Source: Desulforapulum autotrophicum (lineage in GTDB: Bacteria > Desulfobacterota > Desulfobacteria > Desulfobacterales > Desulfolunaceae). Taken from it: DNA of 64,000 nucleotides. Positions 1-64,000 of this stretch are shown piece by piece. Under the pieces are notes generated by a model. It did not search any database, was not told the origin of the DNA, and saw nothing but the letters and a program-made list of their open reading frames with translations. The stretch covers positions 15,074 through 79,073 of the forward strand of contig DYJE01000019.1 in the NCBI GenBank assembly GCA_020723285.1, given 5' to 3'. Position 1 is the first letter of the stretch. Each line of letters opens with the position of its first letter. The position numbers and the translations under genes are program-made.

Positions 1-461
1 GGGACAAGGTGGCCCTGGTGACGTTCAGGAAAGACGGGGCCTGGGTCAACCTGCCGCCCACGTCTTCCGTGGAACTGGCCGCAAGGCTCCTTTCCGACAT
101 GCCCGTGGGCGGCAAGACGCCCCTGGCTGCCGGGCTGGTCAAGGGGTTCGAGCTGGTCAAAAACCACCTGCTTCGGGAGCCCGACGCCCGACCCATGATG
201 ATCGTCATCACCGACGGCAGGGCCAATGTGCCCTTGACGGGCGCTAAACCCTTGGGTGAAGTTCTGGGCATTGCGGAAAAAATCGCCGGGGAACCGCGCC
301 TTTGCTCCATCGTGGTGGACACGGAAAGCCAGGGCCCGGTCCGTTTCGGCCTGGCCCGGAAGCTGGCCGACGCCCTTTCCGCCGCCTGTTTTCGTATCGA
401 CGACCTCAAGGCCGAACGGCTGGTGGAGGTGGTGAAACGGAGGCGGGAGGAATACGCGTGA
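1..461 (+). CDS. VWA-domain protein, C-terminal part of a chelatase D-subunit-like protein (5' partial, runs off the window)
   Basis: The frame is open to the window edge. It has a VWA-type MIVITDGRANVP motif and lies directly upstream of a ChlI-like AAA+ gene. Confidence 0.7.
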   Translation, partial: DKVALVTFRKDGAWVNLPPTSSVELAARLLSDMPVGGKTPLAAGLVKGFELVKNHLLREPDARPMMIVITDGRANVPLTGAKPLGEVLGIAEKIAGEPRLCSIVVDTESQGPVRFGLARKLADALSAACFRIDDLKAERLVEVVKRRREEYA

Positions 462-623
462 TTTGTGATGCCGTGAGTCAAGACAAGGAAATGATAAAAG
501 ATGAACGTCCAACACCCAACGCTCAACGTCCAACATCGAATGGGTTGCAGTGCGGAGGGCGGAGTCGCAATCGGCCGTTCCGACAGTTGAAAACTTGAAT
601 GGGGAAATGTGCGGAAGCCCATC

Positions 624-665
624 GTAGGTCGGCTTCTCGGAACGAAATCCGACAAATGCCCCGAT
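624..665 (+). repeat. Solo or truncated left end of the GTAGGTCGG MITE-like family
   Basis: GTAGGTCGGCTTCTCGGAACGAAATCCGACAAATGCCCC matches the left termini at 14530 and 55837. No matching right end is nearby. Confidence 0.6.
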
Positions 666-737
666 CCATTTTTGTTCGATGTTCATGGATTCGCGCATTC
701 GGAACAGGTCAATGAAAACCTCATAATCGGAGGAACC

Positions 738-1781
738 GTGAAAAAGAAACAACGCTACCCTTTCCTGGCCATCGAAGGCCAGGACGACATGAAACTCGCC
801 CTGATCCTCAATGTGATCAACCCCGGCCTTTCCGGTGTCCTGATCCGGGGTGAAAAAGGCACGGCCAAATCCACGGCGGTCCGGGCCCTGGCCGATATCC
901 TGCCTGAGATTGTTGTGGTGAAAGACTGCCCGTTCCAGCGGAATCCGGACGGCAGTACGGCCGTTTGCGCGGACTGCGGGAAAGCGGCCTGCCGGGACCA
1001 TGTTCTCGCGGGCGGCAAACCCGAAACCCTGTCCCGGGGTGTCCGTGTGGTGGATCTTCCCGTGGGGGCCACCGAAGACCGGGTCGTGGGAACCATGGAC
1101 CTGGAAGAGGCCTTGAAGAAAGGTGAAAAGCGCATCGAACCGGGCCTTCTGGCCGCGGCCCACCGGGGGATTCTCTATGTGGACGAGGTGAACCTCCTGG
1201 ACGACCACGTGGTGGACGTGCTGCTCGATTCGGCGGCCATGGGGGTGAACACCATCGAACGGGAAGGGATCTCTTTTTCCCATCCGGCCCGGTTCACCCT
1301 GGTGGGGACCATGAACCCCGAAGAAGGGGAACTCCGGCCCCAGCTTCTGGACCGCTTCGGACTCTGCGTCACCGTCTCCGGCATCACCGATCCCGAGGCC
1401 CGGGTGAGGATTATGGAACGACGCATCGCCTTTGACGAAGACCCGGACGGATTCGCGGCAGAATGGAAAAAACCGTCGGCTGACCTGGCCGATGCGATTC
1501 GTCAGGCCATGATTCTTTATCCATCCGTGACCTGTCCCCGGCCGCTTCTCTACGACATCGCCGGATACTGCCTGGACGTGGGCGTGGACGGCCACCGTGG
1601 CGACATCATCATCCTGAAGACCGCAAGGACCCTGGCCGCCTATAACGGAAGGGCCGAGGTGACGGCGGGAGACGTCGACCGGGCCGCCGAACTGGTCCTC
1701 CCCCATCGCGTCCGCCGCCAGCCTTTGCAGGATGTTGTGGTGGACATAAAAGGTGTGCGGCAGGGTAAAAACATGGTATAG
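738..1781 (+). CDS. Mg-chelatase subunit I-like AAA+ ATPase
   Basis: Walker A GEKGTAKST, Walker B ILYVDEVNLL and MNPEEGELRPQLLDRF are typical of ChlI/BchI. A GTG start at 738 follows the RBS-like GGAGGA. The track ORF starts earlier, at 609, inside a repeat. Confidence 0.8.
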   Translation: MKKKQRYPFLAIEGQDDMKLALILNVINPGLSGVLIRGEKGTAKSTAVRALADILPEIVVVKDCPFQRNPDGSTAVCADCGKAACRDHVLAGGKPETLSRGVRVVDLPVGATEDRVVGTMDLEEALKKGEKRIEPGLLAAAHRGILYVDEVNLLDDHVVDVLLDSAAMGVNTIEREGISFSHPARFTLVGTMNPEEGELRPQLLDRFGLCVTVSGITDPEARVRIMERRIAFDEDPDGFAAEWKKPSADLADAIRQAMILYPSVTCPRPLLYDIAGYCLDVGVDGHRGDIIILKTARTLAAYNGRAEVTAGDVDRAAELVLPHRVRRQPLQDVVVDIKGVRQGKNMV

Positions 1782-1817
1782 GCGGACGGTTTGATTTTTA
1801 AGCCGGGGAATGGGATC

Positions 1818-2173
1818 TGTGGGAATGACGCAACCCCGTTGGGGTTGATGATTCGCGGCGCATTTACCCAGGGTAGCGGCGATGCCGCAACCCTGGGCTG
1901 TGATATGGAATCCCGTTGGGATTCTGCGTGGTGACGTTTGTGAAAAACACGAAACGGGAAAACGGGCGTTGGTTCAATCCCGACGTGAATGCCATTCCGC
2001 GTTGTGTGATGTTTTGTGAAAAAACATGAAACGGGGAATTGGGCGTTTATAAAATCCCACCGTGCCGGCTCGAATGCCCCAACGGGGCATCGTCGTATAG
2101 CCCAGGGTTGCGGCAACGCCTCTACCCTGGGAATCATGAATAACCATGCATCCAACCCCAACGGGGTTGTGTC
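1818..2173. repeat. REP/BIME-like hairpin cluster, copy A (356 bp)
   Basis: Several short palindromes are present: CCCAGGGTAGCGGCGATGCCGCAACCCTGGG, CAACCCCGTTGGGGTTG, AATCCCGTTGGGATT and ATGCCCCAACGGGGCAT. The block is near-identical to 2636-2991. Confidence 0.85.
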
Positions 2174-2190
2174 GATGACAGGAAAACGAT

Positions 2191-2646
2191 ATGCCCCAAT
2201 CATTATCGTCCGTTCATATCCATCTGGTGTTTTCAACGAAAAACCGCGAACCTTTTTTGCGGGATGAAATCATTCAAAAAGAAATGCACGCCTATCTTGG
2301 CGGTATTTCTAAAAAATTGGATTGCCCGCCTGTCGTTGTCGGAGGAACGGAAGACCATGCCCATCTTTTATGCCGGGTGTCCCGAACCATTTCACAGGCC
2401 GACTGGGTAAAAGAAATCAAGAGGGTGTCCAGCGCGTGGATAAAACAACGGGAACCCTTATTGTCATCGTTTTCATGGCAAGGAGGATACGGCGCGTTTT
2501 CAGTCAGCGCATCGGCCATAGACAAAACGATCCGATACATAAACGGCCAGCGCGAGCATCATAAAAAACAGACATTTCAGGATGAGTACAGGGCGTTTCT
2601 TCGTATGCACACTATGGTTTGGGACGAACGGTATGTGTGGGAATGA
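2191..2646 (+). CDS. REP-associated tyrosine transposase (RAYT, IS200/IS605 TnpA-like Y1 HUH enzyme)
   Basis: N-terminal HIHLVFSTKNREPFL, HUH motif HAHLL and catalytic-Tyr region IRYINGQREHHKK. The gene is flanked by REP blocks. Confidence 0.85.
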   Translation: MPQSLSSVHIHLVFSTKNREPFLRDEIIQKEMHAYLGGISKKLDCPPVVVGGTEDHAHLLCRVSRTISQADWVKEIKRVSSAWIKQREPLLSSFSWQGGYGAFSVSASAIDKTIRYINGQREHHKKQTFQDEYRAFLRMHTMVWDERYVWE

Positions 2647-2991
2647 CGCAACCCCGTTGGGGTTGTTGCCGTGTGCACCGTTTACCCAGGGTAGCGGCGA
2701 TGCCGCAACCCTGGGCTGTGATATTGAATCCCGTTGGGATTCTGTGTGGTGACGTTTGTGAAAAACACGAAACGGGAAAACGGGCGTTGATCCAATCCCG
2801 ACGTGAATGCCATTCCGCGTTGTGTGATGTTTTGTGAAAAAACATAAAACGGGGAATTGGGCGTTTATAAAATCCCACCGTGCCGGCTCGAATGCCCCAA
2901 CGGGGCATCGTCGTATAGCCCAGGGTTGCGGCATAGCCGCTACCCTGGGAATCATAAATAACCATGCATCCAACCCCAACGGGGTTGTGTC
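2636..2991. repeat. REP/BIME-like hairpin cluster, copy B (356 bp)
   Basis: Direct repeat of 1818-2173 with only scattered substitutions. It begins inside the last codons of the RAYT gene (TGTGGGAATGA). Confidence 0.85.
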
Positions 2992-3126
2992 ATGCCAACG
3001 GCACGGTATGAATCCGGAGAAAAACCATGTGAAGGCTTCCTAATCAATTTTAGAGGATGCATAATGTGGGTCCGATCATTAAAAAAATATGATATACGAC
3101 AGGCAGAACGAAACACAAGGACCGCC

Positions 3127-3975
3127 ATGATCAAAATAGAAAACCTGAGCAAATACTACAAATCCTTGAAAGCCGTGGACGGGCTGTCCCTCCATGTGAA
3201 GCCGGGCGAACTGTTCGCGTTCCTCGGGCCCAACGGGGCGGGGAAAACCACCACCATCCGCATCATGACCGGGCTCACCCGCAGGACCGCAGGATCGGTT
3301 TCGCTGAACGGCATCGAGGTGGGGCCGAAAAGCGTGGCGGCGCGGAAACAGTGCGGCCTTGTGCCTCAGGCCATCAACCTGGACCGGGAGCTTTCGGTGT
3401 ATGAAAACCTTACGATCCACGGACGTCTGTTCCGCATGGGCCGGATCGAAAGGAAACAGCGGATCGACGAGCTGCTGGACTACGTGGAAATGGGGGACCG
3501 GAAAGAGAGCCTCATCAAAAACCTGTCCGGCGGCATGAAACGGCGGGTGATGATCGCCCGTGCTCTTTTGCATTCTCCGGCCATTCTTTTTCTGGACGAA
3601 CCCACCGTGGGCCTTGATCCGGCCATCAGGCGGAAGATCTGGGCTTTGATCAAGAAGATCCAGCAACGGGGCACCACGGTGTTTTTAACCACCCACTACA
3701 TCGAGGAGGCCGAGTTTCTGGCAGACCGGGTGGCCTTTATCGACAAGGGCAAAATCATCACCGTGGACACGCCACGGAACCTGATGGAAAGCATCGGAAG
3801 CTGGGCCATCGACCGTTTCGTGGACGACGACATGAAACCCCAGTATTTCGCCAGCCGAAAAGAGGCCAACGATTTCATCGCCACCCAGAGCGAGAGTTTC
3901 ACCTTACGGCGCGTCAACCTGGAAGACGCCTTTCTCTCACTCACCGGAAAAAAAGTCGGAAAGGACCATTCATGA
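3127..3975 (+). CDS. ABC transporter ATP-binding protein (ABC-2/DrrA-like exporter type)
   Basis: Walker A GPNGAGKTT, signature LSGGMKRR and Walker B ILFLDEPT. The ATG at 3127 follows AAGGA. Confidence 0.85.
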   Translation: MIKIENLSKYYKSLKAVDGLSLHVKPGELFAFLGPNGAGKTTTIRIMTGLTRRTAGSVSLNGIEVGPKSVAARKQCGLVPQAINLDRELSVYENLTIHGRLFRMGRIERKQRIDELLDYVEMGDRKESLIKNLSGGMKRRVMIARALLHSPAILFLDEPTVGLDPAIRRKIWALIKKIQQRGTTVFLTTHYIEEAEFLADRVAFIDKGKIITVDTPRNLMESIGSWAIDRFVDDDMKPQYFASRKEANDFIATQSESFTLRRVNLEDAFLSLTGKKVGKDHS

Positions 3976-4709
3976 TTCACGGCATGCTCGCGGTTTATTC
4001 ACGGGAAATGATGATTTTGAGACGGCGCCTGACCCGCCAGATTCCCTCCTGGTCCGTGTCGCCCCTTCTTTACCTGGTGGCCTTCGGCTACGCCATGGGA
4101 CGCCATGTGGCGGTGGACGGCCACACGTACATGGAATTCCTGATTCCCGGTCTCGTGGCCATGGCCAGCATGGTCCAGGCCTACGGCATCTCCAGCGAAA
4201 TCAACATCGCAAGGTTCTACTGGCATATCTTCGAGGAGATCCAGGCGGCCCCGGTGAGCGATACGGCCTACGTGGCCGGCGAAGTGCTGGCCGGCATGAC
4301 ACGGGCTTTTCTCGCCGTGTGCATCATCCTGGTTTTCGGGTTTCTTTTCGGGGTGAAACAGAGTTACCCCCCGCTTTTTTTCGTGGCGATTCTCATGAAC
4401 AGCTTCGTGTTCGCGTCCCTGGCCGTGGCCATGGCCATGCTTGTGAAATCCCACGCGGACCAGAGCCTGGTGAGCAACTTTGTCATCACCCCCATGGCCT
4501 TTCTGGGCGGAACGTTCTTCCCCCTGCATTCCCTTCCGGTGTGGGCCCAGAAGACTCTGTACTTCCTGCCGCTGACCCACGCCTCCAAAGCCATACGGGC
4601 CGCGTCCTACGGCCAGACGCCGGCGGCTGTCTCTTTCGCCGTCCTGGCCGGTGTGGGCCTCACGTTTTTCTCGATGGCGGTTTTTTTCGTGAGCAAGGCC
4701 AAGGATTGA
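3972..4709 (+). CDS. ABC-2 type transporter permease
   Basis: ATGA overlap with the ATPase gene. The product is a 6-TM-like hydrophobic protein of typical ABC-2 length. Confidence 0.75.
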   Translation: MIHGMLAVYSREMMILRRRLTRQIPSWSVSPLLYLVAFGYAMGRHVAVDGHTYMEFLIPGLVAMASMVQAYGISSEINIARFYWHIFEEIQAAPVSDTAYVAGEVLAGMTRAFLAVCIILVFGFLFGVKQSYPPLFFVAILMNSFVFASLAVAMAMLVKSHADQSLVSNFVITPMAFLGGTFFPLHSLPVWAQKTLYFLPLTHASKAIRAASYGQTPAAVSFAVLAGVGLTFFSMAVFFVSKAKD

Positions 4710-4754
4710 CAATGACCCTGTGCACACATATACTGTGTAAAAAGGGGAGCATTC

Positions 4755-4979
4755 ATGAAAAATATAACATTAGCCATCGATGATGACACATTGAAAGTCG
4801 GCCGGGAATACGCAAAAAAACACAACATGTCATTTAACGCCATGGTCAGAAAACTGATCCAGCAGACGGTCAGGTCAGATTCCACCCAATGGCTCGACGA
4901 CACGTATGCTTTAATGGACAGACTGAACGTATCGTCAGCAAATGAAAAATGGACACGAGAGGACCTGCATCGTGCCTAA
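4755..4979 (+). CDS. Type II antitoxin (VapB-like, small DNA-binding protein)
   Basis: A 74-aa ORF that overlaps the downstream PIN gene by 8 nt. Confidence 0.6.
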   Translation: MKNITLAIDDDTLKVGREYAKKHNMSFNAMVRKLIQQTVRSDSTQWLDDTYALMDRLNVSSANEKWTREDLHRA

Positions 4980-5397
4980 GGTCTTCATCGATACAAACAT
5001 TCTTGTTTATACAATGGATAATAAGGACCTTGGAAAGCAGCTTTTAGCAAGACAAACCATCAATACTATCGTCAACAACCATTTCCCCGTCATTTCCACT
5101 CAGGTCATTCAGGAATTTTATGTGGCAACCACGTTGAAATTAAAAGCGAATCCCATGATAATCAAGAGCATTGTTCATAATTTCAGAAACATGGAAGTTG
5201 TGGATAACGATATTGGCTTGACTGAACAGGCAATAGACATCAGTGTCATGTCAAAAATTTCATTCTGGGATTCTCTGATCATCGCCGCTGCTGAAAAAGC
5301 CAGTTGCGAGTTCGTGCTTTCAGAATATTTAAACACCGGCCAGGTATTCCGCGGAATAAAAGTTATCAATCCTTTCGGGGATATCCCTTGGCTATGA
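4972..5397 (+). CDS. vapC: PIN-domain toxin VapC
   Basis: VFIDTNILVY start motif with a conserved acidic residue, and a later FWDSLI segment. GTG at 4972, with an alternative in-frame start at 4942. Confidence 0.75.
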   Translation: MPKVFIDTNILVYTMDNKDLGKQLLARQTINTIVNNHFPVISTQVIQEFYVATTLKLKANPMIIKSIVHNFRNMEVVDNDIGLTEQAIDISVMSKISFWDSLIIAAAEKASCEFVLSEYLNTGQVFRGIKVINPFGDIPWL

Positions 5398-5430
5398 CTG
5401 TGAATCAGCTGGCCGTATCAGGTATTCAGA

Positions 5431-6192
5431 CTAAGACAAATCCGGATTCACCATATCCGCTTTGTCAAACTTCCCGTTTTCAAGGAAATATTCGATCTGA
5501 TGCATGATGGACCGGCTTGAGGCCATGAAGGGATGGCTTTTGGGGATACAGATGAAATCGGTCATCTCGTCGAGCATGGTGCTTTCCACGGACACTTTCC
5601 CGTCGTCCGGGCCGGGGATCAGCAGGGAGCTGATGGGATCCACCGTTCGCGTTCCGGCGATGACCCCGATCTCTTCGTCCACGGGACCCAGCATGTTGAC
5701 GTAACTGTCCTCGGACGTTCCCAGACTTTGCCCGGCGTCACCCATGACCCATCTATAAAGAAAGAAATCCATCAGAAAATCGGCCACCTCACTCCCTTTG
5801 TTCGGGGGGCCCAGCATTACCACCCGGCTTCCGGCTGGAAGACTGTTGTTCTGGAGATATTGCCGGATCACGATGCCGCCCAGGGAATGGGTCACCACAT
5901 GGACTTTGACCGCCCCCTGCTTGATACAGGTTTCGATGGCCTGTTTCACATGGGTGTCGGCGATGACGGGAATGGGCTCGGCGGTGGAGGGATAGCTGAT
6001 GTTCATGGTTTTGTACCCGCGTTCTTCCAGGTATTTGGCCACTTTCCGCATGCTGAACCGGGTGCGGCCCAGGCCGTGGAGAATGAGAACGTACTCTGTC
6101 TTGCCCTGCTCAGGCCGGGCGGCGGCGTCACGACTGTCGGCCATAAAACAGGCCAGAATGAGCATTAGTGTCAGGGGGGTCATCCATTTCAT
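5431..6192 (-). CDS. Secreted alpha/beta hydrolase (lipase/esterase-like)
   Basis: N-terminal signal peptide, GXSXG nucleophile elbow HSLGG, and RBS AAGGAG. Confidence 0.7.
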   Translation of the reverse strand: MKWMTPLTLMLILACFMADSRDAAARPEQGKTEYVLILHGLGRTRFSMRKVAKYLEERGYKTMNISYPSTAEPIPVIADTHVKQAIETCIKQGAVKVHVVTHSLGGIVIRQYLQNNSLPAGSRVVMLGPPNKGSEVADFLMDFFLYRWVMGDAGQSLGTSEDSYVNMLGPVDEEIGVIAGTRTVDPISSLLIPGPDDGKVSVESTMLDEMTDFICIPKSHPFMASSRSIMHQIEYFLENGKFDKADMVNPDLS

Positions 6193-6378
6193 GATGGCTC
6201 CTTTATGTGTTTCATGTCACGCCGGTCGCGTGCCGTGATGCGGTCTTCACCGTTTTGATGGAAGGTTGACCAGGTTTTTTCATTGAAAGGCCTGGATAAT
6301 TGACGACGTCCTTCCGCTTCCTTGAAATCTGTTCAAATCAGAAACACCGTTTTTTGTCAACCCCGGATATGCCGCCCC

Positions 6379-7773
6379 TTACAGCCCATCAAGAGGAATT
6401 TCGAATTTTTTCATATACTTCCATATGGCCGTCCGACTGATCCCCCGTCGCCTCGCCGCCTCGGCCTTGTTCCAGCCCGACTGTTCCAGAAGATGAACCA
6501 GACTTTCCCTGGAAAGGGGCGAACGATCGATGCCGGTTGCACCGTCCTTGCCCGCATGGGGCTGATGGTCCGGAAGTCCATGGGGGGTTCTGAGTTCGAC
6601 GGGCAGGTCCGGCACATCGATAAGGCCTGACGAGCAAAGAACGAACGCATGTTCGACGGCGTTTTCCAGTTCACGGACATTGCCGGGAAAGGGATGGTCC
6701 ATCATCACCCGCAGAGCATGCTCTGTCAGGCCCCGGATGGTCTTTCCCGTTTTCCGGTTCAGTTTTTCGATAAAATGATCAGCCAGAAGCGGGAGATCTT
6801 CTTTCCGTTTCCGCAAGGGCGGAAGTGCGATGGGAAACACCTTGAGGCGGTAGTACAGGTCTTCCCTGAAATACCCGGCCCTGACCTGATCCATCAGATT
6901 CCGGTTGGTGGCGGCAATGACCCGGATGTCGATTTTCCGTTTCTTCGAATCCCCCACCCGTTCGACTTCACGTTCCTGAAGCACCCGCAGAAGCTTCACC
7001 TGGATATAGGGCGGGAGTTCCCCGATTTCATCGAGAAAAACAGTGCCGCCTTCCCCTTCCTCGAACCGCCCGGCACGGTCTTTCAGGGCTCCGGTGTAGG
7101 CCCCCTTCACATGACCGAACAGCTCGCTTTCAAGAAGAAATTCCGACAGTGCGCTGCAATTCACCGTCACCATGGGTCCGCTGGACCGTGAACCGGTGTG
7201 ATGGATGGCCCGGGCGATCAGCTCCTTGCCCGTGCCGCTTTCACCCTGAATCAGGACCGTGGCGTCACTGAGGGCCGCGGCCCGGACTGCGGCAAACACC
7301 AACTGCATGTCGTGGCTCTTGCCGACGATGCTGTCAAGCCGGCTCATTTCCCCCAGGCGAAGGATGGCGGATTCGGCTTTTTTCCGTTCTTCGTAAAGTT
7401 CGGAAAGATCCGTCACCGTCTCCACCACGCCCAGAATTCCGCCTTTTGCATCCCTGATCAGCCGGGCGCTTTTCAACACCGGCACGTCGTGTCCATCCTT
7501 GTGGCGGAGCATGCACTCCCTGCCGTCCACGGCCCCATGCCTGAAAATATCGCACTCGATGACACTGGACGGACACCTTCGGCCCATGCAACTGTTGAAA
7601 CCCAGCATGATGCAGGATTTTCCAAGGGCTTCTCCGGCTGAATAGCCTGAAATCCTTTCCATGGACCGGTTCCAGGAGGTAAACCGCCCGCTGTGGTCCA
7701 GGGTGAACACCCCGTCAGCCAGGGATTCCAGAAGAAGATCGGCCCAGTCGGGCCCAAGATGAATGTTTTCCAT
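6379..7773 (-). CDS. Sigma-54-dependent transcriptional activator with N-terminal PAS domain
   Basis: GESGTGKE Walker A, a GAYTGA (GAFTGA-type) loop and a C-terminal Fis-type HTH. The likely ATG at 7773 follows AAGGAACAAGGA. The track ORF extends to 7857. Confidence 0.85.
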   Translation of the reverse strand: MENIHLGPDWADLLLESLADGVFTLDHSGRFTSWNRSMERISGYSAGEALGKSCIMLGFNSCMGRRCPSSVIECDIFRHGAVDGRECMLRHKDGHDVPVLKSARLIRDAKGGILGVVETVTDLSELYEERKKAESAILRLGEMSRLDSIVGKSHDMQLVFAAVRAAALSDATVLIQGESGTGKELIARAIHHTGSRSSGPMVTVNCSALSEFLLESELFGHVKGAYTGALKDRAGRFEEGEGGTVFLDEIGELPPYIQVKLLRVLQEREVERVGDSKKRKIDIRVIAATNRNLMDQVRAGYFREDLYYRLKVFPIALPPLRKRKEDLPLLADHFIEKLNRKTGKTIRGLTEHALRVMMDHPFPGNVRELENAVEHAFVLCSSGLIDVPDLPVELRTPHGLPDHQPHAGKDGATGIDRSPLSRESLVHLLEQSGWNKAEAARRRGISRTAIWKYMKKFEIPLDGL

Positions 7774-7815
7774 GGGGTCCTTGTTCCTTCGCTGTCCGGC
7801 AATGAATGAGCTCAC

Positions 7816-7829
7816 TGGTAACGTTACCA
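7816..7829. promoter_or_regulatory. Perfect 14-bp palindrome TGGTAACGTTACCA in a divergent intergenic region
   Basis: Read directly. It lies between the activator gene and the 8040 operon. Confidence 0.3.
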
Positions 7830-7954
7830 TAACGCTACCCCATCCTATGTTGCGCAACCCGTAAAATCAAGAATTCTTTCACACGAAGGCACAACCATCA
7901 CCATATGACTGTTATCATTATCCATTTTCATCAATCCACCACCGTTTACAATTC

Positions 7955-7970
7955 TGGTACGCCTTTTGTA
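7955..7970 (+). promoter_or_regulatory. Weak sigma-54-like -24/-12 element TGGTACGCCTTTTGTA
   Basis: GG and TTG are correctly spaced against TGGCACG-N4-TTGCW, but GT replaces GC at -12. It lies about 70 nt upstream of the 8040 ORF, next to a sigma-54 activator gene. Confidence 0.35.
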
Positions 7971-8039
7971 ACATCGCTCCTGATGTTTTTTAAGACCCAT
8001 TGAAACGGAGAGAACAAGACATGACAAACAAGGGGACGT

Positions 8040-8228
8040 ATGGGCCATTGTATCAACCACCCGGACACACCGGGAACATACCGTTGCATGAAACATGAAA
8101 TCGATCTTTGTGAACACTGCCTGGCCTGTCGGGACCCCAAGATCCACTGCCGGCACCGCCCGTCCTGCATGACCTGGTTTCTGATCAGGCGTGGCGGCAG
8201 GGACATGGATGGCAAGGGGCCGGAATAA
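8040..8228 (+). CDS. Small Cys/His-rich protein (B-box-like zinc-finger pattern)
   Basis: 62 aa with C-x2-H-x7-C-x2-H-x5-C-x2-C-x2-C spacing (CINHPDTPGTYRCMKHEIDLCEHCLAC). RBS AAGGGGA. Confidence 0.5.
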   Translation: MGHCINHPDTPGTYRCMKHEIDLCEHCLACRDPKIHCRHRPSCMTWFLIRRGGRDMDGKGPE

Positions 8229-8334
8229 CCTCCCCCAGCCCGGTGGAACGAGAAAATCAAGCGTCAAAACGGGGCCGGATTCACACCCGTCGGCCCCAGA
8301 CACATAACCCGTTAAAACAAAAGAAAGAGGATCC

Positions 8335-10041
8335 ATGAAAAAAAACCGGAAAATCGTCATCATCGGCGGCGTGGCCTGTGGGCCCAAAGCCGCCGCACGC
8401 ATCAAACGGCTCAATCCTTCGGCTGACGTGACCCTCGTTGAAAAAGGAGAGCTCCTCTCCTATGCGGGCTGCGGCCTGCCCTTCTACATCTCCGGCGAAG
8501 TCCACGACCACAACGAACTCATGGCCACCCCCACCGGCGTGGTGCGGGATACCCAGTTTTTCAATATGGTCAAGGACATCAAGGTTTTGAACCACACCCT
8601 GGCCAAATCCGTGGACCGTGAAAACAAAAACGTCTGCGCCGTGAAAATAGACACCGGCGAATGCACCGAACTGCCCTACGATGTGCTTATTCTGGCCATC
8701 GGCGGCCAGACATTCAAACCCAATGTTCCGGGCCTTGACCTCAAAGGCGTCCACTTTCTCCAGACCGTGGAAGACGCCCAGAAAATCAGGAACAAAAGCG
8801 GCGATCTCACAGGAAAACACGCTGTGATCATCGGCGCTGGCCTCATCGGCATCGAAGTCACCGAATCCTTCAAAAAACAGGGCATGACCGTGACAGTGAT
8901 CGAAAAAGCGGACACCGTGCTGCCCGAACTGCTCGACACGGAAATCGCCTTCCATGTTCACCAGGAACTCAAGGCCAACGGAGTGAATCTCAAGCTGAAT
9001 GAAAGTGTTGAGGCCATACTGGGTGACGACCAGGGCAATGCCGTGATGGTGAAAACATCATCCGGCGATGTCCAGGCGGACATGGTGCTGGTGGCCGTGG
9101 GGGTCCGGCCCAACGTGGGCCTGGCCAGAGACATGGGCCTTGAAATCGGCGAAACCGGTGCCATCAAGGTAAATCACTTCATGCAGACCTCAGACCCGTC
9201 CATTTACGCCGGGGGCGACTGCGTGGAAAGCGTCAGTCTGGTTTCCGGCAAACCCGTCTACGCCCCCATGGGGTCCACGGCCAACAAGCACGGCAGGGTC
9301 ATGGCCGACCACATCTGCGGCATCGAGACGCCGTTCAGGGGTGTGGCCGGAACAGCCATCTGCAAGCTGTTCAACCTCAACATCGCCAAAACCGGCCTAT
9401 CTGAAAAACAGGCAAAAAGCCTCGGTTACGACTGCCTCACCGTGCTGAACCCCTCGCCGGACAAAGCCCATTTCCTCAAGGACGCAAAAATGATCATCAT
9501 CAAGATGGTGGTTGAAAAACTGACGGCCCGGCTCCTCGGCGTCCAGATTGTGGGCCCCGGCGATGTGGCGAAACGCATGGACGTCGCCGTCACCACAATC
9601 ACCGCCGGACGGCCTGTCACGGACATCGCCCACCTGGACCTGGCTTACGCTCCGCCCTTTTCTCCGGCCATGGACAACATCATCACAGCGGCGAATATCG
9701 CGGAAAACAAACTCAAGGGCATTGGCCTCGCGTATAACCCCCTTGAAGTCAAAGCGAAAATCGATCGTGGAGAAGATTTCGTATTTCTCGATGTCCGGTC
9801 TCCTCAGGAACTGGAAGCCATGCGGATCGACGACCCGCGAATTCTGAACATTCCTCTGGGAAAACTCCGGTCAAGCCTTGACAAGCTCCCGAAAGACAAG
9901 GAGATCGTCCCCTTCTGCAAAATTTCCCTTCGAGGCTACGAAGCCCAGAGAATCCTTCAGGGCGAAGGGTTCGAGCATGTGAAGTACATGGACGGAGGCC
10001 TTGTGTGCTGGCCCTTTGAAAAAACAGTTAACCCTGCATAA
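8335..10041 (+). CDS. CoA-disulfide reductase / NADH-dependent persulfide reductase family with C-terminal rhodanese domain
   Basis: FAD motif IIGGVACGPKAA, redox Cys in SYAGCGLPF, second dinucleotide fold IIGAGLIGIE, and a C-terminal rhodanese with FCKISLRG. Confidence 0.85.
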   Translation: MKKNRKIVIIGGVACGPKAAARIKRLNPSADVTLVEKGELLSYAGCGLPFYISGEVHDHNELMATPTGVVRDTQFFNMVKDIKVLNHTLAKSVDRENKNVCAVKIDTGECTELPYDVLILAIGGQTFKPNVPGLDLKGVHFLQTVEDAQKIRNKSGDLTGKHAVIIGAGLIGIEVTESFKKQGMTVTVIEKADTVLPELLDTEIAFHVHQELKANGVNLKLNESVEAILGDDQGNAVMVKTSSGDVQADMVLVAVGVRPNVGLARDMGLEIGETGAIKVNHFMQTSDPSIYAGGDCVESVSLVSGKPVYAPMGSTANKHGRVMADHICGIETPFRGVAGTAICKLFNLNIAKTGLSEKQAKSLGYDCLTVLNPSPDKAHFLKDAKMIIIKMVVEKLTARLLGVQIVGPGDVAKRMDVAVTTITAGRPVTDIAHLDLAYAPPFSPAMDNIITAANIAENKLKGIGLAYNPLEVKAKIDRGEDFVFLDVRSPQELEAMRIDDPRILNIPLGKLRSSLDKLPKDKEIVPFCKISLRGYEAQRILQGEGFEHVKYMDGGLVCWPFEKTVNPA

Positions 10042-10149
10042 AAATTATGTTAATGTGAACAATCAAGTCACAACGCATGTCTTGTCAGCCTCCGGAACCC
10101 TCCGGAGGCGGTTCACACCCGTCACATCATCACACATCGGAGGAAAGAT

Positions 10150-11799
10150 ATGAAACGCTCGCTGTTCATGTTCGTTCTGTTTCTCTTGTCATGGATGTTC
10201 GCCGCACATGTCACAGGGCCGCCCCTGGGATTCGCCGATGAAACCGCCCCCGGCAGAGAATCGGCCCGGAAAAAAGTGGAAGACAAGGCTCACTGGAACA
10301 CCACGGACCATTCCAAGCACAAAGTTCTTCAGCAGGCCTTCAAATCCGGGCCGGAGGTGACAAAAGCCTGCCTCACCTGCCACACCGAGGCCTCTCTCCA
10401 GTTTCACAAGACCATTCACTGGACCTGGATGGACCCCAACTCCACGGAAAAAGAAAAACGGGGCAAAGGCGGGTACGCCATCAACAACTTCTGCATCAAC
10501 ATGCTGAGCAACGAACCCCGGTGCACGTCCTGTCACGCCGGATACGGATGGAAGGACAAGACCTTCGATTTCAAGGACCAAAGCAGGGTGGACTGCCTGG
10601 TCTGTCATGAACAGACAGGGACGTACAAAAAATTCCCCGCCGGAGCCGGTTACCCGGTGGACAAACCCACCCTTTTCCCTGAAAACAACGTGACGTTCAT
10701 GCCCCCGGATTACAACAAGGTGGCCCAGAGTGTGGGCCTTCCCGGACGGAAAAACTGCGGAACCTGCCATTTCTTCGGCGGCGGAGGCGACGGCGTAAAG
10801 CACGGAGATCTGGATTCCTCGCTGTTCAAACCGACCAAATCCCTGGATGTCCATATGGGCCTCGACGGCCGGGATTTTCCCTGCGTGCGCTGCCATTCCA
10901 CAAGCCTTCACAACATCGCGGGGCGCGTCTACTCCACACCGGCGGCCCAGGACCGGGAAAGCCTGGTGGAAAACGACCTGGCGTCGAAAATCACCTGCGA
11001 ATCCTGCCACACCAGCACGCCCCACATGGACAACAAGAAGGCCAACGACCATACGGACAAAGTGGCCTGCCAGAGCTGCCATATCCCGACCTTCGCCAGG
11101 GTGAATCCCACCAAGATGCGCTGGGACTGGAGCAAGGGCGGCAAGCTGAAAGACGGAAAACCCTACGAGGAAATCGGTTCGCTGGGTAAACCGGTCTACA
11201 TCTCGAAAAAAGGGGAAATGGTCTGGGAAAAGAACGTGAAACCCCAATATTTCTGGTACAACGGATCCATCAAGCATCTGACGGTCCGAGACACCATCGA
11301 CCCCACCTCCGTGGTGAACGTCAACGAACCCCTGGGCAGCATGGATGACAAACGGTCGCGGATCTTTCCTTTCAAGGTCCACCAGGGCAAACAACCTTAT
11401 GACAAGGTCAACAAAAATCTGCTGGTGGCCCACCTGTTCCCACGGAATCCCGATGACAAAGCCGCGTACTGGAAAGGTTTCGACTGGCCCAAGGCCATTG
11501 AAACGGGCATGGCCTATGCCGGCATTCCCTATTCGGGGGAATACGATTTTGTGGAAACCACTTACGTCTACCCCACCACCCACATGGTGGCCCCCGCGTC
11601 CCAGGTGGTGTCCTGCCGGGAATGCCATACCCGGACCGACGGCCGCCTGATGCACCTTTCCGGATTCTATATGCCGGGACGGGATCACAACCGGCTGATC
11701 GACGTTTTGGGTTGGGGCATTTTGAGTCTCACCCTGGCTGGCGTGCTTCTCCACGCCCTTGGACGTATCGTGACCCGGACCGCCAAAAAGGAGGATTGA
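10150..11799 (+). CDS. Octahaem c-type cytochrome, tetrathionate-reductase (OTR) family, with C-terminal TM helix
   Basis: Signal peptide and eight CXXCH motifs (CLTCH, CTSCH, CLVCH, CGTCH, CVRCH, CESCH, CQSCH, CRECH). CGTCHFFGGGGDGVKHGD is typical of this family. Confidence 0.8.
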   Translation: MKRSLFMFVLFLLSWMFAAHVTGPPLGFADETAPGRESARKKVEDKAHWNTTDHSKHKVLQQAFKSGPEVTKACLTCHTEASLQFHKTIHWTWMDPNSTEKEKRGKGGYAINNFCINMLSNEPRCTSCHAGYGWKDKTFDFKDQSRVDCLVCHEQTGTYKKFPAGAGYPVDKPTLFPENNVTFMPPDYNKVAQSVGLPGRKNCGTCHFFGGGGDGVKHGDLDSSLFKPTKSLDVHMGLDGRDFPCVRCHSTSLHNIAGRVYSTPAAQDRESLVENDLASKITCESCHTSTPHMDNKKANDHTDKVACQSCHIPTFARVNPTKMRWDWSKGGKLKDGKPYEEIGSLGKPVYISKKGEMVWEKNVKPQYFWYNGSIKHLTVRDTIDPTSVVNVNEPLGSMDDKRSRIFPFKVHQGKQPYDKVNKNLLVAHLFPRNPDDKAAYWKGFDWPKAIETGMAYAGIPYSGEYDFVETTYVYPTTHMVAPASQVVSCRECHTRTDGRLMHLSGFYMPGRDHNRLIDVLGWGILSLTLAGVLLHALGRIVTRTAKKED

Positions 11800-11801
11800 C
11801 C

Positions 11802-12473
11802 ATGAACCATGCAGGAGATTCAATGACCACCACGTATCTCTATACCCGCTACGAACGGCTCTGGCACTGGGCCCAGATGCTGATGATCATGATCCTTCTC
11901 TTCACCGGGTTCGAAATCAAAGGCGTGTACAGCGTCCTCGGCTTTCAGACCGCCGTCAAAATCCACAACATCACGGGCCTCACCTGGCTCTGCTCATTTT
12001 TTCTTTTTATATTCTGGGTGTTTACCACCGGCGAGTGGCGGCAGTACATCCCCACCACGCGGAAAATGATTCAGGTGGCCCGGTATTACGCCATCGGAAT
12101 TTTCAAAGGTGAAAGCCATCCGGTTCCCAAGAAGAAAGACGCCAAACACAACCCCCTTCAGCGTCTGACTTACCTTCTCCTTGCAGCCATCCTTCTGCCC
12201 CTCCAGATGGCCACCGGATTTTTTTACTGGTTCTTCAATTCCTGGGACGCCTGGGGCCTGTCCTTCCTGTCTCTGGGGTTTGTAGCCACGCTCCACCTGA
12301 TTTTCGCCTTCGCCATTCTCCAGTTCGTCATCATCCATGTGTACATGACCACCACAGGCCACACGGTCTTCGCCCACATCAAAGCCATGATCACCGGCTG
12401 GGAAGACATCGAAAAAGGCGTGGACGTGGAAGACTGGGAAAAAGCCGGACGGAACAACCCTGCAAAAAACTGA
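11802..12473 (+). CDS. Membrane b-type cytochrome (Ni/Fe-hydrogenase/thiosulfate-reductase cytochrome b family)
   Basis: RYERLWHWAQ motif and 4-5 TM helices with conserved His. The ATG at 11802 lies just after the OTR stop. Confidence 0.75.
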   Translation: MNHAGDSMTTTYLYTRYERLWHWAQMLMIMILLFTGFEIKGVYSVLGFQTAVKIHNITGLTWLCSFFLFIFWVFTTGEWRQYIPTTRKMIQVARYYAIGIFKGESHPVPKKKDAKHNPLQRLTYLLLAAILLPLQMATGFFYWFFNSWDAWGLSFLSLGFVATLHLIFAFAILQFVIIHVYMTTTGHTVFAHIKAMITGWEDIEKGVDVEDWEKAGRNNPAKN

Positions 12474-12611
12474 TACCTACAAACACTGCCTCCGGCCATT
12501 CCGTTCCGCCGGGGGCTTCCCTTCCATAAAATTTTCCACTAAGCCCACATGAAGATTGATCATTGCTGGTCATGCTGATAAAAAAGCTAAAATGATCTGC
12601 GAGGAAACATC

Positions 12612-12824
12612 ATGGACTTGAACGCCCAAATCATCAAGAAGAACGGAAAGAATGAATTTGTCGTTCTGTCTTACGATGAATTCCAGAAAATACAGGAAGA
12701 ACTGGCATCATACGATGACCTTCGATGCCTCAGAGAGGCCAAAGACGCAGAACGTGACGCACCGACCATTGGTCTTGACGCATTGAAGAAAAGAATATCG
12801 GGGCGAGTCAAAACCAAGGGGTGA
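12612..12824 (+). CDS. Phd/YefM-like antitoxin-type small protein (no cognate toxin gene seen)
   Basis: 70 aa with an N-terminal beta-rich segment and an acidic C-terminus. Followed only by a truncated Fic remnant. Confidence 0.45.
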   Translation: MDLNAQIIKKNGKNEFVVLSYDEFQKIQEELASYDDLRCLREAKDAERDAPTIGLDALKKRISGRVKTKG

Positions 12825-12842
12825 TATTCCTGGACAGGGTCT

Positions 12843-13253
12843 ATGCCCGGCCGGGTCTGTCTTAGCCTGATCTACAAACATCAGGCCGAATATTACAAGG
12901 TTTTGCAAACGAGCACGGACAGTGCTGATTCATCCCCTTTCATCTCATTCATGCTGCGGATGTTCCTCGAAGCCGTCAAGGGACCGACCCCGGAAGTCAC
13001 CCCGGAGGCCACCCCGGAAGTCCGACTGCTCGCCGCATGCAGAGGCGAGATGACACGCGGCCAGCTCAAAAATGCCCTGGGCCTGAAAGACGATGAACAT
13101 TTCCGAAAAGCGTATCTGCGGCCTGCCCTTGAAGCCGGAAGGATTGAAATGACCGCCCCGGACAAGCCCACAAGCAGCCGCCAGAAATACCGGCTCACCG
13201 CCAAAGGGCGAATAATACTGGCCAAGGCCGGTTTACTTGAACGGCGGCCATGA
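12843..13253 (+). pseudogene. 3' remnant of a Fic-family protein gene (the Fic motif region is missing)
   Basis: The AEYYKVLQ...SSPFISFML segment and a C-terminal winged-helix-like tail are typical of long Fic proteins. No HPFxxGNGR core and no proper start are present. Confidence 0.55.
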
Positions 13254-13408
13254 AAGGCGCTGTCTTATTATGAATGTGTGATCTTTTCCTCCGGCGGCCC
13301 TTCCGGGGGTTAGATCCTCCTGGCTGGGACAAGCTTTAAAAATCTGGACAAATGGGTTTTGGAGGATGACCCGCCGTTCGTCCTATTCATATTCGTTGCC
13401 CCCGGCAG

Positions 13409-13703
13409 GGCCAATGCTGTTGACTTAAAAGATGGGCACGGCTTTGCCTTTGCCCATCGGGCTACGGGCTAAAGAGAATAATTGCCCCGACGGGGCTGCA
13501 TCATAAAGCCCAGGGTTGCGGCGAAAGCCGCTACCCTGGGACATTTCAGATGATAATTTTCAACCCCAAAGGGGTTGCGTAACATTCCCTTGAATTGCCC
13601 ATATCCAGACACAACCCCTCTGGGGTTGAGGTGGTTCGTCGGTGATCCCAGGGTAGCGGCGTTGCCGCAACCCTGGGCTATGATACGGAATCCCGCTGGG
13701 ATT
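13409..13703. repeat. REP-type hairpin cluster
   Basis: GATGGGCACGGCTTTGCCTTTGCCCATC, two CCCAGGGT...ACCCTGGG palindromes, CAACCCCAAAGGGGTTG and AATCCCGCTGGGATT. These are the same families as at 1818-2991. Confidence 0.8.
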
Positions 13704-13822
13704 CGATGCGGATTGTATACTATTTAAAGCTTTAACCTGACGGCTATGCCCGGCAGGCCTCCGGAGACATAAAGATCCGTTAGTTTCCGGATAACGCCAA
13801 CCCCAAAAGAAAGGATTCAAAC

Positions 13823-14410
13823 ATGGCAACCCCCCTCGAACGTAACGGCATCAAAGCCCTTCCAGTCATGTCCTATGACCAGCTGAGATCCACCCTGAAA
13901 TCCGGAGACCTGATGTTTACCTCGGGCGAACACATCATTTCCAAGGCCATTCAGAAAGTGACGAACAGCCCCTGGAGCCATGTGGGCATCGTTTTCAAAA
14001 TCGAGTCCATCGACCGTCTGTTGCTGCTGGAAAGCGTGGAGGACATGGGCGTCCGTTTCGCGCCCCTGTCCAAATACCTGAACGACTACGACAAGGGCAA
14101 ACCCTACAAGGGGCTCATCGTCCTTGCCCGGTGCAGGGACATGAGCGACGACATCGTAAAAGGGCTTTCGAAATTCGGCATCAGCGAGCTCACCCAGCCC
14201 TACGACAAGGATGAAATCGCAAAAATCCTGGCCCGTGTCACCTTAGGGATCGGCAAAAAGGAAAAAGACCGGGAATACATCTGCTCCGAACTGGTTCACG
14301 AATGCTTCGCCAGCGCGGGACGGCCTTTCACCTACAACCCCAGAGGATTCATCAGTCCCCAGGACATCTGGGCCGATGCGGGAGTGTCTCTGGTGGGGCG
14401 GATTCTGTAA
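13823..14410 (+). CDS. YiiX/permuted papain-like (NlpC/P60 superfamily) hydrolase
   Basis: WSHVGIV His region followed by EYICSELV Cys region, which is the permuted catalytic order. Confidence 0.6.
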   Translation: MATPLERNGIKALPVMSYDQLRSTLKSGDLMFTSGEHIISKAIQKVTNSPWSHVGIVFKIESIDRLLLLESVEDMGVRFAPLSKYLNDYDKGKPYKGLIVLARCRDMSDDIVKGLSKFGISELTQPYDKDEIAKILARVTLGIGKKEKDREYICSELVHECFASAGRPFTYNPRGFISPQDIWADAGVSLVGRIL

Positions 14411-14529
14411 AGGCGTGGACATGCGTTGAACAACAAACGTCGAATGTTTGAAGGATCACCGCCAAGACAAAGCTGGTGGGTGATCCTTTTTGAGGGCTTG
14501 ACGTTCCCCCGCCCCTGGTTCAGCCCATC

Positions 14530-14696
14530 GTAGGTCGGCTTCTCGGCACGAAAGCCGACAAATGACCCCATCCTTATCATGCGACGCTCGTCCATCCGTT
14601 ATTCAACGGTCATGATAACAATACCAACGTTGAAAAACGTCCGCCTGATTAATTTAAGGATCGGATCTTTTGTCGGGTTTGAAGAACCCGACCTAC
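14530..14696. mobile_element. MITE-like element (GTAGGTCGG family), copy 1
   Basis: Imperfect terminal inverted repeats of about 38 bp: GTAGGTCGGCTTCTCGGCACGAAAGCCGACAAATGA and TCTTTTGTCGGGTTTGAAGAACCCGACCTAC. Each arm contains its own hairpin, and there is no coding capacity. Confidence 0.65.
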
Positions 14697-14795
14697 GAGA
14701 GTCATGCCATGAAAAAACCGCTTCAAATATTCCGCCGATCAGAGTAGAATCGCCGGACGTATCTAAAAATATTCAATCCCGGAGGAGATTCCGTT

Positions 14796-17723
14796 ATGCG
14801 CATACTCAAACGTCTGGCCATCACTTTTGCCGTTCTTTTCGTCCTCACCGGCGTCGTGGGTTTTTTCATTTTTCCCTACGCCCTCAAAGCCATCGTCATG
14901 TCCAAGGGGTCCGAAGCCCTGAACCGGAAACTGACCGTTGAAAAAATCGACATCAACCCCTACACCCTGACGGTGAAAATCACCGGATTTTCATTGAGCG
15001 AACCGTCGGGCAAAGAGACCTTCGTGTCTTTCAAGGAGCTGTTCGTCAACATCAACGGCAGCTACTCTCTGGCCAAACGGGCCCTGATTCTCGAAGCCGT
15101 CAGCCTGGACGGCCTCTACGCGGGGATCACCATGAACCCGGACAAAACCTTCAACTTTTCAGACCTGATCAAAGAAAAGAAAGAGCCCGACCCCAACGAG
15201 GAACCGTTCCATTTTTCCGTGAGCAACATCAGCCTGACCCACGGGGCCCTGGATTTCAGAGACGAGACTGTGGGGAAAAAGCATGAAATCAAGAACATCC
15301 TCCTTTCCGTTCCCTTCGTGTCCAACATCGACCACGACGTGCAGAGCTACGTGCAGCCCGCCTTTTCCGCCACGGTGAACGGCCATGATTTCGCCCTGGA
15401 AGGCAAGACCAAACCCTTTGCCAACTCCAAAACCACGTCGCTCGCCGTCAGTTTGAAAGACGTGGACATCCCCTCGTACATGAAATACGTCCCCGTAAAG
15501 CTGAACGGCGAACTGGCGTCGGCCCGGCTGGATCTTCAGCTCAAACTGGACTTTGTCATGGAAAACGACAAATCCCCGGCGTTGACTCTTTCGGGTGATG
15601 TGGGCCTCCGTGACACGGTGATCAAGGACAGCCGGAAAAACACCGTGTTCGCCCTGCCCTCCCTCAGCGTGGCCCTGGCCGAAAGCGAACCCCTGAAATC
15701 CGATCTCCACTTTTCGAAAATCGCCCTCTCCCGCCCCGTGGTGGTGGTGGACCGCACCAAAAAAGGGGAGCTGAACCTCCTGGGTCTTCTTCCCAAACAG
15801 ACCGGAAATAAATCGCCGGAAAAGAAAGCCGACGAAAAACCGTCCGGCAAAGACAAACAGCCCCTGAACCTTAAAATCGATGAATGCATCCTCGAAGATG
15901 CGGATATCGCTTTCACCGACGCCGTGCCCAGGGAAAAAGCCAGCCTCAGGGTCTCACCCCTCACGGTGAAAGTCACCGGTTTCTCCAACCAAAAAGAGTC
16001 CAGAGCCGAGGTGGCTGTGGACATCACCCTGAACAAGAAAGGCCGGGTCAGCGTCAAAGGCCCCGTGGGTCTTGACCCGCTCAAGGCCAATCTGGACCTC
16101 GATGTGAAAGACATCGCCATCCGGGCGTTCCAGCCCTATTTCACCGACCAGATCAAAATCGACGTGACCAAGGGAGCCGTGGGGACCCAAGGATCGTTCA
16201 GCCTTGCCATGGACAAGGCCGGAAAGCCCACGGTCACCTACGACGGCCAGATCGCCGTGTCCAACCTCGCCACCATCGACAAGGCCCGGTCCAACGATTT
16301 CATCAAATGGCGGCAACTGTTCTTCGACCGCATAAGAACCGGTTTCAATCCCTTTTTCCTCGACATCAAGGGCATTTCCCTCACCGACTACTACGCCAAG
16401 CTGGTGGTGAACAACGACGGCAGCATGAACGTGTCGGATATTTTCGGCGATCCCAAAGGCAGCGGTAAAAAGAAACCCGCGCCGAAACCGGACCCCGCAC
16501 CGAAAAAGAAAGGCACCTCGCCCGACGCCCTGAAAGACATCCGCATCGGCAAGGTCAGTTTCCAGGGCGGCACGGTGGATTTCGCCGACAACAAAATCGA
16601 ACCGCACTACTCGGTGACCCTGAAAAAACTCACCGGCAGCGTCACCGGGCTTTCCTCCCAGGAAATCTCACGGGCGAAAGTGGATCTGCGGGGCAACCTG
16701 GGGTATGGATCACCGGTGCTCATCGCCGGGCGAATCAACCCCCTCACCACCGACCTGTTCCTGGATTTGATGGTGAAATTCAAGGATATCGAGCTGAGCC
16801 CGGCCACACCCTACACCAGCACCTTCATCGGCTATCCCGTTTCCAAAGGGAAGCTGGACCTCAACGTCAGCTACCTCATCGACAAGCGCAACCTCAAGGC
16901 TGAAAACAAAATCCAGTTCAACCAGCTGACCTTCGGCGACAAGGTGGAAAGCGAAAAAGCCATCAACGCCCCGGTGAAGCTGGCGGTGGCCCTTCTGACG
17001 GACCGGAACGGCCAGATCAACCTGGACGTGCCCATCACCGGAAGCCTGGACGATCCGAAATTCAAGATCTGGCCTGTGGTGTGGCAGGTTCTTAAAAACC
17101 TCATCATGAAAGCCGTGACCGCGCCCTTCGCCCTCCTCGCCTCCCTGGGGGCCGATGAGGAAACCTCGTTCGTGGAATTCGATTACGGCAGCGCCACCGC
17201 TCCCGAATCGGCCCTCAAAAAGGTCGAAGCCGTATCCAAAGCCCTGTACGACAGGCCCAACCTCAACATGGACATCGAGCCCCATGTGGATCTGGAAAAA
17301 GACAAGGAAGGCCTGAAAGACGTTGAAATGCTCAACCGGGTCAAAGCCCGGAAACTGAAAGCGACCCTCGCCAAAGGCGGTCCCGCCCTTTCCCTGGATC
17401 AGGTGTCGGTCTCCGACGAGGAATACCTGGGCTTCCTCACCCAGGCCTACAACGCCGAAAACTTCCCCAAACCCCGGACAGCCGACGGCAAAGTGAAAAT
17501 CCTGACCCGGGAAGAAATGGAAAAACTGATGCTGGCAAACATCGACGTGGGTGAAAGCGACCTCCGCCAGCTGGCCGCCCGGAGAGCCGAAGCGGTGAAG
17601 GAACTGTTCCTCAAATCCGGGCAGGTGGACGGAGGACGTCTTTTCGTGGTGGAACCCCAGACCCTGGCTCCTGAAAAAAATGAAAAACTCAAAGACAGCC
17701 GGGTGAATTTCATTCTCAAATAA
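14796..17723 (+). CDS. DUF748-domain (AsmA-like) large membrane-anchored protein
   Basis: N-terminal TM helix and a 975-aa repetitive beta-rich sequence that I recognise as typical of DUF748 proteins. Confidence 0.65.
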   Translation: MRILKRLAITFAVLFVLTGVVGFFIFPYALKAIVMSKGSEALNRKLTVEKIDINPYTLTVKITGFSLSEPSGKETFVSFKELFVNINGSYSLAKRALILEAVSLDGLYAGITMNPDKTFNFSDLIKEKKEPDPNEEPFHFSVSNISLTHGALDFRDETVGKKHEIKNILLSVPFVSNIDHDVQSYVQPAFSATVNGHDFALEGKTKPFANSKTTSLAVSLKDVDIPSYMKYVPVKLNGELASARLDLQLKLDFVMENDKSPALTLSGDVGLRDTVIKDSRKNTVFALPSLSVALAESEPLKSDLHFSKIALSRPVVVVDRTKKGELNLLGLLPKQTGNKSPEKKADEKPSGKDKQPLNLKIDECILEDADIAFTDAVPREKASLRVSPLTVKVTGFSNQKESRAEVAVDITLNKKGRVSVKGPVGLDPLKANLDLDVKDIAIRAFQPYFTDQIKIDVTKGAVGTQGSFSLAMDKAGKPTVTYDGQIAVSNLATIDKARSNDFIKWRQLFFDRIRTGFNPFFLDIKGISLTDYYAKLVVNNDGSMNVSDIFGDPKGSGKKKPAPKPDPAPKKKGTSPDALKDIRIGKVSFQGGTVDFADNKIEPHYSVTLKKLTGSVTGLSSQEISRAKVDLRGNLGYGSPVLIAGRINPLTTDLFLDLMVKFKDIELSPATPYTSTFIGYPVSKGKLDLNVSYLIDKRNLKAENKIQFNQLTFGDKVESEKAINAPVKLAVALLTDRNGQINLDVPITGSLDDPKFKIWPVVWQVLKNLIMKAVTAPFALLASLGADEETSFVEFDYGSATAPESALKKVEAVSKALYDRPNLNMDIEPHVDLEKDKEGLKDVEMLNRVKARKLKATLAKGGPALSLDQVSVSDEEYLGFLTQAYNAENFPKPRTADGKVKILTREEMEKLMLANIDVGESDLRQLAARRAEAVKELFLKSGQVDGGRLFVVEPQTLAPEKNEKLKDSRVNFILK

Positions 17724-17732
17724 GGCGATTCC

Positions 17733-19127
17733 ATGACCTGTATCCATGATGACAAGACCGTTTCGGAAAGCCTTCGCTCACCCACCCTTCCCGAAGATTT
17801 CTTCCGAAGGTGGTTTTCATCCCTGCCCAAGCCGGTGATGATTTTTGAAGAGAAAAGCATGGCCGTCATCGACGTCAATGACGCGGCCCTCAAACTCTAC
17901 GGGTACAGCCGTGAGGAAATGCTCAACTTGACGGCCCTTGACATCTCCATTGAAGGGGACGCCACTCGCCGATGCTTCCGCCAGACGGTGGCCGGTGATC
18001 TTGACGAGATTCCCTTTCGCTACCATAAAAAAAAGGATGGCACGGTTTTCCCGGTGGAAGTCATTCCCACGGCCATTCCTTATCAGAACCGGACAATCGT
18101 GTGTGGGCTGGTCAAAGACATCTCGGAACGTATGAAGATGGAGGACATTCGTTTCCGCAGTTCCATCCTGAAAACGTCTCGTTTCGGAGACATCATCGGC
18201 CAAAGTCAGGCCATGCTCGATGTTTACGCGACCCTCCTTAAAGCATCCATGTCGGATGTCAGCGTGATTCTCTACGGGGAATCGGGGACGGGAAAAGAAC
18301 TGGCGGCCCGGGCCATTCATGATTTGAGCGACCGGAAGGACAAGCCCTTCATCACCGTGAACTGCGGGGCCATTCCCCAGGATCTGATCGAGAGCGAATT
18401 TTTCGGTCACCGCAAAGGGGCGTTCACCGGAGCTTTTGCCGATAAAATGGGATATCTCGACTGCGCGGACGGAGGCACCCTGTTTCTCGACGAAATCGGC
18501 GACATTTCCCAAAACATGCAGGTCAAGCTTCTTCGCGCCCTGGATGAAGGCGGATACACTCCGATCGGCGGAAAAGACATCAAACGCCCGGACCTTCGGA
18601 TCATTTCAGCCACAAACAAGGATTTGAGGCAAAAAATCCGGCAAGGACTTTTCCGTGAGGATTTTTTTTACAGAATTCACATTCTCTCCATCCAGATGCC
18701 CCCCTTGAGAAAACGTGAGGGGGATGTAGGGCTTCTGGCCCGGCATTTTCTACACCATTTTACCCATGGAGATTCCATCGCCATTCCAGCCCATGTGCTG
18801 AAAGCCATGGAAACTCACAGCTGGCCCGGCAACGTCCGGGAGTTGAAAAATGTGGTCCAGCGGTTTGTGGCCCTTGCGAACAAGACCCCGGAAGGACAGA
18901 TGATCCCCCTTCTTGAACTGTCCGACAACACGGACTCCGGTGTGAGTGAATCCTCGCCCCTGCCACAAAAAACCCAGGCCCTGAACGGAGTCCTTGAACA
19001 ACATGAAATGGACCACATCCGGCAGGTTCTTGAAAAAGAGCACTGGCATCAGGGAAATGCGGCGGGTGTTCTGGGCATTCACCCCAAAACCCTGGCCCGG
19101 AAGATGCGGCGGTTCGGTCTGGCCTGA
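17733..19127 (+). CDS. Sigma-54-dependent transcriptional activator with PAS domain
   Basis: GESGTGKE, GAFTGA, ESELFGH-like EFFGHRKGAFTGA and a C-terminal Fis HTH. Confidence 0.85.
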   Translation: MTCIHDDKTVSESLRSPTLPEDFFRRWFSSLPKPVMIFEEKSMAVIDVNDAALKLYGYSREEMLNLTALDISIEGDATRRCFRQTVAGDLDEIPFRYHKKKDGTVFPVEVIPTAIPYQNRTIVCGLVKDISERMKMEDIRFRSSILKTSRFGDIIGQSQAMLDVYATLLKASMSDVSVILYGESGTGKELAARAIHDLSDRKDKPFITVNCGAIPQDLIESEFFGHRKGAFTGAFADKMGYLDCADGGTLFLDEIGDISQNMQVKLLRALDEGGYTPIGGKDIKRPDLRIISATNKDLRQKIRQGLFREDFFYRIHILSIQMPPLRKREGDVGLLARHFLHHFTHGDSIAIPAHVLKAMETHSWPGNVRELKNVVQRFVALANKTPEGQMIPLLELSDNTDSGVSESSPLPQKTQALNGVLEQHEMDHIRQVLEKEHWHQGNAAGVLGIHPKTLARKMRRFGLA

Positions 19128-19192
19128 GCCCCAATGTTGTTGGTTTAAGGGTGTTTGTTTCTGATGGGTACGTTGATTGATGGGCGCTGATT

Positions 19193-19267
19193 GATGGGCA
19201 CGCTGACGCTTTGCCCATCCTACAGGGCTGTTGCCGTAGGATGGGCAAAGGCAAAGCCGTGCCCATC
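19193..19267. repeat. Nested REP-type hairpin (GATGGGCA family), possible terminator of the activator gene
   Basis: Outer stem GATGGGCACG/CGTGCCCATC and inner 15-bp perfect stem CTTTGCCCATCCTAC/GTAGGATGGGCAAAG. The flank is an inverted copy of 13409-13458. Confidence 0.7.
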
Positions 19268-19485
19268 GCTTAAGCCGACAGCATTGGGCCTGCGCCCCTG
19301 AGCCCTTCTTGCCGAGGGAATCCGAACGCTCCCAAAAAGGACATTTGGATTCCGGGCATTATTTGATATTATTTCAGAATATTATAAAAAATCATCGCTG
19401 CTTTTTATGGTATCATGGGACAAAACGGTTCCGCCTGATCCAGGCCGTCCCGCCACGAGCCCTGATCAGCGTCAAACACCGTGAC

Positions 19486-19501
19486 TGGCTCACAACTTGC
19501 A
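19486..19501 (+). promoter_or_regulatory. Sigma-54 promoter TGGCTCACAACTTGCA
   Basis: Matches TGGCAC-N5-TTGCA at 10 of the 11 fixed positions. It lies 62 nt upstream of the 19563 start and directly downstream of a sigma-54 activator gene. Confidence 0.7.
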
Positions 19502-19562
19502 CTCATCATGACCGGACAGCTCACTGACCCATACCTTACACATCACCACAACAGGCGCAACC

Positions 19563-19928
19563 GTGAACATCCTTATGGTACAAAACGACATCGTCGAGGC
19601 GGAAGGCGTAGCGGACATGATCCGTCTGTGGGGGCATGACGTTGATGTGGTTCAGCCCGGCAGCCAGATGCACGGCCTGATGCAGAAAACCGATTACGCC
19701 GTGGTTCTGATGGACATTGAATTTCCGGTTTTTCTGTCGTGCCATACGGTCTCCGAACTGAAGCACCTCAGGCCGGAGGTCAAAATCATCACCCTCACGG
19801 CCCTTACTTCCCCCGAATCCGAAACCCTGATACGAAGTTTAGGCATCATCTACTATCTGTCGAAACCGTTTGAGCCGGACGAGCTGAAAACCGTCCTGAG
19901 TCATATCGCCGATCCGGACAAACCTTAG
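19563..19928 (+). CDS. Single-domain response-regulator receiver (partly degenerate acidic pocket)
   Basis: LMDIEFP Asp, TLTA Thr and SKPF Lys are conserved. The N-terminal DD pair is replaced by ND. GTG start. Confidence 0.6.
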   Translation: MNILMVQNDIVEAEGVADMIRLWGHDVDVVQPGSQMHGLMQKTDYAVVLMDIEFPVFLSCHTVSELKHLRPEVKIITLTALTSPESETLIRSLGIIYYLSKPFEPDELKTVLSHIADPDKP

Positions 19929-20030
19929 TCCGGAACCCTGTTGCAGCGCAAACATAAACCGGGCGTCATCGCATAAACCCGGTCTGATTCACCGTTTATT
20001 CGATATCATCATTCACCTGGAGGACAATTT

Positions 20031-22172
20031 ATGGCATGGAAGGATCTTTCATTCAGAGTCAAACTGATGGCGGGTTTCGGTTTGCTTGTTGTTTTAATGG
20101 TCATCAGCTCCCTGGTGACCGTAACCGGGCTTTCAAACCTCAACAGCACCAGAAAAGCCCTGGCGCGTTCGGTCAGCGTGGAAAAGGAACTGACCCAAAA
20201 AATTGCCGATCACCACATCTGGGTCAACGCGGTGTATTCAGCCCTGATGGATACCACGAAAACACAGCTGGATGTTGAAACCGACGACCACCGCTGCAGG
20301 CTGGGGCAATGGTTGTACGGCAAAGAGCATGAGAAACTGGAGGCCGAGTTGCCAAACGAGGCGGAAGCCTTGAAATCCCTTGAAACCTCCCACCTCGCGC
20401 TCCATGAATCGGCGATAAAAATCAACGCCCTGATCGGCGGAAGAACACCGGAAACAAACGCCGACATCATGACCCAGGTCAACCCGGTCATCACGTCCGA
20501 AACGGTCCCGGCCCTCCGTCAGGTCGAGAGCACCATGGACGCCCTCCTTGCAAAAATCGAGGGCAGGCAGAAGCTGGCCAACGAAACCATCGACCGAATC
20601 CTTCAAAGCACACGAAGAACCGTGATCGCCGTATCATGTGCCGTGTTGTTCGCCGTGATCCTCATCAGCATTTTCATGTCCCGTTATATCCTTTCCCGGA
20701 TCATCTTGCTGAAGGACTACGCAAAAAAAATGTCCGGCGGGGATTTCACCCACACCCTCACATGGGGCCAAAAGGATGAATTCGGTGAACTGGCAGATTC
20801 ACTGAACGTCACGTCGGACAAACTGGGCCGGATGTTTTCCGTCATCACGTCCGAAGTCATCAGCCTTTCTTCATCGTCCAACACCATGTTCACCATTTCC
20901 GGCCAGCTTGAAAAAGGGGTGGTCGAGATGACCGACCGGTCTTTCACCGTGGCCGCCGCCGCCGAGGAAATGAGCAGCAACATGAACACCGTGGCCGCCG
21001 CCAGCGAGGAATCCTCCACCAGCATCACCCTGGTGGCAGCGGCCACGGAGGAAATGTCCTCGTCGGTCACCGACATCGCGGAACACCTGGCCAGGGCACG
21101 GTCCGTGGCCCTGAAAGCGGTGTCCAAATCGGGAACAGCCTCGGAAAAAGTCAACGATCTCGGCGGAGCCGCCGCCGAGATCAGCAAGGTCACGGAAGTC
21201 ATCACGGAAATTTCCGAACAGACCAACCTTCTGGCCCTGAACGCCACCATCGAGGCGGCCAGGGCCGGTGAGGCCGGAAAAGGTTTCGCGGTGGTGGCCA
21301 ATGAAATCAAGGAACTGGCCCGGCAGACCTCCCTGGCCACCCAGGACATCAAGGACAAGGTCAAGGGCATCCAGGACAACACGGCCCAGACCTCCGATGA
21401 AATCAAGGAAATCACCCAGGTCATCCACGATGTGAACGATATCGTGGCCACCATCGCCACCTCGGTGGATGAACAGGCCAAAGCCACCCGTGAAATCGCG
21501 GGCAACGTGTCCCAGGCCGCCACGGGCATTCAGGAAGTCAATGAAAACGTAAGCCAGTGCTCCCTGGTGGCTTCTGAAATCGCGAGGGATATCGCCCATG
21601 TCAACGGCATCGCCAACACCATCAAATCCGGAAGCCGGAATGTCAAGGAAAACGCAGGGGAACTGTCCGACTTTGCACGGAAAGTCAAGGACATGGTGGG
21701 TATCATCAAGCTTCCTGATCCTGGGACCGCCGTGTCCGGCGGCGACCAGGACCTGAAGGACGTCCCGCCGCTGATCGTTTTTGACAGCAGCATCCGGCTG
21801 GGCCTTGGCGACATCGACAAACAGCATGAAAAACTTGTGAACCTCATCAACCAGCTTCACCGGATCATGAAACTGAAGATGGGACACACACGGGCCGCCG
21901 CCATCCTGGAAGAACTGGCCAATTACACCACCACCCATTTCGCCTTCGAAGAAAAAATCATGCAGGAACACCAGTACGAGGGCCTTGCGGACCACCGTCA
22001 CAAACACAAGGACCTGCTTGAAAAGGTCGTGGATTTCAAGACCCGTTTCGACAGCGGCAATGCCATGCTGACCATGGATCTCATGGATTTTCTCAAAGAC
22101 TGGCTTGTGAACCACATCCAGGGAACGGACCGGAAATACGCCCCTTTTTTTAAAAGTAAAGGGATATCCTAA
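20031..22172 (+). CDS. Methyl-accepting chemotaxis protein with N-terminal CZB-like zinc-binding domain and C-terminal hemerythrin domain
   Basis: Two TM helices, HAMP, and the MCP signalling hairpin ([28 protein letters not shown]). CZB signature DHHIW...[11 protein letters not shown]...SHLALHES lies between the TMs. C-terminal hemerythrin motifs HFAFEE...HRHKHKDLL...[14 protein letters not shown]. Confidence 0.85.
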
Positions 22173-22238
22173 ACTCTGACGACGCGGGATCGACATCGTT
22201 CCCGATGGGCGAAAACGAAAATGATCGAGGAAAAAAAC

Positions 22239-22655
22239 ATGAGAATTCTTGTCGTTGACGATGACGTGACCAGCCAGACCGTCATGATGAAAACACTGTG
22301 TGAATTTGGCGAGTGCGTGGCCGCCAGCTCCGGCGAAGAAGCCATGGCGGAATTCAACCATGCCTACGATATCGGTTCACCCTTTGATCTGATCTCCCTG
22401 GATATCAGTCTGCCCGACGCATCCGGCATCGACGTGCTCAAAACCATCCGGGCCGTTGAAAAAGCCAGGACGGTCAGCCGGGATCGCGGTTCCAGGGTCA
22501 TCATGGTCAGCTCGTTTTCGGACCACAACCGCGTCATCGGAAGTGTTCAGGCGGGATGCGATCATTTTATCGTCAAGCCGTTTGACCGGGCTTCGCTGCT
22601 TGAAAAAATCAGCCAGATCTGCGGGTTGCCCCTTAAAATAAAAAAAACGATATAG
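22239..22655 (+). CDS. CheY-like single-domain response regulator
   Basis: ILVVDDD, SLDISLPD and KPF. RBS GAGGA precedes the ATG at 22239. The track ORF starts at 22221. Confidence 0.8.
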   Translation: MRILVVDDDVTSQTVMMKTLCEFGECVAASSGEEAMAEFNHAYDIGSPFDLISLDISLPDASGIDVLKTIRAVEKARTVSRDRGSRVIMVSSFSDHNRVIGSVQAGCDHFIVKPFDRASLLEKISQICGLPLKIKKTI

Positions 22656-22681
22656 TACGTTCGTGAAGCCCCAAAGGAGTT

Positions 22682-23077
22682 ATGTTACCGATGTTCATCC
22701 TGATTGTTGACGATTCATTACCTATGCGGAAAGTCATTAAAAAAACAACCGTGGCCGCAGGATTTTCAAGTGCAACCTTTGCTGAGGCTGCCAACGGTTC
22801 AGAAGCTATGAACATCCTCAAGACCCAAAAGATTGACATGCTGATAACCGGTCACAACATGCCCAGGATGAAGGGCCTTGAACTGGTGACCTGGATGAAA
22901 GCTGATTCATCGTTAAATGCCATTCCCGTTATCGTTGTCACGGCCGAAGGAAGCCGCGAAAGACTAAAGGAATTCATGAACCTGGCTATAGAGGGTTATC
23001 TACTTAAACCGTTCACCCCGGAAAAACTCTGCCAGGCCATCATTCCATGTTGCAATCAAAAGGTAAATTTATCATGA
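22682..23077 (+). CDS. CheY-like receiver with Gly at the phospho-acceptor position
   Basis: IVDDS, VVTAEG and LLKPF are conserved, but the DWNMP-type motif reads TGHNMP (residue 57 is Gly, codon 22850-22852). Confidence 0.75.
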   Translation: MLPMFILIVDDSLPMRKVIKKTTVAAGFSSATFAEAANGSEAMNILKTQKIDMLITGHNMPRMKGLELVTWMKADSSLNAIPVIVVTAEGSRERLKEFMNLAIEGYLLKPFTPEKLCQAIIPCCNQKVNLS

Positions 23078-24444
23078 ACATGGATTATAAACTGCTATCC
23101 GATCAATTTGAATCCATCCTGGATCATCTGCCTGCCCTTGTTTTCTACAAAGACAGGGAAAACCGGTTTATCCATGTCAACCAATATGTTGCCGATGCAT
23201 ACAATCGGCCGAAGCATGATCTCAAAGGCGTCAGCCTCTTTGATCTCACATCCCGGGAAGAAGCGGAAAAATACCATAGGGATGATCTGGAGGTCATGGA
23301 AAAGGGTATTGCAAAACTGAACATCGAAGAACCCTGGAATACCCGGAACGGATTGCGCTGGGTTTGCACCAGTAAAATCCCTTTTGTTGATGATCACGGA
23401 AAAATTATTGGTGTGATAGGCATTTCCACGGACATTACCGAGCGGAAAAGGGCCGATGAGCGGATCAAGGAATTGATCCACAAGCTTGCCGTGGATAAGG
23501 ATTTCGCCGAAAAAAATTCCTTAACAGACAGCCTGACCCGCATTCCGAACCGCCGACATTTCGACGAGCGGCTGGCCCGGGAATTTTTCAGGATCAAGCG
23601 AACCGGCGGTTTGCTGTCGCTGATCATCATCGACATCGACCATTTTAAAAAATACAACGATTTTTACGGACACCTTGCGGGAGACGAGTGCCTGTTCCGT
23701 GTGGCCACAGCCATCAAATCCGCCGTGTTCAGGCCCTCGGATTTTTCCGCCCGATACGGCGGAGAAGAATTTGTGGCGCTCCTGCCGGATACGGACGGTG
23801 AAGGCGCCCAAGTCATCGCAGACCGTATCCTCAAGGATGTCGTGGCTCTGAACATTCCCCATGAACATTCGGATCACGCGGCATGCGTCACGGTGAGCCT
23901 TGGAATCGCCACTGCCCGTCCGGATCACTTATCGACTCCGGAAAGCCTGGTCCTCCGCGCGGACAAGGCCCTGTACGAAGCGAAAAAAAACGGGCGAAAC
24001 CGCTACGCCGTGGGGGGTTATGAAACTAACGCGTCCTCTGAAGACCAGGGCTTCATGAACCTTGTGTGGCACAACAGCAACAAGTGCGGAAACCCCATCA
24101 TCGACAGCCAGCATGAAAACCTCTATAAACTGTCCAACAGACTGATCTATTTCATCAGCAACGGAAAAGAAAAAACCCAGTGCTCCACGCTGTTGAAAAA
24201 CCTGCTGCACGATATCCAGCGTCATTTCCAGGACGAAGAAACCCTTCTCGACAGCGTCCGCTATCCCCTTACGGAAGAGCACCGGCATATTCATGGAAAA
24301 CTTCTGACCGGAGCTCATCGCCTGATTGACGCATTCAACAGCGATGAACTGAAAATCGAAGACCTGATCAAATACATCGCAGTGGACGTGATTCTCGAAC
24401 ATCTGATCATCGAGGATAAAAAATATTTTCACTTTCTGGAATGA
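23074..24444 (+). CDS. PAS-GGDEF diguanylate cyclase with C-terminal hemerythrin-like domain
   Basis: GGEEF active site with the RPSD I-site 5 residues upstream. The C-terminus has QHENL...HFQDEE...EHRHIHGKL...EHLIIEDKKY. ATGA overlap with the preceding gene. Confidence 0.85.
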   Translation: MNMDYKLLSDQFESILDHLPALVFYKDRENRFIHVNQYVADAYNRPKHDLKGVSLFDLTSREEAEKYHRDDLEVMEKGIAKLNIEEPWNTRNGLRWVCTSKIPFVDDHGKIIGVIGISTDITERKRADERIKELIHKLAVDKDFAEKNSLTDSLTRIPNRRHFDERLAREFFRIKRTGGLLSLIIIDIDHFKKYNDFYGHLAGDECLFRVATAIKSAVFRPSDFSARYGGEEFVALLPDTDGEGAQVIADRILKDVVALNIPHEHSDHAACVTVSLGIATARPDHLSTPESLVLRADKALYEAKKNGRNRYAVGGYETNASSEDQGFMNLVWHNSNKCGNPIIDSQHENLYKLSNRLIYFISNGKEKTQCSTLLKNLLHDIQRHFQDEETLLDSVRYPLTEEHRHIHGKLLTGAHRLIDAFNSDELKIEDLIKYIAVDVILEHLIIEDKKYFHFLE

Positions 24445-24456
24445 GGTGAAACCGCC

Positions 24457-25497
24457 ATGAAAAAAGGAACCTTGACCTTATCCGATTTCAGACCTTTTTT
24501 GATGCTCGTTGCCGGATGGGCGGGTTTGTGTGTTGCCGGGTGTTCAGGAAACGTGGAACAGCGGGCTCCCGCAGACCGGGTCGTTCTCCAGCTCAAATGG
24601 AGCCATCAGGCCCAGTTCGCCGGTTTTTACACAGCCAGCGCCAAAGGGTTTTACCGCGAGGAGGGCATCGACCCTGTTTTCCTGGAAGGCGGGGCCGGTG
24701 TGGACAGCACAGCAGCGCTTCAGTCCGGCAAGGCTCAGTTCGCGGTGCTTGCCCCCGAGCAGATCCTGATCGGACACACGGAAAACATCTCACTTACCGC
24801 CATTTCGGTGATCTTCCGGAAAAGCGCGGTGGTGTACGTGGCCCATGCCGGTTCAGGCATCGTCCGGCCTTCGGATTTCCTTGGGAAAACCGTGGCGTGC
24901 CGGGATGTGGCGGGATCGGTGAAAGATTTCGAATTCCAGTTTTTTGCCATGATGAACATCCTTAAACTGCCCCTCAACACAGTGCGCATGGTTCCTTTTG
25001 AATACGATCACCAGGGATTTATCGACACGTCTGTCGACGTGACCCCAACGTATTCCATCAACGGTGCCATCAAACTGAAACGCAAGGGACTGAAGCTTCA
25101 GATGATCTGGCCCGACGACTACGGGGTTCACTGTTTTTCCGACACTCTGGCCGCCATGCCGGACGTTCTTGAAAAAAACCCCGACCTGGTCTACCGCTTC
25201 CTGAAAGCGTCGTTAAGGGGCTGGCGATACGCCCTGGGCAACCCCGATGAAGCGGTGGATATCACCATGGCCTATGTCAGAAACAAGGACCGGTCGTTCC
25301 AGGCCGAGATGATGGAGGCCTTAGCCCCCCTGGTGCACACCGGAGAAGACCACATCGGCTGGATGCGTGAAAAAGACTGGACCGACTTTATCCGCTTGCT
25401 TGAAAAACAGAAGGTTCTTAAAAAAGCCATCGCCGATCCGAAACAGGTGTACACCCTGCGTTTCCTGGAACAGATATACAAAGGAACAAAACCATGA
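24457..25497 (+). CDS. Periplasmic substrate-binding lipoprotein (NMT1/THI5-like, NitT/TauT-type SBP)
   Basis: Lipobox LCVAGCSG and SBP-like sequence. ATGA overlap with the downstream kinase gene. Confidence 0.65.
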   Translation: MKKGTLTLSDFRPFLMLVAGWAGLCVAGCSGNVEQRAPADRVVLQLKWSHQAQFAGFYTASAKGFYREEGIDPVFLEGGAGVDSTAALQSGKAQFAVLAPEQILIGHTENISLTAISVIFRKSAVVYVAHAGSGIVRPSDFLGKTVACRDVAGSVKDFEFQFFAMMNILKLPLNTVRMVPFEYDHQGFIDTSVDVTPTYSINGAIKLKRKGLKLQMIWPDDYGVHCFSDTLAAMPDVLEKNPDLVYRFLKASLRGWRYALGNPDEAVDITMAYVRNKDRSFQAEMMEALAPLVHTGEDHIGWMREKDWTDFIRLLEKQKVLKKAIADPKQVYTLRFLEQIYKGTKP

Positions 25498-27377
25498 GCC
25501 TCATGAGCAAATTCCTGACCGTTCTCATGGCCGTGTCCCTTGTCCCGGTCCTGGCCTTGGCTTATCTGGCGTACCGCAACAGCCGGGCCGCCATGGAATT
25601 TTCCAGCATCAGCCATCTCACTGCCGTGAACCAGATGAAAAAAACAGCCATCGAAACCTGGATCGACGAAAACAGAAACACCCTTGAAATTCTGGCGAAC
25701 AACCCCTACTTCAAAACACATTTCACACACATGATGGACCATCATAGCTGCGGCGGTTCAATCCATGCCCGACAGCACGCCTGCATCTGCACCGGGTATT
25801 TCAACCCTGTGCTTCAAAACAAGATCTTCACGGAACTGTTCGTCATCCGTGTCCCTGACGGCCTGGTCCTCGTGGCCAGCGACCCGTCGCAGCTGGGGAA
25901 GTATTTTGAGAACAGGCCGTTTTTCATCGAAGGCATGAAAGGAACATTCATCCAGAATATCCACTACTCCCTAACTCTGCAACAGTCCACCATGGTGGTC
26001 AGCACACCCCTCAAAGATCAGCAGGAAAAACCTGCGGCCGTTCTTGCAGGCCGGGTCAACCTGGACCGCTTGTGCACCATCATGGAAAAAACCACAGGCC
26101 TCATCCGCAGCGAGGACACCTATCTCGTCAATTCCTTCAATTACTTCGTCACCGAGCCCCGGTTCAAAAAAGGATACGCCCTTCGTAAATCCACCTACAC
26201 ACTGGGTGTAACCCGCGCCCTTTCCGGACAGTCGGGCACCGCTTTCTATCCGAATTACAGAGGGGTTCCGGTCATCGGGGTGTACACATGGCTCCCTGAA
26301 CGGCAGCTGGCCCTGATCACGGAAATGGACCAGCATGAAGCGTTCGAACCCATCAGAGCCCTTCAGGCAAGCATGGCTTCGGTCTGCCTTGCGGTGATGG
26401 CGGCGGTCATCGGCATCAGCTGGCTGGCCTCCAGATCCCTCACACGGCCCCTTGAACGTCTCAGCCGGTCCATCCAGCGCATGGGCCAGGGTCACCTTGA
26501 CATCCCTGTGGAACAAACCACGAAAGACGAAATCGGAAAACTGGCACGGGCTTTTGCCCGGATGGCCTTTGACCTGAAAACCATCATGGTGTCCAAAGAA
26601 TCCCTTGAGCAGGAAATCGTTGAACGGAAAAAAACAGAACAAAAACTGAACGCCGTGCGAACCGACCTGGAACGTTCCAACAGGGACCTGGAACAATTCG
26701 CCCATGTGGCGTCCCACGATCTCAAGGAGCCGTTACGCATGGTGAAAAGCTATCTGGAACTCCTCCGGGAAACCCTTTCACCGCCCCTTGACGAACCCCT
26801 TGAAACCTGTATCCGTTTTGCCATGGACGGAGCGGTGCGCATGGAACAAATGATCGGAGATCTGTTAAGCTTTTCAAAAGTGGGGTCACACGGCGTGGAC
26901 CTGCCATGGGTTTCCGCTGAAGAAGCCCTTGAAACGGCAAAAATGAACCTTCAGATCGCCATCCTGGAATCTTCGGCCCGGATCACCAGCGATCCCATGC
27001 CCAAGGTCTATGCGGACAGCATACAGCTTGTCCAGATTTTCCAGAATCTTCTGGCCAACGCCATCACGTTTTCAGAAGGTCCGCCCCGCATTCACGTCTC
27101 CGCCGTAACACAAGAAAACCTGTGCCGGTTTTCCGTGAAAGACAACGGCATCGGCATCGATCCCAGACACAGGGACCGCATCTTCAATATTTTCCACCGG
27201 CTCCACAGCCGGGATAAATACCCTGGAACGGGCATCGGCCTGGCCCTGTGCCGCCGTATCGTCGAGCGGCATGGGGGACACATCTGGTTCGAATCCAAAC
27301 CGGGTGAAGGGACCGAGTTTTTTTTCACGCTTAGAATCTGCGCAAAGGGATTTGAAGGACAAGGAGGCCCGAAATGA
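25494..27377 (+). CDS. Sensor histidine kinase (periplasmic Cache-like domain, HAMP, HisKA, HATPase)
   Basis: Two TMs, HAMP, H-box FAHVASHDLKEPLR, and N/G boxes (QNLLANAITF, GTGIGLALC). Confidence 0.85.
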   Translation: MSLMSKFLTVLMAVSLVPVLALAYLAYRNSRAAMEFSSISHLTAVNQMKKTAIETWIDENRNTLEILANNPYFKTHFTHMMDHHSCGGSIHARQHACICTGYFNPVLQNKIFTELFVIRVPDGLVLVASDPSQLGKYFENRPFFIEGMKGTFIQNIHYSLTLQQSTMVVSTPLKDQQEKPAAVLAGRVNLDRLCTIMEKTTGLIRSEDTYLVNSFNYFVTEPRFKKGYALRKSTYTLGVTRALSGQSGTAFYPNYRGVPVIGVYTWLPERQLALITEMDQHEAFEPIRALQASMASVCLAVMAAVIGISWLASRSLTRPLERLSRSIQRMGQGHLDIPVEQTTKDEIGKLARAFARMAFDLKTIMVSKESLEQEIVERKKTEQKLNAVRTDLERSNRDLEQFAHVASHDLKEPLRMVKSYLELLRETLSPPLDEPLETCIRFAMDGAVRMEQMIGDLLSFSKVGSHGVDLPWVSAEEALETAKMNLQIAILESSARITSDPMPKVYADSIQLVQIFQNLLANAITFSEGPPRIHVSAVTQENLCRFSVKDNGIGIDPRHRDRIFNIFHRLHSRDKYPGTGIGLALCRRIVERHGGHIWFESKPGEGTEFFFTLRICAKGFEGQGGPK

Positions 27378-29689
27378 GCGACAATATAAAAACCATCCTG
27401 ATGGTGGAGGACAACCCGGGGGATGTCTACCTGTTCAAGGAAATCATCCATCGATACAGGCCCGGTAGCTTTCGGCTTGTGTCGTCGGAACGTCTCGACG
27501 ACGGCCTTTTCCTTCTTGAAAAAGAAATGGTGGACCTGATCATCCTGGACATGAACCTGCCGGACAGCCAGGGCATGGAAACCGTTCACGCCGTCAAGGA
27601 AAAAGCGCCGGATGTCGCCCTGGTGGTGGTTACAGGGGACGAGGACGAGCAGCTGGGTATCGATGCCGTCAAACACGGGGCTCAGGATTTTCTGGTGAAA
27701 GGCAGGGTCCCCGGTTTTGTCCTGATCCGAGTCATCGATTACGCCATGGAGCGGCAGGCCTCCGAGCGGCGTTTGAAGGAATCGGAGATGTTCCTCCGTT
27801 CCACCCTGGACGCTCTGACCTCCCATATCGCCATCATCGACGACCGGGGAACCATTCTGGCCGTGAACAAAGCCTGGGAAAACTTCGCACGGGACAACCA
27901 GGCGGACCTGTCCAAAGTCTGTGCGGGAGCCAACTATTTCGCCGCCTGTTCCGAAATCCATGGCGATGAATCCATGCGGGTCGCCGAATTCCTTGAAGGG
28001 ATGCGGTCGGTGCTGGCAGGAGAGACCGAGAGTTTTTCCCTTGAATACCCCTGCCACAGCCCTTTCGAAAAACGCTGGTTTTTCTGCCGCATCACCCCGT
28101 TTCCCAAACCGGGTCCGCCCTGTGTGGTGGTGTCCCATGCCAACATCACCGAACGGAAACTGGCGGAAGAAGCGCTCAAGAATTCGGAACTCAAACTGCG
28201 GACCATACTGGACGCCCTGACCCTTCAGATCGTGTTCATCGGCCTTGACCACCGGATCATCTGGGCCAATCAGGCCTTTTGCGATTTCACCCGCCATACC
28301 CGCGACGTCCTCACAGAGCGGAACTGTTTCGATTTCTGGGAGGGTCAGAGCGAACGCTGCGACGAATGCGCCGTGAACCAGGCCCTTGCCGAGGGACGGG
28401 CGGTGATGAAAACCAAAAAAACCGACGACGGTCGGATCTGGAACGTCATCGGATGCCCGGTGCGTGACCAGGACGGTCGCATCACCAGCATGGTGGAAGT
28501 CCGTGAAGACATCACGGAAAAAATCTCCATCGAGGAACAGCTCCACCATTCCCAGAAAATGGATGCCGTGGGACGTCTGGCCGGTGGCGTGGCCCACGAT
28601 TTCAACAACATGCTCAGCATCATCATCGGTTTCGCCGAACTGTCCCGGGGCTGCATGGATACCGGAAATCCCCTGACGGAAAACATCAACGAAATCCTTT
28701 ACGCTGCCCGGCGTTCCGCGGATCTCACCCGTCATCTCCTGGCCTTCGCGCGCAAGCAGCCTGTGGCACCCAAAATTCTCGACCTGAACCTGGTCATCGA
28801 GAACAGCCGGAAAATGCTTCAGCGTCTGGTGGGGGAGGATATCGACATCCGTTTCGTTCCCTCCGACACCGTGTGGACCGTTTTCATGGACCCCTCCCAG
28901 GTGGACCAGATTCTCACCAACCTGGCTGTAAACGCCCGGGATGCCATCACCGGCCCAGGAACGATCGTCATCGAAACCCGGAATATCCTCATCGATGGAG
29001 CTTACTGCAAAACCCATGTCTATGCCAAACCCGGACTGTATGTGATGATCCGGTTCAGCGACAACGGAAAGGGCATGGATGAAGAAACACGGTCCCGTGT
29101 TTTCGAGCCTTTTTTCACCACCAAACCCCTGGGCGAAGGCACAGGACTGGGCCTGTCCACCGTTTTCGGGATCATCAAGCAGAACCACGGCATGATCAAC
29201 GTGTACAGCGAACCGGGCCATGGAACCACCTTCCGTCTGTACCTTCCGCAGCACAGGGATTCCCTGAAGGACGACACGGAAGATGAAATCACCAGCCTTT
29301 ATCCCCGGGGGCATGAGACGCTCCTGGTGGTGGAGGATGAAAAAAAGATCCTGAAGCTCTGCAAACACCTTCTCCGTGATCTGGGCTACCGTGTCTTCTG
29401 TTTTTCATCCCCCGGCAAAGCGGTGCGTTACCTTGAAAACCACCCCGTACCTTTTGCCCTTCTCCTCAGCGACGTGGTGATGCCCGGCATGAACGGCGAT
29501 GAACTCCGAATCCATGTGGAACGGAAACGGCCCGGCATCCGGACCGTGTTCATGTCCGGTTACACCCACAACGTCATCGCTCAGCGCGGGGTGCTCCCCC
29601 ATGAAGCCGATTTCATTGAAAAACCGTTCACGACATTTGAACTTGCAACAAAAATCAGGACAGTTCTCGACACGGACGAATCCCCCTGA
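27374..29689 (+). CDS. Hybrid sensor kinase: receiver - 2x PAS - HisKA - HATPase - receiver
   Basis: N-terminal LMVEDNPGD...ILDMNLPD, H-box GGVAHDFNNML, GTGLGLS, and C-terminal LLSDVVMPGMNG receiver. Confidence 0.85.
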   Translation: MSDNIKTILMVEDNPGDVYLFKEIIHRYRPGSFRLVSSERLDDGLFLLEKEMVDLIILDMNLPDSQGMETVHAVKEKAPDVALVVVTGDEDEQLGIDAVKHGAQDFLVKGRVPGFVLIRVIDYAMERQASERRLKESEMFLRSTLDALTSHIAIIDDRGTILAVNKAWENFARDNQADLSKVCAGANYFAACSEIHGDESMRVAEFLEGMRSVLAGETESFSLEYPCHSPFEKRWFFCRITPFPKPGPPCVVVSHANITERKLAEEALKNSELKLRTILDALTLQIVFIGLDHRIIWANQAFCDFTRHTRDVLTERNCFDFWEGQSERCDECAVNQALAEGRAVMKTKKTDDGRIWNVIGCPVRDQDGRITSMVEVREDITEKISIEEQLHHSQKMDAVGRLAGGVAHDFNNMLSIIIGFAELSRGCMDTGNPLTENINEILYAARRSADLTRHLLAFARKQPVAPKILDLNLVIENSRKMLQRLVGEDIDIRFVPSDTVWTVFMDPSQVDQILTNLAVNARDAITGPGTIVIETRNILIDGAYCKTHVYAKPGLYVMIRFSDNGKGMDEETRSRVFEPFFTTKPLGEGTGLGLSTVFGIIKQNHGMINVYSEPGHGTTFRLYLPQHRDSLKDDTEDEITSLYPRGHETLLVVEDEKKILKLCKHLLRDLGYRVFCFSSPGKAVRYLENHPVPFALLLSDVVMPGMNGDELRIHVERKRPGIRTVFMSGYTHNVIAQRGVLPHEADFIEKPFTTFELATKIRTVLDTDESP

Positions 29690-29763
29690 AATCAGGGGAA
29701 AAAACAGGCCCGAAATCCTCGGGGTTGACGACGAAAAAACCATAACCTCAGCGGTAAAAAGCC

Positions 29764-31005
29764 ATGAATACGATAAAAATCGTTTTTGCAGATGACGACA
29801 GCAGCGCACGAAAACTGGTTTTGAAATTATTATCCGATCTGGATTTCAATGTTCTCATCGCTGAAAACGGTGTTGAAGCATGGAAGCTCCTCAAGGCCTC
29901 GGGTGCCCGGATTCTGGTGACCGACTGGGAAATGCCCGGCCTTTCAGGCCTGGATCTGTGCCGGAAAATCCGATCGGAATCTGTGGATTCCTATGTTTAC
30001 ATCATTCTCGTGGCTGCCAAAGCCAAGACAGAGGCCAGTATCGAAGGGCTGAAAGCCGGGGCCGACGACTTTCTCGTCAAGCCTCTGGATGTGGGAGAGC
30101 TGAAGGCCCGGTTGCGGACGGGAATGCGAATCATCAAACTGGAAGACCAGTACAAGAAGGCCAGCGTCCAGCTTCTCCATGCTGAAAAAATGGCGTCCGT
30201 GGGGCAGCTTGCTGCGGGCGTTGCCCATGAAATCAACAACCCCGCCGGATTTGTGAGCAGCAATCTGAAAACCCTTTCCGGATATCAGAAAGACTTCATG
30301 GCTTTGATCCGTATATACAAACAATTTTCTGAACAGGTCAAGCCCAGGCTTCAAATGGAAAAAAACGACCCGGCGTGGGACGCTTATCTGGAGATCACCA
30401 CGTTTGAAAAAGACATCGACCTGGACTACCTGATAACCGATACCGAAGATCTGATGAAGGAATCCAGCGAGGGGCTTGAACGGATCAAAAAGATCGTCTC
30501 GGACCTGAAAGACTTCGCCCATCCCGGTGAAGACACCATGCAGGAGGCGGATGTCAACGCCTGTATCGAATCCACGCTGAATGTGATCAAAAATGAAATC
30601 AAGTACAAGGCTGTCGTCATCAAAAACTTTGGAGAACTCCCCCCCCTGGTCTGTTATCCCCAGCAGCTTAACCAGGTGTTCCTGAACATGGTCATCAATT
30701 CGGTCCATGCTATGACGGTTCCTATGGGTGAAATCGTCATCACCACGGATGTCGTCCCCCAAGGCATCCGCATCCGCATCAAAGACAACGGAAGCGGTAT
30801 TGAAAAAAAGAACCAGTCAAGAATTTTCGATCCGTTTTTTACAACCAAGCCCGTGGGTAAGGGAACCGGGCTTGGAATGAATGTGGTTTACAACATCATT
30901 AAAAAACATCATGGAAGCATTGATCTCTGGAGTGAAGCGGGCTTAGGAACCGAATTCACCATCATCCTTCCCGTTTCCCGAGACAACGGAAAAGCGGATT
31001 TTTAA
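29764..31005 (+). CDS. Response-regulator receiver fused to histidine kinase
   Basis: VTDWEMPGLSG receiver, H-box GVAHEINNP, and GTGLGMNVV G-box. Confidence 0.85.
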   Translation: MNTIKIVFADDDSSARKLVLKLLSDLDFNVLIAENGVEAWKLLKASGARILVTDWEMPGLSGLDLCRKIRSESVDSYVYIILVAAKAKTEASIEGLKAGADDFLVKPLDVGELKARLRTGMRIIKLEDQYKKASVQLLHAEKMASVGQLAAGVAHEINNPAGFVSSNLKTLSGYQKDFMALIRIYKQFSEQVKPRLQMEKNDPAWDAYLEITTFEKDIDLDYLITDTEDLMKESSEGLERIKKIVSDLKDFAHPGEDTMQEADVNACIESTLNVIKNEIKYKAVVIKNFGELPPLVCYPQQLNQVFLNMVINSVHAMTVPMGEIVITTDVVPQGIRIRIKDNGSGIEKKNQSRIFDPFFTTKPVGKGTGLGMNVVYNIIKKHHGSIDLWSEAGLGTEFTIILPVSRDNGKADF

Positions 31006-31047
31006 TGCCAGGTGGCTACCCTGAATCAAGCGCAAAGAGAGGTTTCT

Positions 31048-31935
31048 ATGTACGACATGGACGCAGATAACATGATGCACACCCTTACATCGTTCAAGGA
31101 TCTTCCCACCCTTCCGGTCATCGCCCTCGAAATCAACAGACTGCTGGCCAGCGACACGACAAGCGTAAACAACCTGAGCCGGATCATCGCAAAAGATCAG
31201 GCCATTGTATCGAAACTTCTCAAACTGGTGAACTCGTCGTTTTTCGGAGTGAGGTCCAAGGTTTCATCGGTAGAGGAAGCGGTGGTCCGGCTTGGATTCA
31301 ACTCCGTGAGGAACGTGGTGGTGTCCGTCAGCATTTTCGAATCCCTGACCCTTGCCCACCCCGAAGACCTGGGTTTCAGCCTGGTGGAATTCTGGGAGCA
31401 TTCCATCGCTGTGGCCGTCACCAGCCGGTATCTTTCAGAAAAAACAGGTTTACAAGACCCCGACGACTGTTTCGTGGCAGGCCTTCTCCATGATATCGGC
31501 CTCATCGTCATTGCCCGGTGTTTTCCTGAAAGCCTGGTGAATATCCTGCGAAAAATCAAAGAGCGGAACGTTTCCCTGTATGACATTGAAAAAGAAGTTC
31601 TCCCCATCCGCCACAACAAAATCGGCGAAATTCTTGCCAAAAAATGGCAGCTGCCTTCTTCGGTCTGCGACGCCCTGAAATATCACCACGCGCCCAACCG
31701 AAGTGCTGCAAACCCCGAGCTGCTCACGCTGATCCATCTTGGCGATGTGATCACCCGGCGCTTTTTCATCACAACCATCAATCCTGAAACGAACAGCGCA
31801 TCCCCTGTTCTATCAAGCATCGGCGCATCCGCGGAAAAAAAACTGGATCTGATGTATCAAAATGTGAATCTCTGGTTTCCCGGTGTGCGGGAAACCATCC
31901 GGGAGGCCTGCGAATTCTTCATCAGACACGAATGA
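31048..31935 (+). CDS. HDOD-domain signalling protein
   Basis: LPTLPVIALEI...DQAIVSKLLKLVNSSFFG...AGLLHDIG is typical of HDOD. The ATG at 31048 follows AGAGAGG. Confidence 0.8.
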   Translation: MYDMDADNMMHTLTSFKDLPTLPVIALEINRLLASDTTSVNNLSRIIAKDQAIVSKLLKLVNSSFFGVRSKVSSVEEAVVRLGFNSVRNVVVSVSIFESLTLAHPEDLGFSLVEFWEHSIAVAVTSRYLSEKTGLQDPDDCFVAGLLHDIGLIVIARCFPESLVNILRKIKERNVSLYDIEKEVLPIRHNKIGEILAKKWQLPSSVCDALKYHHAPNRSAANPELLTLIHLGDVITRRFFITTINPETNSASPVLSSIGASAEKKLDLMYQNVNLWFPGVRETIREACEFFIRHE

Positions 31936-32003
31936 CGAAATACTTGAAAAGAATGGTGAATGCCCACGAAAACAGCGTCCGTCATCGCAGGCATGACCGT
32001 CCT

Positions 32004-32102
32004 TTACGGGGTCAGTTTTTCAATCCTCACCGCACAGGCCTTGAATTCCGGGGTCATGGTGTAGGGGTCCACCGCCGGATGGGTCAGCCAGTTGGCGTTA
32101 CC
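32004..32102 (-). pseudogene. fdhA: Displaced 3' end (last 32 codons) of the fdhA gene at 48240-50864
   Basis: The minus strand reads GNANWLTHPAVDPYTMTPEFKACAVRIEKLTP-stop, the canonical C-terminus of molybdopterin oxidoreductases. An in-frame TAG and AT-rich DNA lie immediately upstream. It joins onto ...MAFHFREGN of the truncated fdhA. Confidence 0.8.
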
Positions 32103-32426
32103 TATATTTTACACTTCCAAACACTTAATGTGGCCCATTACATCAAGGAGCGTATCAATGGAATTATTTCAATGTACCTGTTAATGAAGAAGGAGAAAAA
32201 TTTTTAAAGTCAATAACCAACATTGGCTGATGAGTTCAAAATCAATAATTATAAGTTATTTATCACCCCTGATTGTAATTTATACTTTATATTATACTGA
32301 AACTACAATATAATTGTATGGTTGCTAATGGTTATAGCAACGACAAACTTCTTCTGCGTTTCGCTTGATAGGTTCAGCAAAAAAAATAACCGCATTTGTG
32401 ATATTTTTAATTAATTTTTACGTTTT

Positions 32427-32440
32427 TTGATTTACGTCAA
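32427..32440 (+). promoter_or_regulatory. CRP/FNR-family (HcpR-like) box TTGATTTACGTCAA upstream of hcp
   Basis: TTGAT-N4-GTCAA palindrome, followed after exactly 22 nt by TATGTA (32463-32468), which is class-II geometry. Confidence 0.6.
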
Positions 32441-32580
32441 AGTATTTATTTGACCGGGTTTATATGTATAAAATTAAAATTTTTGATAAACTCGTTTCCG
32501 ATTTAGATATTGATGTAAATTTATCCAACACCAAAGCAGAAGATAACGGCATTCAACCCTATTAAACAAGGAGGCACGAC

Positions 32581-34242
32581 ATGTTTTGTTTTCAATGTCA
32601 GGAAACCATGAAAAACACCGGTTGCACATCTAAAGGTATGTGTGGAAAACCGGAAGAAACCGCCAATCTTCAGGATCTGCTGATTTTTGTCATGAAAGGC
32701 ATCGCGGTTTATTCCGAGAAATTGAACGAACTGGGGGCAGCAGATCGCAGCAACGACTTGTTCGTTGCCCAGGGCCTGTTTGCCACCATCACCAACGCCA
32801 ACTGGGCTGACGCACGGTTCGTCGAACTGATCGAAGAGGGTTTGAATCGCCGGGACAAGGCCAGAGCCGATTTTTTCGCGGCGCATAAAGCCAAAAACGG
32901 CAAGGATTTTGACGGGGCGCTTCCGGAAGCGGCCGTCTGGACCGGGGATGCGGCGGCGTTCGCGGAAAAGGCGAAACAGGTGGGAATCCTGGCCACGGAA
33001 AACGACGATGTGCGTTCATTACGTGAACTTTTAACCATCGGACTCAAAGGCGTTGCCGCTTATGCGGAACATGCCGCTGTTCTGGGTTATCAGAAACCGG
33101 AAATCAATGATTTCATCATGCAGGCACTGGCATCCACCACCAAAGACCTCTCCGTGGATGACATGATTTCCCTGGTGATGAAATGCGGCGAAACAGCCGT
33201 AACCACCATGGCTCTGCTGGATGAGGCAAACACCAGCACCTACGGCCATCCCGAAATCACCGAGGTCAACATCGGGGTGAGAAAAAACCCGGGCATCCTG
33301 ATCTCCGGCCATGATCTCAAGGATATGGACGAGCTGCTCCGGCAGACCCAAGGGACGGGTGTGGACGTGTACACCCACGGAGAAATGCTTCCGGCCAACT
33401 ATTATCCGGCGTTCAAAGCATACGATCATTTTGTGGGCAATTACGGAGGGTCTTGGTGGCATCAGAACGAGGAATTTGAATCGTTCAACGGGCCGATTCT
33501 CCTGACCACCAACTGTCTTATTCCCTTGAAAAAAACAAACACCTATCTGGACCGTCTGTATACCACCGGTATTGTGGGTTACGACGGAGCCGCCCATGTG
33601 GCTGACCGCCCGGCCGGAGGGACCAAAGATTTTTCAGCTCTGATCAGCAAAGCCAAAAGCTGTGCAGCTCCCACAGAGCTTGAAACAGGAAGCATCACCG
33701 GCGGTTTTGCCCACAACCAGGTGCTGGCCCTGGCCGACAAGGTGGTTGACGCGGTCAAATCCGGTGCCATCAAACGATTCGTGGTTATGGCCGGATGTGA
33801 CGGACGACACAAAACCCGGAGTTATTTTACGGAAGTCGCGGAAAACCTTCCCAAAGACACAGTGATCCTCACCGCAGGCTGCGCCAAATACCGTTACAAC
33901 AAACTGGCCCTGGGTGACATTGGCGGAATTCCCCGTGTTCTGGATGCCGGGCAGTGCAACGACAGCTATTCCCTGGCCGTGATCGCCCTGAAACTCAAGG
34001 AAGTGTTCGGTCTCGCCGACATCAACGAACTGCCGATTTCCTTTGATATTGCCTGGTACGAACAGAAAGCCGTGGCGGTCCTTCTGGCCCTTCTGTTTCT
34101 CGGGGTGAAAGGCATCCGGCTGGGTCCCACACTTCCGGCTTTCCTGTCTCCCACGGTGGCTGGTGTTCTTGTGGAAAAGTTCAACATCAAACCCATCGGA
34201 ACCGTGGAAGAAGATATCGCGGCCATGATGGCGGGAAAATAA
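32581..34242 (+). CDS. hcp: Hybrid-cluster protein (hydroxylamine reductase)
   Basis: N-terminal MFCFQCQET...GCT..GMCGK cluster motif, 553 aa, strong RBS AAGGAGG. Confidence 0.95.
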
Positions 34243-34266
34243 CCCAAACATATTGAAATAAAATAG

Positions 34267-34306
34267 TCCGCAGGTGAAACCAGGATTATGACCCTTCACC
34301 TGCGGA
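34267..34306 (+). terminator. 12-bp-stem hairpin after hcp
   Basis: TCCGCAGGTGAA ... TTCACCTGCGGA. No clear T-tract follows. Confidence 0.4.
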
Positions 34307-34456
34307 TCACACAGTGAAAAAAGTTTGTTTAGCCAACACGTGGCGAAAACATCACCCTCCGGATCAACCGACCCGCTCTTCCTGAGTTTTTTTACGGTCA
34401 TCGATGACCCTTAAAACGATCTATAAAAACGCCACATTTTCAAGGAGGTATTTGCC

Positions 34457-36697
34457 ATGGCAAATCCACGTTTCAGGGCTTTTTTTCTTTTTGTCCTCGT
34501 TCTGACCTTCGGGGTCTTGATTTTCGGAGGTTATCTGATCAACAAGGAAAAACCCCCCATTCCCCAAACGGTGGTATCGTCTGACGGCACGGTGCTGTTT
34601 ACAGGCGAAGACATCATCAACGGACAGAACTATTATTTCAGCCGGGGCGGTCAGCATATCGGGACCATCTGGGGCCACGGTTCCTATCTGGCTCCTGACT
34701 GGTCCGCGGACTTTCTCCACCGGATGGGAATTTTTCTGGCGGGTCGTTATCACGGTCTATCACCTGAACAGGCCGGAACATTTTCCCAGTCTGATTTTGA
34801 AGCCCTTGATCCGGTTGAACAGGCGCGGCTCAAGGCTCAGGTGATATCCGAAATCAAGACCAATCGTTATGACGGGCAAAAAGAGGTCCTGACCTTCACG
34901 CCGTTTCAGGCGGAAGCCATGAATGCGCTGACAGCTTACTACACAGCGCTGTTCCGTGAAGGAAACGAGCGAATGGGCCTGCAACCGGGCATCGTCCGCA
35001 GCGATGAAGAGGGACGGCGCGTGTCTTCTTTCTTTGCCTGGCTGGCCTGGGCCGCCGGAACCCTCAGACAAGGGACGGACCATACCTATACCACCAACTG
35101 GCCCTATGATCCCCTGGTGGGCAACGAACCCCTTCCGGACTTCGTAATCTGGTCCATCGTGAGCGTTGTCCTTTTGATTCTAGGCATTGCGGCTTCGCTT
35201 TTCGTCTATGTCCGTTACATCGGAAGGGACGATGAAAAAACCGTCCTGGTCAGGGATTTTCCTGAACCCACACCCACACCCAGCCAGAAAGCCACCCTTT
35301 TCTACTTTATCACCGCCATCGCCCTTTTCCTTCTTCAGATCGGACTGGGTGCCGCAACTGCCCATTACACAGTGGAAGGCACCCATTTTTACGGGATTCC
35401 CCTTGGCGGTATTCTGCCCTATGCGGCGGTAAGGACCTGGCATCTGCAACTGGGGCTTTTCTTCATCGCCACCTGTTTTCTGGCCGCAGGCCTTTTTATC
35501 GGGCCGTTTGTAGGCAAAGAGCCCAAGGGGCAGGGAACCTGGGTGGTGATCCTTTTTGCCGCCGTTGTCGTGGTGGTTTTGGGGACTCTGGGCGGGACCT
35601 GGTTGTCGGTTACCGGATCATTCGGAGACCAGGGATTTTATCTTGGTCATCAAGGTTATGAATTCATCGAATTGGGGAGGGTCTGGCAGTTGCTCCTCAT
35701 CGTGGGCATGATCATCTGGCTGATTCTGGTGTTCAGGGCCATCCGACCGGCCATTGCCGGGGAAGCGGACAGCGGCGGGCTCACACACATGCTGCTTTAC
35801 AGTTCCGTCACTATCCCGCTTTTCTACATGGCCGGATTATTGTACGGCAAAGGGAGTCACCTGTCAGATGCGGAATACTGGCGCTGGTGGGTGGTTCATC
35901 TGTGGGTGGAAGGTTTTTTTGAAGTGTTCGCCACCGTAATCATGGCGTTCCTCCTGTCCCACATCGGAGCGGTCAGTAAAAAATTCGCACTGACCACCAT
36001 TTATTTTACTGTGTTCCTTTATCTTGGAAGCGGCGTTCTCGGCACGTTCCATCATCTTTACTGGACCGGCGCACCCACAGCCATCATCGCCCTGGGCGCG
36101 GTGTTTTCCGCTCTCGAAGTGGTCCCGCTTTCCCTTCTGGGGTTCGAGGCTGCCCACAACCTTCGGGTGATCCAAGAGGGTGGGAAAGGCTACGCTTATA
36201 AATGGCCCATCTACTTTTTTGTGTCCGTGTCGTTCTGGAACCTTTTGGGGGCCGGGGTTTTCGGTTTTCTCATCAACCCGCCCGTGGTTCTGTACTATGC
36301 CCAGGGCATCAACACCACGCCCATCCATTCCCATGCCGCCCTGTTCGGAGTATACGGTCTTTTGGCCATTTCCCTGCTTCTTTTTTCCGTCCGCCATATC
36401 GTAACCAGGGCCTCCTGGTCGGACACACTTCTCAAATGGAGTTTCTGGGGCTTGAACGGCGGACTGGCCTGTATGCTGGTTTTCAGTCTGATTCCATCAG
36501 GATTCTATCAGCTTTATTACGCCGTCAAATACGGCCTGTGGTTTGCTCGCAGTCCTGAAATCGCTTCAGGCCCGGTGATCCGGACCTTAAGCTGGTGCCG
36601 CATGGTTCCGGACATGATTTTTGCTGCGGGGGCATTTTTGCTTTTCGCGTTTCTTGCCCGGGCTGTCTGGTTTAGTTTTTTCAGAAAACAGATATGA
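34457..36697 (+). CDS. norZ: Quinol-dependent nitric-oxide reductase large subunit (qNOR, NorZ/NorB-type)
   Basis: 746 aa with an N-terminal TM plus periplasmic extension, then a 12-TM haem-copper-oxidase core containing HLWVEGFFEVF and HHLYW motifs. Confidence 0.85.
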   Translation: MANPRFRAFFLFVLVLTFGVLIFGGYLINKEKPPIPQTVVSSDGTVLFTGEDIINGQNYYFSRGGQHIGTIWGHGSYLAPDWSADFLHRMGIFLAGRYHGLSPEQAGTFSQSDFEALDPVEQARLKAQVISEIKTNRYDGQKEVLTFTPFQAEAMNALTAYYTALFREGNERMGLQPGIVRSDEEGRRVSSFFAWLAWAAGTLRQGTDHTYTTNWPYDPLVGNEPLPDFVIWSIVSVVLLILGIAASLFVYVRYIGRDDEKTVLVRDFPEPTPTPSQKATLFYFITAIALFLLQIGLGAATAHYTVEGTHFYGIPLGGILPYAAVRTWHLQLGLFFIATCFLAAGLFIGPFVGKEPKGQGTWVVILFAAVVVVVLGTLGGTWLSVTGSFGDQGFYLGHQGYEFIELGRVWQLLLIVGMIIWLILVFRAIRPAIAGEADSGGLTHMLLYSSVTIPLFYMAGLLYGKGSHLSDAEYWRWWVVHLWVEGFFEVFATVIMAFLLSHIGAVSKKFALTTIYFTVFLYLGSGVLGTFHHLYWTGAPTAIIALGAVFSALEVVPLSLLGFEAAHNLRVIQEGGKGYAYKWPIYFFVSVSFWNLLGAGVFGFLINPPVVLYYAQGINTTPIHSHAALFGVYGLLAISLLLFSVRHIVTRASWSDTLLKWSFWGLNGGLACMLVFSLIPSGFYQLYYAVKYGLWFARSPEIASGPVIRTLSWCRMVPDMIFAAGAFLLFAFLARAVWFSFFRKQI

Positions 36698-36736
36698 TCG
36701 AAGAGTTCTAAAGGGTTGGAAGATTGTAATACAAAG

Positions 36737-36769
36737 CCATGGGAGGCCACTTTACAGGACCTTCCATGG
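36737..36769. terminator. Hairpin between convergent norZ and nrfA
   Basis: CCATGGGAGG ... CCTTCCATGG, a 10-bp stem with one G-U pair. Confidence 0.35.
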
Positions 36770-36779
36770 CATGCCGCAA

Positions 36780-38402
36780 CTAATGAGTCTGCGTGTTTAT
36801 GGGTGTTGCGGATTTGGACGCTGTTTCATGACCGTCCGGCACTGATTTGACAGAGGCCTTTCCGATCTTCTTGTTCAGATCCCACATCAAAGGTGTCTTG
36901 GGCGATAGCGGAATATACTTGAACCAGGGATGTGTCGTCATGTGTTTCGGATCCATCTGGAGTTCCCGGCTGTGTTTCAGAATCGGGGGCACCCGGGTTT
37001 TGATATCTTCACTGATGGACTTGGCTATGGTGAACGATGTGGCTTTAACCGCCGTGTCCACGGCATTCTGGCTGAAACGCTGCGATGAGGCCAGGGTATC
37101 AAGTGCTTTTGAGGGATTGTGGAACCCCACACTGTTTTCAGCGGATACAAGATCCCAGAAAAATTGGCCTTTACGGCACCATTTTCTCGCATTTGTCATC
37201 AACTCGTTGTAATTATCAGGCCTTGGTCCTTTGTATTCTGATGCCATGCGAATGGCTTCATGGGCTTTGACAGAAATCTCCTGGGCCGCCAGAAGTTGAT
37301 TCCATACCTTGTTCTGGGTATAGAGTACACGTTGTTTCAAAAATTCAGGGGTTTTGTCCGTATGACACTGACGGCATGCGTTCATTTCAGGATCTTTCAA
37401 TGGAGACGTCCAGTGGTGATTGGATATTTTCTTTTTTCCGTCAAGGCGTGTGTAGCTCATATGACAATCGGCGCAGGTTACACCTGCTGAGCCATGAACA
37501 CCGTTAGACCACGTTTCGTATTCCGGGTGCTGGGCTTTCAGCATGGGAGTCTGTGACACCGGATGTACCCAATCGACGAAGTACCCTTCAAATCCCGGTG
37601 TTTTATTGTCTCCCTTATCAGAATAGTAGTTATACATGTCTTCAGGGTCCATTCCGTCTTTCCACGGGAACACAACCTTTTTGTACGGTCCGAAACTCTT
37701 GTCCTGAAAATAGTATTCCACATGGCACTGACCACAAACCAAGGCCCGTTGTTCATTTCTTGGGAGTTTTTCAAATTCCTTGTTCTGGCTTTTCAAATAA
37801 TCCTTCAACGGCACACTGTACAGATTAAGGGCCATGGTCTTTGGATCATGACAGTTGGCGCAACCGATGGTGTCGTCGTCCAGATCGACTTTTTCCCGGA
37901 ACTGATTGAAATCTTTCGCCCAGAAATCATCGCCCTCTTCTTTGAGAAAAGTGTTCATTTTGGCGGTCTTGCAGTTCATGCACGTAGCCGGAAGGCCCGC
38001 TTTTTCGCTATATCTATTGACCCGGTCAATGCTTAAAATATCTTTCATGGCATGGGTGTGGCCTCGCGCTTCACGGTATTCATAACTGAACGGATACCCA
38101 AGCCAGAGGTTTTTTAAATAAGGCTGAGCGTGTTTATACCCTTCGGGGAGAGGATTGACATTGTCATGTTTGTTGTATGGAACCGAACCCTTATACTCGG
38201 TCATGATCTCTGATTCGTTATTCCTTAGATACGTTTCATACTGAAAAGGGAAAAGGGCCTGAAAGGCTGAATTTCTGATTTCATCTGTATTCAAATTGGT
38301 GCTGTAGGTTGGGGGAATGGGTTCATTGGCTTTTGAACAACCTCCCAGGGTCGCCATCAGCAAAACACATAAGAACAAAACGATCATTCGAAGATTACAC
38401 AT
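36780..38402 (-). CDS. nrfA: Pentahaem cytochrome c nitrite reductase NrfA
   Basis: CMNCK (the Lys-ligated catalytic haem signature) plus CANCH, CGQCH, CADCH and CRQCH. Lipobox-like LGGCS. The start at 38402 or 38387 is ambiguous, and the track ORF extends to 38450. Confidence 0.9.
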   Translation of the reverse strand: MCNLRMIVLFLCVLLMATLGGCSKANEPIPPTYSTNLNTDEIRNSAFQALFPFQYETYLRNNESEIMTEYKGSVPYNKHDNVNPLPEGYKHAQPYLKNLWLGYPFSYEYREARGHTHAMKDILSIDRVNRYSEKAGLPATCMNCKTAKMNTFLKEEGDDFWAKDFNQFREKVDLDDDTIGCANCHDPKTMALNLYSVPLKDYLKSQNKEFEKLPRNEQRALVCGQCHVEYYFQDKSFGPYKKVVFPWKDGMDPEDMYNYYSDKGDNKTPGFEGYFVDWVHPVSQTPMLKAQHPEYETWSNGVHGSAGVTCADCHMSYTRLDGKKKISNHHWTSPLKDPEMNACRQCHTDKTPEFLKQRVLYTQNKVWNQLLAAQEISVKAHEAIRMASEYKGPRPDNYNELMTNARKWCRKGQFFWDLVSAENSVGFHNPSKALDTLASSQRFSQNAVDTAVKATSFTIAKSISEDIKTRVPPILKHSRELQMDPKHMTTHPWFKYIPLSPKTPLMWDLNKKIGKASVKSVPDGHETASKSATPINTQTH

Positions 38403-38874
38403 CAGCAGCGCTCCTTTTCGCAATGGGGATTTTAGGACTGTGTGGAACATGACGGTGGCAATCCGTACAATGTGCTTTAGACTGCATATTCACTTCTTTG
38501 ACCACGGTGGAATGGCACCGGAGGCAGTTTTCCTGAACAACCTCCATCGTGTTTTTTCCGGGATGAATGTAATCGGGAACCTGTTTTGTGGCTGTCACAA
38601 ACATGTCCCTTGCACCTTCTTTGGTTTTAAAAGGGATTTTCCGGATTATATCATGTGGCGCATGACATTCGTTGCAGGCCTGTTTACTGTGAACAGATTT
38701 GCTGTGGGACAATGCGGCTTCCGCCATGGAGTGGCATCCGCCGCAGAATGCCGCCTGGTCCGTTGCTGTCATGGCGCGGGCTGAACACAAGGTGATCACA
38801 GCACCTGCCGCAAACGGCAACAGAATCAAAAGCCAGGCCTTTTCTCCCTTCATTTTCTTCCATGATAATGCCAT
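38395..38874 (-). CDS. nrfH: NapC/NirT-family tetrahaem quinol dehydrogenase NrfH
   Basis: One TM helix and four CXXCH motifs (CGGCH, CNECH, CLRCH, CTDCH). The ATG at 38874 is preceded by AGGAGG. Confidence 0.9.
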   Translation of the reverse strand: MALSWKKMKGEKAWLLILLPFAAGAVITLCSARAMTATDQAAFCGGCHSMAEAALSHSKSVHSKQACNECHAPHDIIRKIPFKTKEGARDMFVTATKQVPDYIHPGKNTMEVVQENCLRCHSTVVKEVNMQSKAHCTDCHRHVPHSPKIPIAKRSAADV

Positions 38875-38959
38875 GGAGCCTCCTTTGTTTTGTTTGAAAC
38901 AATCAGGATTCCTACGAAATACAACCAAACAACCACCAACTGCTATAACACCTTGAATC

Positions 38960-39655
38960 TTAGTGCGGGAGCATAAGCCCGCAAAGAACATCGTGCATCA
39001 CCCGGTTGATACGTTCAAACCGTTCAGGCTCTGAAAGTATTTCATGTTCAGCCTGGACAAAATAACTCCCATCCAGATCGGACCCGCAATGGTTTATCAA
39101 AGCCCTTGCCGATTCCATGGTCGTTTCCAGATGAAACTGTAACCCCACAATTCGGTTATCTTTGATAAACCCCTGATGGTCACAGGCCATGCTCGACGCA
39201 AGCGGCGTGGCTCCTTGGGGGATTTCAAACCGGTCTCCATGCCAGTGAAACACATTGAGCTTTTCAGGAAAGCATCCCGCCAGTACCGTATTGGAGATCC
39301 TGGGATCGATGGATAGTGGAAACCATCCAATTTCCCGGTGTTTGTTTTTAGTGACGGATGCGCCCATCACCTCTGCGATCAACTGGGCTCCAAGACAGAT
39401 GCCCAGAATCATTTTCCCGCGAGCAATGGCGTGTTTGATGAAGATTTTTTCATCATGCAAAAAGGGGTATTCTTTTTCGTCGTATACCCCCATGGGGCCA
39501 CCCATGATGATGAGAAAATCAAACGCATCCATATCCGGCAGGCGGTCGCCTCGGTACATATGGCTCGATGTCATCTCATGGTGGCCTGATAAAAAAAATG
39601 GTTCCATACTCCCAAGGTCTTCAAAGGGAACGTGTTGCAGATGATGGACACGCAT
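38960..39655 (-). CDS. Class I glutamine amidotransferase-like protein
   Basis: Nucleophile elbow GICLGAQL and a later FHLE His/Glu region. Confidence 0.7.
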   Translation of the reverse strand: MRVHHLQHVPFEDLGSMEPFFLSGHHEMTSSHMYRGDRLPDMDAFDFLIIMGGPMGVYDEKEYPFLHDEKIFIKHAIARGKMILGICLGAQLIAEVMGASVTKNKHREIGWFPLSIDPRISNTVLAGCFPEKLNVFHWHGDRFEIPQGATPLASSMACDHQGFIKDNRIVGLQFHLETTMESARALINHCGSDLDGSYFVQAEHEILSEPERFERINRVMHDVLCGLMLPH

Positions 39656-39739
39656 ATCGAATTCCTTTCATATGTTTTAATGGTTTGGCTGAATATGTTC
39701 ATGAGTCCACCGAAGCTTTCGTGCCCATGTATATCATAT

Positions 39740-40303
39740 TTACACTTTTTTTCGGTATAAATCAGGGTAAAGTTTCATCGCACACTCGCGACAAAGCCCA
39801 TGGCTAAAATCGGCTTCGGAGTGTTTTTTAATATACCCTTCCATTCGGCTCCAATGCCCCTCTTCATCCTTTATGCGTTTGCATGATGAGCAAATCGATA
39901 ATAGCCCGCTCAAAATTTTGATATCTTCCAGGGCCTTTTCCCTCTGAAGAACTTCTATCTCCCTTTTTTGTTCAATCGTTTTTCTATGAAGTCCTATGGA
40001 GGCCGTTACCCATATTGCCAATAAAGAAATGGCCCTGTTGAAAATGACTTTCCACATGTCTGAGACCTGGGGTTTGTAAAAACACATGCCAATGGTAAAA
40101 AGGGATGAAATTACAGTAACAAAAATTGTAAACTCTTTTCGGGGTGCCCACAGAGAAAACAAGACAGCCACAATATAGAGTACTCCAACAGCAACACCAA
40201 GAGGAATGATGGCATCAAGAGACATAATAAAAATGATATAAAAAAAGCATATAAAATAAATTGAATAGTCGTTAAGGATTTTTTTGAGTCTCTGGACTGG
40301 CAT
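39740..40303 (-). CDS. 4-TM membrane protein with coiled coil and C-terminal CxxC...H...CxxC module
   Basis: Four hydrophobic helices, then ICSSCKRIKDEEGHWSRMEGYIKKHSEADFSHGLCRECAMKLY. Confidence 0.6.
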   Translation of the reverse strand: MPVQRLKKILNDYSIYFICFFYIIFIMSLDAIIPLGVAVGVLYIVAVLFSLWAPRKEFTIFVTVISSLFTIGMCFYKPQVSDMWKVIFNRAISLLAIWVTASIGLHRKTIEQKREIEVLQREKALEDIKILSGLLSICSSCKRIKDEEGHWSRMEGYIKKHSEADFSHGLCRECAMKLYPDLYRKKV

Positions 40304-40370
40304 GGATACCCCACCCTGTTTGAAATTTGATGTTCTTCACACTTTTTCAGATTAAGCACGCGCCACTTTT

Positions 40371-41423
40371 TTAACGGTTCTTTCCCATATGGGCAATAAA
40401 CATCCGGTATTGCTGGTCGGGAACGCTGCTTTTCCAATGCCCGGTAATGATGGCGGTATAGACCAGGATCAGGTATAAAGCGATAATCATAAGCCCCAGT
40501 TTTTTTTCCGTCCACCTCATTTTCAACCCGGTTGTTTTCAACATTAACGTTCCGTCAACCGGGCAACTGTCCACACAATCCATACAGCCGGTGCATTCCG
40601 GTGTTCTAACTTTTGGGATTTGCCCCACAAGGATATGATTCGGGCAGATGGCCGTACATTTACCGCATGCGATACATGATCCGTTATCCCTTGAAATATG
40701 TGTCGGGCCGGCATATGAAACAATCCCGGCCAGTGCCCCATAGGGGCAAAGATATCGGCACCAGAAATTCCGAACAAACAGGGAGAAACAGACGAGAAGG
40801 CTAAGGCAGATGAGAGTTGTTCCCGACATGTGGGTAAAAAACAACAGCATTCGCACATCGGACGTTTTATAGTAAAAACTATTGAGAAACGCATTGGTTT
40901 CAACAGTATTCATTTGTACAATAATCCATAGAAAAAACCCCAGAAAAATATATTTGACGCTTCTTAACGGCAGATCTACCCACCGTGGAAAAATGAAAGA
41001 GGGCATACCCCAATGATGGCCAAGCCTGAATATCCATTCCGACAAGGTGCCTACAGGGCAGAACCATCCGCAAAACGATTTGCTGAGCAGAAAAGAAGCC
41101 ACCAATGCGAATCCGAATATTACCATTGCCGCCGGATGAATACTGTCCCACTGAGCGGTGGTGATAAAATATTTCCAGCCCAGCAACGCACCAATGGGCA
41201 GGAAACCCTCAACGCCATGGGGTTTTGGAATGGTGATGGGCACTGCTTGCGCGGCTTGATGGACATACAAGGCGAATTGAACGCCTGTTGCAAGAGTCGC
41301 GATAAAAACACCCGTCTGGACCCATGACCGGACGCGGTGTCGATGAAACAATAGACTTAAGGTCTTTATCCGGCCACGATTCAAAGGTTGATTTTTTTTA
41401 TCGGAGATACCCATGACGTCCAT
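40371..41423 (-). CDS. NapH/MauN-type membrane polyferredoxin (quinol dehydrogenase-like)
   Basis: Two CX3CP motifs (CGWFCPVG, CRYLCPYG) in the membrane part, and two 4Fe-4S motifs (CIACGKCTAICP, CTGCMDCVDSCP). Confidence 0.75.
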   Translation of the reverse strand: MDVMGISDKKNQPLNRGRIKTLSLLFHRHRVRSWVQTGVFIATLATGVQFALYVHQAAQAVPITIPKPHGVEGFLPIGALLGWKYFITTAQWDSIHPAAMVIFGFALVASFLLSKSFCGWFCPVGTLSEWIFRLGHHWGMPSFIFPRWVDLPLRSVKYIFLGFFLWIIVQMNTVETNAFLNSFYYKTSDVRMLLFFTHMSGTTLICLSLLVCFSLFVRNFWCRYLCPYGALAGIVSYAGPTHISRDNGSCIACGKCTAICPNHILVGQIPKVRTPECTGCMDCVDSCPVDGTLMLKTTGLKMRWTEKKLGLMIIALYLILVYTAIITGHWKSSVPDQQYRMFIAHMGKNR

Positions 41424-41472
41424 GTCAATATCCTTTTGACCGTTATTTCATTCGTTCCATAGATTTTAACCG

Positions 41473-42009
41473 TTAAAGCCAGAACTCCGGATACCGCCTG
41501 CTTTTCGGCAGATTGTTCACCAGAAGGGCCACGAGAACCATAATGACCGCACCCATCCCCACGGGAACCACGGCGTAGAGATACCCCAGTGCGTGAATTT
41601 TTGAACTTCCGGTGACGGCGATCAGCGCTGTTGCACCACCCGGCGGATGGAGGGTTTTTGTGGCATGCATAAACGCGATGGCCGTTGCCACGGCAAGGGG
41701 AGAGGCAAACCACAGGTGGTTATGAAACAATTTGAATGCGGTGACTCCGACTATCGCGGAAATAATATGGCCGCCGATAACGTTTCTCGGCTGGGCCAGG
41801 GGGCTTCGAATCGCACCATAGACAAGCACGGCACTTGCCCCGAACGATCCGATGATCATAACAAGGTCACTTGTGTAGAACAGTTTGTCATCCAGATACG
41901 CCATGGGGATGATTCCCAAAAAAGCGCCGATCCATGACCAGAATATTTCAGAGACTTTAACACCCGGCGGGCTTTGGGTCGTTCCCTTCATTTTCGAGAA
42001 GTACTGCAT
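41473..42009 (-). CDS. HPP-family membrane protein (candidate nitrite channel/transporter)
   Basis: HPPGGATAL signature and 4-5 TM helices. Confidence 0.75.
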   Translation of the reverse strand: MQYFSKMKGTTQSPPGVKVSEIFWSWIGAFLGIIPMAYLDDKLFYTSDLVMIIGSFGASAVLVYGAIRSPLAQPRNVIGGHIISAIVGVTAFKLFHNHLWFASPLAVATAIAFMHATKTLHPPGGATALIAVTGSSKIHALGYLYAVVPVGMGAVIMVLVALLVNNLPKSRRYPEFWL

Positions 42010-42021
42010 GGCTGATTCCTT

Positions 42022-42630
42022 TCAAACATTATCTAGGCCGAAGGATTGCACGATATCCGAACGGGTTACGATGCCGCAGAGGTCTGAATTTTTATCAAGG
42101 ACCGGAACACGGTTGATTTTCTGGCAGTTAAAAATGGCCGCTATTTCGGAAAGCGGGGTGTTTTCATTTACCGTGATGGCTGGAGTTGTCATGATATCGC
42201 CGACCTTGCGGGTGTTTAACGAAGAGATCATGCAGCCGCTGTGATTCATGCACCGGGATAAGATGGCCATGAACGACTGGTTAACAGAGATACCGGCTTC
42301 GCGTAAAATATCTTTCTCAGAAAGAACCCCCACCACCTTGGAAAAAACATCCATCACCGGCAGACCGGTGATATTGTTTTCAGCCATGGTTCCCGCCGCG
42401 TCGCCAAGAAGGGCATCGATCCGGGTGTAAATCACCGGCCGACTCATGACATCTTTGGCTGTGCGTTTATTTGCCAAACGATTCAGCGCATGATGATAGG
42501 ATACTTTGTATATTTCGATGAAGTCTGCTGGTGTAATATCAATATATCCGTCAATCGCGGACATGGCTTCAAGAATATCCGCCTCTGAAATATCAATAGA
42601 GGATTGTTTGAACGTTTTTTCTGAATCCAT
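42022..42630 (-). CDS. CBS-pair domain protein
   Basis: Two CBS repeats (VMSRPVIY...ITGLPVMD and IMTTPAITV...INRVPVLD). The ATG at 42630 follows AAGGA. The track start at 42717 lies inside the predicted -10 hexamer. Confidence 0.75.
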   Translation of the reverse strand: MDSEKTFKQSSIDISEADILEAMSAIDGYIDITPADFIEIYKVSYHHALNRLANKRTAKDVMSRPVIYTRIDALLGDAAGTMAENNITGLPVMDVFSKVVGVLSEKDILREAGISVNQSFMAILSRCMNHSGCMISSLNTRKVGDIMTTPAITVNENTPLSEIAAIFNCQKINRVPVLDKNSDLCGIVTRSDIVQSFGLDNV

Positions 42631-42740
42631 GTTTATCCTTTTTAAGTTTTTTCCAATTTGGAGTTTGGTTTTTTTAGTAGAAGCGTCATAATTCAACAAT
42701 AATGCACGGTAGATCATAGTCGCATTAGCTTGTATTGTAT

Positions 42741-42754
42741 TTGACTTAAATCAA
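42741..42754 (-). promoter_or_regulatory. CRP/FNR-family box (minus-strand reading TTGATTTAAGTCAA), promoter-proximal copy
   Basis: Differs from the hcp box at one central base. It is followed after exactly 22 nt by TATGAT (42718-42713). Confidence 0.6.
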
Positions 42755-42793
42755 TTTGGGGAAGAATCAGTGTCGCATTAGCTTGTATTGTAT

Positions 42794-42807
42794 TTGACTT
42801 AAATCAA
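42794..42807 (-). promoter_or_regulatory. Second, duplicated copy of the CRP/FNR-family box
   Basis: An identical 14-mer in the second 53-bp unit. The downstream hexamer there is ACTGAT. Confidence 0.5.
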
Positions 42808-42905
42808 TTTGGGGAAGAATCAGTCAGGGAACACTCTGAAGCTGAATACAGTTATTGCAAATAGAATGCGAGTTTAAATAGGTCTTGGTTCATAATGGCT
42901 AAAAA

Positions 42906-43598
42906 CTAATGATGGTTGAATATTATTTTCAATACCTTTGGAATAAAAAAAGAACCGATAAAAAGAAATACCGATAAGAAGACGTTCCAGTTCAAAAGGC
43001 CGCTCAGGTCACCGCTGGCTAAAACGTTTTTAACCGTCCCCACGAAAAAAGTGAACACAAAAGTCCCCACGATAATCCCCAGAGCCGTTCCCGCAGTGTA
43101 ATCCCTGAAACGGACTTTTGTGAGGCCCATGCCGAAGTTCATGGGCGTGAAAGGGAAATACACCAGACGAAGGTAAAGAACCGTGGCAAAACCGTTGCGT
43201 TCAATGGCGTCGTCGTACTGTTTCAGTTTTCCGCCGATGAGGCTTTCCGCGAAATCCCGGCCCAGGTAACGCCCGATGAAAAAGGCGAGGCTTGCGCCGA
43301 TCATGGCCCCGGTCCAGACCCAGAGGAACCCCCAATAAGGGCCGAACACGGCAGCCCCGATGGCGGCGAGCAGGGTGCCCGGAAGAAAAAGGCAGACCCC
43401 CGCCGCATAAATCAGGACATAAACAAGGGGAGCCCACAACCCGGCAGAGTCAAGAAGAAGGGCGAGCCGTTCTGCCGTCACATGGTTTTTAAGGGGTGAA
43501 AAACGGAGCAGCGTCACCGCCGCGATCATAAAGCAAACGAGAAGCGCCGCTTTGATCCATGGCCGTTTGGCCCTTTGTTTCACATTGAGATCAGGCAT
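42906..43598 (-). CDS. TVP38/TMEM64 (DedA-related) family membrane protein
   Basis: Multi-TM protein whose sequence (FLPGTLL, GRYLGRDF) I recognise as typical of the family. Confidence 0.7.
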   Translation of the reverse strand: MPDLNVKQRAKRPWIKAALLVCFMIAAVTLLRFSPLKNHVTAERLALLLDSAGLWAPLVYVLIYAAGVCLFLPGTLLAAIGAAVFGPYWGFLWVWTGAMIGASLAFFIGRYLGRDFAESLIGGKLKQYDDAIERNGFATVLYLRLVYFPFTPMNFGMGLTKVRFRDYTAGTALGIIVGTFVFTFFVGTVKNVLASGDLSGLLNWNVFLSVFLFIGSFFIPKVLKIIFNHH

Positions 43599-43610
43599 TA
43601 TGGGCCGCCT

Positions 43611-43928
43611 TTATTTTCCAAGAATTCGGTTCAAAAGCCCTTTTTTTTCGAGATGGGGTTCGGGAAGCCCGAGATGTCGGCAGATGCAGACTTCGACCTC
43701 GTGTTCGGAGATGTCGGCCCCTTCGACAACGACTTCGTCCCCCACCATGACCGCCGGGGCTACCGGAAGATCCAGATCGAAGTATTCGTCAGTCTGGTAC
43801 TCATCCTTGGGTTTGGATGTCACGGTGATGTCAACGTCATACTTTCCGCCCAGCCTGGGCATCATCTTTTTGAAGTTCTTTCAAGGTCTTCCGTTGGGTT
43901 CATTCAGAAAAAAACGGATATTCAGCAT
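43611..43928 (-). CDS. Candidate small thioredoxin-fold selenoprotein (in-frame TGA at 43881-43883)
   Basis: Strong RBS AAGGAGAACACC-ATG at 43928. Reads MLNIRFFLNEPNGRP-U-KNFKKMMPRL... in frame with the track ORF 43611-43865, which itself has no RBS. The C-terminal LPVAPAVMVGDEVVVEG resembles the cis-Pro/beta3-beta4 region of small thioredoxin-like proteins. Confidence 0.6.
43848..43860 (-). other. SECIS-like hairpin GCCCA-GGC-UGGGC, 20 nt after the UGA
   Basis: Read directly from the minus strand. Confidence 0.4.
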
Positions 43929-43940
43929 GGTGTTCTCCTT

Positions 43941-45704
43941 TTATGGTTTTGTGCTTTCTTTCGAAATGCGGTTCATGTGGACCAGGAATTTTTCAGGGGG
44001 TAAATAATCCACCAGCCTCAGATCATTTCGTTCCTCACCGGCAGAATCGAGGAACACCAGGGTGGGGACGCCCTTGATGCCGTACTGTTTAAGCAACTGT
44101 TCGTGATTCGGATCGCCACCCTGGGTTACATCAACTTTGACCATGGTGAACGTGTCTTTTGTTTTTCTGACCACGTCGGGGTGGTGGAACGTCACCGTGT
44201 CAAGTTCGCGGCACGGGGTGCACCAGTCGGCGTAAAAATCAATGATGACAGGGCGTTTTTCTGCTGCGGCTTTTTGAAGAACAGCCTCGGAGTATGGCTG
44301 CCAGGCTACACCTGGTCCTTTCATCATCCATGCGGTGATCCACATCGAAGCGGTGATAAGACACACACAACCAGTGGCGGCTTTGACAATTGAGAACACC
44401 TTCGACCCTGTTTCTGTTTTTTCCAGCCAGCCCAGGTGAATGCCAGCGGATAATGCGAGGGCCGCAGGCAGAAGAACTTTCAGCCCTTCGGGGAGGACTG
44501 GTCGGATGAAATGGGCCGCCATGCCCACAAGAACCCAGCCCATGAGTTTTCGGACCCAGATCATCCAGCCGCCTGCGCGGGGAAGTCGTTGAAGCTGACC
44601 GGAGAAGAGGGCAAGGATGAAAAGGGGAAGCCCTAGTCCAAGGCTCAATGTGAAAAATACAAGAAAACCCATGAAGGCGCTGCCCATACCTGCCACCCAG
44701 GTCAGAAGTCCCAGCACAAAGGGACCGATGCAGGGGGCGGCAACAACGCCGATGGTCAGCCCCATGAACAGGCTTCCGAAATAGCCGCTGTACGAGCGAC
44801 CGGCCATCCGGGTCATGGCTCCGGGCAGGCGAAGTTCCCAGAATCCGAAAAGACTGGTGGAGAACAGGATGAGAAAACCAGCGACAAAAGAAAGCACCAG
44901 GGGATTCTGGAGCATTGACCCCATCAGGCCGCCGGTCAGGGCCGCAGCCACCCCAAGGATGGAATTGGTGAGGGCGAGGCCCAAAAGGTAGCAGAGGCCG
45001 TGGAGAACAAGGACAAACTGACCTGGCCTGCTGTCGGCTGTTTTGCCTCCAAAAAACGACACAGTGATGGGGATCATGGGATAGACACACGGGGTTAAAT
45101 TCAGGGCGAGACCGCCGAAAAAGATGCCCAGAAGCGTGAGAAAAAGGCCCCAGCCTTTGACAGACCTTCCGGAATACGATCCCGATGCATCTTTCGGTGA
45201 CAGGGCAAGATCCACGGGGGTTGTTCCATAGGGCATGCCACGCTGCTGCCATTCTGGGAAACCATAGGGATCGCGGTAAACGTGACGGTAACCGAGTTTA
45301 ACGGCCACACGGGCCGCCGAGTCGCTGCGGACTCATGTAAGGCCCGCTCAGTAGAACACAATGCCCCGGTTTTTGTCCGGACCCAGAAATTTCCCGAGGG
45401 ATTCAGACTTACGCCACCTGGCCCACCCGGTGGGTTCCATGGGGAAATTCACCGCGCCCTTCATGTGGCCGGTCCGGAATTCCCATTCCTGGCGAGTGTC
45501 CACCAGAAGCAAACCGGACGGATTCTCCCGGTATTTTTGAATGAGTTCGTCGGTTTTAAGGATCGTGTAGCCGCCCCTTGCCGCCTCGGCGAGCACATCG
45601 TCCCATGTGGCCTGTTTCGGTGTGGCCGGGCGCTGGATAGACCAGACGGAAGCCACCGCAACGGCCACTGCGAGTAACGTCAGTAAAAAGGATGTTTTTT
45701 TCAT
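43941..45704 (-). CDS. Candidate selenoprotein: signal peptide - rhodanese (Y-U-AGLT-U-VRS) - DsbD/CcdA membrane domain - thioredoxin fusion, with two in-frame TGA codons (45348-45350 and 45333-45335)
   Basis: Track ORFs 45348-45704 and 43941-45308 are in the same frame, separated only by TGA-GCG-GGC-CTT-ACA-TGA. The rhodanese fold continues across both TGAs (IVFY|U|AGLT|U|VRSDSAARVAVKLGYRHVYRDPYGFPEWQQRGMPY). The DsbD-beta motifs TPCVYPMIP and AAPCIGPF and the C-terminal WCTPC thioredoxin motif are present. Confidence 0.65.
45302..45316 (-). other. SECIS-like hairpin after the second rhodanese UGA
   Basis: CGGCC-CGUGU-GGCCG starting 16 nt after the UGA. It overlaps the lower stem of the previous structure, so the two are alternative folds. 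Confidence 0.35.
45311..45345 (-). other. SECIS-like stem-loop after the first rhodanese UGA
   Basis: GGGCC-UUACAU-GAGUC-CGCAGC-GACUC-GGC-GGCCC. The upper stem starts 13 nt after the UGA. Confidence 0.4.
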
Positions 45705-45730
45705 TTCATTCGGCCTCCGGATTGTTTTTT

Positions 45731-46060
45731 TTAGTGAGTCCAGTCCATGATCTTGAAATCTTCACCCAGTTTTTTTTGAACAGCATCCCGGATCATTGAA
45801 AAATGTGGGCAAGGCATACCGATTGGGTTTCCCTTTGAAATGCATGATGCAAAAACAATAGCTTCGGCCCCACGATCAACCATGAGTTTTGCCCTTTGAA
45901 TGGATCGTTTGCCTGGACATCCGCCACAACTGACAAAACCTATGATTTCAACCGGTCCGGTGGCTTCAAACGCCATTTTCCCAGTGGAAGCGACTTTAAA
46001 ATCCGTCGTACCGGGGCACATATCCTCGGTCTGTTGACACCTGATAATTCCAACTTTCAT
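45731..46060 (-). CDS. CGGC-domain protein
   Basis: VSCGGCPGKR signature plus additional conserved Cys residues. RBS AGGAGA. Confidence 0.7.
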   Translation of the reverse strand: MKVGIIRCQQTEDMCPGTTDFKVASTGKMAFEATGPVEIIGFVSCGGCPGKRSIQRAKLMVDRGAEAIVFASCISKGNPIGMPCPHFSMIRDAVQKKLGEDFKIMDWTH

Positions 46061-46063
46061 CGA

Positions 46064-46726
46064 TCATCTCCTAAGTGTATTTTCAAACAAAAGAGTCACA
46101 AAACCTTCGTCCAGCGATTCTTTTCCAAGTTCATTCATGCCTTCTGGGGGCGGTAGAATGCTGGATTGTTCCTTTCTGAACAAGAAACCGGCTTCCTCTG
46201 CCATGGCTTTGACCTCATCCCTTTGATAGAATCTGGCGTGTCTGTAAATAACATGCCCTTTCTTGCCTCTTGCGGAATGGTACAGCCCCCAGGCGCTGTT
46301 TGACGGAACAAAGCCGATGATAAGGCGTCCCCGCCTTTTGAGCACACGGCTGCATTCACGAAGCACCCGTAAAGGATCATGGAGAAAGCAGAGGGTGCAC
46401 ACCATCAGCAGTCCGTCAAAAGAAGTATCTTTGAACGGCAGGTGTTCTCCCATGGCCTGGCAGGTCATAATGCCCCTACTGGACGCGATCATTGCCATGG
46501 ATCGCGAAGGCTCCACACTATGGCCGATGCCGAATGCCTGAGCGAAACGTCCTGAACCCGAACCCACCTCCAGCCATTTTCCCGTCGGGACCCCGAGGAT
46601 CTGATTCAGGGCTTCACGTTCCTGTGAAAAAATGAAAGACCCTTTTTCAGAGTCAAACCAGTGGTCGTATTCTTCCGCAAAATCGTCAAAAGGGTTGTTC
46701 CAAATCGACATGCCGCACGATTCCAC
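46064..46726 (-). CDS. Class I SAM-dependent methyltransferase
   Basis: Motif I LEVGSGSGRF and a Methyltransf_11-like layout. The start may instead be the ATG at 46711. Confidence 0.75.
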   Translation of the reverse strand: MESCGMSIWNNPFDDFAEEYDHWFDSEKGSFIFSQEREALNQILGVPTGKWLEVGSGSGRFAQAFGIGHSVEPSRSMAMIASSRGIMTCQAMGEHLPFKDTSFDGLLMVCTLCFLHDPLRVLRECSRVLKRRGRLIIGFVPSNSAWGLYHSARGKKGHVIYRHARFYQRDEVKAMAEEAGFLFRKEQSSILPPPEGMNELGKESLDEGFVTLLFENTLRR

Positions 46727-46728
46727 GA

Positions 46729-47037
46729 TTACCCCCGTCCCCAGAGCGGATCGTCACCGAACCGTTCTTGCCAAAGTTCTTCGGGAGTCAGGTTTTCACC
46801 CACGGACACTTCGGAAAAAGAAAAACGATAATTGGCGCAGTACTCCGTGATGGTCTTGTACGCGGCCACGATCTTTCTGGTCATGTCCGCACAAGTTTCC
46901 GGGTTGTCCCGACATCGGTCCGGATGCCATTTCGCCAGCATGGCCCGGTACGCCGATTTGACGGTTTTCAGGCTGGCTGTTTCAGGAAGACCAAGGATCG
47001 TCCGCGCTTCCGTGATCTCCTGGTATTTTTTCAGCAT
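46729..47037 (-). CDS. J-domain (DnaJ-like) protein
   Basis: LGLPETASLKTVKSAYRAMLAKWHPDR, including the HPD tripeptide. Confidence 0.75.
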   Translation of the reverse strand: MLKKYQEITEARTILGLPETASLKTVKSAYRAMLAKWHPDRCRDNPETCADMTRKIVAAYKTITEYCANYRFSFSEVSVGENLTPEELWQERFGDDPLWGRG

Positions 47038-47492
47038 GATTCGTCCCGTCGTCCTTCCCGCTCAAGCTTCGATATCATAAACGTCGCGCCTCTTTGGGAC
47101 AGCCCCAGGGTTTCGGCCAGGGTTTTCACATCCAGCGAACCCTTCTCTCGCCTGAGCGAAAGGACTTCGTCCTCAAGTTCCTCGAACCAGTCCTCGAACA
47201 GGACAAGCAGGTCCGGGTCGGTTATGGCCGACAACTGCCTGGATTGGGCCACTTTGTCCACCAGACTCTGGCACATCTTTGTTGGGTCGATACCTTCGCC
47301 CATGCATTCAGCGATTCAGAGGTGGACCATTCCGGACATCTTGTCATCGCCAGAATCGTCCAGAAGATTCATGAAAAACCGAGTTGCCGCGTCTTTGTCC
47401 ATCACTGAGAAAAGCTTTTTCAGCGTACTTCCGATGTCCTTCAGCGCCTGTTCCGGGTCCATGTTTTCGACGATGTTCAGAATATTTTTCAT
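47031..47492 (-). CDS. Candidate selenoprotein with a U-x3-C motif (in-frame TGA at 47316-47318) and a winged-helix-like C-terminus
   Basis: RBS AAGGAAG precedes the ATG at 47492. 58 codons are followed by TGA and then IAEC-MGEG..., in frame with track ORF 47031-47303, which has no RBS. The gene starts 19 nt after the arsR stop. Confidence 0.6.
47284..47301 (-). other. SECIS-like hairpin GGGCGA-AGGUA-UCG(A)CCC, 14 nt after the UGA
   Basis: Read directly. It has a GGU-containing apical loop and a single bulged A. Confidence 0.4.
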
Positions 47493-47511
47493 TTTTGTTT
47501 GACTTCCTTGT

Positions 47512-47847
47512 TTAAAACGTCTTCCGTGCTTTCAACAGATCTTCCGCCACGGTGTTCAGCGACCGGATCACGTCCAGTATTTTTTTGTCTGCCAGCTCGT
47601 AAAAAACAAAAGGGCCGCTTCGTTCTACATTTAATAGAATCGACCGTTTCAATTCCTTGAGATGATGCGACACAAGAGGCTGTGAAATACCAATTTCTTC
47701 CACGATCTGACCCACGGATTTCTTGCCTTGGCCAACGTAAAGCAAAATACGTAGTCGGTTTGGATCGGAAAGGGATTTAGCCAACAGAGAAACGCATTGA
47801 AGATAATCGTCATTTAGCATTTTTGCTTTCTTGATCAAAAAAATCAT
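47512..47847 (-). CDS. ArsR/SmtB-family transcriptional regulator
   Basis: DPNRLRILLYV...VGQIVEEIGISQPLVSHHLKELK winged-HTH signature. The canonical ELCVCDL metal-binding site is absent. Confidence 0.85.
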   Translation of the reverse strand: MIFLIKKAKMLNDDYLQCVSLLAKSLSDPNRLRILLYVGQGKKSVGQIVEEIGISQPLVSHHLKELKRSILLNVERSGPFVFYELADKKILDVIRSLNTVAEDLLKARKTF

Positions 47848-47873
47848 AAGGTTGATATCAGCTTGATATAAAC

Positions 47874-47893
47874 ATATAAATATTCATTTATAT
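47874..47893. promoter_or_regulatory. Operator-like palindrome ATATAAAT-ATTC-ATTTATAT upstream of arsR
   Basis: 8-bp perfect arms, 27 nt upstream of the arsR ORF start. An adjacent TTGATAT direct repeat lies at 47852-47869. Confidence 0.35.
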
Positions 47894-48074
47894 TATTAAA
47901 CAAGCCAAGTCAATATCCTGTGGAGTTCTTCACTCCATAGAGTGATTTTGCCCTAAATTTTTAATGGAACCCAATTGAAAGATGTAAATATGCGCCGTAT
48001 AAGCAAATACTCAGGGGTTTCTCGTGAAGAGGAGTTGGTTCTGGTTCGCTAAATTTATTGTATTTCAAATGAAC

Positions 48075-48249
48075 TTTTCACACAAAGCGTGATTCGGGAT
48101 AGGAGTTTTCACGATTCCGGTGGTAAATTTCACACAAAGCGTGATTCGAAAATTAAGCTTTTACGATCACAGATTTTTTTGATAATCGGATTTGCACGAT
48201 CCGGGAAAGAGCAGTTTGCACGGCTACAACGAAAAGTTTTCACGATTCC
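48075..48249 (+). repeat. Array of seven same-orientation TTT(T/G)CAC(G/A)-type repeats at the right edge of the insert
   Basis: Copies start at 48075, 48106, 48128, 48159, 48191, 48215 and 48237, spaced 22-32 bp apart. 48075-48127 and 48128-48180 form an imperfect 53-bp tandem. The last copy supplies the new fdhA stop codon. Confidence 0.7.
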
Positions 48250-50864
48250 CAGCAGTTACCTTCCCTGAAATGAAACGCCATCCACACCATGCCGGCCGGA
48301 ACTTCGTCGGTGATCCGGGCTTTGACCGAAACAGCGCCGCGCCGTGAGGAAACCCTGATGACCTCCCCGTCGGCGATGCCCATGCGACGGGCATCATCGG
48401 CCGAGATGTCGGCGGTCTCCTCACCGAGAAGCTCGTTCAGCCCTTGGGTTCTGCCGGTCTGGGTCCGGGTGTGGTAATGGTACAGGCGTCGGCCTGTGGA
48501 GAGAACCAAGGGGTATTCCGTGTCCGGCACTTCCGCAGGCGGGGTCCACACTGCCGGGGTGATGTTGCCTTTGCCGCAGGTGAAATTCCCGTTCAGGTGG
48601 AGAATGGCCGTACCGGGGTGTTCTTTGGTCGGACAGGGCCACTGGAGGCCGTCTCCCTCGATCCGCCCAAACGTGATTCCGGCGAAAATCGGGCAGAGCG
48701 CGGCGATCTCCCTGTCCCAGATGTCCTTGGAACTGGCGGAGGTCCAGGTGTGGCCCATGCGTCTTGCAATCTCCCGGAATATCCACCAGTTGGGCCGAGC
48801 CTGGCCCGGCGCGGGACAGGCTGCCCTAACGCGGCTCACCCTGCGCTCGCAGTTGGTGAACGTGCCGTCATCCTCGCTCCAGGCCGCAGACGGAAACACC
48901 ACATGGGCGAACCGTGTGGTTTCCGTTTCGAAGATATCCTGGCAAACCAGGAATTCCGCGCTGGAGAGTTCATGTTCCACCTTGGCGATATGGGGTTCCG
49001 CGCTGGCCAGGTTTTCGCCGAAAATGTACAGCGCCCGGATCTTCTTCGTCACCAGCCCTTCGAGCATCTGGGGGATCATCAGGCCGTTTTTATCCGGAAG
49101 GTCCTGAACGTTCCATGCGTCTTCGAATTTTTTCCGGGCTGCTGCGTCGGTCACGCTCTGGTATCCGGGAAACACGTTGGGCAGCGCCCCCATGTCACAG
49201 GCTCCCTGCACGTTGTTCTGCCCGCGTAAGGGATTCACCCCGCCGCATTCCACGCCCAGGTTCCCCAGAAGCATCTGGAGATTGGCCACCGACGCCACGT
49301 TGTCGCGGCCGCAGGTGTGTTCGGTGAGGCCCAGGGTGTACATCAGCATCATGGGTTTCACCGATGCGGCCATACGGGCTGTCCTGACAATCAGATCGCT
49401 GGGAATGCCACAGATTTCAGCCGCTTTTTCCGGCGTGTAATCCATGACGGTTTCCCTGAGTTTTTCAAAGTTCACCGTGTGGTTTTCGATGAATGCCTTG
49501 TCGTACAGGTTTTCCGTGATGAGGACGCGCATCACGCCGTTCAGAAACGCGATGTCCGTGCCCACTTTGATCTGGACGAACAGGTCGGCAAACCGGGCCA
49601 GGGTGTGTTTTCTCGGATCGACCACAATCAGTTTCGCACCCTGACGCACAGCGTTCTTGACAAACGTCGACGCCACGGGATGGGCCTCGGTCATGTTGGC
49701 TCCGATGACAAAGAACATCTTGGCGTTTTTCACTTCCTTCAGGCTGTTGGTCATGGCCCCGGATCCGAAGGTGGTGGCGAGCCCGGCCACGGTGGGCGCG
49801 TGGCAGACCCTGGCGCAGTGGTCGATGTTGTTGGTCTTGAACACGGCCCTGAACAGCTTCTGCATCTGGTAGGAATCTTCGTTGATGCTCCGGGCGCAGC
49901 TGACCCCGGCCACGGCATCCGGCCCATGCTCGGCAATGATCCGTGAGAAGGTGGACGCCACAAGATCAAGGGCCTCGTCCCAGGACGCGGGTTCAAGCAC
50001 GCCGTTTGTCCGGATCAGCGGGGTTTTCAGGCGGTCTGGGGAACTGATGAAATCATAGCCGAAACGCCCTTTGACACACAGGCGGCCCTGGTTGGGTTCG
50101 GCATTTTCCACGGCTGAAATATGAACGATTTTTCCATTCTTCACATGAAGCATCTGCTGGCAGCCCACCCCGCAGTACGGGCAGGTGGTTCTGACGCTTT
50201 GGGTCTCGCACAGCCGGGGCTTCTGAAAAGCGTCTTTCGGGACCAGAGCGCCGACGGGACAGGCCTGGATGCACTGGCCGCAGAACACACAGTCCGAATC
50301 CTTGAGGGCCATGTCGCCCTTGGCGATGATTTTCGTTTTCGCCCCACGGTATCCGAAGTCGATGGCGTCGTTCACCTGGATTCCCCGGCAGGCCTGGACA
50401 CACCGGCCGCAGAGAATGCATTTGGCGAAATTGCGAACGATCAGGGGGTTTACCGCTTCCATGGGGTAGGACGTGCGGGTGTCCGGGTATCTTCCGCCCT
50501 TGACCTGATAGCGGTAAGCCAGCTCCTGAAGCCGGCAGCCTCCGGACGCCGGGCAGACGAGACAGTCGTCGTGTCTGCCTGATGAAAGCATCAGTTCGAC
50601 GATGGTCTTTCGGGACTGGATGACCACCGGGGAGTCGGTACGGACCACCATACCTTTGGCCGCCGGAACAGTGCAGGCCGTCATCAGACTTCGCGCGCCC
50701 TCGACCTCCACCACGCAGATCCGGCAGGCCCCCGTGGGTGTGGTGTCTTTCAGGTGGCAAACCGTAGGGATGTCTATACCCGCGTTGCGGGCGGCTTCAA
50801 GTATGGTCTGACCCGGACTGAACACCACGTCCCGGCCGTTGATCACCAACAGGTTTTCGCTCAT
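48240..50864 (-). CDS. fdhA: Formate dehydrogenase alpha subunit (NuoG-like Fe-S N-terminus plus molybdopterin domains), Cys-type, 3'-truncated by insertion
   Basis: 2Fe-2S and 4Fe-4S motifs at the N-terminus. The active-site region HCARVCHAPTVAGL has Cys where Sec-type enzymes have U. The protein ends ...MAFHFREGN-CWES-stop and lacks the conserved NxLT...PEFK.CAV..EK tail, which is found at 32004-32102. Confidence 0.85.
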   Translation of the reverse strand: MSENLLVINGRDVVFSPGQTILEAARNAGIDIPTVCHLKDTTPTGACRICVVEVEGARSLMTACTVPAAKGMVVRTDSPVVIQSRKTIVELMLSSGRHDDCLVCPASGGCRLQELAYRYQVKGGRYPDTRTSYPMEAVNPLIVRNFAKCILCGRCVQACRGIQVNDAIDFGYRGAKTKIIAKGDMALKDSDCVFCGQCIQACPVGALVPKDAFQKPRLCETQSVRTTCPYCGVGCQQMLHVKNGKIVHISAVENAEPNQGRLCVKGRFGYDFISSPDRLKTPLIRTNGVLEPASWDEALDLVASTFSRIIAEHGPDAVAGVSCARSINEDSYQMQKLFRAVFKTNNIDHCARVCHAPTVAGLATTFGSGAMTNSLKEVKNAKMFFVIGANMTEAHPVASTFVKNAVRQGAKLIVVDPRKHTLARFADLFVQIKVGTDIAFLNGVMRVLITENLYDKAFIENHTVNFEKLRETVMDYTPEKAAEICGIPSDLIVRTARMAASVKPMMLMYTLGLTEHTCGRDNVASVANLQMLLGNLGVECGGVNPLRGQNNVQGACDMGALPNVFPGYQSVTDAAARKKFEDAWNVQDLPDKNGLMIPQMLEGLVTKKIRALYIFGENLASAEPHIAKVEHELSSAEFLVCQDIFETETTRFAHVVFPSAAWSEDDGTFTNCERRVSRVRAACPAPGQARPNWWIFREIARRMGHTWTSASSKDIWDREIAALCPIFAGITFGRIEGDGLQWPCPTKEHPGTAILHLNGNFTCGKGNITPAVWTPPAEVPDTEYPLVLSTGRRLYHYHTRTQTGRTQGLNELLGEETADISADDARRMGIADGEVIRVSSRRGAVSVKARITDEVPAGMVWMAFHFREGNCWES

Positions 50865-50897
50865 GGATCGGTTCTCCTGCTCAACGAATATTGGGGT

Positions 50898-52832
50898 TTA
50901 TGTGTGACAAACCTCCGCAAGAATCCGTAAATCCCCGTTCCGTACCGTGAATCCCACAGAATCCAGGTATTCGAAAACAGGGACGGACGTGCTGCGGCTG
51001 TTTCCCGTAATCTCTTGACAATCGGCCAGGCAGACACTCCCGTGATTCAGGATGTGGCCTTTAACCCGTGTTTTGATGCGTTCCATCGTCCTTACGCTGA
51101 TGAACCGGTTGTTGTTCAGCTTGACCAGCAGATTCAGGCTGTGGAGAAAATAGCTCATCCGCCTGACCTTGTCTTCGTTCCAGGGTCCCTCGGTCTCCCG
51201 GCAGAACCGGCTGACACTGAACGGAACGGAACCCGACTGTTCCGCATAACCCAGAAGCCGCGCCTTCAGGCGTTCTTCGTCATCGGTGAGGGTGATGGAA
51301 AACCCCGGAACAGTATACCCGCCCTGGCTGCGGATCAGGCGGCCTTTTCCGCAGAGCGCCCGGACCGCCTCCTGAATCAGGTCCATGGAAACGGGGCGGT
51401 CCAGCGCGTCGCGGATCTCGTTTGAATTCACCTGACTTTTCAGGGATCCCTGCTCCACTGTCCGCCGTGCGGCGTGATACACCCGCTCCACGAGCTCCGG
51501 GACATAATCGGACAGGTACACGCCACCATCGCCGGTTTTCATGACCGTTCTGTCCGCCTGTTTTCTGTTGAACGCTTCGCGGATCCGTTCAAGGGAAAAA
51601 CCGGACCGCGCCGCAAGGTCCTGTGCGAAAACCGGTGCGTTCACCGACTGAACAAGAACGGCGTCGACAAAACCTTCGGCATCATCGGACTGAAGTGCAT
51701 CGAGAACGGGGAGTATCCGCCCGGCGCGGTTTTCCGTGTATTTTTCCACCGGAATTTCAAGAATGACACCGCCTCCGATGATCCGGTTCCGGTTCATCAG
51801 GGCCACGACAAAGCGGTCTCGGGGATCAATGCTCACAGGCTCGGAAAACCGGAACTGAACAAACGCGCGGTTTCCGGGGTGTATCCCCTGCTGTTTCATC
51901 ACCACAGCCACAGCGTTCACACACAGGGTTCCGATGTACAGTTTGACCCGCATCCGGTTGTTCAGCGGGGTTCCGGCCGAAGCAAGAACACGCACATCGG
52001 CGTTGGCCAGCGAGGATACGACCCCGGTGCCGGGTTGCCTGAGACTCATGCCCCGGCATACATCCGTGAGGGTGGTTTTGTTGAGATTGATCCCTATGCG
52101 CTGCCCCGCTGCGGCATGATCCACCCGGACGCCATGGGATTCAAGAAACCGCGCCCGTGTTTTCAGGCCCGAAGGCATGATCTCCACCTGCTCGTCCCGG
52201 TTCAGCGTTCCTGACAGCACCGTTCCGCTGACCACCGTTCCAAATCCACTGATTCCGGTGATCCGGTCGATCCACAGACGGAACGGCCGGAGATGGCTCC
52301 GGCATGCCATGCGGCAGGCCTCTTTCATGATGCTGTCCCGGATCTGAGCGGACCCTGAAAGGTCCATGGCGGAAAAGGCCACGACCTCCTTTCCCTCAAG
52401 AAAACTACCATGGATCAGCTCACGGATTTCCAGTTCAGCCAGCTCCAGCGTTTCATCGTCCACAAGATCGGATTTGGTCAGGACCACCAGTCCGCCTTTG
52501 GCGCTGAAAAATTTCAGTATTTCAAGATGTTCCACGGTCTGAGGCATCACCCCGTCGTCCGCGGCCACGATCAGCAGGGCCAGATCCACGCCGCTCAGTC
52601 CGCGCACCGTATTCCGAAGAAAATCCGTATGGCCGGGGACATCCACCAGGGCCAGACTGATCCCGTTTTCGGAAAGCCAGGATGCGATGCCCGACTCCAT
52701 GGACATGCCGCGCCGCTGTTCTTCTTTCATCCGGTCTGTGTCAACGCCGGTAAGGCACCGGACCAGGGTGGTTTTCCCATGATCCACATGCCCGGCGACA
52801 CCGATGGTGATATATTGCGTCATATCGTTCAA
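50898..52832 (-). CDS. selB: Selenocysteine-specific translation elongation factor SelB
   Basis: GTPase motifs AGHVDHGKTTL and DVPGH, the TKSD box, and a long C-terminal winged-helix extension. It is adjacent to tRNA-Sec. Confidence 0.9.
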   Translation of the reverse strand: MNDMTQYITIGVAGHVDHGKTTLVRCLTGVDTDRMKEEQRRGMSMESGIASWLSENGISLALVDVPGHTDFLRNTVRGLSGVDLALLIVAADDGVMPQTVEHLEILKFFSAKGGLVVLTKSDLVDDETLELAELEIRELIHGSFLEGKEVVAFSAMDLSGSAQIRDSIMKEACRMACRSHLRPFRLWIDRITGISGFGTVVSGTVLSGTLNRDEQVEIMPSGLKTRARFLESHGVRVDHAAAGQRIGINLNKTTLTDVCRGMSLRQPGTGVVSSLANADVRVLASAGTPLNNRMRVKLYIGTLCVNAVAVVMKQQGIHPGNRAFVQFRFSEPVSIDPRDRFVVALMNRNRIIGGGVILEIPVEKYTENRAGRILPVLDALQSDDAEGFVDAVLVQSVNAPVFAQDLAARSGFSLERIREAFNRKQADRTVMKTGDGGVYLSDYVPELVERVYHAARRTVEQGSLKSQVNSNEIRDALDRPVSMDLIQEAVRALCGKGRLIRSQGGYTVPGFSITLTDDEERLKARLLGYAEQSGSVPFSVSRFCRETEGPWNEDKVRRMSYFLHSLNLLVKLNNNRFISVRTMERIKTRVKGHILNHGSVCLADCQEITGNSRSTSVPVFEYLDSVGFTVRNGDLRILAEVCHT

Positions 52833-52857
52833 TAACCATCCGTTATAGTGGCATCAA

Positions 52858-52949
52858 TGGAAGGGGCAAGGGGAATCGAACCTCCTCTTTGCGTTTCAGG
52901 CAAAGCCGACGGTTTTGAAGACCGCGGGGCGCCCAGCACCATTGCCCCT
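52858..52949 (-). tRNA. selC: tRNA-Sec (anticodon UCA)
   Basis: 92 nt with anticodon loop CUUCAAA, a long variable arm (CGGCUUUGCCUGAAACGCAAAGAGG), T-loop GGTTCGATTCC, an 8-bp acceptor stem AGGGGCAA/TTGCCCCT and an encoded CCA. Folded by eye only. Confidence 0.8.
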
Positions 52950-53301
52950 GAGAAAAATATGATTTTACTTTTGAGTGATCAGGGCGTGAGACATGAAAAA
53001 ACAGCCTGATCCCTCCGGGCAGATTCCTTCTCCGTCAAGCCTGACGGATGACAGGAATTTGCTCAGTGTCTTCGTGAGAAGATCGTCATGCTGCTTTCCT
53101 TTTGTGAGGGTTGATGGGTTGATATTGCAACGTTGATGTAAAATCACCTATTAAAATAACTTGGCATTGTCAATAGAATTTATCTATCGCACAATCATCC
53201 ACACCGTCATCCATAAAGGGATACCGCTTGACCGGCTGTTGCCCGATGACGTACCATTTGCAATGACGTGACCATCGAAAACAATGCACATAAGGATCGG
53301 A

Positions 53302-54525
53302 ATGAACATACTGTACCTTCTGAGCCAGCTCCCGGAACGCACGGGAAGCGGGATTTACACACGGGAAATTATCGCAAGGGCCGCCAAGGCGGGTCACCGC
53401 TGCGCTCTGGTGGCGGCGTGTTCGGCGAAAAACCCGCCGGACATCCAGGGCATCCGGGCGCACCCTGTGCGGCTGGTGAATTTTGATGCGGCCCCCCTTT
53501 CGTATCCCATCCCCGGCATGAGCGATGAGATGCCTTATCCCAGCAGCCGGTTCATGGACCTTGACCCGCAGCAGCTTGCAGCTTATGAAAAAGCCTTCGA
53601 AACGGCGGTGACGGATACGGTATCCGCCGTGAAACCCGATATCATCCACAGCAACCATCTGTGGATCATGAGCGCCCTGATCCGGAAACATTTTCCGAAG
53701 ATCCCCATGGCCGTGAGCTGCCACGGCACGGACCTCCGGCAGTTCAAAAACTGCCCCCATTTACGGAAAAACCTCCTCGAACACCTGCCGCATGTGGACA
53801 GGGTTTTCGCCCTGAGCCAGAGCCAGAAGGCAGAAATACAGGCGATCTACGGCGTGGATGCCGAAAAGATCCACACCGTTTCCAACGGCTTTGATCCGGA
53901 GCATTTTCATCCCGGCGTTGAACGGTCTCAAAAGCCCCCTGTAAACATCCTTTATGCCGGAAAACTGTCCCGGTCCAAGGGCGTTCACCTCCTTCTCGAA
54001 ACCCTGTCCGATGAACGCCTGAAGCGCCTGCCCATCCATCTTTACCTGGCCGGGTCCGGCGTGGGCAAAGATGCCGAAATCTGCCGGGATCTTGCCAGAC
54101 ATCACGACGGCAGGGTCACATTCTGCGGCAGCCTGACACCGGGAGATCTGGGAACCATGATGAGAAAAGCCCATGTGTTCGTGCTGCCGTCCTATTTCGA
54201 AGGGGTCCCCCTGGTGCTCATCGAAGCCCTGGCCTCGGGCTGCCGTATCGTGGCCTCGGACCTTCCGGGAATCCGGGAACTGGTCGCAGGCCTCACCGGC
54301 CACTTTGGGCGGCTTTTCCATCTGCCCGACCTTGAAACCGTGGATGCCCCTTACCCCGAAGATCTCCCCCGGATTCGCGCGAACCTGGCCGAAGCCCTTG
54401 AAGGCGAGATTGTGAATGTTCTTGAAAACAGACAGGTTACACCTATTTCCTATGGGTCTCTCTCGGAACATTTCAGCTGGGACTCCGTTTTCCGCAACGT
54501 GGAAGCGGTTTATTCCGAATTATAA
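53302..54525 (+). CDS. Glycosyltransferase family 4 (GT-B, group 1)
   Basis: N-terminal MNILYLLSQLPERTGSGIY and the C-terminal EGVPLVLIEALASG motif. RBS AAGGA precedes the ATG at 53302. The track ORF starts at 53284. Confidence 0.8.
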   Translation: MNILYLLSQLPERTGSGIYTREIIARAAKAGHRCALVAACSAKNPPDIQGIRAHPVRLVNFDAAPLSYPIPGMSDEMPYPSSRFMDLDPQQLAAYEKAFETAVTDTVSAVKPDIIHSNHLWIMSALIRKHFPKIPMAVSCHGTDLRQFKNCPHLRKNLLEHLPHVDRVFALSQSQKAEIQAIYGVDAEKIHTVSNGFDPEHFHPGVERSQKPPVNILYAGKLSRSKGVHLLLETLSDERLKRLPIHLYLAGSGVGKDAEICRDLARHHDGRVTFCGSLTPGDLGTMMRKAHVFVLPSYFEGVPLVLIEALASGCRIVASDLPGIRELVAGLTGHFGRLFHLPDLETVDAPYPEDLPRIRANLAEALEGEIVNVLENRQVTPISYGSLSEHFSWDSVFRNVEAVYSEL

Positions 54526-54593
54526 GCCGGATGATGCCAAAACCCTGCAAACAGCCATCGTGAAAAAGAACTGGAATACATCGTCCCGTTTTT

Positions 54594-54766
54594 GTCATTC
54601 CGGGCGGCGGGTGTTGGTGAGACGATGTTTGCGTCGTGAATGGCTCAATCGTACTTTTCAGGTCGAGAAGCAAGCCGACCCGGAATCCATGGTGTTATGA
54701 AGACAGAGGTTGCACAAAAAACAGACATGGATTCCGGGTCGGGAAAAAGCCCCCGCCCGGAATGAC
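54594..54766. repeat. Nested inverted repeats built on an ATTCCGGG(C/T)(C)GG motif
   Basis: Outer arms GTCATTCCGGGCGG (54594-54607) / CCGCCCGGAATGAC (54753-54766). Inner arms CCGACCCGGAATCCATG (54675-54691) / CATGGATTCCGGGTCGG (54726-54742). Confidence 0.7.
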
Positions 54767-54904
54767 AAGCTGACGGGTGAAACAGGGAAAGGAGGGGGAA
54801 GAAGGGCGAGTAAACGCGCCATGGATTTTTTCGATGAACCCCATTCCATCTATCTGAACAAACAATTTGACCGCCCTTACGACCACGATTAAATTCAAGG
54901 CCTT

Positions 54905-55744
54905 ATGATGAACGATTCAGGGGCGGTTTTAGGTATGAAAACAGACGTGATCCATGAAAAAGGGTCGGGCCGGATCAACGAAGACGCGGTTTCACTGAAC
55001 GGAACCCTTTTCGGCGTTTTCGACGGTGCCACGAGCCTGACCCGGGCTGTCTACGAGGACGGCAAAACGGGAGGGTACCTGGCCTCAAGACTCGCCCGTG
55101 ACACTTTCCTGAAAAACGACGCCCCCCTTGCCGGTCTCGCCCGGATGGCGAACAATGCGATTTTCGACAAGATGCTGGAGCACGGGGTCAACGTGACGGA
55201 CAAGGCCTCGTTGTGGAGCACCAGCTGCGCCGTGGTCCGGATCGGTGAAGACCATATCGAATGGGTCCAGACCGGCGACTCTCTCCTGCTTCTGATCTAT
55301 GACGACGGAACCTACCACATCCCCGTCACCGATTACGACCATGACCGGGAAACCCTATCCATGTGGAAAAACCTGGCGCAATCGGCCGGAGAGAAAAAAA
55401 TCTACGAAATTCTGAAAGACAAGATCCTTGAAACCAGGGTCGGAATGAATGTAAACTACGGTGTTTTAAACGGCGAAGACGCATTCGAGCGGTTTCTGAA
55501 CACCGGGAAAACCGAAAAAAGAGGGATCAAACACATCCTTCTTTTCACCGACGGCCTTTTTCTGCCCTCCGACGATCCCGAAAGGGAGCCGGATTTCGAC
55601 ACCTTTGTGGACCTTTTCCTTGAAGGCGGCCTTAAATCCTTGAGGGACCATGTCCGGGGCATGGAACTGAGCGATCCGGACTGCAAAACCTTCCCCCGCT
55701 TCAAACCCCACGATGATATCGCCGCCGTGGCCATTTCATTTTAG
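54905..55744 (+). CDS. PP2C-family (PPM) protein phosphatase-like protein
   Basis: INEDAV...GVFDGATS metal-binding motif, a later LFTDGL motif and DDIAAV at the C-terminus. Confidence 0.65.
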   Translation: MMNDSGAVLGMKTDVIHEKGSGRINEDAVSLNGTLFGVFDGATSLTRAVYEDGKTGGYLASRLARDTFLKNDAPLAGLARMANNAIFDKMLEHGVNVTDKASLWSTSCAVVRIGEDHIEWVQTGDSLLLLIYDDGTYHIPVTDYDHDRETLSMWKNLAQSAGEKKIYEILKDKILETRVGMNVNYGVLNGEDAFERFLNTGKTEKRGIKHILLFTDGLFLPSDDPEREPDFDTFVDLFLEGGLKSLRDHVRGMELSDPDCKTFPRFKPHDDIAAVAISF

Positions 55745-55836
55745 AATGATCAGTACGATTTTATCGTCATCCAATCAGAGGTTTTGGACAGCTTCGCACC
55801 TGTTTTCAATTTTCTTGATTGTGTCAGAACGTTCCC

Positions 55837-56009
55837 GTAGGTCGGCTTGAGGCACGAAAGCCGACACATGGCCCCATCCTTGTGATGGGGAGCTCTCACA
55901 TATGAGCCAGGCAGACCAACCGCCATCTCATGGTGAGCATCTCCGTAAAACGGCAGTTCGAATATTCTGATGATCGGGTCATTTGTCGGGTTTGAAGAAC
56001 CCGACCTAC
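55837..56009. mobile_element. MITE-like element (GTAGGTCGG family), copy 2, bracketed by an 18-bp direct repeat
   Basis: Termini GTAGGTCGGCTTGAGGCACGAAAGCCGACACATGGCCCC and GGGTCATTTGTCGGGTTTGAAGAACCCGACCTAC. The direct repeat CTTGATTGTGTCAGAACG lies at 55814-55831 and 56013-56030. Confidence 0.7.
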
Positions 56010-56056
56010 TGACTTGATTGTGTCAGAACGATATTTAACAACCTTCACAGAGGCCT

Positions 56057-57220
56057 ATGACGATCATGATGAACTCTGAAAACACCGGCTCTTACAAAGG
56101 GATAGTGATCCCCCCGCCGCTGCTGGTGGTGGTCGAGGACGTGGGCTGGTGGAGCGGTTTTAACGGAGCAGCATCAGGAGAGCCGTTCCGGACAGGAATG
56201 GCAAGAAATCATGGGCCGGAAGACTACGAAGCCCTGGTGCGACTTGCCCGAAAACTCGGAACCCAGATCGTGACGGGCCTGGTACTTTGCGAATGGGACC
56301 GGCAGGGCTTTCTGGCCGGAATTCCGTCATCCACCTGGATGGGCAAGAATTGGAAAGGCTGCCGCACGGGCATGGAATACCAGGAAAGGGTCGTGGCCAT
56401 TCTCAATGAGAACATAGAATTCATATGCCCGGCCGTTCACGGGGTGGGTCATGAATACTGGCTGAACGGAAAAGCGGACCGGACCGAGTTTCACACGGCC
56501 GAAGGCATGATGCGCTGCAAAACCGAGGCGGTAAGCCATCTTCAGGCTTTTTTCAGTATTTACGAATCCACGGGCCTTTGCCTGGAACCCATCCGGATTT
56601 TCATCCCGCCGGCCCTGAAGCACAGCTACGGAAACGGGGAGCAAGGATTTCAGAAGATTCTCGGTCAATTCGACATCCGGTTCGTTATCACCGTATTCGA
56701 AAAAGCCAGGGCATACAGAGCCCCGATGTTCCCCACCGTGACCGAAGACAGCGGCGTGGTTCTGGTCGAACGGGGCGTCGCCCCTGTTTCATGGGACACC
56801 GTCGCCGCAGATCCGGTGTTCCCTTTCGATCACCCGGTGCTTCCCCTTCACTGGGCCAACATCCTTTCAAGGGACCCTCTGCAAAACATCGGCGTGGTCG
56901 ACCGATGGGCCGATTTCCTGATAAAAGGCGCGGAGGCGGGTGGTTTTGTGTTTCTGCCGGACGCCCTGAGATCGCTCCGCCAGATCGTCGTCAGTCAATT
57001 AGCCGTTATCCGAAAGGACAATGAAGGAACGACCCTCGATCTTTGCCAGGTGAACCAGGTGATGCCGAACGTTCTTACGGAAACCGGGTTTTACACTTCG
57101 CTGCCCCAGGGGTTGGCGCTGAATGAAAACGACGGACGGATTGAACCGGCAGATCATATCCGCTGCGATCTTGTCCGGATTCTGCCCTTTAAAGGTGTCG
57201 AAACCCTTCGATTCTCCTGA
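56057..57220 (+). CDS. Hypothetical protein (no motif I can name)
   Basis: 387-aa ORF with RBS AGAGG and coding-like composition. Confidence 0.5.
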   Translation: MTIMMNSENTGSYKGIVIPPPLLVVVEDVGWWSGFNGAASGEPFRTGMARNHGPEDYEALVRLARKLGTQIVTGLVLCEWDRQGFLAGIPSSTWMGKNWKGCRTGMEYQERVVAILNENIEFICPAVHGVGHEYWLNGKADRTEFHTAEGMMRCKTEAVSHLQAFFSIYESTGLCLEPIRIFIPPALKHSYGNGEQGFQKILGQFDIRFVITVFEKARAYRAPMFPTVTEDSGVVLVERGVAPVSWDTVAADPVFPFDHPVLPLHWANILSRDPLQNIGVVDRWADFLIKGAEAGGFVFLPDALRSLRQIVVSQLAVIRKDNEGTTLDLCQVNQVMPNVLTETGFYTSLPQGLALNENDGRIEPADHIRCDLVRILPFKGVETLRFS

Positions 57221-57283
57221 TTCACTTTCACGAGGCCAATTCTTCCGTCACTGCTTCATCGGAATGACCAGGGCCTCTCCAGC

Positions 57284-59374
57284 TTAAAAGCACCATTTTT
57301 CAAGCATCTCAAACACTTTTTCCCGTCTGATTGGCTTTGAGATGTAATCGTTCATCCCCGCTTCCAGGCATTTTTCCCGGTCGCCTTTCACGGCATTGGC
57401 GGTCATGGCGATGATGGGTAGCCCGGCAAACCCTCTGTCACGAATCATCCGGGACGCCTTGAGGCCGTCCATGACCGGCATCTGCACATCCATAAAGACC
57501 ACATCGTACATCGTAGGATCGGCGCTGATCATGTCCACAGCCTCCTGGCCTGTTCCGGCGACATCCACGTGATATCCGGCCTTGCCAAGAAGGATCACCG
57601 TCATTTTCTGGTTGACCGGGTTGTCTTCGGCCAGAAGAATGCGGATGGAGCGTTTAAGGTCTTCACGGATGGAATACTGGGTGACGATTTTGTTCTTGTC
57701 TGAAGACTCCTCCCTGTGGTGATCGGAACATTCTCCCAGAAGGCCTTCGATCATCCTGCAAAGTTTCCGCCGATTGACCGGCTTGTTGAGGAACCCGTCA
57801 AAACCCGCTTTCCGGCAGGCGGCCGCATCACGTTCCAACAGCGATGAAAAGGCCAGAAGGGGAAGAGGCGCTCCACCCTCTTCCGCTGCACGGATGCTCT
57901 CGGCCACCTGATAGCCGCTCATTCCCGGCATCTGGATGTCGATAACGGCAAGATCATATGGGTTTCCCTGGTTCCGGGCGTCAAGAACGGCGGCCATGAC
58001 CGAGGCTCCGTCGTTCAGACTGGTCACGGCCATGCCTTCCCGTTCAAGGATATACCGCACGATGACCAGGTTTGTTTCGTTGTCGTCCACCACAAGCACA
58101 CGTTTGTTCCGGATGGACACAAAACGCGGCTTCCTGATGGTCGTGTCTTTCGCATGTGTGAGGGGCAGGGTCAGATGGAACACGGTGCCCACGCCCAATG
58201 CGCTTTCCACCCGGATGTCCCCGCCCATGAGAGTGGCCAGTTTCCGGCAAATGGAGAGCCCGAGCCCCGTTCCCCCGTATTTCCGCGTGGTGGAACCGTC
58301 CGCCTGCCGGAACGGTTCGAAGATGATGGGGAGCTGTTCCGCGCTCATGCCGATCCCGGTGTCCCGGACACGGAAATGCACGGCAAGGGCACGCTCATCC
58401 ATGGATGTTATGTCCACCGACACCTCGATCTCCCCCTGAAACGTGAACTTGGAGGCGTTGCCCACCAGATTGGTCAGAATCTGCCGCAGCCGGCCGGGGT
58501 CGCCGTTGACCCGCGCCGGAAGATCGTCGTCGATGCGGCAAAGCAGCTCGATGGGCTTGCTGCCGATCCTGGGCCGAACCGCGTCGAACACATCGTAGAC
58601 CACCAGTTCGGGATCGAAATCGATATGCTCGAATTCCAGTTCACCGGACTCGATTTTTGAAAAATCGAGGATGTCGTTGATCAGAACCAGAAGGGCATCG
58701 CCGTTTTTACGGATGGCATCGGCGTAATCCGCCTGTTCCTCGGTGAGCGAAGTGTCTAAAAGGATGTCGCAGAAACCGATCACCGCGTTCATGGGAGTTC
58801 GGATCTCGTGGCTCATGTTGGCCAGAAATTCGCTTTTGGCCACGCTGGCCGCTTCGGCCTTGATCTTGGCCTGGGTCAGTTCCTCTTCGGCCAGTTTTCT
58901 CTGGGTGATGTCCCGCATGATGCCCCGGAACCCGCAACGTTTTCCGTCCCGGTTCCGCATGAGCGACACGCTGATTTCAACATAACAGAGTTTCCCGTCT
59001 TTCCGCCTGAGGGGCCAGTCCATGGCCGTGGTGGAAATGCCGGTATTGAACACATGATGGAAGATGTCGTGAAGGCGCTTTGCCGTGTCCTCACTCACGT
59101 AATTCCGGTAATGCATCCCCATCAGCTCCTCTTCGGAATAACCCACGAGGCGTGAGTAGGATTTGTTGAAAAACGTGGCGTTGCCCTTGAAATCCACTTC
59201 GTAGTAACCGTCCTCGATGCCTTCGAGAATGGCTTTGTAACGTTCTTCCCGTTCTTTATGAAAATCCCGCTCGCATTCCAGCGCACGAATCTTTTCAAGC
59301 AGGTCCTTGACTGAACGTTCGTTGGATTGCGTCGGGCCGTTATCCGTCATAAAGCATCCTTGCCTTCCAGGCAT
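57284..59374 (-). CDS. Hybrid sensor kinase: PAS - HisKA - HATPase - two receiver domains
   Basis: H-box [22 protein letters not shown], and receivers [11 protein letters not shown] and [11 protein letters not shown]. The start may instead be the ATG at 59350. Confidence 0.85.
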
Positions 59375-59416
59375 TAAAAAAAGAAAGATACCCGCCGAAC
59401 GTGAAACACGGCGGTA
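59375..59416 (-). terminator. Intrinsic-terminator-like hairpin plus T-tract after the 59547 gene
   Basis: The minus strand reads ACCGCCG-loop-CGGCGGGT followed by ATCTTTCTTTTTTT. It lies only about 25 nt before the next gene start, so it may act as an attenuator. Confidence 0.45.
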
Positions 59417-59546
59417 TGATCGATTGTTGCGGTGGTTTGTCGTTTTTTAGTGAAGGCGTCCGGTATTGTTAACTGATGAATGCCAGTATAATTTTCAGGA
59501 TGGAAAATGTCAAACAACCGGTTAAGATCGCTGAAAAATATCCCGT

Positions 59547-60854
59547 CTACACGTCATCCGCCATTTCTGTTTCTACGTTGGCGATACGCACGACGATTTC
59601 CGTGCCATGATCGGGCGTGGACGTCAGCTCGAACGCCCCGTTGATCAGGTTGACCCGTTCCTCGATGCCCTTGAGGCCCATGCGCCTTTCCTGGATGGCG
59701 TTTTGGAGCCTGCTGGCGGCGTTGAACCCCACCCCGTCGTCACGAATGGACAGGGTGGTGTGGTCTTCCGTGGCCACCAGGCTCACCATTACGTTTTTGG
59801 GCGCGGCGTGATTCCTTATGTTGTTCATGGCTTCCTGAAAAATCCGGTAAAGGTTGATTTCCGTGGTGTAGTCGAACCGTTTGTTCTTCATGCCCGAGGA
59901 AAAAAAGGACACATGAATGCCGTCGTCCATGAAAAAATTCTCGCAAAGGCGGCTCATGGCGTGGACCATGCCGAATTCGTTCAGACTGGGCGGTCTCAGG
60001 TTGTAGGATATGTTCCTGATGTTCTGGATGGTGGACCGGAGAATGCGGATGGACGTTTCCACCTCGTCCGCCGCCTCGGTGACGGAGCCTGCCGCAAGGT
60101 GTTCGAGGACCAGTTCCTGTTTGATGAGAAGGGCCGCCAGATCCTGGGCCACGCTGTCGTGGAGATCGCAGGCGATCCTCTGCCGTTCTTTTTCCTGGAT
60201 GCGGATGTTTTCCTGGGTGAGAATCTTGATGCTGTCCTCAGCCCGCCTTCGTTCAGCGATTTCCTGTTCCAGGGCCTTGTTCACCTGGGTCAGGGTTTCG
60301 GTCCGTTTTTCGATGAGGCGGTTCAGTTCTTCCTTTCTCCGCCTGCTTTGCCGGGCAAGAATCCATTTTTCCGACAGGGTGCTGGCCAGCTGCTCCACCT
60401 CGCAGGTGTCGAAAGGTTTTTTGAGAATCAGAAAATTGGACGTGACGCCGATGGATTTCTGGATTTCGGAAAACGAATAATCGGAATAGGCCGTGCACAG
60501 CACGATCTGGATGTACGGGTCTCTTTGGATGATCTCCTTGATGGTTTCGATGCCGTTCATGCCCGGCGGAATGCGCATATCCACAAAGACAACCATGTAC
60601 GGGTCTTGTTCAGCCAGGGCGGTTTCCACCTTGATCACCCCCTCGCGTCCCTGCACGGCGAAATCGATCCGGTACGGATGACGCACCGAAGCTGCCGGCC
60701 CGGAAGGCGTGTTGTCGAAATAGTCGCTGGCCAGCCGATCCACCGCCCGGTATGCGTTGGGGTCATGTTTCAGTATCCGTCTGAAATCCTCGTGGATATT
60801 GGGGTTGTCGTCGATGACGAGGATTCGCCGTGGTCCTGGTTTTTTTCGTGTCAT
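59547..60854 (-). CDS. Receiver domain fused to a HisKA_3-type histidine kinase
   Basis: VIDDNPNIHED...VFVDMRIPPGMNG receiver, H-box CDLHDSVAQDL and a C-terminal HATPase (DDGVGF). Confidence 0.8.
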   Translation of the reverse strand: MTRKKPGPRRILVIDDNPNIHEDFRRILKHDPNAYRAVDRLASDYFDNTPSGPAASVRHPYRIDFAVQGREGVIKVETALAEQDPYMVVFVDMRIPPGMNGIETIKEIIQRDPYIQIVLCTAYSDYSFSEIQKSIGVTSNFLILKKPFDTCEVEQLASTLSEKWILARQSRRRKEELNRLIEKRTETLTQVNKALEQEIAERRRAEDSIKILTQENIRIQEKERQRIACDLHDSVAQDLAALLIKQELVLEHLAAGSVTEAADEVETSIRILRSTIQNIRNISYNLRPPSLNEFGMVHAMSRLCENFFMDDGIHVSFFSSGMKNKRFDYTTEINLYRIFQEAMNNIRNHAAPKNVMVSLVATEDHTTLSIRDDGVGFNAASRLQNAIQERRMGLKGIEERVNLINGAFELTSTPDHGTEIVVRIANVETEMADDV

Positions 60855-62464
60855 GTGTGCTCTATCCTGGTTTCAACCGGCAGAATCAGCTCGAACAAAG
60901 CACCCTGATTCATGCCTGAACTGTAAACATTCAAACGGCCTTTCATTTCCTGGGCGAAAAGGGCGCAACTGTGAAGCCCGAACCCGTGCCCCCCTTTTTT
61001 TGTGGTAAACCCATGGTGGAAAATCCGGACAAGGTTTTCCTCCGGAATGCCGTTCCCGTTGTCTCTGACCCGAACCACAAGCCCCCCGTCCGAGCATCGC
61101 CCCGCCGAGATGTCGATGGTCCGTTCATCCTCTTCTACCGTGAGCACGGCGTCGATGGCGTTGGTGATAAGGTTGTTGAGAATCTGGATGATTTTATGAC
61201 GGTTCAGCACCATGGCGGGGAATTCCGAATCTTCGAACTCAAGCCGGATGCCGTATTTTAAAAGGGTGCTTCCTGAGATCTGGATGGCCATGCGGATCAG
61301 TTCGTCGATGCACACCGGTTCCATGACACCGCCGGATTTGCTGTACAGCTGCTGGCATTTCACGATGTTCGTGATGTAGCTGACATGACGGTCCATGTCT
61401 TCCATATCCCTTGTCATGGCACTGTTTTCGTTTTCGAGATGATGAGCGAGTCCCGATAAAAAGGGAATCATCTTGTCCGCCCGCCCATGCTCCCCGATAT
61501 AATCGGCCAGACGATGTCTGTTCGCTTCAAGATCATCCGCCAGACGGCCGACGTTGTAAACCCGGGATTCCTTCAGCCGCCTGCTGATGTCCGATGAAAT
61601 CACATGGATGCTGTTCAGACCATTGCCCACGTTGTGAAGCACATCGATGGCCACTTCGGCCATGCCCGCCCGATGGGCGATATCGAGGAGCGTCTCATGT
61701 TTCCTTTTCACCTCATCTCTGGAATTCTGGAGGGCGGTGACCATCTGATCGATGGCCATGCTCAGGACTTCGATTTCATCGCCGGTGCGGATCTCGGACC
61801 GTACCGAAAGATCGCCAGCGCCGATGCGGCTGGTGGTTGCCGCCAGCTGCTTGATGGGCAGGGTCAACCGTTTGGCCAGAAAAAAGGAGGCGATGAGACT
61901 CACCAGCACCGAAAAGAAAGCGGTCATGAATGTCCTGGAATACAAGGTTCGAAGTTCCCTGTGGTATTCGTCGGTGGAAAGGCCGATGTAGATATGGCCC
62001 CAGTCGATTCCTGCGTAGTTGACCGGGAAAGCGGCGTTGAAGACCTCCTCTGCTACCAGCCCGCTTTGAATGATCCGGTGGTTTTGAAAACTCAGCCGGG
62101 GAATGGCCGCATCCACAGCCTGATACCATTTCTTCCGCAGATTGACGATGGAAAGCCCGTCATTTCTTCCCAGCACCACATACCTTACCATGGGGTTGTC
62201 GCCAATGACCGCCAGACTGTTTTCGATGGCCTCTCCGTAATCTTCGAGAAACACCGAAGAGGAAACCACGGGATAAAGGCCCGAATAGATCACCTTGGCA
62301 TAGCTTTTAAGCCCGGAGATGATTTTCCTTTCCTGATCAGGGATGATGGAAAAACCGAACAGGGTCACCGTCGCAATGGAGATCAGGCAGTTCAGCATGA
62401 AAAAACGGAAAAAAATCGTTTTCCCGGCCTGGGGAAACAGGGAGCCGCCACATTTTTTGCCCAT
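60851..62464 (-). CDS. Membrane sensor histidine kinase (TM - HAMP - kinase core)
   Basis: Two TMs, HAMP, H-region VLHNVGNGLNS, HATPase NLITNAIDA and GHGFGLH. It overlaps the next gene by 4 nt. Confidence 0.8.
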   Translation of the reverse strand: MGKKCGGSLFPQAGKTIFFRFFMLNCLISIATVTLFGFSIIPDQERKIISGLKSYAKVIYSGLYPVVSSSVFLEDYGEAIENSLAVIGDNPMVRYVVLGRNDGLSIVNLRKKWYQAVDAAIPRLSFQNHRIIQSGLVAEEVFNAAFPVNYAGIDWGHIYIGLSTDEYHRELRTLYSRTFMTAFFSVLVSLIASFFLAKRLTLPIKQLAATTSRIGAGDLSVRSEIRTGDEIEVLSMAIDQMVTALQNSRDEVKRKHETLLDIAHRAGMAEVAIDVLHNVGNGLNSIHVISSDISRRLKESRVYNVGRLADDLEANRHRLADYIGEHGRADKMIPFLSGLAHHLENENSAMTRDMEDMDRHVSYITNIVKCQQLYSKSGGVMEPVCIDELIRMAIQISGSTLLKYGIRLEFEDSEFPAMVLNRHKIIQILNNLITNAIDAVLTVEEDERTIDISAGRCSDGGLVVRVRDNGNGIPEENLVRIFHHGFTTKKGGHGFGLHSCALFAQEMKGRLNVYSSGMNQGALFELILPVETRIEHT

Positions 62465-62470
62465 GGCGTC

Positions 62471-63427
62471 CTATCTCCCTCCATGTTTCAGCCTGAGATA
62501 CGTTCTGTAAAGATTCTCAAGGGATTCGATGCTCTCCGGGCTGTACTCCGAAATGCCGTTGGCCCTGAACATGGAAAGGATTCTGTCGCCCTCCCGGTCC
62601 TGAGAAAGACCGTCGGCATAATCCAGAAGGACCCTTTTCGTATCTTCGTCAATATCCTTCACCACGGCGAAAAGGCCCATCATGTAGTCCGGGGACTCAA
62701 ACAGGACCTGAAGCTTTTCTCCGATCTGGGGGTTCAGCTCGTTCATGACGAGATAGGTGCTTTTCTGGATCACACAGACGTCGGCTTTCCTGAAAAACAC
62801 TTTCATGGCAGCCTGGGATTCTTTATCCATGGTTTCAACGGTTTTGAAAAACTTTCGGCTTTCCGGCAGCTTTCGCTCAAAAAGCAGGGTGTCCAGCCAC
62901 ATGGACGCCACATGCCCCTGGCCCGAGGCTTCAATCAAAAGAGTCGTGTTTCGCAGGGCGGGAAGACCTCCGGCCGGGTCTTTTCTGGTCAAAACAACAA
63001 ACCGGGTTCGCGCGCTGTTTCCCCTGGTTGCTTTCCGAACCGGAACCAGGTTGTTCACATCCCGTGTTTTCAGATAATCCAGAGTGGAAAGCCCCAGGCC
63101 GTTGATCTGTTTCTTCCGTATGGCGTCAACGGCGCTGCGCATGTCGGGGAAAAGGGTCACTTCTCCCCGGTGTTGGGGATACCGGTGCTTAAACCGGGCT
63201 CCGTAAAGCAAGCGGACGGCGATCCGGGCGTCTTCCAGGGAAACGCCGGAAAAGGAATCGAGAACGTACCCCACCCGGAGCGTGACCGGGGCGCTGGAGG
63301 GCGGGGTCTCAACAGCATCGCACACGGCGGACCCTGCCAGACACAAAACGGCAAAGCACAAGACCGGAATAAACCGGAGGCCGGAGGGTTTCTGACCGTT
63401 TGTTCGCCTGGGAGCTGACAGCGTCAT
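62471..63427 (-). CDS. Periplasmic substrate-binding protein (PhnD/transferrin-like SBP)
   Basis: Signal peptide and SBP-like sequence, immediately upstream of the sensor kinase gene. Confidence 0.6.
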   Translation of the reverse strand: MTLSAPRRTNGQKPSGLRFIPVLCFAVLCLAGSAVCDAVETPPSSAPVTLRVGYVLDSFSGVSLEDARIAVRLLYGARFKHRYPQHRGEVTLFPDMRSAVDAIRKKQINGLGLSTLDYLKTRDVNNLVPVRKATRGNSARTRFVVLTRKDPAGGLPALRNTTLLIEASGQGHVASMWLDTLLFERKLPESRKFFKTVETMDKESQAAMKVFFRKADVCVIQKSTYLVMNELNPQIGEKLQVLFESPDYMMGLFAVVKDIDEDTKRVLLDYADGLSQDREGDRILSMFRANGISEYSPESIESLENLYRTYLRLKHGGR

Positions 63428-63443
63428 GCGTTCATCCTTTCCG

Positions 63444-64000
63444 TCACGGTTCGAGGATCTGGTGGAGTTCCCTGCCCACTATCCACTCCAGCCGGGCCAG
63501 GGTTTCAAGGTGACGATATCGTGCCGTCTCATAGTGCATTTTAAAAAAGGTCTCCAGAATCAGGGCTTCGGTGACGTTCTTCAATTCGGTGAGGCCGTGG
63601 TCGTAGGCTTTGACGTTGAGCTGCCTGTTCTCTTCAGCGGTGTCCGCAGCCTTCTTGCCGGAATCCACCTCTCGGCCGTAACGGGAAAGCTCGATAAAGG
63701 CATGTTTGACCTGGATGGCCAGCCCGTCTTTGAGAAGGATTTTTTGTTCTTCCCCCGCCTTGAGCCGGGTCCGCGCCTCCTTGATCCTGTTCTTGGTGAG
63801 AAAGCCGCTGAACACAGGAAGCTGCATGTAAAGGCCCAGGGTATATCCGTTCTGGTTGGTGTCGGTCATCAGCCCGCTGTCCTCGGACGAGCCCATGGCG
63901 TACAGTTTGCCGGCGAAGGTCAATGTCGGCAGGTAACCGCTTTTCCGGTCCTCGATGGACAGCTCCAGGGCTTCGAGTGCCGCGTCGGCTTTCCGGTAAT
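63444..64000 (-). CDS. TolC-family outer-membrane efflux protein (5' part lies beyond the window)
   Basis: The frame stays open to the window edge. The sequence is a coiled-coil-rich C-terminal repeat typical of outer-membrane factor (OMF) proteins. Confidence 0.65.
   Translation of the reverse strand, partial: YRKADAALEALELSIEDRKSGYLPTLTFAGKLYAMGSSEDSGLMTDTNQNGYTLGLYMQLPVFSGFLTKNRIKEARTRLKAGEEQKILLKDGLAIQVKHAFIELSRYGREVDSGKKAADTAEENRQLNVKAYDHGLTELKNVTEALILETFFKMHYETARYRHLETLARLEWIVGRELHQILEP

Follow-up and report, generated by a model that had tools for sequence, protein, structure and literature searches.

A signalling cluster of 11 genes, probably dependent on sigma-54 and about 12.4 kb in length (promoter at 19486, genes at 19563–31935), is found in a 64-kb stretch of Desulforapulum autotrophicum DNA, the whole of which is termed here the window. 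The DNA comes from a subsurface anaerobe, to be placed probably in the Desulfobacterota. The front half of this cluster had been described in an original prediction. Each part is of a known kind; the combination is unstudied. The best explanation, which is considered probable, is a sigma-54 redox cluster in which a c-di-GMP cyclase, histidine kinases and a dual-sensor chemoreceptor are co-expressed, the receptor using CheA and CheW encoded elsewhere. The order, all on the + strand, is REC1, MCP, REC2, REC3, cyclase, lipoprotein, three histidine kinases and HDOD. The features are given below, with related loci denoted by L numbers.

17733–19127, + strand: sigma-54 enhancer-binding protein (EBP), with PAS, Sigma54_activat (2.5e-64) and HTH_8 domains (Pfam)
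19317–19353, + strand: distal upstream conserved block, GGAATCCGAACGCTCCC then the box GGACATTTGGATTCC, conserved in L087 and L089
19418–19432, + strand: proximal box GGACAAAACGGTTCC, a candidate activator binding site
19486–19501, + strand: sigma-54 −24/−12 element TGGCTCACAACTTGCA, 62 nt ahead of the REC1 start
19563–19928, + strand: REC1, atypical single-domain pseudo-receiver, with which the unit opens (Pfam Response_reg)
20031–22172, + strand: dual-sensor chemoreceptor MCP, 713 aa, with CZB, HAMP, MCPsignal and Hemerythrin domains (Pfam)
~20058–20129, + strand: MCP TM1, hydrophobic residues ~10–33
20211–20423, + strand: MCP CZB, predicted periplasmic, residues 61–131 (Pfam PF13682, 54.4 bits, cut-off 29.4)
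~20616–20684, + strand: MCP TM2, hydrophobic residues ~196–218
20673–20825, + strand: MCP HAMP, residues 215–265
~20826–21710, + strand: MCP signalling domain (MCPsignal)
21810–22148, + strand: MCP hemerythrin, residues 594–706 (55.9 bits)
22221–22655, + strand: REC2, canonical single-domain receiver with the full residue set DD, D, S and K
22682–23077, + strand: REC3, CheY-like (PDB CheY matches), with Gly for the phospho-acceptor Asp57
23074–24444, + strand: PAS-GGDEF-hemerythrin diguanylate cyclase, 456 aa, with GGEEF and an RPSD I-site (Pfam)
24457–25497, + strand: NMT1/SsuA-type periplasmic lipoprotein (Pfam NMT1 1.1e-38, VAGC lipobox)
25494–27377, + strand: dCache-HAMP-HisKA-HATPase membrane histidine kinase, 4-nt overlap with the lipoprotein gene
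27374–29689, + strand: REC-PAS-HisKA-HATPase-REC hybrid histidine kinase, 4-nt overlap with the dCache kinase gene
29764–31005, + strand: REC-histidine kinase (domain scan)
31012–31935, + strand: HDOD protein, with which the tightly packed unit closes (Pfam HDOD 1.8e-61)

The span of the original prediction ends at 24444, but the predicted transcription unit continues to 31935 and takes in the NMT1-type lipoprotein, the three histidine kinases and HDOD. In the front half, the promoter-like motif, the gene order, the CZB between TM helices and the C-terminal hemerythrins are all present as described, and gene calls together with Pfam confirm the succession of a receiver, an MCP, two further receivers and a PAS-GGDEF-hemerythrin protein. 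Gene spacing points to co-transcription of the cluster: intergenic gaps from REC1 to HDOD are −4 to 102 nt, and the HDOD gene has a 6-nt gap before it and a 645-nt gap after it, to hcp. Sigma-70 and terminator scans within the cluster gave counts at chance level, with no terminator signal above chance; an internal promoter could be located in the 102-nt gap ahead of MCP. The sequencing runs that contain this sequence are all of DNA. No rpoN was seen in the 64-kb window, and NCBIfam has an equivalog-level name for none of the cluster proteins.

The gene preceding the promoter encodes an AAA+ protein with a Fis-type HTH, whose GAFTGA and Walker A motifs are legible directly in the sequence, and this EBP is likely the activator of the downstream promoter. 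In L087/L088 and L089 an ortholog likewise precedes the cluster at the equivalent position, with 68–70% identity across the AAA+/HTH part. A sigma-54 element was taken as TGGCAC-N5-TTGCW with GG and GC 10 nt apart, upstream of a gene and beside an activator gene; TGGCTCACAACTTGCA conforms with one mismatch and is the sole window match at one mismatch or fewer. It should be pointed out that one match compares with 2.6 expected per window and that 91 of 100 shuffles contain at least one; by itself the element is no better than chance. However, counterparts are found 45–64 nt before the first REC gene in L087 (TGGCCCGCTGTTTGCA) and in L089 (TGGTTCACTATTTGCA), where the element is retained although the flanks diverge. 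In these three diverged loci the element is accompanied by two upstream activator boxes.

Two upstream elements, the distal block, which precedes the −24 element by 147 nt, and the proximal box, are candidate activator binding sites; the box consensus is GGACA-N4-GRTTCC. The paired boxes are 78–80 bp apart in the window, L087 and L089, i.e. in all three loci, relative to a background of 0.023 per kb, and the spacer between them is 73% A+T. Exact box matches number three in the 64-kb window, and two of these are found here. A second sigma-54-like site, CGGAACCCTGTTGCA in the REC1–MCP gap, was rejected, as its GG-to-GC spacing is one base short.

The chemoreceptor was originally predicted to have a CZB between two TM helices, on the periplasmic side. 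Both flanking segments are hydrophobic in 102 of 102 homologs, with Kyte–Doolittle values of up to 2.4 (TM1) and 3.0 (TM2), and HAMP follows directly after TM2. Counting charges on either side of the TM segments by the positive-inside rule gives an ambiguous result, and the topology call therefore rests on the position of HAMP; it supports a periplasmic and not a cytoplasmic placement of the CZB segment. The motif H..W-x24-C.LG.W-x26-H...H extends over residues 61–125, with ligands H61, C89, H121 and H125, and these residues align with the 3His/1Cys zinc motif reportedly formulated by Draper et al. in 2011, Hxx[WFYL]-x21-28-Cx[LFMVI]Gx[WFLVI]-x18-27-HxxxH. The ligands are retained in 97–98 of the 102 homologs, and the C-R-L-G-Q-W-L of MCP obeys the published positional rules for CZB (PMC8262984). 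The MCP CZB is predicted to be a zinc-binding periplasmic module.

AF2 models of the MCP N-terminal region have pLDDT values of 90.6 and 94.1. Foldseek searches, with the full N-terminus and with the trimmed soluble domain, produced nothing at E<0.1 and did not recover DgcZ (3T9O); the nearest folds are 4HB chemoreceptor ligand-binding domains. A profile of the periplasmic-domain family run against PDB sequences also gave no CZB match, and the solved DgcZ is linked to the window CZB by neither sequence nor fold search.

The hemerythrin at the C-terminus of MCP is confirmed by Pfam and keeps all seven di-iron ligands: H599, H636, E640, H655, H659, H695 and D700 (five His, one Glu, one Asp). Across the family six of them do not vary, and H655 is kept by 91 of 102 members. 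Iron binding is predicted from these residues. DcrH-Hr is the best solved match (E = 3e-20), and aligns residue for residue at all seven ligands; it is the only part of DcrH in PDB, and the sequence comparison with DcrH is of the hemerythrin domain alone.

DcrH, a Desulfovibrio vulgaris protein of 959 aa, is much longer than the window receptor. Both come from anaerobic lineages of the sulfate-reducer type, and both have the same order of parts, that of DcrH being a periplasmic region, TM, HAMP, MCP and a C-terminal hemerythrin (PMC9388753). They differ in the periplasmic module, which here is short, a CZB zinc domain of ~160 aa.

The combination of a periplasmic CZB and a cytoplasmic hemerythrin in one receptor had been called unusual. 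This is too strong, in view of the DcrH layout and of the abundance of the parts. Periplasmic CZBs have been documented as a minority that makes up 3.9% of all CZBs (Perkins et al., 2021, mBio, PMC8262984), and the CZB module profile finds 873 representative clusters at E<=1e-30. A survey of CZB architectures had also been proposed; the exact four-domain order, CZB-HAMP-MCP-hemerythrin, is already present in >100 90%-identity clusters, mostly Desulfobacterota. The window receptor resembles the periplasmic subgroup of Perkins et al. in having an N-terminal CZB between TM helices, with 3His/1Cys ligands and the motif C-x-L-G-x-W-L, seven residues long. They differ at position 2 of this motif: it is Arg in the window and mostly Lys in the family (102 homologs), whereas in the published periplasmic group it is poorly conserved or Ala. 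Hemerythrin is absent from the partner domains described in that survey, where the word never occurs (PMC8262984). No experimental study of a periplasmic CZB was found in the literature searched. The exact receptor protein of the window has no database record. A scan of a genome collection with the full-length family alignment returned mostly unrelated MCPs, seeded on generic MCP tip peptides, and a metagenome scan with the N-terminal alignment gave 121 pattern matches, none encoding a relative.

The zinc-ligand motif of the window CZB is also that of TlpD (H. pylori), McpA (Salmonella) and DgcZ (E. coli), proteins that sense oxidants, O2 and zinc availability and have chemotaxis or c-di-GMP as outputs (PMC8262984; preprint 10.64898/2026.07.03.735341). 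CZB-mediated aerotaxis and redox taxis have been described (preprint 10.64898/2026.07.03.735341). The CZB of TlpD and McpA is cytosolic and C-terminal, and that of DgcZ cytosolic and N-terminal to GGDEF; the window CZB is placed in the periplasm and, unlike these, must signal through TM2 and HAMP.

The PAS-GGDEF cyclase, with an I-site and a terminal hemerythrin, is as originally described: RPSD is five residues upstream of GGEEF. The ORF was first called at 23047–24444, but the start is most likely 23074, as used in the database, which overlaps the REC3 stop by 4 nt. All seven di-iron ligands of its hemerythrin are present when aligned to DcrH-Hr. Like the Bhr-DGC of Vibrio cholerae, the window cyclase combines hemerythrin and GGDEF in one protein, its di-iron ligands are intact and its GGEEF is predicted to be catalytically competent. 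The order of parts differs, the hemerythrin being N-terminal in Bhr-DGC and last, after PAS and GGDEF, in the window. Bhr-DGC is under redox control, with the reduced form active (PMC9388753), and by analogy the same logic is expected for the window cyclase. The PAS-GGDEF-hemerythrin architecture is common in databases; a characterized example was not found in the literature searched.

Of the three receivers, REC2 has the canonical residues, but its score of 53.6 falls below the cut-off of 189 set for CheY in NCBIfam; it has orthologs in L005 and L089. Judged by their residues, REC1 and REC3 are pseudo-receivers that lack what is needed for phosphorylation. In REC1, QN replaces D12/D13 of CheY, and the acceptor position across orthologs is D, D, E or N. 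REC3 has CheY proteins as its best PDB matches (E ~1e-20; ...litGhnmp aligned with ...vvtDwnmp), with Gly in place of Asp57. This Gly is kept in L005 and L089, whereas all other database homologs have Asp. Cle proteins have an Arg-rich tail that binds c-di-GMP. Such a tail was considered for REC3 and rejected, as the C-termini are neither Arg-rich nor conserved.

The back half of the cluster is conserved in L087, where the lipoprotein has a 66% identical ortholog at the equivalent position, and the dCache-HAMP kinase, hybrid kinase and REC-histidine kinase have orthologs of 63%, 70% and 75% identity. The NMT1-type lipoprotein is a probable co-sensor for the kinase that follows it.

In the preferred reading, the activator PAS domain would sense a signal and switch on the whole unit. 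In the cyclase, as in Bhr-DGC, the di-iron centre would govern through its redox or O2 state how fast c-di-GMP is made, with product inhibition at the I-site as a restraint; translation of the cyclase may be coupled to that of REC3. The three kinases, one aided by the lipoprotein, would phosphorylate REC2 and their own receiver domains, with REC1 and REC3 acting as phosphorylation-independent adaptors. The Zn-Cys site of the receptor would read periplasmic Zn2+ or oxidant status and its hemerythrin cytoplasmic O2 or redox, with output through CheA/CheW encoded elsewhere. Taxis and c-di-GMP responses to oxidants would accordingly be co-expressed.

The genes downstream raise the question of whether the signal is instead NO or nitrosative stress, and whether the cluster belongs functionally with the adjoining NO/nitrite genes. 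Immediately downstream are hcp (Prismane 1.3e-173), a quinol-type NO reductase (NorB with a cytochrome c-like domain), NrfA with a NapC/NirT-type partner, and an HPP membrane protein. Moreover, di-iron and Zn-thiolate centres are established to react with NO. However, among the loci compared the neighbourhood was seen in the window alone, since in L087 the contig runs out and unrelated genes flank the cluster or receptor in the others, and 645 nt separate the cluster from hcp. In characterized hemerythrin sensors the response is to O2 or redox state rather than to the binding of a ligand (PMC9388753). NO sensing is considered unlikely.

The presence of the chemoreceptor varies among related clusters. 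The conserved core consists of a PAS-type sigma-54 activator, the promoter with its two upstream boxes, REC1, the cyclase, the lipoprotein and the three kinases; in this lineage, the chemoreceptor gene and two further receivers occupy the interval from REC1 to the cyclase. An orthologous cluster without MCP is found in L087/L088 (six proteins at 63–75% identity), and thus the chemoreceptor is an accessory gene; in L089 the MCP is again missing, although the EBP, three RECs and the cyclase are there, and L005/L006 have the same operon with MCP. The MCP might then be a passenger, independently transcribed and brought in by rearrangement, its position without functional meaning. The 102-nt upstream gap, which carries a strong ribosome-binding site for MCP itself, is compatible with this, as is the finding that many family members are lone genes. 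But in L005 the MCP is 67% identical and has the same position, with only 24 nt to REC1, the REC1–MCP interval of the window has no + strand terminator-like site, and independent arrangements elsewhere also associate the family with GGDEF and kinase genes. We regard a passenger as improbable.

Those arrangements bear on the proposal that metal or oxidant sensing is coupled to c-di-GMP. The link between receptor and c-di-GMP genes recurs, which favours it, but the MCP is dispensable to the cluster. In four arrangements (the window, L005, L004 and L090) no more than 50 nt separate a family member from two-component or GGDEF genes on its own strand; in L090 a 0-nt gap separates the receptor from a Tll0287-PAS kinase, which is followed by a GGDEF-hemerythrin gene. 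Recurrence beside histidine kinases and GGDEF-hemerythrin genes could signify a coupling more direct than co-expression. In four other loci, half of those examined, the receptor is a lone gene, a setting often typical of ordinary chemoreceptor genes. In the window, the receptor gene is placed among a CheY-like protein without Asp and a pseudo-receiver.

ORF domain scans across the 64-kb window found no CheA, CheW, CheB or CheR domains, in agreement with the prediction that these genes are missing from it. The notion of a signalling operon without CheA/CheW needs qualification, as the receivers are not orphans: the operon runs on into three histidine kinases, and the receivers therefore have kinases of their own. 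The receptor itself most likely signals via CheA/CheW encoded elsewhere in the genome, given that 36 of 42 positions of the hairpin tip are at least 98% invariant and that three methylation consensus sites, [ASTG]xx[EQ][EQ]xx[ASTG][ASTG], are conserved, traits of a receptor that depends on CheA, CheW and CheR. With a CheA/CheW-binding tip so nearly invariant, Che partners are to be expected. A stronger form of the original idea, in which the MCP is outside an array and signals directly to the cluster kinases, CheY-like proteins or cyclase to feed c-di-GMP, could draw on the absence of che genes from 64 kb and on the four close arrangements, that of L090 included, but is very doubtful in the face of the conserved tip and methylation sites, the lone receptor genes and a conserved cluster that works without MCP, and we know of no MCP described as signalling without CheA/CheW-type proteins.

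The Wsp system of Pseudomonas also has an MCP and a diguanylate cyclase encoded together, and ties a chemoreceptor-type sensor to c-di-GMP. Wsp proceeds from an MCP to a CheA-like kinase to a REC-GGDEF protein, and has its own CheW, CheA-REC, CheR and CheB homologs. The window cluster differs in having no CheA, CheW, CheR or CheB homolog, a cyclase without a receiver domain, and kinases of classical HisKA types. It is very doubtful as well that the CZB-MCP-hemerythrin family as a whole is connected to classical histidine kinases and to cyclases regulated by hemerythrin with no CheA/CheW involved; if true, the family would be a chemoreceptor-type sensor whose control of c-di-GMP follows an as yet undescribed route.

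None of the domain types is new, the architectures are common in databases, and the value of the cluster is that of a good model system and not of a new principle. It offers a testable regulatory unit, with a conserved sigma-54 promoter, candidate activator boxes, a cyclase that would be controlled by hemerythrin, and two conserved pseudo-receivers. One chemoreceptor appears to carry two sensors for a single class of signal (oxidants, O2, redox), with a Zn-Cys site in the periplasm and a di-iron site in the cytoplasm. The receptor could show how a strict anaerobe weighs outside against inside redox when choosing where to swim.

A run of signalling genes on the + strand, extending from 17733 to 31935, forms the system considered here. 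All domains originally named for it are borne out by Pfam. The activator (sigma-54 enhancer-binding protein) additionally has GAFTGA and Walker A motifs visible directly in its sequence. The cyclase begins at 23074 according to the 456-aa database call, a start that gives a 4-nt overlap with the REC3 stop, and has a PAS-GGDEF-hemerythrin architecture in which GGEEF is present with RPSD five residues upstream.

Genes of the activator-receptor region (domains by Pfam)
17733-19127, + strand: activator with PAS, AAA+ sigma-54 interaction and Fis-type HTH domains
19563-19928, + strand: REC1, a receiver of 121 aa
20031-22172, + strand: chemoreceptor (MCP) of 713 aa, with CZB (61-131), HAMP (215-265), MCP signalling and hemerythrin (594-706) domains
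22221-22655, + strand: REC2, a single-domain receiver
22682-23077, + strand: REC3, a single-domain receiver

The original prediction ended the operon at the cyclase, which is too short. Five further genes follow, encoding an NMT1/SsuA-type lipoprotein, a dCache-HAMP histidine kinase, a REC-PAS-HK-REC hybrid kinase, a REC-kinase and an HDOD protein. Gaps from the cyclase through the HDOD gene are 12, -4, -4, 74 and 6 nt, a 645-nt gap then separates the HDOD gene from hcp, and terminator-like sites within the cluster do not exceed their chance frequency. A transcription unit of 11 genes spanning 19563-31935 is therefore most likely. The receivers are not left without kinases by the missing CheA, since three kinases are encoded in the same unit. 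A sensor set at 59547-63427 (- strand), consisting of a phosphonate-type periplasmic binding protein, a HAMP histidine kinase and a REC-HisKA_3 kinase, follows the same logic as the cluster.

Comparison with database loci (L001-L006 and L087-L091) separates core from accessory genes.

Gene content of related loci, with identity to the window protein
L005/L006: MCP 67%; REC1, MCP, REC2, REC3, cyclase, then a signal-peptide gene
L087/L088: cyclase 66%; activator, REC1, cyclase, Tll0287-like, NMT1, dCache-HK, hybrid HK, REC-HK, REC-HD
L089: cyclase 64%; activator, REC1, REC2, REC3, cyclase, without MCP
L004: MCP 64%; PAS-HK, REC, REC-HisKA-REC-GGDEF, MCP last
L090: MCP 43%; dCache-HK, REC and hybrid HK upstream, then MCP, 0 gap, Tll0287-PAS kinase, PAS-GGDEF-hemerythrin
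L001, L002, L003, L091: MCP 47-62%; lone MCP gene in unrelated neighbourhoods

No MCP, REC2 or REC3 is present in the L087/L088 cluster, and six protein pairs from L087 and the window share 63-75% identity. The conserved entity is therefore the set of activator, REC1, cyclase and kinase genes, in which the chemoreceptor is an accessory gene. Even so, receptors of this family are repeatedly, though not always, encoded beside kinase and GGDEF-hemerythrin genes. Tll0287-like domains (PF11845) also recur in this type of neighbourhood: as a separate gene 3' of the cyclase (L087, 11483-12424), fused to a histidine kinase directly 3' of the receptor (L090, 12143-14188), and fused to GGDEF-hemerythrin proteins (P0178, P0182 and P0185).

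Residues ~10-33 and ~196-218 of the receptor are strongly hydrophobic, and the HAMP domain starts directly after the second segment. A simple charge count across these segments is ambiguous, and we therefore infer the topology by the standard argument: the HAMP and signalling domains must be cytoplasmic, so residues 34-195, including the CZB, would face the periplasm, as originally proposed. The proposed zinc site also holds in alignment. The published ligand motif fits residues 61-125, the seven residues C-R-L-G-Q-W-L conform to the position rules set out by Perkins et al. (PMC8262984), and H61, C89, H121 and H125 are conserved in 97-98 of 102 sequences in an alignment of full-length homologs. 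Confident AlphaFold models of the N-terminal region (pLDDT 90.6 and 94.1) are all-helical: the long first helix carries H61, a short helix has C89 at its start, and the following long helix holds H121 and H125 a single turn from each other. Fold searches with these models gave nothing significant and did not recover the solved CZB of DgcZ, an Escherichia coli c-di-GMP cyclase; the nearest structures, below significance, were four-helix-bundle chemoreceptor ligand-binding domains. A family profile of the region likewise reached no solved CZB by sequence. The putative CZB assignment thus rests on Pfam score, motif and ligand conservation.

The solved hemerythrin domain of DcrH, a Desulfovibrio vulgaris MCP, aligns with the C-terminal domains of the receptor and the cyclase along their entire length, and all seven di-iron ligands (H, HxxxE, HxxxH, HxxxxD) match in both. 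The receptor family shows no variation at these positions other than one His replaced by Gln in 11 of its 102 sequences.

The original prediction considered this receptor unusual, which overstates its rarity. Periplasmic CZBs were already recorded by Perkins et al. as a minority class, at 3.9% of CZBs. A profile of the TM1-plus-CZB region, searched exhaustively, matched 873 representative clusters at E<=1e-30; relaxing the cut-off to E<=1e-10 raised this to 1,737. Among sampled matches, all MCPs, the periplasmic CZB domains number one or, in tandem, two, three or five; one match has the architecture of the window receptor without the hemerythrin. Tandem pairs, triples and quintets between TM1 and HAMP occur in database proteins P0307, P0308, P0310, P0314, P0338 and P0345; the literature searched has no mention of such arrays. 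The exact four-domain architecture, at ~710 aa, is found in more than 100 of the best 120 90%-identity clusters, and the named ones belong to Desulfobulbaceae, Desulfocapsaceae, Desulfomarina or Thermodesulfobacteriota. NCBI names these receptors only 'bacteriohemerythrin', which reflects a domain-level model. The parts have the same order in DcrH, from periplasmic region through HAMP and MCP to C-terminal hemerythrin (PMC9388753), and the literature search found no paper describing CZB and hemerythrin within one receptor, or characterizing a periplasmic CZB. The receptor is thus a populated variant of DcrH-type receptors for which no published study was found.

The absence of CheA and CheW stands, in that no Che domain occurs among the ORFs scanned within the 64-kb window, but the significance implied for it has an ordinary explanation. 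Across the receptor family, at least 98% invariance is seen at 36 of 42 positions of the hairpin tip, together with three conserved consensus methylation sites, a pattern expected for CheA/CheW docking and CheR/CheB adaptation. With many family members encoded as lone genes, the simplest reading is that the receptor would use a Che system encoded elsewhere.

The receivers differ in their predicted competence for phosphorylation. The best solved relatives of REC3 are true CheY proteins (E about 1e-20), and the alignments place Gly at the position of the CheY phospho-acceptor Asp57. This Gly is common to the REC3 orthologs in L005 (3062-3445) and L089 (3280-3669), at 56-57% identity, and Asp is retained in 28 of 28 other database homologs examined, which marks REC3 as a predicted lineage-specific pseudo-receiver. 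REC1, encoded by the first gene behind the sigma-54 promoter, has no acidic pocket, having QN or PN versus DD in CheY wherever the region is readable; the L005 copy is cut at a contig end, and the other orthologs compared are L087 9547-9927 and L089 2272-2646. All readable REC1 orthologs start with GTG. The acceptor residue varies among the four orthologs (D, D, E or N), so that REC1 is probably a pseudo-receiver as well. Among the three, only REC2 has the full residue set.

The sigma-54 promoter, TGGCTCACAACTTGCA, departs from the consensus at one position and keeps the right GG-N10-GC spacing, but the motif is not significant alone (1 match versus 2.6 expected in the 64-kb window). Its support comes from position and conservation. 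Orthologous intergenic regions carry TGGCCCGCTGTTTGCA (L087) and TGGTTCACTATTTGCA (L089), 45-64 nt ahead of the REC1 GTG start, within diverged flanks, and the activator gene is immediately 5' of the promoter in all three loci. Each region also has two GGACA-N4-GRTTCC boxes 78-80 bp apart; counting upstream from the -24 element, the near box is at 68-108 nt and the far one at 147-188 nt. Such boxes have a background density of 0.023 per kb, and of three exact matches across the 64-kb window two are at this promoter; the inter-box spacer is 73% A+T. The layout is that of a classical activator-dependent sigma-54 promoter, with the boxes as candidate activator sites.

The region 3' of the activator gene (19127-19300) contains a perfect 15-bp stem at 19209-19250 (predicted -36.5 kcal/mol) and direct repeats of TGATTGATGGG, and a 54-nt piece of it recurs inverted, at 91% identity, in a different intergenic region (13405-13458). 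The segment could be a small repeated element, or it could serve as terminator of the activator gene. A second PAS-type sigma-54 activator, at 6379-7857 (- strand), is divergent from genes at 8335-12473 for a pyridine-nucleotide disulfide oxidoreductase with a rhodanese domain, a multihaem cytochrome and a cytochrome b561-type protein. Near the window start are an IS200-like transposase and a PIN-domain protein (2191-2646 and 4942-5397). At 48240-52832 (- strand) a formate-dehydrogenase-like molybdopterin oxidoreductase adjoins SelB, the selenocysteine elongation factor; this adjacency suggests a selenoprotein, whose ORF may stop short at an in-frame UGA.

The cue for the cluster could alternatively be NO or nitrite. 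A nitrosative-stress/nitrite region, spanning 32581-42009, lies downstream, where hcp, the NO reductase and nrfA adjoin the cluster; this neighbourhood, however, is seen in this window only.

32581-34242: hcp, a nitrosative-stress gene
34457-36697: quinol-type NO reductase
36780-38450, - strand: NrfA
38395-38991, - strand: NapC/NirT-type cytochrome, the NrfA partner
41473-42009, - strand: HPP membrane protein

Characterized CZBs react to oxidants, O2 and zinc availability (PMC8262984; preprint 10.64898/2026.07.03.735341). In the mechanism proposed here, the PAS domain of the activator would sense a cue and the unit would be switched on. Cyclase output would track the redox or O2 state of the di-iron centre, by analogy with Bhr-DGC, the hemerythrin-regulated diguanylate cyclase of Vibrio cholerae, whose reduced form is ~ten times more active (PMC9388753). 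The lipoprotein and dCache kinase would probably sense a periplasmic solute, and the kinases would signal to REC2 and to their own receiver domains, with REC1 and REC3 as phosphorylation-independent partners. The receptor would join a predicted periplasmic Zn-Cys site with a predicted cytoplasmic di-iron site; a subsurface anaerobe would likely move away from oxidising conditions, with a c-di-GMP response co-expressed. All components of the cluster are of known kinds. Their combination, the conserved putative pseudo-receivers and the promoter architecture make this a useful, not a surprising, system.

Follow-up and report, generated by a model that had tools for sequence, protein, structure and literature searches.

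The window (the whole 64-kb stretch of DNA analyzed here), from a sulfate-reducer-like bacterium, contains an fdhA gene whose 3' end is separated from its body. Between them lies a 16,151-bp insert (32104–48254), which we call the island, bounded by two copies of GTTACCT. The following features were identified at its boundaries.

32004–32102, minus strand: displaced fdhA 3' fragment, 32 codons plus a TAA stop; by translation it continues the L001/L003 fdhA after the body
32097–32103, plus strand: left 7-bp direct repeat GTTACCT, encoding fdhA Gly-Asn codons
32104–32127, plus strand: left terminal 24 nt of the island, ATATTTTACACTTCCAAACACTTA
32128–32207, plus strand: relic of a PocR-domain gene, the last 26 codons (..NVAHYIKERINGIISMYLL.., then stop), the rest missing
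32427–32440, plus strand: palindromic box TTGATTTACGTCAA upstream of hcp
48076–48254, minus strand: specialized right terminus, beginning TGCTGGGAATCGTGAAAAC on the minus strand
48240–50864, minus strand: truncated fdhA, with 870 codons of its own and a CWES-stop end supplied by the island terminus
48255–48261, plus strand: right 7-bp direct repeat GTTACCT

Translation of the fdhA body gives an 874-aa FdhA ending in MAFHFREGNCWES, and the displaced fragment reads GNANWLTHPAVDPYTMTPEFKACAVRIEKLTP before its stop and is preceded by an in-frame stop codon. Removal of the insert and one repeat copy yielded a normal 900-aa FdhA that reads ...FHFREGNANWLT... across the joint, the second commonest variant among 87 tails aligned by tblastn from 80 relative loci. 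Only 6 bases separate the two window segments in L001 and L003, which are the two closest relatives. The intact form, through residues 897–900, was present in all 80 relatives, none of which ends in GNCWES, and the sole instance of the 874-aa form in 5.8 billion proteins was this one. The tail fragment is free of stops and frameshifts, its signature AVDPYTMTPEFK is common only to the closest orthologues, and tail and body match one orthologue rather than separate paralogues. An earlier note, made from the DNA letters alone, had described a truncated fdhA with its tail displaced by 16 kb, and a protein of about 900 aa on joining; both descriptions held when the locus was aligned with uninterrupted relatives. 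The Pfam Molydop_binding match of the truncated protein breaks off at profile position 82 of 110. fdhA has lost the last 30 residues of the molybdopterin-dinucleotide-binding domain, and its product is very probably inactive.

The insertion site lies 97 bp before the fdhA stop codon, and the duplicated 7 bp reads AGGTAAC on the coding strand. The two copies, at the positions given in the earlier note, are identical, and both are fdhA codons. GTTACCT is not itself a rare word (5 occurrences in the 64-kb window, 2.5 expected); that it should lie precisely at the two junctions and in register with the frame has a chance probability of about 4^-7. The joint of a circle formed by precise excision of the island would read ...GTGTAAAATAT-AGGTAAC-TGCTGGG....

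The contig is metagenome-assembled, and the island is broken in several public assemblies (at 42915, about 43200 and 47455), so we considered that the island–fdhA joints might exist in silico only. Such a chimera is hardly credible, however: Logan contigs of SRR13164373, which were built separately, match both junctions at 100% identity (L081 spans 28589–42748, L084 spans 45309–49839), a k-mer assembler is not misled by a 7-bp overlap, and one reading frame is exactly restored across the two junctions. The stop-free and frameshift-free tail, and the perfect fdhA that excision across the repeat would restore, also fit a programmed intervening element of the skin (sigK) or nifD kind that is excised conditionally. 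Known elements of this kind (skin, nifD) encode their own recombinase, whereas none was found in or near the island; its cargo consists of ordinary respiratory and detoxification operons, and none of the 80 relatives has an element at this fdhA position. We regard this explanation as extremely improbable.

The cargo is arranged in two modules.

32581–42717, mixed strands: cargo module 1 (Pfam)
32581–34242, plus strand: hcp (Pfam)
34457–36697, plus strand: quinol NO reductase, qNor (Pfam)
36780–38450, minus strand: nrfA (Pfam)
38395–38874, minus strand: nrfH (Pfam)
42022–42717, minus strand: CBS protein
Also in module 1: GATase, a 187-aa membrane protein, a NapH-like Fer4 protein and an HPP protein
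42906–47847, minus strand: cargo module 2, an ArsR-regulated selenoprotein operon
42906–43598, minus strand: VTT/DedA protein
43611–43921, minus strand: TsoC with UGA (NCBIfam and in-frame TGA)
43941–45704, minus strand: rhodanese-DsbD-thioredoxin protein with two UGA (two in-frame TGA codons)
47031–47492, minus strand: TsoA with UGA (NCBIfam and in-frame TGA)
47512–47847, minus strand: ArsR
Also in module 2: DnaJ, a methyltransferase and a CGGC protein

The NO/nitrite-detoxification cargo proposed previously was thus identified by Pfam as hcp, qNor and nrfHA, and the proposed selenoprotein operon proved real, with TsoA and TsoC recognized by NCBIfam and carrying in-frame TGA codons. The inner edges of the island are AT-rich as described before, but they are not featureless: the left edge holds the 24-nt stub, the gene relic and the hcp promoter box, and the right edge an arsR-like promoter and a direct-repeat array.

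GC content is 0.491 in the island versus 0.543 and 0.560 in the flanks and is lowest at 37–43 kb, in agreement with the low-GC interval of 36.8–43 kb noted earlier; tetranucleotide usage along the window likewise sets the island apart. The block at 32549–48254 recurs with 94.6–97% nucleotide identity in ERZ27300256 and JGI 3300025522, where Fic/S24/HU/RepB-like genes lie on one side and RelE-MqsA/TrbI/CagX genes on the other; the neighbors of these sibling copies include type IV secretion and toxin-antitoxin genes. Upstream of hcp, the TTGATTTACGTCAA box, which we take to be a CRP/FNR-type site, is the sole part kept in the sibling copy. The nrf-to-CBS module is present in 23 contigs from many samples, and the host flanks of the island were found in one sample only, SRR13164373. 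A related selenoprotein operon lies near hcp in a chromosomal context in L101. Because the composition differs and a 95–97% identical block occurs in other metagenomes in another genomic context, the sequence data identify the island as foreign and horizontally acquired, as proposed before, and the junctions indicate that it was precisely inserted in one event.

No integrase or transposase was detected in the island or the 64-kb window with Pfam, PHROGs and NCBIfam profiles, and repeat searches found no inverted repeat between the island ends, as the earlier note had observed. The first gene inside the right end is an arsR-like regulator. This end is distinctive: after a 5'-TG tip, four strong direct repeats and one weak one of about 19 bp lie within 180 bp, with a spacing of 22–24 bp at the terminus (consensus ..RATCGTGMAAAY..; strong units at 48233, 48211, 48187 and 48102, weak unit at 48154), together with two 21-bp GAATCACGCTTTGTGTGAAA units. 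The repeat motif scored 19.6–24.9 bits here, and the next best match elsewhere in the 64 kb scored 13.9. When the island ends were searched against other sequences, the right terminus recurred at unrelated junctions. It is kept in L082–L086, L115 and L125, and similarity ends at the same TG in the window, the L082 type, L115 and L125, the last two having been retrieved with a pattern forcing TGNTGGGAATCGTGAAAAC, which means that the TG of these two does not count as independent support. In the L082 type, a serine-recombinase remnant stays in frame right up to the terminus (...KKIPAIAI, then CWES-stop), and L082 carries a further unit, inverted, 1.6 kb outside the boundary. These comparisons demonstrate, at the level of sequence, a discrete repeat-bearing right end. 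We read the repeats as putative binding sites of the mobilizing protein; plasmid iterons, partition sites or regulator sites are alternatives.

The left end has no such organization. The ATATTTTACACTTCCAAACACTTA stub occurred nowhere else in the 1.75 Mb of loci compared and gave no repeat-motif match above shuffle background, and in the left 477 bp the best position-weight-matrix score was 3.1 bits against a shuffle mean of 5.4. By hand count, 13 of 20 positions agree between the reverse complement of the left 24 nt and the right terminus, a match that is only weakly significant and in direct, not inverted, orientation. The adjoining PocR relic is 80–81% identical to L128 3684–3747 and L101 12320–12383, the intact L128 gene matches Pfam PocR, and the sibling copy diverges 320–445 bp inside the left end. 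The left end is, by these comparisons, non-canonical, and it would represent a breakpoint in ordinary donor DNA that left the 24-nt stub and, after it, the final 26 codons of the PocR gene.

An ordinary piece of donor DNA cut inside a gene, with no recombinase in cis, could also result from illegitimate, enzyme-independent recombination between circular or linear foreign DNA and fdhA at a chance 7-bp microhomology, one of the origins that the earlier note had listed for the repeat. We consider this improbable. The donor crossover falls exactly at the terminus, which is also the boundary in three other contexts; a random crossover within 16 kb would hit it with a chance below about 1 in 1000, and a single crossover would require a circular donor with GTTACCT exactly at its joint.

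The bases flanking the terminus were then compared. Two element copies that are 95–97% identical carry different 7-mers beside the same terminus, AGGTAAC and CGCTATC, which differ at 4 of 7 positions; because near-identical copies have different flanking 7-mers, the 7 bp is shown, as far as such a comparison can, to derive from the target, with the duplication itself seen at one complete insertion and the terminus side alone recovered for the sibling element. Among the three origins offered previously for the repeat (target duplication, recombination core or microhomology), this result upholds the derivation from the target. The four family junctions (AGGTAAC, CGCTATC, TGATAAG and GGCTATG) share the pattern G-N-T-A-W-S with three invariant positions, which fits a target preference and also fits a recombination core. 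The corresponding targets, namely fdhA, a recombinase gene and two intergenic sites, show no relation to one another.

Tyrosine recombinases usually have a 7-bp overlap, and such an enzyme acting in trans could have inserted the island as an integrase-less derivative of an integrative element, similar to a cis-mobilizable element. The 7 bp would then be the crossover overlap of the element site and a fortuitous fdhA site, and the repeats would be accessory sites. The asymmetric island ends, the three invariant positions at four junctions and the conjugation genes adjoining the sibling, as in accretions of conjugative and cis-mobilizable elements, are consistent with this explanation. Moreover, in L125 a gene with the annotation site-specific integrase is found 650 bp from the homologous terminus, and the proteins related to it are tyrosine recombinases from plasmids, about 200 aa long; this short enzyme, which is not of the DDE type, is the only recombination gene seen beside a homologous terminus. 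We nevertheless consider the explanation unlikely. A fixed, element-borne core should match, whereas the 7-mers of the two near-identical copies disagree at 4 of their 7 positions; nor are the four targets related to one another. Inspection found no inverted core-type repeats around the 7 bp at either junction, and when the flanking 11-mers were compared by hand, one junction had 7 of 11 matches and most had 1–3. The L125 recombinase has no arm-binding N-terminal domain, which makes arm sites an unlikely role for the arrays, and the integrase association is a single case.

One fixed and one arbitrary end could also arise if the repeat end were an oriT/nic-type site and the island the first 16 kb of an interrupted conjugative transfer, with a relaxase joining the end to a nic-like target and the other end joined illegitimately. 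The iteron-like direct repeats, the weak conservation of G-N-T-A-W-S 5' of the junction and the sibling's position directly beside TrbI/CagX genes, its terminus facing them, point in this direction. Against it, no relaxase was seen, the end forms no significant single-strand hairpin (folding z −0.4 and −0.2), and the identical 7 bp on both sides is left unexplained, which makes this origin very improbable.

The island was also compared with known mobile elements. An integron gene cassette was rejected, as GTTACCT misfits the RRR of attC GTTRRRY, single-strand structure is not significant and the insert is 16 kb rather than the approximately 1 kb of a cassette. IS91 and IS801 start at a fixed end and stop variably, so that neighboring DNA is mobilized (PMC3189936). 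The island resembles them in having one fixed and one variable end, but the IS91 family has a 4-nt target, no duplication, an HUH enzyme and a hairpin-forming end; an IS91/ISCR rolling-circle element was rejected given the absence of an HUH transposase gene, the folding z of −0.4/−0.2 and the 7-bp duplication. As in cis-mobilizable elements (CIMEs, the term as used in PMC9345347), recombination and transfer genes are absent, short direct repeats flank the island, with GTTACCT identical at both junctions like a CIME core, and the sibling lies beside a conjugative element. CIMEs, however, keep both att sites and one constant core, whereas this family has differing 7-mers and one specialized end.

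The 5'-TG tip and the several same-orientation sites of about 20 bp within 150–180 bp resemble those of Mu, Tn7, Tn552 and Tn402, at the right end only. The location of the sibling copy in a serine-recombinase gene remnant recalls Tn552 and Tn402, which prefer res sites. Elements of that group repeat these sites in inverted orientation at the opposite end and encode their own transposase and AAA+ partner, all of which the island lacks. Mu, Tn7 and Tn402 duplicate 5 bp and Tn552 6–7 bp; for this group the 7-bp duplication of fdhA codons, known from one complete insertion, is atypical. ISEcp1-type units (IS1380 family) move adjacent genes by means of one true inverted repeat and a surrogate downstream end, and they have a transposase gene next to the true end, a 5-bp duplication and a simple inverted repeat. 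Like them, the island pairs a canonical end with a surrogate end of weak or no relatedness, and adjacent chromosomal cargo of arbitrary length is enclosed in a unit flanked by a target duplication. Unlike them, it has no transposase, its duplication is 7 bp and its true end consists of 4–5 direct repeats.

Transposition in trans with one true and one surrogate end is our best reading, held tentatively at somewhat under an even chance; the earlier note had left the mechanism open, and the target-derived 7 bp and the specialized right terminus narrow it. We infer the enzyme class, the action in trans and the use of a surrogate end. The cargo (hcp, qNor, nrfHA and the tso selenoprotein operon) would have been assembled in Desulfobacterales chromosomes and also carried inside a conjugative-element context. 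A 16,151-bp non-autonomous mobile island would then have entered fdhA in a single event, its right end being the true terminus of an undescribed mobile-element family. A transposase supplied in trans, by a complete relative in the cell or an incoming conjugative element, would have carried out cutting and joining, pairing the true right end with the surrogate left end at a 7-bp staggered target cut, and gap repair would have duplicated the 7 bp. Several points argue against transposition in trans: no transposase was linked to the right terminus at any locus examined, the sole recombination gene seen beside a homologous terminus (L125) encodes a short tyrosine recombinase, multi-repeat TG ends such as those of Mu, Tn7 and Tn402 give 5-bp rather than 7-bp duplications, and these families rarely move in trans by means of a surrogate end.

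On this best reading, the family defined by the repeat-bearing terminus would not have been described previously. It is conceivable, though on balance doubtful, that a Desulfobacterales element family needs one true end only, carries adjoining DNA (here 16 kb), makes a 7-bp duplication with an enzyme in trans and moves operons for respiration, detoxification and selenoproteins back and forth between chromosomes and conjugative elements. If the best reading is right, complete operons for nitrite/NO detoxification and for selenoproteins would pass between anaerobes as blocks that lack a recombinase, travel next to one mobile-element end and are also found within conjugative elements. Annotation pipelines based on integrases, transposases or inverted repeats would miss such islands entirely, and the TG...ATCGTGMAAAY repeat array would be a concrete sequence with which to search for the family and its enzyme. 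The insertion most likely costs the organism a cytoplasmic NAD-type formate dehydrogenase and adds nitrite and NO tolerance, which would be a clear trade of functions.

The fdhA gene of the window is split by a 16,151-bp island (32104-48254), whose right end adjoins the body of the gene and whose left end adjoins its displaced tail. The features at the junctions, read from translation where they are coding, are:

48240-50864, minus strand: truncated FdhA of 874 aa, with the C-terminus ...MAFHFREGNCWES and a stop
32004-32102, minus strand: displaced fdhA tail, reading GNANWLTHPAVDPYTMTPEFKACAVRIEKLTP to its stop, after an in-frame stop
32097-32103 and 48255-48261: GTTACCT direct repeat, at both junctions

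The FdhA protein has a NuoG-like N-terminus and Cys, not Sec, as its active-site residue. When genomes were scanned with the reconstituted 900-aa FdhA, 80 loci were returned, all of them matching through residues 897-900. The two closest relatives (loci L001 and L003), with FdhA amino acid identities of 84% and ~79%, align to window positions 50878-48262 at locus positions 9987-12603 and to 32097-32016 at 12610-12691; as these blocks adjoin, the two fdhA pieces are contiguous there. The joined sequence FHFREGNANWLT ranks second in frequency among the variants of the aligned tails, and none of the aligned tails of relatives ends in GNCWES. Furthermore, the displaced tail contains AVDPYTMTPEFK, which is common only to the closest orthologues and is absent from the other fdhA copy in L001 and from more distant relatives; therefore, the fragment belongs to this fdhA and not to a paralogue. 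These results support the claim of the earlier note that the island disrupted or truncated fdhA. L001, the closest relative, carries two tandem fdhA copies (6974-9578 and 10001-12694); the window has a single fdhA, the disrupted one. The heptamer GTTACCT is not rare (5 observed in the window versus 2.5 expected), and its significance lies in its location at both junctions, in reading-frame register.

The Pfam Molydop_binding match in the truncated FdhA ends at profile position 82 of 110, and the solved formate dehydrogenases 7BKB, 7QV7, 1AA6, and 6TG9 can be aligned over the whole tail, as far as their C-termini. The cut domain match and this alignment suggest that FdhA has probably lost its function.

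Both junctions were recovered at 100% identity in Logan contigs of sample SRR13164373 (L081, covering 28589-42748, and L084, covering 45309-49839), which come from a different assembler and probably from reads identical to those behind the deposited contig. The 7-bp repeat cannot create a false join, and the joins between island and fdhA are not an assembly artefact. A close sister strain in which the flanks are the same and fdhA is uninterrupted was not found in GTDB genomes or a set of 5.8 billion proteins. The nearest FdhA in these collections is only 84% identical, with non-syntenic flanks, so the empty site is shown at the orthologue level only. In the protein set, the 874-aa form is the window's own only, the next best match (84% identical) being full length, and an exact-protein look-up with the truncated FdhA gave no match. 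The host flanks (HDOD gene, FdhA) were found in a single sample only, and the exact look-up of the HDOD flank protein matched only in that same sample. The empty site would read GGGAAGGTAACGCCAACTGG, and the joint of an excised island circle would read GTGTAAAATATAGGTAACTGCTGGGAATCG.

The composition of the island departs from that of its flanks. Its GC content is 0.491 versus 0.543 and 0.560, and the tetranucleotide correlation is 0.83 between island and flanks versus 0.956 between the flanks. Across 3-kb windows, the mean tetranucleotide correlation is 0.76 inside the island (minimum 0.53 at 40-43 kb) and 0.91 outside (minimum 0.86), and GC3 ranges over 0.40-0.63 inside versus 0.56-0.76 outside. 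Moreover, a sibling copy of the block 32549-48254, with order kept and 94.6-97% identity, lies in another context in ERZ27300256 (L099, L082) and JGI 3300025522 (L100, L083). Together, the deviant composition and the sibling copy uphold the earlier note's view that the island was horizontally acquired. To the left of the sibling copy are genes for Fic, S24 peptidase, HU, a RepB-like regulator, and a 348-aa protein, and to its right are RelE/MqsA, unknown proteins, DUF6765, a nuclease, an HTH protein, TrbI, and CagX. This is the setting of a conjugative element or plasmid. The proteins adjoining the sibling copy (472, 222, and 348 aa) gave no useful family matches. A further inverted A+B repeat unit occurs in L082 at 7950-7995, 1.6 kb outside the boundary, so that two repeat units enclose the RelE/MqsA module back to back.

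The island carries two groups of genes, with the TGA-containing genes of the second given singly:

module 1: hcp, quinol NO reductase, nrfA, nrfH, GATase, membrane protein, NapH-like, HPP, and CBS proteins
module 2, an ArsR-headed operon: TsoA, TsoC, DnaJ, methyltransferase, CGGC protein, rhodanese-DsbD-thioredoxin gene, and VTT protein
47031-47492, minus strand: TsoA, motif L-U-I-A-E-C, TGA at 47316-47318
43611-43921, minus strand: TsoC, motif N-E-P-N-G-R-P-U
43941-45704, minus strand: rhodanese-DsbD-thioredoxin fusion, two TGA codons five codons apart (FY-U-AGLT-U-VRS)

TsoA and TsoC were assigned by NCBIfam, and both have an in-frame TGA at the motif listed for them; a GC-rich hairpin follows the two TGA codons of the fusion gene; at least three selenoproteins are read through TGA in this operon. 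Thus, the NO/nitrite detoxification genes and the selenoprotein operon proposed from the sequence alone were identified. Searches with three libraries gave no integrase, transposase, or resolvase, whether inside the island or in the remainder of the 64 kb, in line with the first reading, which had seen neither integrase nor transposase. The Cys-type fdhA has selB (50898-52823, minus strand) and tRNA-Sec (52862-52949, minus strand) immediately upstream, so the island with its selenoprotein genes landed next to the host's own Sec-decoding genes, which may be a coincidence.

In 23 contigs, drawn from many samples, the nrf-to-CBS part is present with 95-98% identity, and some of these contigs have another neighbour beyond 42915; the island is a mosaic. 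Contig L101, which is chromosomal, has hcp 3.4 kb from a related ArsR...VTT operon, both in the order and orientation of the island, so the cargo has the look of chromosomal Desulfobacteraceae DNA that was captured. Among other Hcp proteins, the nearest has 92% identity. Several public contigs (L088, L089, L091, L096) end or switch neighbour at a module boundary at ~42915. Past this point, L089 carries the C-terminal portion of a gene, the product of which is similar to that of a short ORF at 12843-13253 (plus strand; 51% over 70 aa by tblastx). This ORF has a Fic-like C-terminal domain only and could be left over from another mobile-element gene. Two JGI contigs both end at 47455. A 53-bp tandem duplication (96% identical copies) at 42713-42818, upstream of the CBS gene, is present as a single copy in L090, and an identical 19-mer, CACGAAACGGGAAAACGGG, occurs at 1948-1966 and 2766-2784 (plus strand), ~820 bp apart, near the window start.

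Read from fdhA into the island, the right junction is AGGTAAC followed directly by TGCTGGGAATCGTGAAAAC... The terminus carries four strong ~19-bp direct repeats with the motif ATCGTGMAAAY, whose starts are 22, 24, and 85 bp apart in turn; a weak fifth site lies 33 bp beyond the third, and two 21-bp GAATCACGCTTTGTGTGAAA units are also present. A weight matrix of the repeat scored 19.6-24.9 bits at the terminus sites versus at best 13.9 bits at any other place in the 64 kb. Homology between the sibling copy and the terminus extends up to TGTTGGG, with unrelated sequence past that point. Just outside its boundary lies a decayed serine-recombinase gene (L082 9352-9602; NCBIfam Mpi-family invertase, E = 2.6e-19, profile positions 108-166 of 203), cut at both ends. 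Its frame, with one frameshift allowed in an A-run, reaches the boundary (marked by a slash) as ...KKIPAIAI/CWES and a stop, so a second, unrelated gene was interrupted by the same terminus.

The database search with the island ends that the earlier note had proposed found the right terminus in further contexts. A metagenome scan gave 25 matches, most of them chance matches in coding sequence (L-G-I-V-K-T); the only real ones are L109 (the contig of L083), L115, and L125, with L127 as a possible fourth. The terminal 30-50 nt recur in L115 and L125, and because the scan pattern began at TG, with TGNT forced, the independence of these two matches is weakened. In L125, from a relative of the host genome, the terminus stands 28 nt after tatA, and in L115 it follows the kdp operon and a histidine kinase gene, with toxin-antitoxin genes next. 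Given the serine-recombinase remnant and these two settings, the shared boundary is meaningful and not a trivial two-context coincidence. No pair of the four contexts has common sequence upstream of TG, except G-N-T-A-W-S in the preceding seven bases. Neither island nor terminus matched a plasmid collection, a viral scan gave one chance match only, and a search for integron-like motif repeats between the toxin-antitoxin genes of L115 found none. Rfam found nothing at either island end and single-strand folding of the right terminus was not significant; attC, an oriT hairpin, and HUH were therefore rejected as primary explanations. The repeats could be iterons, partition sites, or regulator sites instead of transposase sites. 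In L125, four copies of GAATCTTAA, two of them within perfect palindromes (GAATCTTAAC...GTTAAGATTC), lie at 13859-14443, between the terminus and a short tyrosine recombinase gene, and may be the recombinase's own sites.

The left end differs in kind. It has 24 unique nt and, after them, the final 26 codons of a gene with a PocR domain; chromosomal contigs L128 and L101 have intact homologues of this gene next to hcp. The repeat motif scored at best 3.1 bits there versus a shuffle mean of 5.4, and, as the earlier note had it, no inverted repeat was detected between the island ends. Thus, the left end is not a repeat-bearing terminus of the right-end kind, and a degenerate inverted copy of the right end was rejected. 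A 13/20 match between the termini, in direct orientation, was not relied on. The sibling copy shares with the left end only the hcp promoter box, diverging from ~32420-32549 leftward.

The 7-mers beside the terminus differ between the two near-identical elements (AGGTAAC in the window, CGCTATC in the sibling copy), which argues that the 7 bp are target DNA and not an element-borne core. In the window they are present on both sides of the island; no second copy was found in the sibling-copy contigs, which stop short of the left end of the larger element. The duplicated target, the TG tip, and the closely spaced site array point to a cut-and-join transposase. Supplied in trans, it would act on one true (right) and one surrogate (left) end, and a staggered cut followed by gap repair would leave the 7 bp on both sides. 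We favour this transposition in trans tentatively, at somewhat less than an even chance. Site-specific exchange by a tyrosine recombinase, which would suit the 7-bp length, the positions conserved among the flanking 7-mers, and the short tyrosine recombinase gene 650 bp inside the L125 terminus, is unlikely, as the 7-mers differ, inverted core sites are absent, and the four targets are unrelated. Chance microhomology is less probable again, leaving unexplained why the crossover falls on a boundary that recurs. Capture of a leading region by a relaxase would account for one fixed and one arbitrary end; with neither hairpin nor relaxase found, we consider it very improbable.

In its working, the island is closest to the ISEcp1-type transposition unit, with one real end, one surrogate, and a duplication around the whole unit. 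However, it falls outside the ISEcp1 family: it has no transposase gene inside its true end, duplicates 7 bp rather than the 5 bp of ISEcp1, and ends in a multi-repeat array. Its true end resembles those of Mu, Tn7, Tn552, and Tn402, but it has neither the matching inverted end nor the cis transposase that define this group. Like a CIME, it lacks recombination genes, and its sibling copy adjoins a conjugative element, but no constant core was found. It fits none of the IS91/ISCR, integron-cassette, and skin/nifD-type readings. Overall, the horizontally acquired island disrupting fdhA is real and that interpretation is supported. That an island has inserted into a gene is in itself ordinary; this one is unusual in having no recombinase at all, in being built one-sidedly, and in its repeat-bearing terminus, which is of an undescribed kind and is met again at junctions that disrupt genes.

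What the first reader, a model, noticed from the sequence alone, without database searches (positions are those of the whole stretch)
32427..32468. CRP/FNR-type box with class-II spacing in the AT-rich hcp leader
Seen: TTGATTTACGTCAA (32427-32440), then exactly 22 nt, then TATGTA. This lies 113 nt upstream of the hcp ATG, in a strikingly AT-rich 480-bp stretch. Established: hcp genes in many anaerobes are controlled by CRP/FNR-family regulators (HcpR) or NsrR through TTGAT/TTGTG-type palindromes. Inference: this is the hcp promoter. The same box recurs upstream of CBS-HPP (next finding). No CRP/FNR-family gene is present in the window, so the regulator would act in trans.
Basis: partly seen in the sequence, partly recalled or inferred. 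Interest (0 to 1): 0.6.

Follow-up and report, generated by a model that had tools for sequence, protein, structure and literature searches.

The report
HcpR-type activator box at hcp promoter
The 14-base palindrome in front of the hybrid-cluster-protein gene is real and is very probably the docking site of an HcpR-type (CRP/FNR family) nitrosative-stress regulator, an arrangement predicted for related bacteria in 2005, so this is a clean but ordinary example.

Summary
TTGATTTACGTCAA sits at 32427-32440, followed by exactly 22 nt and TATGTA, 113 nt before the hcp ATG, in DNA of 28-29% G+C.

It is not chance. Shuffles of the hcp intergenic region give such a box in 0.6% of trials. A weight matrix scores only three sites in 64 kb near 20; the next best scores 9.

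Comparative evidence:
- 33 of 80 hcp loci from other genomes carry the same palindrome in front of hcp or its operon, about 45-fold denser than elsewhere in those loci.
- A TAnnnT hexamer lies exactly 22 nt downstream in 15 of 35 sites.
- The box co-occurs with an adjacent CRP/FNR gene whose recognition helix reads (P/S)E-x-x-SR (13 of 14 loci). It never co-occurs with an adjacent Rrf2 gene (0 of 9).

This matches the published HcpR motif wyTTGACnnnnGTCAArw (Rodionov 2005).

The second promoter (CBS-HPP...nrfHA operon) has the same box, 22 nt, then TATGAT. Its two boxes come from a strain-specific 53-bp duplication.

No CRP/FNR gene lies in the window. The transcription start, the inducing signal and the regulator itself remain untested.

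The parts
32427..32440 (.). 14-bp palindromic operator TTGATTTACGTCAA (half-sites TTGAT / TTGAC), the predicted HcpR-type CRP/FNR binding site
   Evidence: (matrix score 20.8); motif match to PMC1274295
32463..32468 (+). Putative -10 hexamer TATGTA, exactly 22 nt after the box. This puts the box centre at -41.5 if transcription starts near 32475. The -35 position (32440-32445, AAGTAT) matches TTGACA in 1 of 6 bases.
   Evidence: spacer-22 enrichment in other genomes. The start site is not mapped.
32581..34242 (+). hcp, hybrid cluster protein / hydroxylamine reductase; RBS AGGAGG at 32569-32574
34457..36697 (+). Quinol-type nitric oxide reductase (NorB-like, with fused cytochrome-c-like domain). 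It lies 214 nt after hcp and has no box of its own, so it may be co-transcribed or read through.
   Evidence: hcp followed by qNor also in L060
42741..42754 (.). Proximal box of the CBS-HPP operon promoter. It reads TTGATTTAAGTCAA on the minus strand, followed there by 22 nt and TATGAT.
42713..42718 (-). Putative -10 TATGAT of the CBS-HPP operon promoter, 22 nt after the proximal box
   Evidence: identical in L082
42794..42807 (.). Distal box, a copy created by the 53-bp duplication. It is followed by ACTGAT instead of TATGAT. Its centre lies 53 bp upstream of the proximal box centre.
42713..42818 (.). Two tandem 53-bp units (96% identical), each carrying one box. A 98%-identical relative (L082) has a single unit.
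36780..42630 (-). Probable operon behind the second box. Order: CBS-pair protein (42022-42630; true ATG probably 42630), HPP membrane protein (41473-42009), NapH-like Fer4_5 protein (40371-41423), unknown 187-aa protein (39740-40303), class-I glutamine amidotransferase (38960-39655), NrfH (38395-38991), NrfA (36780-38450).
   Evidence: Gaps between genes are at most 84 nt and there is no further box. Co-transcription is not shown.

Best explanation
The palindrome is the operator of an HcpR-type regulator. This is a CRP/FNR-family protein of the HcpR1/DNR-like branch, with an FNR-like (P/S)E-x-x-SR recognition helix and no FNR cysteine cluster. It is encoded elsewhere in the genome.

The box sits where a class-II activator sits. 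Its centre is about 41.5 bp before the inferred start (near 32475). It overlaps a very poor -35 region and lies 22 nt before a -10-like TATGTA. A regulator dimer bound there would recruit RNA polymerase and switch on hcp, and possibly the downstream quinol NO reductase, when nitrite or NO is present.

The same regulator would drive the convergent operon CBS-HPP-NapH-like-unknown-GATase-nrfHA from an identically built promoter (box, 22 nt, TATGAT).

Shown: the sequence architecture, its conservation at orthologous promoters, and its linkage to CRP/FNR genes in other genomes.

Inferred: the start site, activation rather than repression, the signal, and the presence of the regulator in this genome.
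For: 1. The window's site and geometry are as described. Chance is about 0.6% for the hcp intergenic region and 0.25% for the CBS one. The three window sites score 19.7-20.8 and the next best scores 9.1.

2. In 80 hcp loci from other genomes there are 47 exact boxes in 1.08 Mb.
- 27 lie within 400 nt before hcp, in 25 loci.
- 8 more lie before operons that end in hcp.
- Density is 0.86 per kb upstream against 0.019 per kb elsewhere.
- Best-site scores are bimodal: 35 loci score above 14, the rest below 13.

3. TAnnnT lies exactly 22 nt after the box in 15 of 35 sites facing hcp (TATGTT, TATGAT, TATCAT, TATATT). No other spacer exceeds 5, and only 3 of 35 show it facing away.

4. A CRP/FNR gene (cNMP_binding plus HTH_Crp_2) lies next to hcp in 19 loci, often divergently.
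- 14 of these carry the helix (P/S)E(T/S)xSR.
- 13 of those 14 have a box scoring above 14. The 14th has TTAACATAAGTCAA.
- Loci with an adjacent Rrf2 gene: 0 of 9.

5. These regulators have 0-3 cysteines and no N-terminal cluster. DNR (3dkw) is among their best solved relatives.

6. Published match: an HcpR motif wyTTGACnnnnGTCAArw upstream of hcp/frdX in Geobacter, Desulfuromonas and Desulfotalea. Position 180 of the helix is Ser/Pro and Glu181 is kept. nrfHA belongs to the regulon in Geobacter and Desulfuromonas (PMC1274295).

7. Genes of the second operon recur with hcp or with boxes elsewhere.
- CBS-HPP lies beside hcp or qNor in L060, L046, L004, L028 and L041.
- The Fer4_5 homologue is preceded by a box in L058 and lies in the box-headed hcp operon of L036.
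- The homologue of the unknown 187-aa protein lies between two boxes in L052.
Against: - No transcription start is known. No usable RNA data exist for this organism.
- TATGTA lacks the final T of a -10. Overlapping TATAAA and TAAAAT hexamers 4-6 nt further on would put the box at -45.5 or -47.5.
- The AT-rich leader also contains other sigma-70-like matches, at chance frequency.
- No regulator gene is in the 64 kb, and its presence in the genome could not be checked.
- The 11 loci with the most similar Hcp proteins mostly lack the box (only L005 has it). Regulation of hcp therefore changes quickly between lineages.
- In Desulfovibrio desulfuricans one hcp regulator (HcpR2) is modelled as a repressor (PMC5701242), so activation is not guaranteed by family membership.
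Confidence: 0.78

Rival explanations
1. The box is bound by a different CRP/FNR paralogue, not an HcpR orthologue. Candidates are an oxygen- or redox-sensing FNR-like protein or a DNR/NnrR-like denitrification regulator. hcp and the nrf operon would then follow anaerobiosis or another cue rather than nitrosative stress.
For: TTGAT-N4-ATCAA is the generic FNR/DNR consensus (PMC1274295). Any family member with an E-x-x-SR helix could read it. The regulator is not in the window. Sulfate reducers carry several paralogues, five in D. desulfuricans (PMC5701242).
Against: In other genomes the regulator physically linked to box-bearing hcp promoters is one coherent group without the FNR cysteine cluster. 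The window's two targets are both nitrogen-oxide loci, and no other site occurs in 64 kb.
Confidence: 0.12
2. The box is a repressor operator. The protein occupies the -35 region in the absence of signal and leaves when NO damages its cofactor, as modelled for HcpR2 of Desulfovibrio desulfuricans.
For: The box overlaps the position where a -35 element would lie. A repression model exists for one hcp regulator (PMC5701242).
Against: The -35 position is very poor (AAGTAT, 1 of 6 matches), so the promoter looks activator-dependent. The strict 22-nt spacing conserved across genomes is the signature of class-II activation; a repressor would tolerate variable positions.
Confidence: 0.06
3. The palindrome is a chance product of AT-rich intergenic DNA and has no function.
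For: The leader has 28% G+C, where T/A-rich words are common. Relaxing the pattern by one mismatch gives 9 hits against 10.2 expected in the window.
Against: Exact-box chance is 0.6% and 0.25% for the two regions. The box is enriched about 45-fold at orthologous promoters. The spacing to a TATG hexamer is identical at both window promoters.
Confidence: 0.02

Closest known systems
[quoted passage not shown] 2005, PMC1274295)
   Same: The same palindrome class, located upstream of hcp. The regulon reaches nrfHA and, in Synechocystis, norB. Linked regulators in relatives carry P/S at position 180 and keep Glu181, exactly as published.
   Different: - This lineage is a Desulfobacterales-like genome from a subsurface metagenome.
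- The regulator is not adjacent.
- One half-site is TTGAT rather than TTGAC; both are used equally in my 35-site set.
- The second target operon starts with CBS-HPP and includes NapH-like and amidotransferase genes not listed in that paper's text.
Escherichia coli FNR class-II promoters (FNR box TTGAT-N4-ATCAA centred at -41.5); textbook knowledge, not tested here
   Same: Half-site sequence, dyad spacing, 22-nt distance to the -10, and a weak -35.
   Different: The hcp-linked regulators in relatives lack the N-terminal cysteine cluster that holds FNR's oxygen-labile [4Fe-4S]. The signal is therefore unlikely to be oxygen sensed that way.
DNR / NnrR, the NO-responsive CRP/FNR activators of denitrification genes in Pseudomonas and alpha-proteobacteria
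   Same: An FNR-like box and control of NO-handling genes. DNR (3dkw) is among the closest solved relatives of the hcp-linked regulators (E=1e-26). Rodionov's tree clusters HcpR1 with DNR.
   Different: The targets here are hcp, qNor and nrfHA of a non-denitrifying anaerobe, not nir/nor/nos clusters.
Desulfovibrio HcpR / HcpR1 (CRP-like box TGTGA-N6-TCACA) and Clostridia/Bacteroides HcpR2 (GTAAC-N4-GTTAC)
   Same: The same regulatory logic: a CRP/FNR protein controlling hcp.
   Different: The motifs differ. The window has no such sites at hcp. A GTAACCTAGGTTAC box with an adjacent CRP gene does appear in the Clostridiales locus L077, so the method can tell the types apart.

Membership tests
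HcpR1-type (FNR-like) operator of the HcpR regulon | Palindrome matching wyTTGACnnnnGTCAArw | tested here: met
   ttTTGATTTACGTCAAag. The core is exact except for the allowed T/C at position 5. It scores 20.8; sites from other genomes score 14.7-27.9. Motif taken from PMC1274295.
HcpR1-type (FNR-like) operator of the HcpR regulon | Located in the promoter region of hcp (or frdX-hcp), and conserved at orthologous promoters | tested here: met
   The box starts 154 nt before the hcp ATG. 33 of 80 other hcp loci carry the box before hcp or its operon, most at -75 to -190.
HcpR1-type (FNR-like) operator of the HcpR regulon | A cognate CRP/FNR regulator with Ser/Pro at position 180 and Glu at position 181 of the recognition helix, encoded in the same genome | not testable with these tools
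   Absent from the 64-kb window. The rest of the genome is not available. In relatives, 13 of 14 loci with such a regulator next to hcp have the box.
HcpR1-type (FNR-like) operator of the HcpR regulon | Induction of the target by nitrite or NO through the regulator | not testable with these tools
   No RNA runs exist for this organism. Only metatranscriptome contigs of a relative were found, and they cover coding sequence only.
Class-II CRP/FNR-dependent promoter | Site centred near -41.5 relative to the transcription start | tested here: inconclusive
   The start is not mapped. The geometry fits if TATGTA is the -10 (22-nt spacer), and spacer 22 is the strongly preferred one in other genomes (15 of 35). 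The hexamer lacks the final T.
Class-II CRP/FNR-dependent promoter | Weak or absent -35 hexamer, overlapped by the activator site | tested here: met
   AAGTAT at 32440-32445 (hcp) and ATACAA at the CBS promoter both match TTGACA poorly.
Oxygen-sensing FNR proper | Regulator with an N-terminal Cys cluster for a [4Fe-4S] centre | tested here: not met
   The hcp-linked regulators of relatives have 0-3 Cys and no N-terminal cluster. The window organism's own regulator is unseen.
NsrR (Rrf2) operator | Association of the site with an Rrf2-family regulator | tested here: not met
   None of the nine hcp loci with an adjacent Rrf2 gene has a box scoring above 13. The window contains no Rrf2 hit in the ORFs scanned.

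The most novel reading that the evidence does not exclude
In this Desulfobacterales lineage the HcpR regulon has been rewired to head a seven-gene operon. That operon joins a CBS-HPP pair (a possible regulated nitrite channel), a NapH-like quinol dehydrogenase, an unknown protein and an amidotransferase to the respiratory nitrite reductase NrfHA. In this particular strain, a very recent 53-bp tandem duplication has added a second regulator site five helical turns upstream. That would be a natural class-II to tandem-site (class-III-like) promoter conversion caught in the act.
Probability: 0.45. Interest if true: 0.4.

Novelty: new member of a known kind. Interest (0 to 1): 0.25.

Why it matters
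The result gives a confident regulatory annotation for the nitrogen-oxide island of an uncultured subsurface sulfate-reducer relative. hcp (probably with qNor) and a CBS-HPP...nrfHA operon appear to share one trans-acting CRP/FNR regulator.

It extends the 2005 comparative prediction to many more Desulfobacterota and Synergistaceae genomes, and adds a quantitative spacing rule: box, 22 nt, then the -10.

It also flags the CBS-HPP pair, a NapH-like protein and an unknown 187-aa protein as recurrent companions of hcp worth functional study.

It does not reveal a new mechanism.

Tried and rejected
- Mapping the start site from public reads. Only metagenomic DNA contigs and one metatranscriptome of a relative were found, and that one covers coding sequence only. 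No start could be read.
- Rfam scan of 31500-43500 at E up to 1: nothing, so there is no known riboswitch or sRNA in the long leader.
- Generic sigma-70 and terminator scan of the leader: 3 promoter-like hits against 2.7 expected, uninformative.
- One-mismatch pattern search in the window: 9 hits against 10.2 expected, so only exact or near-exact boxes carry signal.
- Metagenome scan with the CBS protein, to footprint the second promoter. Only one close relative (L082) was found; the rest are generic CBS pairs. L082 still resolved the duplication question.
- Search for the regulator in the window, by tblastn, a family HMM run with --max, and Pfam on all large ORFs: none.
- NCBIfam has no HcpR-specific model. 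The linked regulators hit only generic CRP/FNR models, below their cut-offs.
- I considered a sigma-54 promoter (two PAS-type enhancer-binding proteins are in the window). By eye, I saw no TGGCAC-N5-TTGC-like element in the leader.
- Strain variation in related populations: 9 substitutions fall in the leader and none in 32405-32516. With about 0.8 expected in the box-to--10 segment, this is not significant.

Full report
**Observation**

- TTGATTTACGTCAA lies at 32427-32440.
- A 22-nt spacer (AGTATTTATTTGACCGGGTTTA) follows.
- TATGTA lies at 32463-32468.
- The ATG of a 553-aa ORF lies at 32581, behind AGGAGG at 32569-32574.

The ORF is a hybrid cluster protein / hydroxylamine reductase: Pfam Prismane E=1e-173 and NCBIfam NF003658 at 831 bits against a cut-off of 367. 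G+C falls to 0.28-0.29 over 32200-32599, against about 0.5 in the flanks.

**Is it more than chance?**

The other two hits (42741-42754 and 42794-42807) lie in a 53-bp tandem duplication, so there are two independent occurrences, not three.

Dinucleotide shuffles give at least one box in 118 of 20000 trials for the hcp intergenic region. For the other intergenic region, with the duplication collapsed, the figure is 50 of 20000.

A 22-column weight matrix built only from other genomes' sites scores the three window sites 20.8, 19.7 and 19.7. The next best position in 64 kb scores 9.1. With one mismatch allowed, the pattern loses all signal: 9 hits against 10.2 expected.

**Context**

The window carries a nitrogen-oxide island.
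- On the plus strand, hcp (32581-34242) is followed after 214 nt by a quinol-type NO reductase (34457-36697; NorB cytochrome-c-like plus COX1 domains).
- Convergent on the minus strand lie seven genes: a CBS-pair protein, an HPP membrane protein, a NapH/NosR-like Fer4_5 protein, an unknown 187-aa protein, a class-I glutamine amidotransferase, NrfH and NrfA.
- The gaps between these seven genes are at most 84 nt.

HPP proteins have been shown to transport nitrite in cyanobacteria and chloroplasts (Maeda 2014, as cited in PMC7438415).

The listed ATG of the CBS ORF (42717) falls inside the putative -10. The likely true start is the ATG at 42630, behind AAGGA.

Read on the minus strand, the proximal box is followed by exactly 22 nt (ATACAATACAAGCTAATGCGAC) and TATGAT. 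The distal copy is followed by the same 22 nt and ACTGAT. Two unrelated promoters in the window therefore share box, 22 nt, TATG.

**Comparative evidence**

The Hcp protein retrieved 80 loci from one-genome-per-species collections. The best is 84% identical and the top hits are Desulfobacterales and Desulfatitalea. The window's own contig comes from a subsurface metagenome.

Where the boxes lie:
- Exact TTGAY-N4-RTCAA boxes number 47 in 1.08 Mb.
- 27 lie within 400 nt before hcp, in 25 loci.
- 8 more lie before operons in which hcp is a later gene.
- Only 4 lie inside long ORFs.
- Density is 0.86 per kb upstream of hcp against 0.019 per kb elsewhere.
- The best upstream score per locus is bimodal: 35 loci score above 14 and the rest below 13.

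Promoter geometry:
- TAnnnT lies exactly 22 nt after the box in 15 of 35 sites when read towards hcp (TATGTT, TATGAT, TATCAT, TATATT).
- No other spacer exceeds 5.
- Only 3 of 35 sites show it when read away from hcp.

This is the geometry of a class-II CRP/FNR promoter: the box spans -48 to -35, the spacer -34 to -13, and the hexamer -12 to -7 (textbook knowledge). The -35 position in the window is AAGTAT, 1 match of 6 to TTGACA, as expected for an activator-dependent promoter.

**The regulator in other genomes**

I clustered the ORFs around hcp. This gave a 19-member group of about 229-aa proteins with cNMP_binding and HTH_Crp_2 domains, often divergent from hcp.
- Fourteen carry the recognition helix (P/S)E(T/S)xSR.
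- Thirteen of those 14 loci have a box scoring above 14. The 14th has TTAACATAAGTCAA.
- Three members with a different helix (LYTASR type) have no box.
- Nine loci with an Rrf2 gene beside hcp have no box.
- The box-linked regulators contain 0-3 cysteines and no N-terminal cluster.
- Pseudomonas DNR (3dkw) is among their closest solved relatives.

About two thirds of box-bearing loci have no such gene within 8 kb. A regulator encoded elsewhere, as assumed for the window, is therefore common.

**The regulator in the window**

None is present. tblastn with all 19 proteins, and an HMM run without filters on the six-frame translation, give nothing better than E=0.51. Pfam scans of the large ORFs find sensor kinases, two PAS-type sigma-54 activators, and hemerythrin-domain MCP and GGDEF proteins, but no CRP/FNR or Rrf2 protein.

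**Comparison with the literature**

Rodionov et al. 2005 (PMC1274295) defined HcpR. For Geobacter, Desulfuromonas and Desulfotalea they reported:
- an FNR-like motif wyTTGACnnnnGTCAArw upstream of hcp and frdX;
- a link between that motif and replacement of Arg180 by Ser/Pro with Glu181 retained;
- the lack of the FNR cysteine motif;
- nrfHA as a member of the regulon in Geobacter and Desulfuromonas, and norB as an HcpR target in Synechocystis.

Every one of these points is reproduced here. The window's site is therefore a new instance of a known element.

The same data separate the other known types. The Clostridiales locus L077 shows GTAACCTAGGTTAC next to a CRP gene, which is the HcpR2 motif.

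Experimental work on Desulfovibrio shows that HcpR1 there binds TGTGA-N6-TCACA. It also models HcpR2 as an NO-labile repressor (PMC5701242). That is why I keep repression as a minor rival.

**The second operon**

Its genes recur with hcp or with boxes elsewhere.
- CBS-HPP pairs lie beside hcp or qNor in L060 (hcp-qNor-CBS-HPP, co-directional behind one box), L046, L004, L028 and L041.
- The Fer4_5 homologue is preceded by a box in L058 and sits in the box-headed hcp operon of L036.
- The homologue of the unknown 187-aa protein lies between two boxes in L052, after an hcp paralogue.

A metagenome contig 98% identical in the CBS protein (L082) has the same promoter with a single 53-bp unit: box, 22 nt, TATGAT. 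The duplication in the window is therefore recent and strain-specific. It places a second box 53 bp, about five helical turns, upstream of the first.

**What remains unshown**
- No RNA data allow the start site to be read.
- TATGTA lacks the final T of a -10, and overlapping TATAAA and TAAAAT hexamers offer alternatives 4-6 nt downstream.
- The eleven loci with the most similar Hcp mostly lack the box (only L005 has it). In several of them hcp follows a flavodiiron-type gene. Control of hcp therefore changes between close lineages.
- Whether qNor is co-transcribed with hcp is open. The 214-nt spacer holds a perfect 12-bp hairpin (34268-34307) but no box and no clear terminator.

**Verdict**

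The element is an HcpR-type CRP/FNR operator in class-II position at the hcp promoter, and it shares a small regulon with the CBS-HPP...nrfHA operon. It is a new member of a known kind. Interest is low to moderate. The strain-specific promoter duplication and the composition of the second operon are the only mildly novel aspects.

Noticed in passing
window 42713-42818: A 53-bp tandem duplication (96% identical units) duplicates the regulator box of the CBS-HPP promoter. The 98%-identical relative L082 has one unit only. The junction changes the distal TATGAT to ACTGAT.
   Followed up: yes
window 42630-42717: The longest ORF of the CBS protein starts at an ATG (42717) that lies inside the putative -10. 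The ATG at 42630, behind AAGGA, is the more likely start (202 aa).
   Followed up: partly
window 34268-34307: A perfect 12-bp inverted repeat (TCCGCAGGTGAA ... TTCACCTGCGGA, 16-nt loop) lies between hcp and the NO reductase gene, without a following T-run. It could be an RNA-stabilising or attenuating hairpin.
   Followed up: no
window 32101 and 32128-32170: Contigs of related populations (runs X2, X4) follow the AT-rich leader down to about 32101 and then diverge, so the synteny boundary lies there. A 43-nt piece (32128-32170) also matches, with 5 differences, a different 27.9-kb contig of the source metagenome.
   Followed up: no
window 31932-32207 and 32464-32565: A 91-aa ORF whose ATG overlaps the stop of the HDOD gene (ATGA) has no family hit. 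A 33-aa ORF called in the public assembly starts inside the putative -10. Both are probably not genes.
   Followed up: partly
window 20031-22172 and 23047-24444: A chemoreceptor and a PAS-GGDEF protein each end in a hemerythrin domain. They are possible O2/NO sensors, a few kb upstream of the nitrogen-oxide island.
   Followed up: no
window 6379-7857 (-) and 17733-19127 (+): Two PAS-domain sigma-54 enhancer-binding proteins. By eye I saw no sigma-54 promoter element in the hcp leader.
   Followed up: partly
L033 (-148, -102), L042 (-144, -103), L049 (-138) relative to hcp: Desulfuromonadales-like loci. L033 and L042 carry two boxes 41-46 bp apart. At the 22-nt position after the hcp-proximal box of all three there is a GGCAT-containing word (gtGGCATttt / ggGGCATtgt / gtGGCATgtt) instead of TAnnnT. 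This is a different, unexplained promoter design.
   Followed up: no
L077 -136 relative to hcp: GTAACCTAGGTTAC lies next to a CRP-family gene in a Clostridiales genome, the published HcpR2 motif. It serves as an internal control that motif types are separable.
   Followed up: partly
L046 11986-14345: The qNor homologue matches in two pieces (residues 26-451 and 451-745) separated by about 200 nt, suggesting a frameshift, an insertion or an assembly error.
   Followed up: no
window 42880-42900 vs L082: A 16-bp indel (TTTTTAGCCATTATGA, present in the window and absent in L082) lies just after the stop of the VTT/DedA-family gene.
   Followed up: no

What the first reader, a model, noticed from the sequence alone, without database searches (positions are those of the whole stretch)
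42713..42824. Perfect 53-bp tandem duplication doubles a near-identical CRP/FNR box upstream of CBS-HPP
Seen: two perfect 53-bp units (42719-42771 and 42772-42824). Read on the gene strand, each contains TTGATTTAAGTCAA, which differs from the hcp box at one central base. The proximal box is followed after exactly 22 nt by TATGAT (42718-42713). This is the same geometry as at hcp. The distal copy is followed by ACTGAT. Zero divergence between the units suggests a recent duplication. Inference: the duplication adds a second regulator site at -94.5 relative to a class-II promoter, and could change induction strength. The track's ATG at 42717 is probably part of the -10, with the real start at 42630.
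Basis: partly seen in the sequence, partly recalled or inferred. Interest (0 to 1): 0.6.

Follow-up and report, generated by a model that had tools for sequence, protein, structure and literature searches.

The report
Duplicated regulator site in a nitrite-stress promoter
One strain of an uncultured sulfate-reducer-like bacterium carries a real, very recent 53-bp tandem duplication that doubles the binding site of an NO/nitrite-responsive (HcpR-type) activator in front of a nitrite-related operon. All related strains sampled have a single copy, so this is an ordinary but clean natural promoter variant whose effect on expression is untested.

Summary
Bases 42719-42771 and 42772-42824 are identical 53-bp units. 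Each holds TTGATTTAAGTCAA on the gene strand, one base different from the box upstream of hcp.

The duplication is not an assembly artefact. In run X1, junction-spanning 31-mers sit at about 1x depth and within-unit 31-mers at about 2x. Eleven other metagenome runs and three independent contigs carry the same unit as a single copy.

The box fits the published HcpR motif for non-Desulfovibrio deltaproteobacteria (wyTTGACnnnnGTCAArw). It is conserved upstream of CBS-HPP gene pairs across many Desulfobacterota: an exact match in 17 of 78 genomes, about 22-fold enriched. A TA-starting -10-like hexamer most often lies 22 nt downstream, which is class-II geometry. Homologue lengths, the Shine-Dalgarno sequence and an 88% relative with TACAAT all support the start at 42630 rather than 42717.

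The second site would then be centred near -94.5, on the same helix face. In E. coli, an extra FNR site at -85 to -95 represses, whereas tandem CRP sites synergise, so the direction of any effect is open. No transcription start site or expression data exist.

Side finding: the surrounding ~16 kb (hcp, qNOR, nrfHA, CBS-HPP) looks like a widely shared island.

Interest is modest.

The parts
42772..42824 (-). distal (upstream) copy of the 53-bp unit
   Evidence: TRF, 100% identity; pattern search
42719..42771 (-). proximal (promoter) copy of the 53-bp unit; skipped in one-copy alleles
   Evidence: TRF; contigs of 11 runs join 42718 to 42772
42794..42807 (-). distal HcpR/FNR-type box TTGATTTAAGTCAA; centre would lie at about -94.5
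   Evidence: the position relative to the start site is inferred
42741..42754 (-). proximal HcpR/FNR-type box TTGATTTAAGTCAA; centre would lie at about -41.5
   Evidence: same box at -124 from the ATG in 99% relatives
42713..42718 (-). predicted -10 hexamer TATGAT, 22 nt after the proximal box; contains the ATG of the over-long 231-aa ORF
   Evidence: TACAAT at the same place in the 88% relative L084; 'TA' peak at offset 22
42766..42771 (-). ACTGAT after the distal box: a poor -10 (lacks A at position 2), so probably not a second promoter
   Evidence: inference from the sigma-70 -10 consensus
42705..42707 (-). predicted transcription start (not mapped)
   Evidence: inference: 6-8 nt downstream of the -10
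42636..42640 (-). Shine-Dalgarno AAGGA for the ATG at 42630
   Evidence: sequence
42022..42630 (-). CBS-pair protein, 202 aa (true start 42630)
   Evidence: Pfam CBS 2.6e-30; homologue lengths 199-206 aa
41473..42009 (-). HPP-family membrane protein (putative nitrite transporter family)
   Evidence: Pfam TM_HPP 4e-62; adjacent to the CBS gene in 79 of 80 genomes; an RNA contig spans the junction
40371..41423 (-). NapH-like membrane 4Fe-4S protein
   Evidence: Pfam Fer4_5 and others
39740..40303 (-). membrane protein with a C-terminal four-Cys motif; no Pfam family
38960..39655 (-). class-I glutamine amidotransferase-like protein
38395..38874 (-). nrfH (NapC/NirT cytochrome c); start taken at the ATG after GGAGG
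36780..38450 (-). nrfA, cytochrome c552 nitrite reductase; possibly the last gene of the same transcription unit
   Evidence: Pfam 1.5e-121; no intergenic terminator-like site between the genes
32427..32440 (+). sister box TTGATTTACGTCAA upstream of hcp (32581-34242)

Best explanation
This is a real, very recent, lineage-specific 53-bp tandem duplication inside the activator-dependent promoter of a nitrite/NO-stress operon. The operon starts with the CBS and HPP genes and is probably followed by a NapH-like Fe-S protein, a membrane protein, a GATase-like protein and nrfHA. The ancestral promoter has one HcpR-type (CRP/FNR family) box centred about 41.5 bp upstream of the start site, which is the class-II activation position, and a -10 of TATGAT. 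The duplication leaves that promoter and its first 17 upstream bases untouched. It adds an identical second box 53 bp (5.05 helical turns, same face) further upstream, at about -94.5. The copied '-10' becomes ACTGAT and is probably dead, so no second promoter is made. The expected consequence is a second activator dimer bound in tandem, changing the level or the dose-response of induction by NO or nitrite. The direction is unknown, and both directions have precedent in E. coli. Shown here: the duplication, its read support, its rarity, the conservation of the box and spacing, and the true start codon. Inferred: the identity of the regulator, the start site, and any expression effect.
For: The duplication is exact. 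X1 junction unitig depth is 10.6 and within-unit depth 22.5, against flanks of 12.5-12.8; the ratio of 2.1 fits two copies. The one-copy allele is present in X2-X7, X10, X13-X15 and X20, and in L001, L002 and L089. The box equals the published HcpR motif of non-Desulfovibrio deltaproteobacteria (PMC1274295; PMC545781) and resembles D. gigas HcpR1 sites at hcp and nrfA (PMC4534486). The same box type lies upstream of hcp in this window and in many related loci. An exact box is found upstream of the CBS gene in 17 of 78 genomes, and a box with at most 1 mismatch in 29 of 78. That is 0.66 per kb against 0.03 per kb elsewhere. The 22-nt spacing to a TA-starting hexamer is conserved. No sigma-70 -35/-10 pair is present. 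An HPP gene is NO-induced in an operon with hcpR1 and a 4Fe-4S protein in D. desulfuricans (PMC5701242). HPP proteins are nitrite transporters in cyanobacteria (cited in PMC7438415).
Against: No CRP/FNR-family gene lies in the window, so the regulator is assigned by motif only. No transcription start or expression data exist: RNA-run contigs either cover only coding parts or span the whole intergenic region and may be DNA. About half of the CBS-HPP loci surveyed lack the box, so regulation is not universal. A single sample carries the two-copy form, so it may be a neutral, transient variant. A minority of one-copy genomes in X1 cannot be excluded, because all its k-mers are shared with the two-copy form.
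Confidence: 0.75

Rival explanations
1. The duplication is real but functionally neutral: a transient slippage or repair product in one population, with no measurable effect on expression.
For: It is seen in only 1 of 12 informative runs. No other CBS-HPP promoter among about 85 loci has a tandem copy. The proximal promoter, and its upstream context to about -65, is unchanged.
Against: It places a perfect high-scoring site (23.3 bits) on the same helix face, at a distance where extra FNR or CRP sites have strong effects in E. coli. In X1 it is the majority or only allele.
Confidence: 0.3
2. Assembly artefact: the second copy was created by the assembler.
For: Short perfect tandem repeats can be mis-assembled, and the X1 contigs break at the repeat.
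Against: An independent unitig build of X1 contains all 30 junction-spanning 31-mers at about 1x depth and the within-unit 31-mers at about 2x. Those junction words cannot exist without a head-to-tail junction in the reads.
Confidence: 0.03
3. The boxes are bound by a different CRP/FNR-family sensor (an FNR-, DNR- or NnrR-like protein) rather than by an HcpR orthologue.
For: TTGAT-N4-ATCAA-like palindromes are shared by FNR, DNR and HcpR1 (PMC1274295). The regulator gene is not in the window.
Against: The same box precedes hcp here and in many related genomes, which is the defining target of HcpR. The relatives are strict anaerobes of the group for which this motif was assigned to HcpR.
Confidence: 0.12
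4. The distal copy creates a second, independent HcpR-dependent promoter, giving two start sites 53 nt apart.
For: The distal box has the same 22-nt spacer, followed by a hexamer ending in GAT.
Against: ACTGAT lacks the T1 and A2 of the -10 consensus, and class-II promoters depend on a good -10 element (established knowledge).
Confidence: 0.05

Closest known systems
HcpR regulon of non-Desulfovibrio deltaproteobacteria (motif wyTTGACnnnnGTCAArw; Rodionov et al. 2004, 2005)
   Same: The same palindrome lies upstream of hcp. The regulon is known to extend to nrfHA, ferredoxins and other nitrogen-oxide genes, and the sites sit at activator positions.
   Different: The CBS-HPP pair is not named as a regulon member in the papers read. 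The regulator gene was not found in the window. This promoter has two identical sites in tandem.
E. coli yfiD promoter and synthetic tandem-FNR promoters (Green 1998; Barnard 2003, as summarised in PMC11264516)
   Same: A class-II site near -41, plus a second site of the same factor near -93.5, about five helical turns upstream.
   Different: In E. coli the upstream FNR site down-regulates. Here the factor is a different family member and the effect is untested. The E. coli sites are old and diverged, not a fresh duplication.
CRP class-III promoters with tandem CRP sites (own knowledge: Busby and Ebright; Belyaeva 1998)
   Same: Two dimers of one activator on the same face, with the downstream one at -41.5.
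   Different: With CRP the sites act synergistically through the second alpha-CTD. Whether HcpR has the needed activating region is unknown.
Desulfovibrio desulfuricans 27774 Ddes_0524-0528 (HPP, 4Fe-4S protein, wrbA, nimA, hcpR1), NO-induced (PMC5701242)
   Same: An HPP gene followed by a 4Fe-4S protein gene, under nitrosative-stress control and linked to HcpR.
   Different: No separate CBS gene is reported there, the regulator is encoded in the operon, and Desulfovibrio HcpR uses other motif variants.

Membership tests
HcpR (CRP/FNR) regulon site, delta-proteobacterial FNR-like type | 14-bp palindrome matching TTGACnnnnGTCAA, with T/C allowed at position 5 as in published sites | tested here: met
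   TTGATTTAAGTCAA occurs twice and TTGATTTACGTCAA at hcp. The consensus comes from PMC1274295. Published sites include TTGAT variants.
HcpR (CRP/FNR) regulon site, delta-proteobacterial FNR-like type | Same motif upstream of hcp in the same genome | tested here: met
   Box at 32427-32440, 141 nt before the hcp ATG. PWM scores are 20.2 and 23.3, against 16.7 or less elsewhere.
HcpR (CRP/FNR) regulon site, delta-proteobacterial FNR-like type | Site conserved upstream of orthologous genes in other genomes | tested here: met
   17 of 78 loci have an exact box and 29 of 78 a box with at most 1 mismatch, about 22-fold over the rest of the loci. Many of the remaining hits precede hcp.
HcpR (CRP/FNR) regulon site, delta-proteobacterial FNR-like type | An HcpR1-clade regulator encoded in the genome (Ser/Pro instead of Arg180 in the recognition helix) | not testable with these tools
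   No CRP/FNR homologue was found in the 64-kb window by tblastn with E. coli CRP and FNR. The rest of the genome is not available.
HcpR (CRP/FNR) regulon site, delta-proteobacterial FNR-like type | Induction by NO or nitrite that depends on the regulator | not tested
   This needs an experiment. The only support is indirect: HPP is NO-induced in D. desulfuricans.
Class-II activator-dependent promoter | Activator site centred near -41.5, overlapping the -35 region, with a -10 element 22 nt after the 14-mer | tested here: inconclusive
   The spacing to TATGAT is exactly 22 nt. The 22-nt spacing is kept in the 88% and 63% relatives (23 nt in the 65% relative), and 'TA' peaks at offset 22. No -35 element is present. 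The transcription start is not mapped.
Tandem same-factor promoter (yfiD-like or class III) | A second site of the same factor on the same helix face, about -90 to -95 | tested here: met
   Centre-to-centre distance is 53 bp, or 5.05 turns. This holds only in the two-copy allele, and occupancy is not tested.

The most novel reading that the evidence does not exclude
The duplication is an adaptive cis-regulatory retuning that arose after a ~16-kb nitrogen-oxide stress island moved into a new host backbone. The island (about 32.1-48.3 kb) carries hcp, qNOR, nrfHA and CBS-HPP but no regulator of its own. Doubling the HcpR site would compensate for a different level or affinity of the resident HcpR, changing expression of the HPP nitrite-transport and NrfHA module.
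Probability: 0.12. Interest if true: 0.55.

Novelty: new member of a known kind. Interest (0 to 1): 0.3.

Why it matters
The locus offers a natural one-site versus two-site allele pair of an HcpR-dependent promoter, with all other bases identical. That makes a ready-made test of how tandem sites act for this little-studied NO-sensing branch of the CRP/FNR family: repression as with FNR, or synergy as with CRP.

It also adds comparative evidence that the widespread CBS-HPP gene pair belongs to the nitrosative-stress regulon of many Desulfobacterota. This supports a nitrite-related role for bacterial HPP proteins.

Beyond that, it is an ordinary type of mutation in an ordinary type of promoter.

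Tried and rejected
- **Regulator in the window:** I looked for a CRP/FNR regulator by Pfam scans of about 40 ORFs and by tblastn with E. coli CRP and FNR. None was found. The CRP-like hits next to HPP in L045, L047 and L008 turned out, where inspected (L045), to be a cNMP-binding domain of a Ser/Thr kinase, not a transcription factor.
- **Transcription start from RNA runs:** all runs are stored as contigs. The 'METAGENOMIC RNA-Seq' runs span the whole intergenic region and are uninformative. True metatranscriptomes cover only coding parts.
- **RNA families:** an Rfam search of 42300-43100 found nothing.
- **Stand-alone promoter:** the sigma-70 promoter scan found none.
- **Dispersed repeat or mobile element:** rejected, because the unit is unique in the window.
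- **Slippage at ATCA microhomology:** rejected, because the junction carries GT, not TA.
- **Backbone-closer strains:** runs X39-X42 gave no coverage of the locus.
- **Barnard 2003 (PMC225037):** the paper is not held, so it is cited only through the summary in PMC11264516.

Full report
**The observation**

The window contains an exact two-copy tandem array of a 53-bp unit at 42719-42824. Tandem Repeats Finder reports 100% matches, no indels and 2.0 copies. The bases on either side break the repeat, so the borders are exact and the junction has no microhomology. The unit occurs nowhere else in the 64 kb, even with three mismatches.

Read on the - strand (the gene strand), the unit is ACTGATTCTTCCCCAAA | TTGATTTAAGTCAA | ATACAATACAAGCTAATGCGAC. 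The only other exact match to TTGAYNNNNRTCAA in the window is TTGATTTACGTCAA at 32427-32440, 141 nt upstream of hcp. It differs at one central base. A weight matrix built from orthologous sites scores the three boxes at 23.3, 23.3 and 20.2 bits. The next best hit (16.7) lies inside a coding region.

The proximal box is followed after exactly 22 nt by TATGAT (42718-42713), and the distal one by ACTGAT. The hcp box is followed after 22 nt by TATGTA, although TATAAA four bases further on is an alternative.

**Is the duplication real?**

Run X1 holds 96-100% of the sampled 31-mers of every part of the window that I queried. Logan's independent unitigs of X1 break at the repeat in the way a true duplication predicts:
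- a 60-nt unitig at 42742-42801, which is exactly the 30 junction-spanning 31-mers, at depth 10.6;
- a 53-nt unitig of the within-unit 31-mers at depth 22.5;
- flanking contigs at depth 12.5-12.8.

The depth ratio of 2.1 fits two copies, not three. A minority of one-copy genomes in X1 cannot be excluded, because that allele has no private k-mers.

**How common is it?**

Contigs from eleven other runs all join 42718 directly to 42772, which is the one-copy form:
- X2, X3 and X4;
- X5, X14, X20 and X10;
- X6, X7, X13 and X15.

These runs come from groundwater, wastewater, biofilm, soil and a synthetic community. They also share SNPs at 42600 and 42826.

Independent contigs L001 and L002 (Logan, 99% CBS protein) and L089 (JGI, 98%) are also one-copy, with a unit identical to the window's. 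An 88%-identical relative (L084-L086) has one copy as well. The duplication is therefore recent and, so far, private to the X1 lineage.

**What lies downstream**

All of these genes are on the - strand:

| Coordinates | Gene or product |
|---|---|
| 42022-42630 | CBS-pair protein |
| 41473-42009 | HPP-family membrane protein |
| 40371-41423 | NapH-like membrane 4Fe-4S protein |
| 39740-40303 | small membrane protein with a C-terminal four-Cys motif |
| 38960-39655 | GATase-like protein |
| 38395-38874 | nrfH |
| 36780-38450 | nrfA |

No terminator-like site lies between these genes. A metatranscriptome contig spans the CBS-HPP junction. On the other strand lie hcp and a qNOR.

The CBS-HPP pairing is found in 79 of 80 related genome loci. 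HPP proteins transport nitrite in cyanobacteria and chloroplasts (Maeda 2014, cited in PMC7438415). In Desulfovibrio desulfuricans, an HPP gene followed by a 4Fe-4S protein gene is NO-induced in an operon with hcpR1 (PMC5701242).

**The start codon**

Most homologues are 199-206 aa long and align from the methionine at 42630. AAGGA lies 5 nt (42631-42635) upstream of that ATG. In the 88% relative, the hexamer corresponding to TATGAT is TACAAT, so the upstream ATG at 42717 is not conserved while a -10-like hexamer is. The 231-aa reading is therefore an over-extension.

**The box**

Rodionov et al. assigned the FNR-like palindrome wyTTGACnnnnGTCAArw (atTTGAccnnggTCAAat) to HcpR in Desulfotalea, Desulfuromonas and Geobacter. 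Its targets include hcp, ferredoxins and nrfHA (PMC1274295; PMC545781). D. gigas HcpR1 sites at hcp and nrfA have the same TTGAY-N4-RTCAA form (PMC4534486).

I examined 78 genomes with at least 150 nt of sequence upstream of their CBS gene:
- 17 have an exact box there, and 29 have one with at most one mismatch.
- That is 0.66 exact boxes per kb, against 0.03 per kb in the remaining 741 kb of those loci.
- Many of the remaining hits lie just upstream of hcp.

The flanks of the boxes are not conserved between families, so this is site conservation rather than shared ancestry of the whole region.

Among 27 non-redundant sites, a 'TA' dinucleotide peaks 22 nt after the box: 11 sites, against about 2-3 at other offsets. 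The three nearest relatives have TACAAT and TATCCT at 22 nt and TATGGA at 23 nt. No -35/-10 pair is detectable. Together this fits a class-II, activator-dependent promoter with a start near 42706 and a 76-nt leader. The start site itself is not mapped.

**What the duplication does to the promoter**

The proximal box, its 17 upstream bases, the spacer and the -10 are unchanged. A second identical box is placed 53 bp (5.05 turns) upstream, at about -94.5 and on the same face. Its copied -10 is ACTGAT, which lacks the critical A at position 2, so a second promoter is unlikely.

Precedent in E. coli points both ways:
- At yfiD (FNR sites at -40.5 and -93.5), and at synthetic promoters, an upstream FNR site between -85 and -95 represses a class-II FNR promoter (Green 1998 and Barnard 2003, as summarised in PMC11264516).
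- Tandem CRP sites at similar spacing act synergistically (own knowledge).

HcpR clusters with DNR/FNR-like proteins, so down-regulation or a reshaped dose-response is at least as likely as enhancement.

**Limits**

- No CRP/FNR gene is present in the window, so the regulator is inferred from the motif and its hcp target.
- About half of the CBS-HPP loci lack the box.
- Only one sample carries the two-copy allele, so neutrality is a serious rival.

**Side finding**

Contigs from X2, X7, X10 and X15 match the window at 95-99.8% identity from about 32101 to about 48255, and lose similarity beyond those points. Backbone stretches on either side (15000-16400 and 51000-52400) are held only by X1, and the nearest SelB protein is 65% identical. 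The shared segment has 49.1% G+C, against 54.3% and 55.9% in the flanks. It carries no tRNA, integrase or terminal repeats that I could find.

It looks like a regulator-less nitrogen-oxide stress island that is shared between different genomic backbones. The two-copy promoter is seen in the one backbone that differs.

**Verdict**

The feature is a clean natural cis-regulatory variant of a known promoter type in a known regulon. It is of modest interest, and the functional effect is untested.

Noticed in passing
window 32101-48255: This ~16-kb segment carries hcp, qNOR, nrfHA, GATase, NapH-like, HPP, CBS, DedA, DsbD, CGGC, methyltransferase, DnaJ-like and ArsR genes. It is shared at 95-99.8% identity with contigs from many groundwater, wastewater and soil metagenomes. 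Both flanks are found only in run X1. G+C is 0.49 against 0.54 and 0.56 in the flanks. No integrase, tRNA or border repeats were found. It is a possible horizontally shared nitrosative-stress island without its own regulator.
   Followed up: partly
window 43094-48009: The strain in run X7 joins 43093 directly to 48010. It therefore lacks part of DedA plus the DsbD, CGGC, methyltransferase, DnaJ-like and ArsR genes. Other carriers (L001/L002; X5, X6, X13, X14) have different sequence upstream of the promoter, from about 42855 or 42915, so the promoter lies next to a recombination hot spot.
   Followed up: partly
window 39740-40303 (-): A 187-aa membrane protein with no Pfam match ends in a four-Cys motif (CSSCKRIKDEEGHW...FSHGLCRECA). 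It is conserved next to HPP and GATase in the 88% relative.
   Followed up: no
L012, L022, L029, L068, L073 (upstream of the CBS gene): A Desulfobulbales-like subgroup has an extended site ATGACnnAAGTCAATTACC and a conserved TACCAT about 39 nt after the box. This suggests a different promoter geometry or an extra element.
   Followed up: no
L048 5006 and 5109; L054 476 and 562: Other genomes have two HcpR-type boxes 103 and 86 bp apart. In L054 they lie between a CRP-family gene and hcp. Natural two-site HcpR promoters therefore exist, but these are not fresh duplications.
   Followed up: no
window 48181-48260: Three short direct repeats of the form TTTGCACGATCC, GTTTGCACGGCT and TTTTCACGATTCC lie at the right border of the shared segment. 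X15 has an insertion there containing the same TTTTCACGATTCC word.
   Followed up: no
window 20031-22172 (+): This gene encodes a chemoreceptor with CZB and C-terminal hemerythrin domains. An internal near-match to the box (ATGACCCAGGTCAA at 20469, 16.7 bits) is probably chance.
   Followed up: no
window 48240-52949 (-): A formate-dehydrogenase-like molybdopterin oxidoreductase, selB and tRNA-Sec (52858-52949) are clustered.
   Followed up: no
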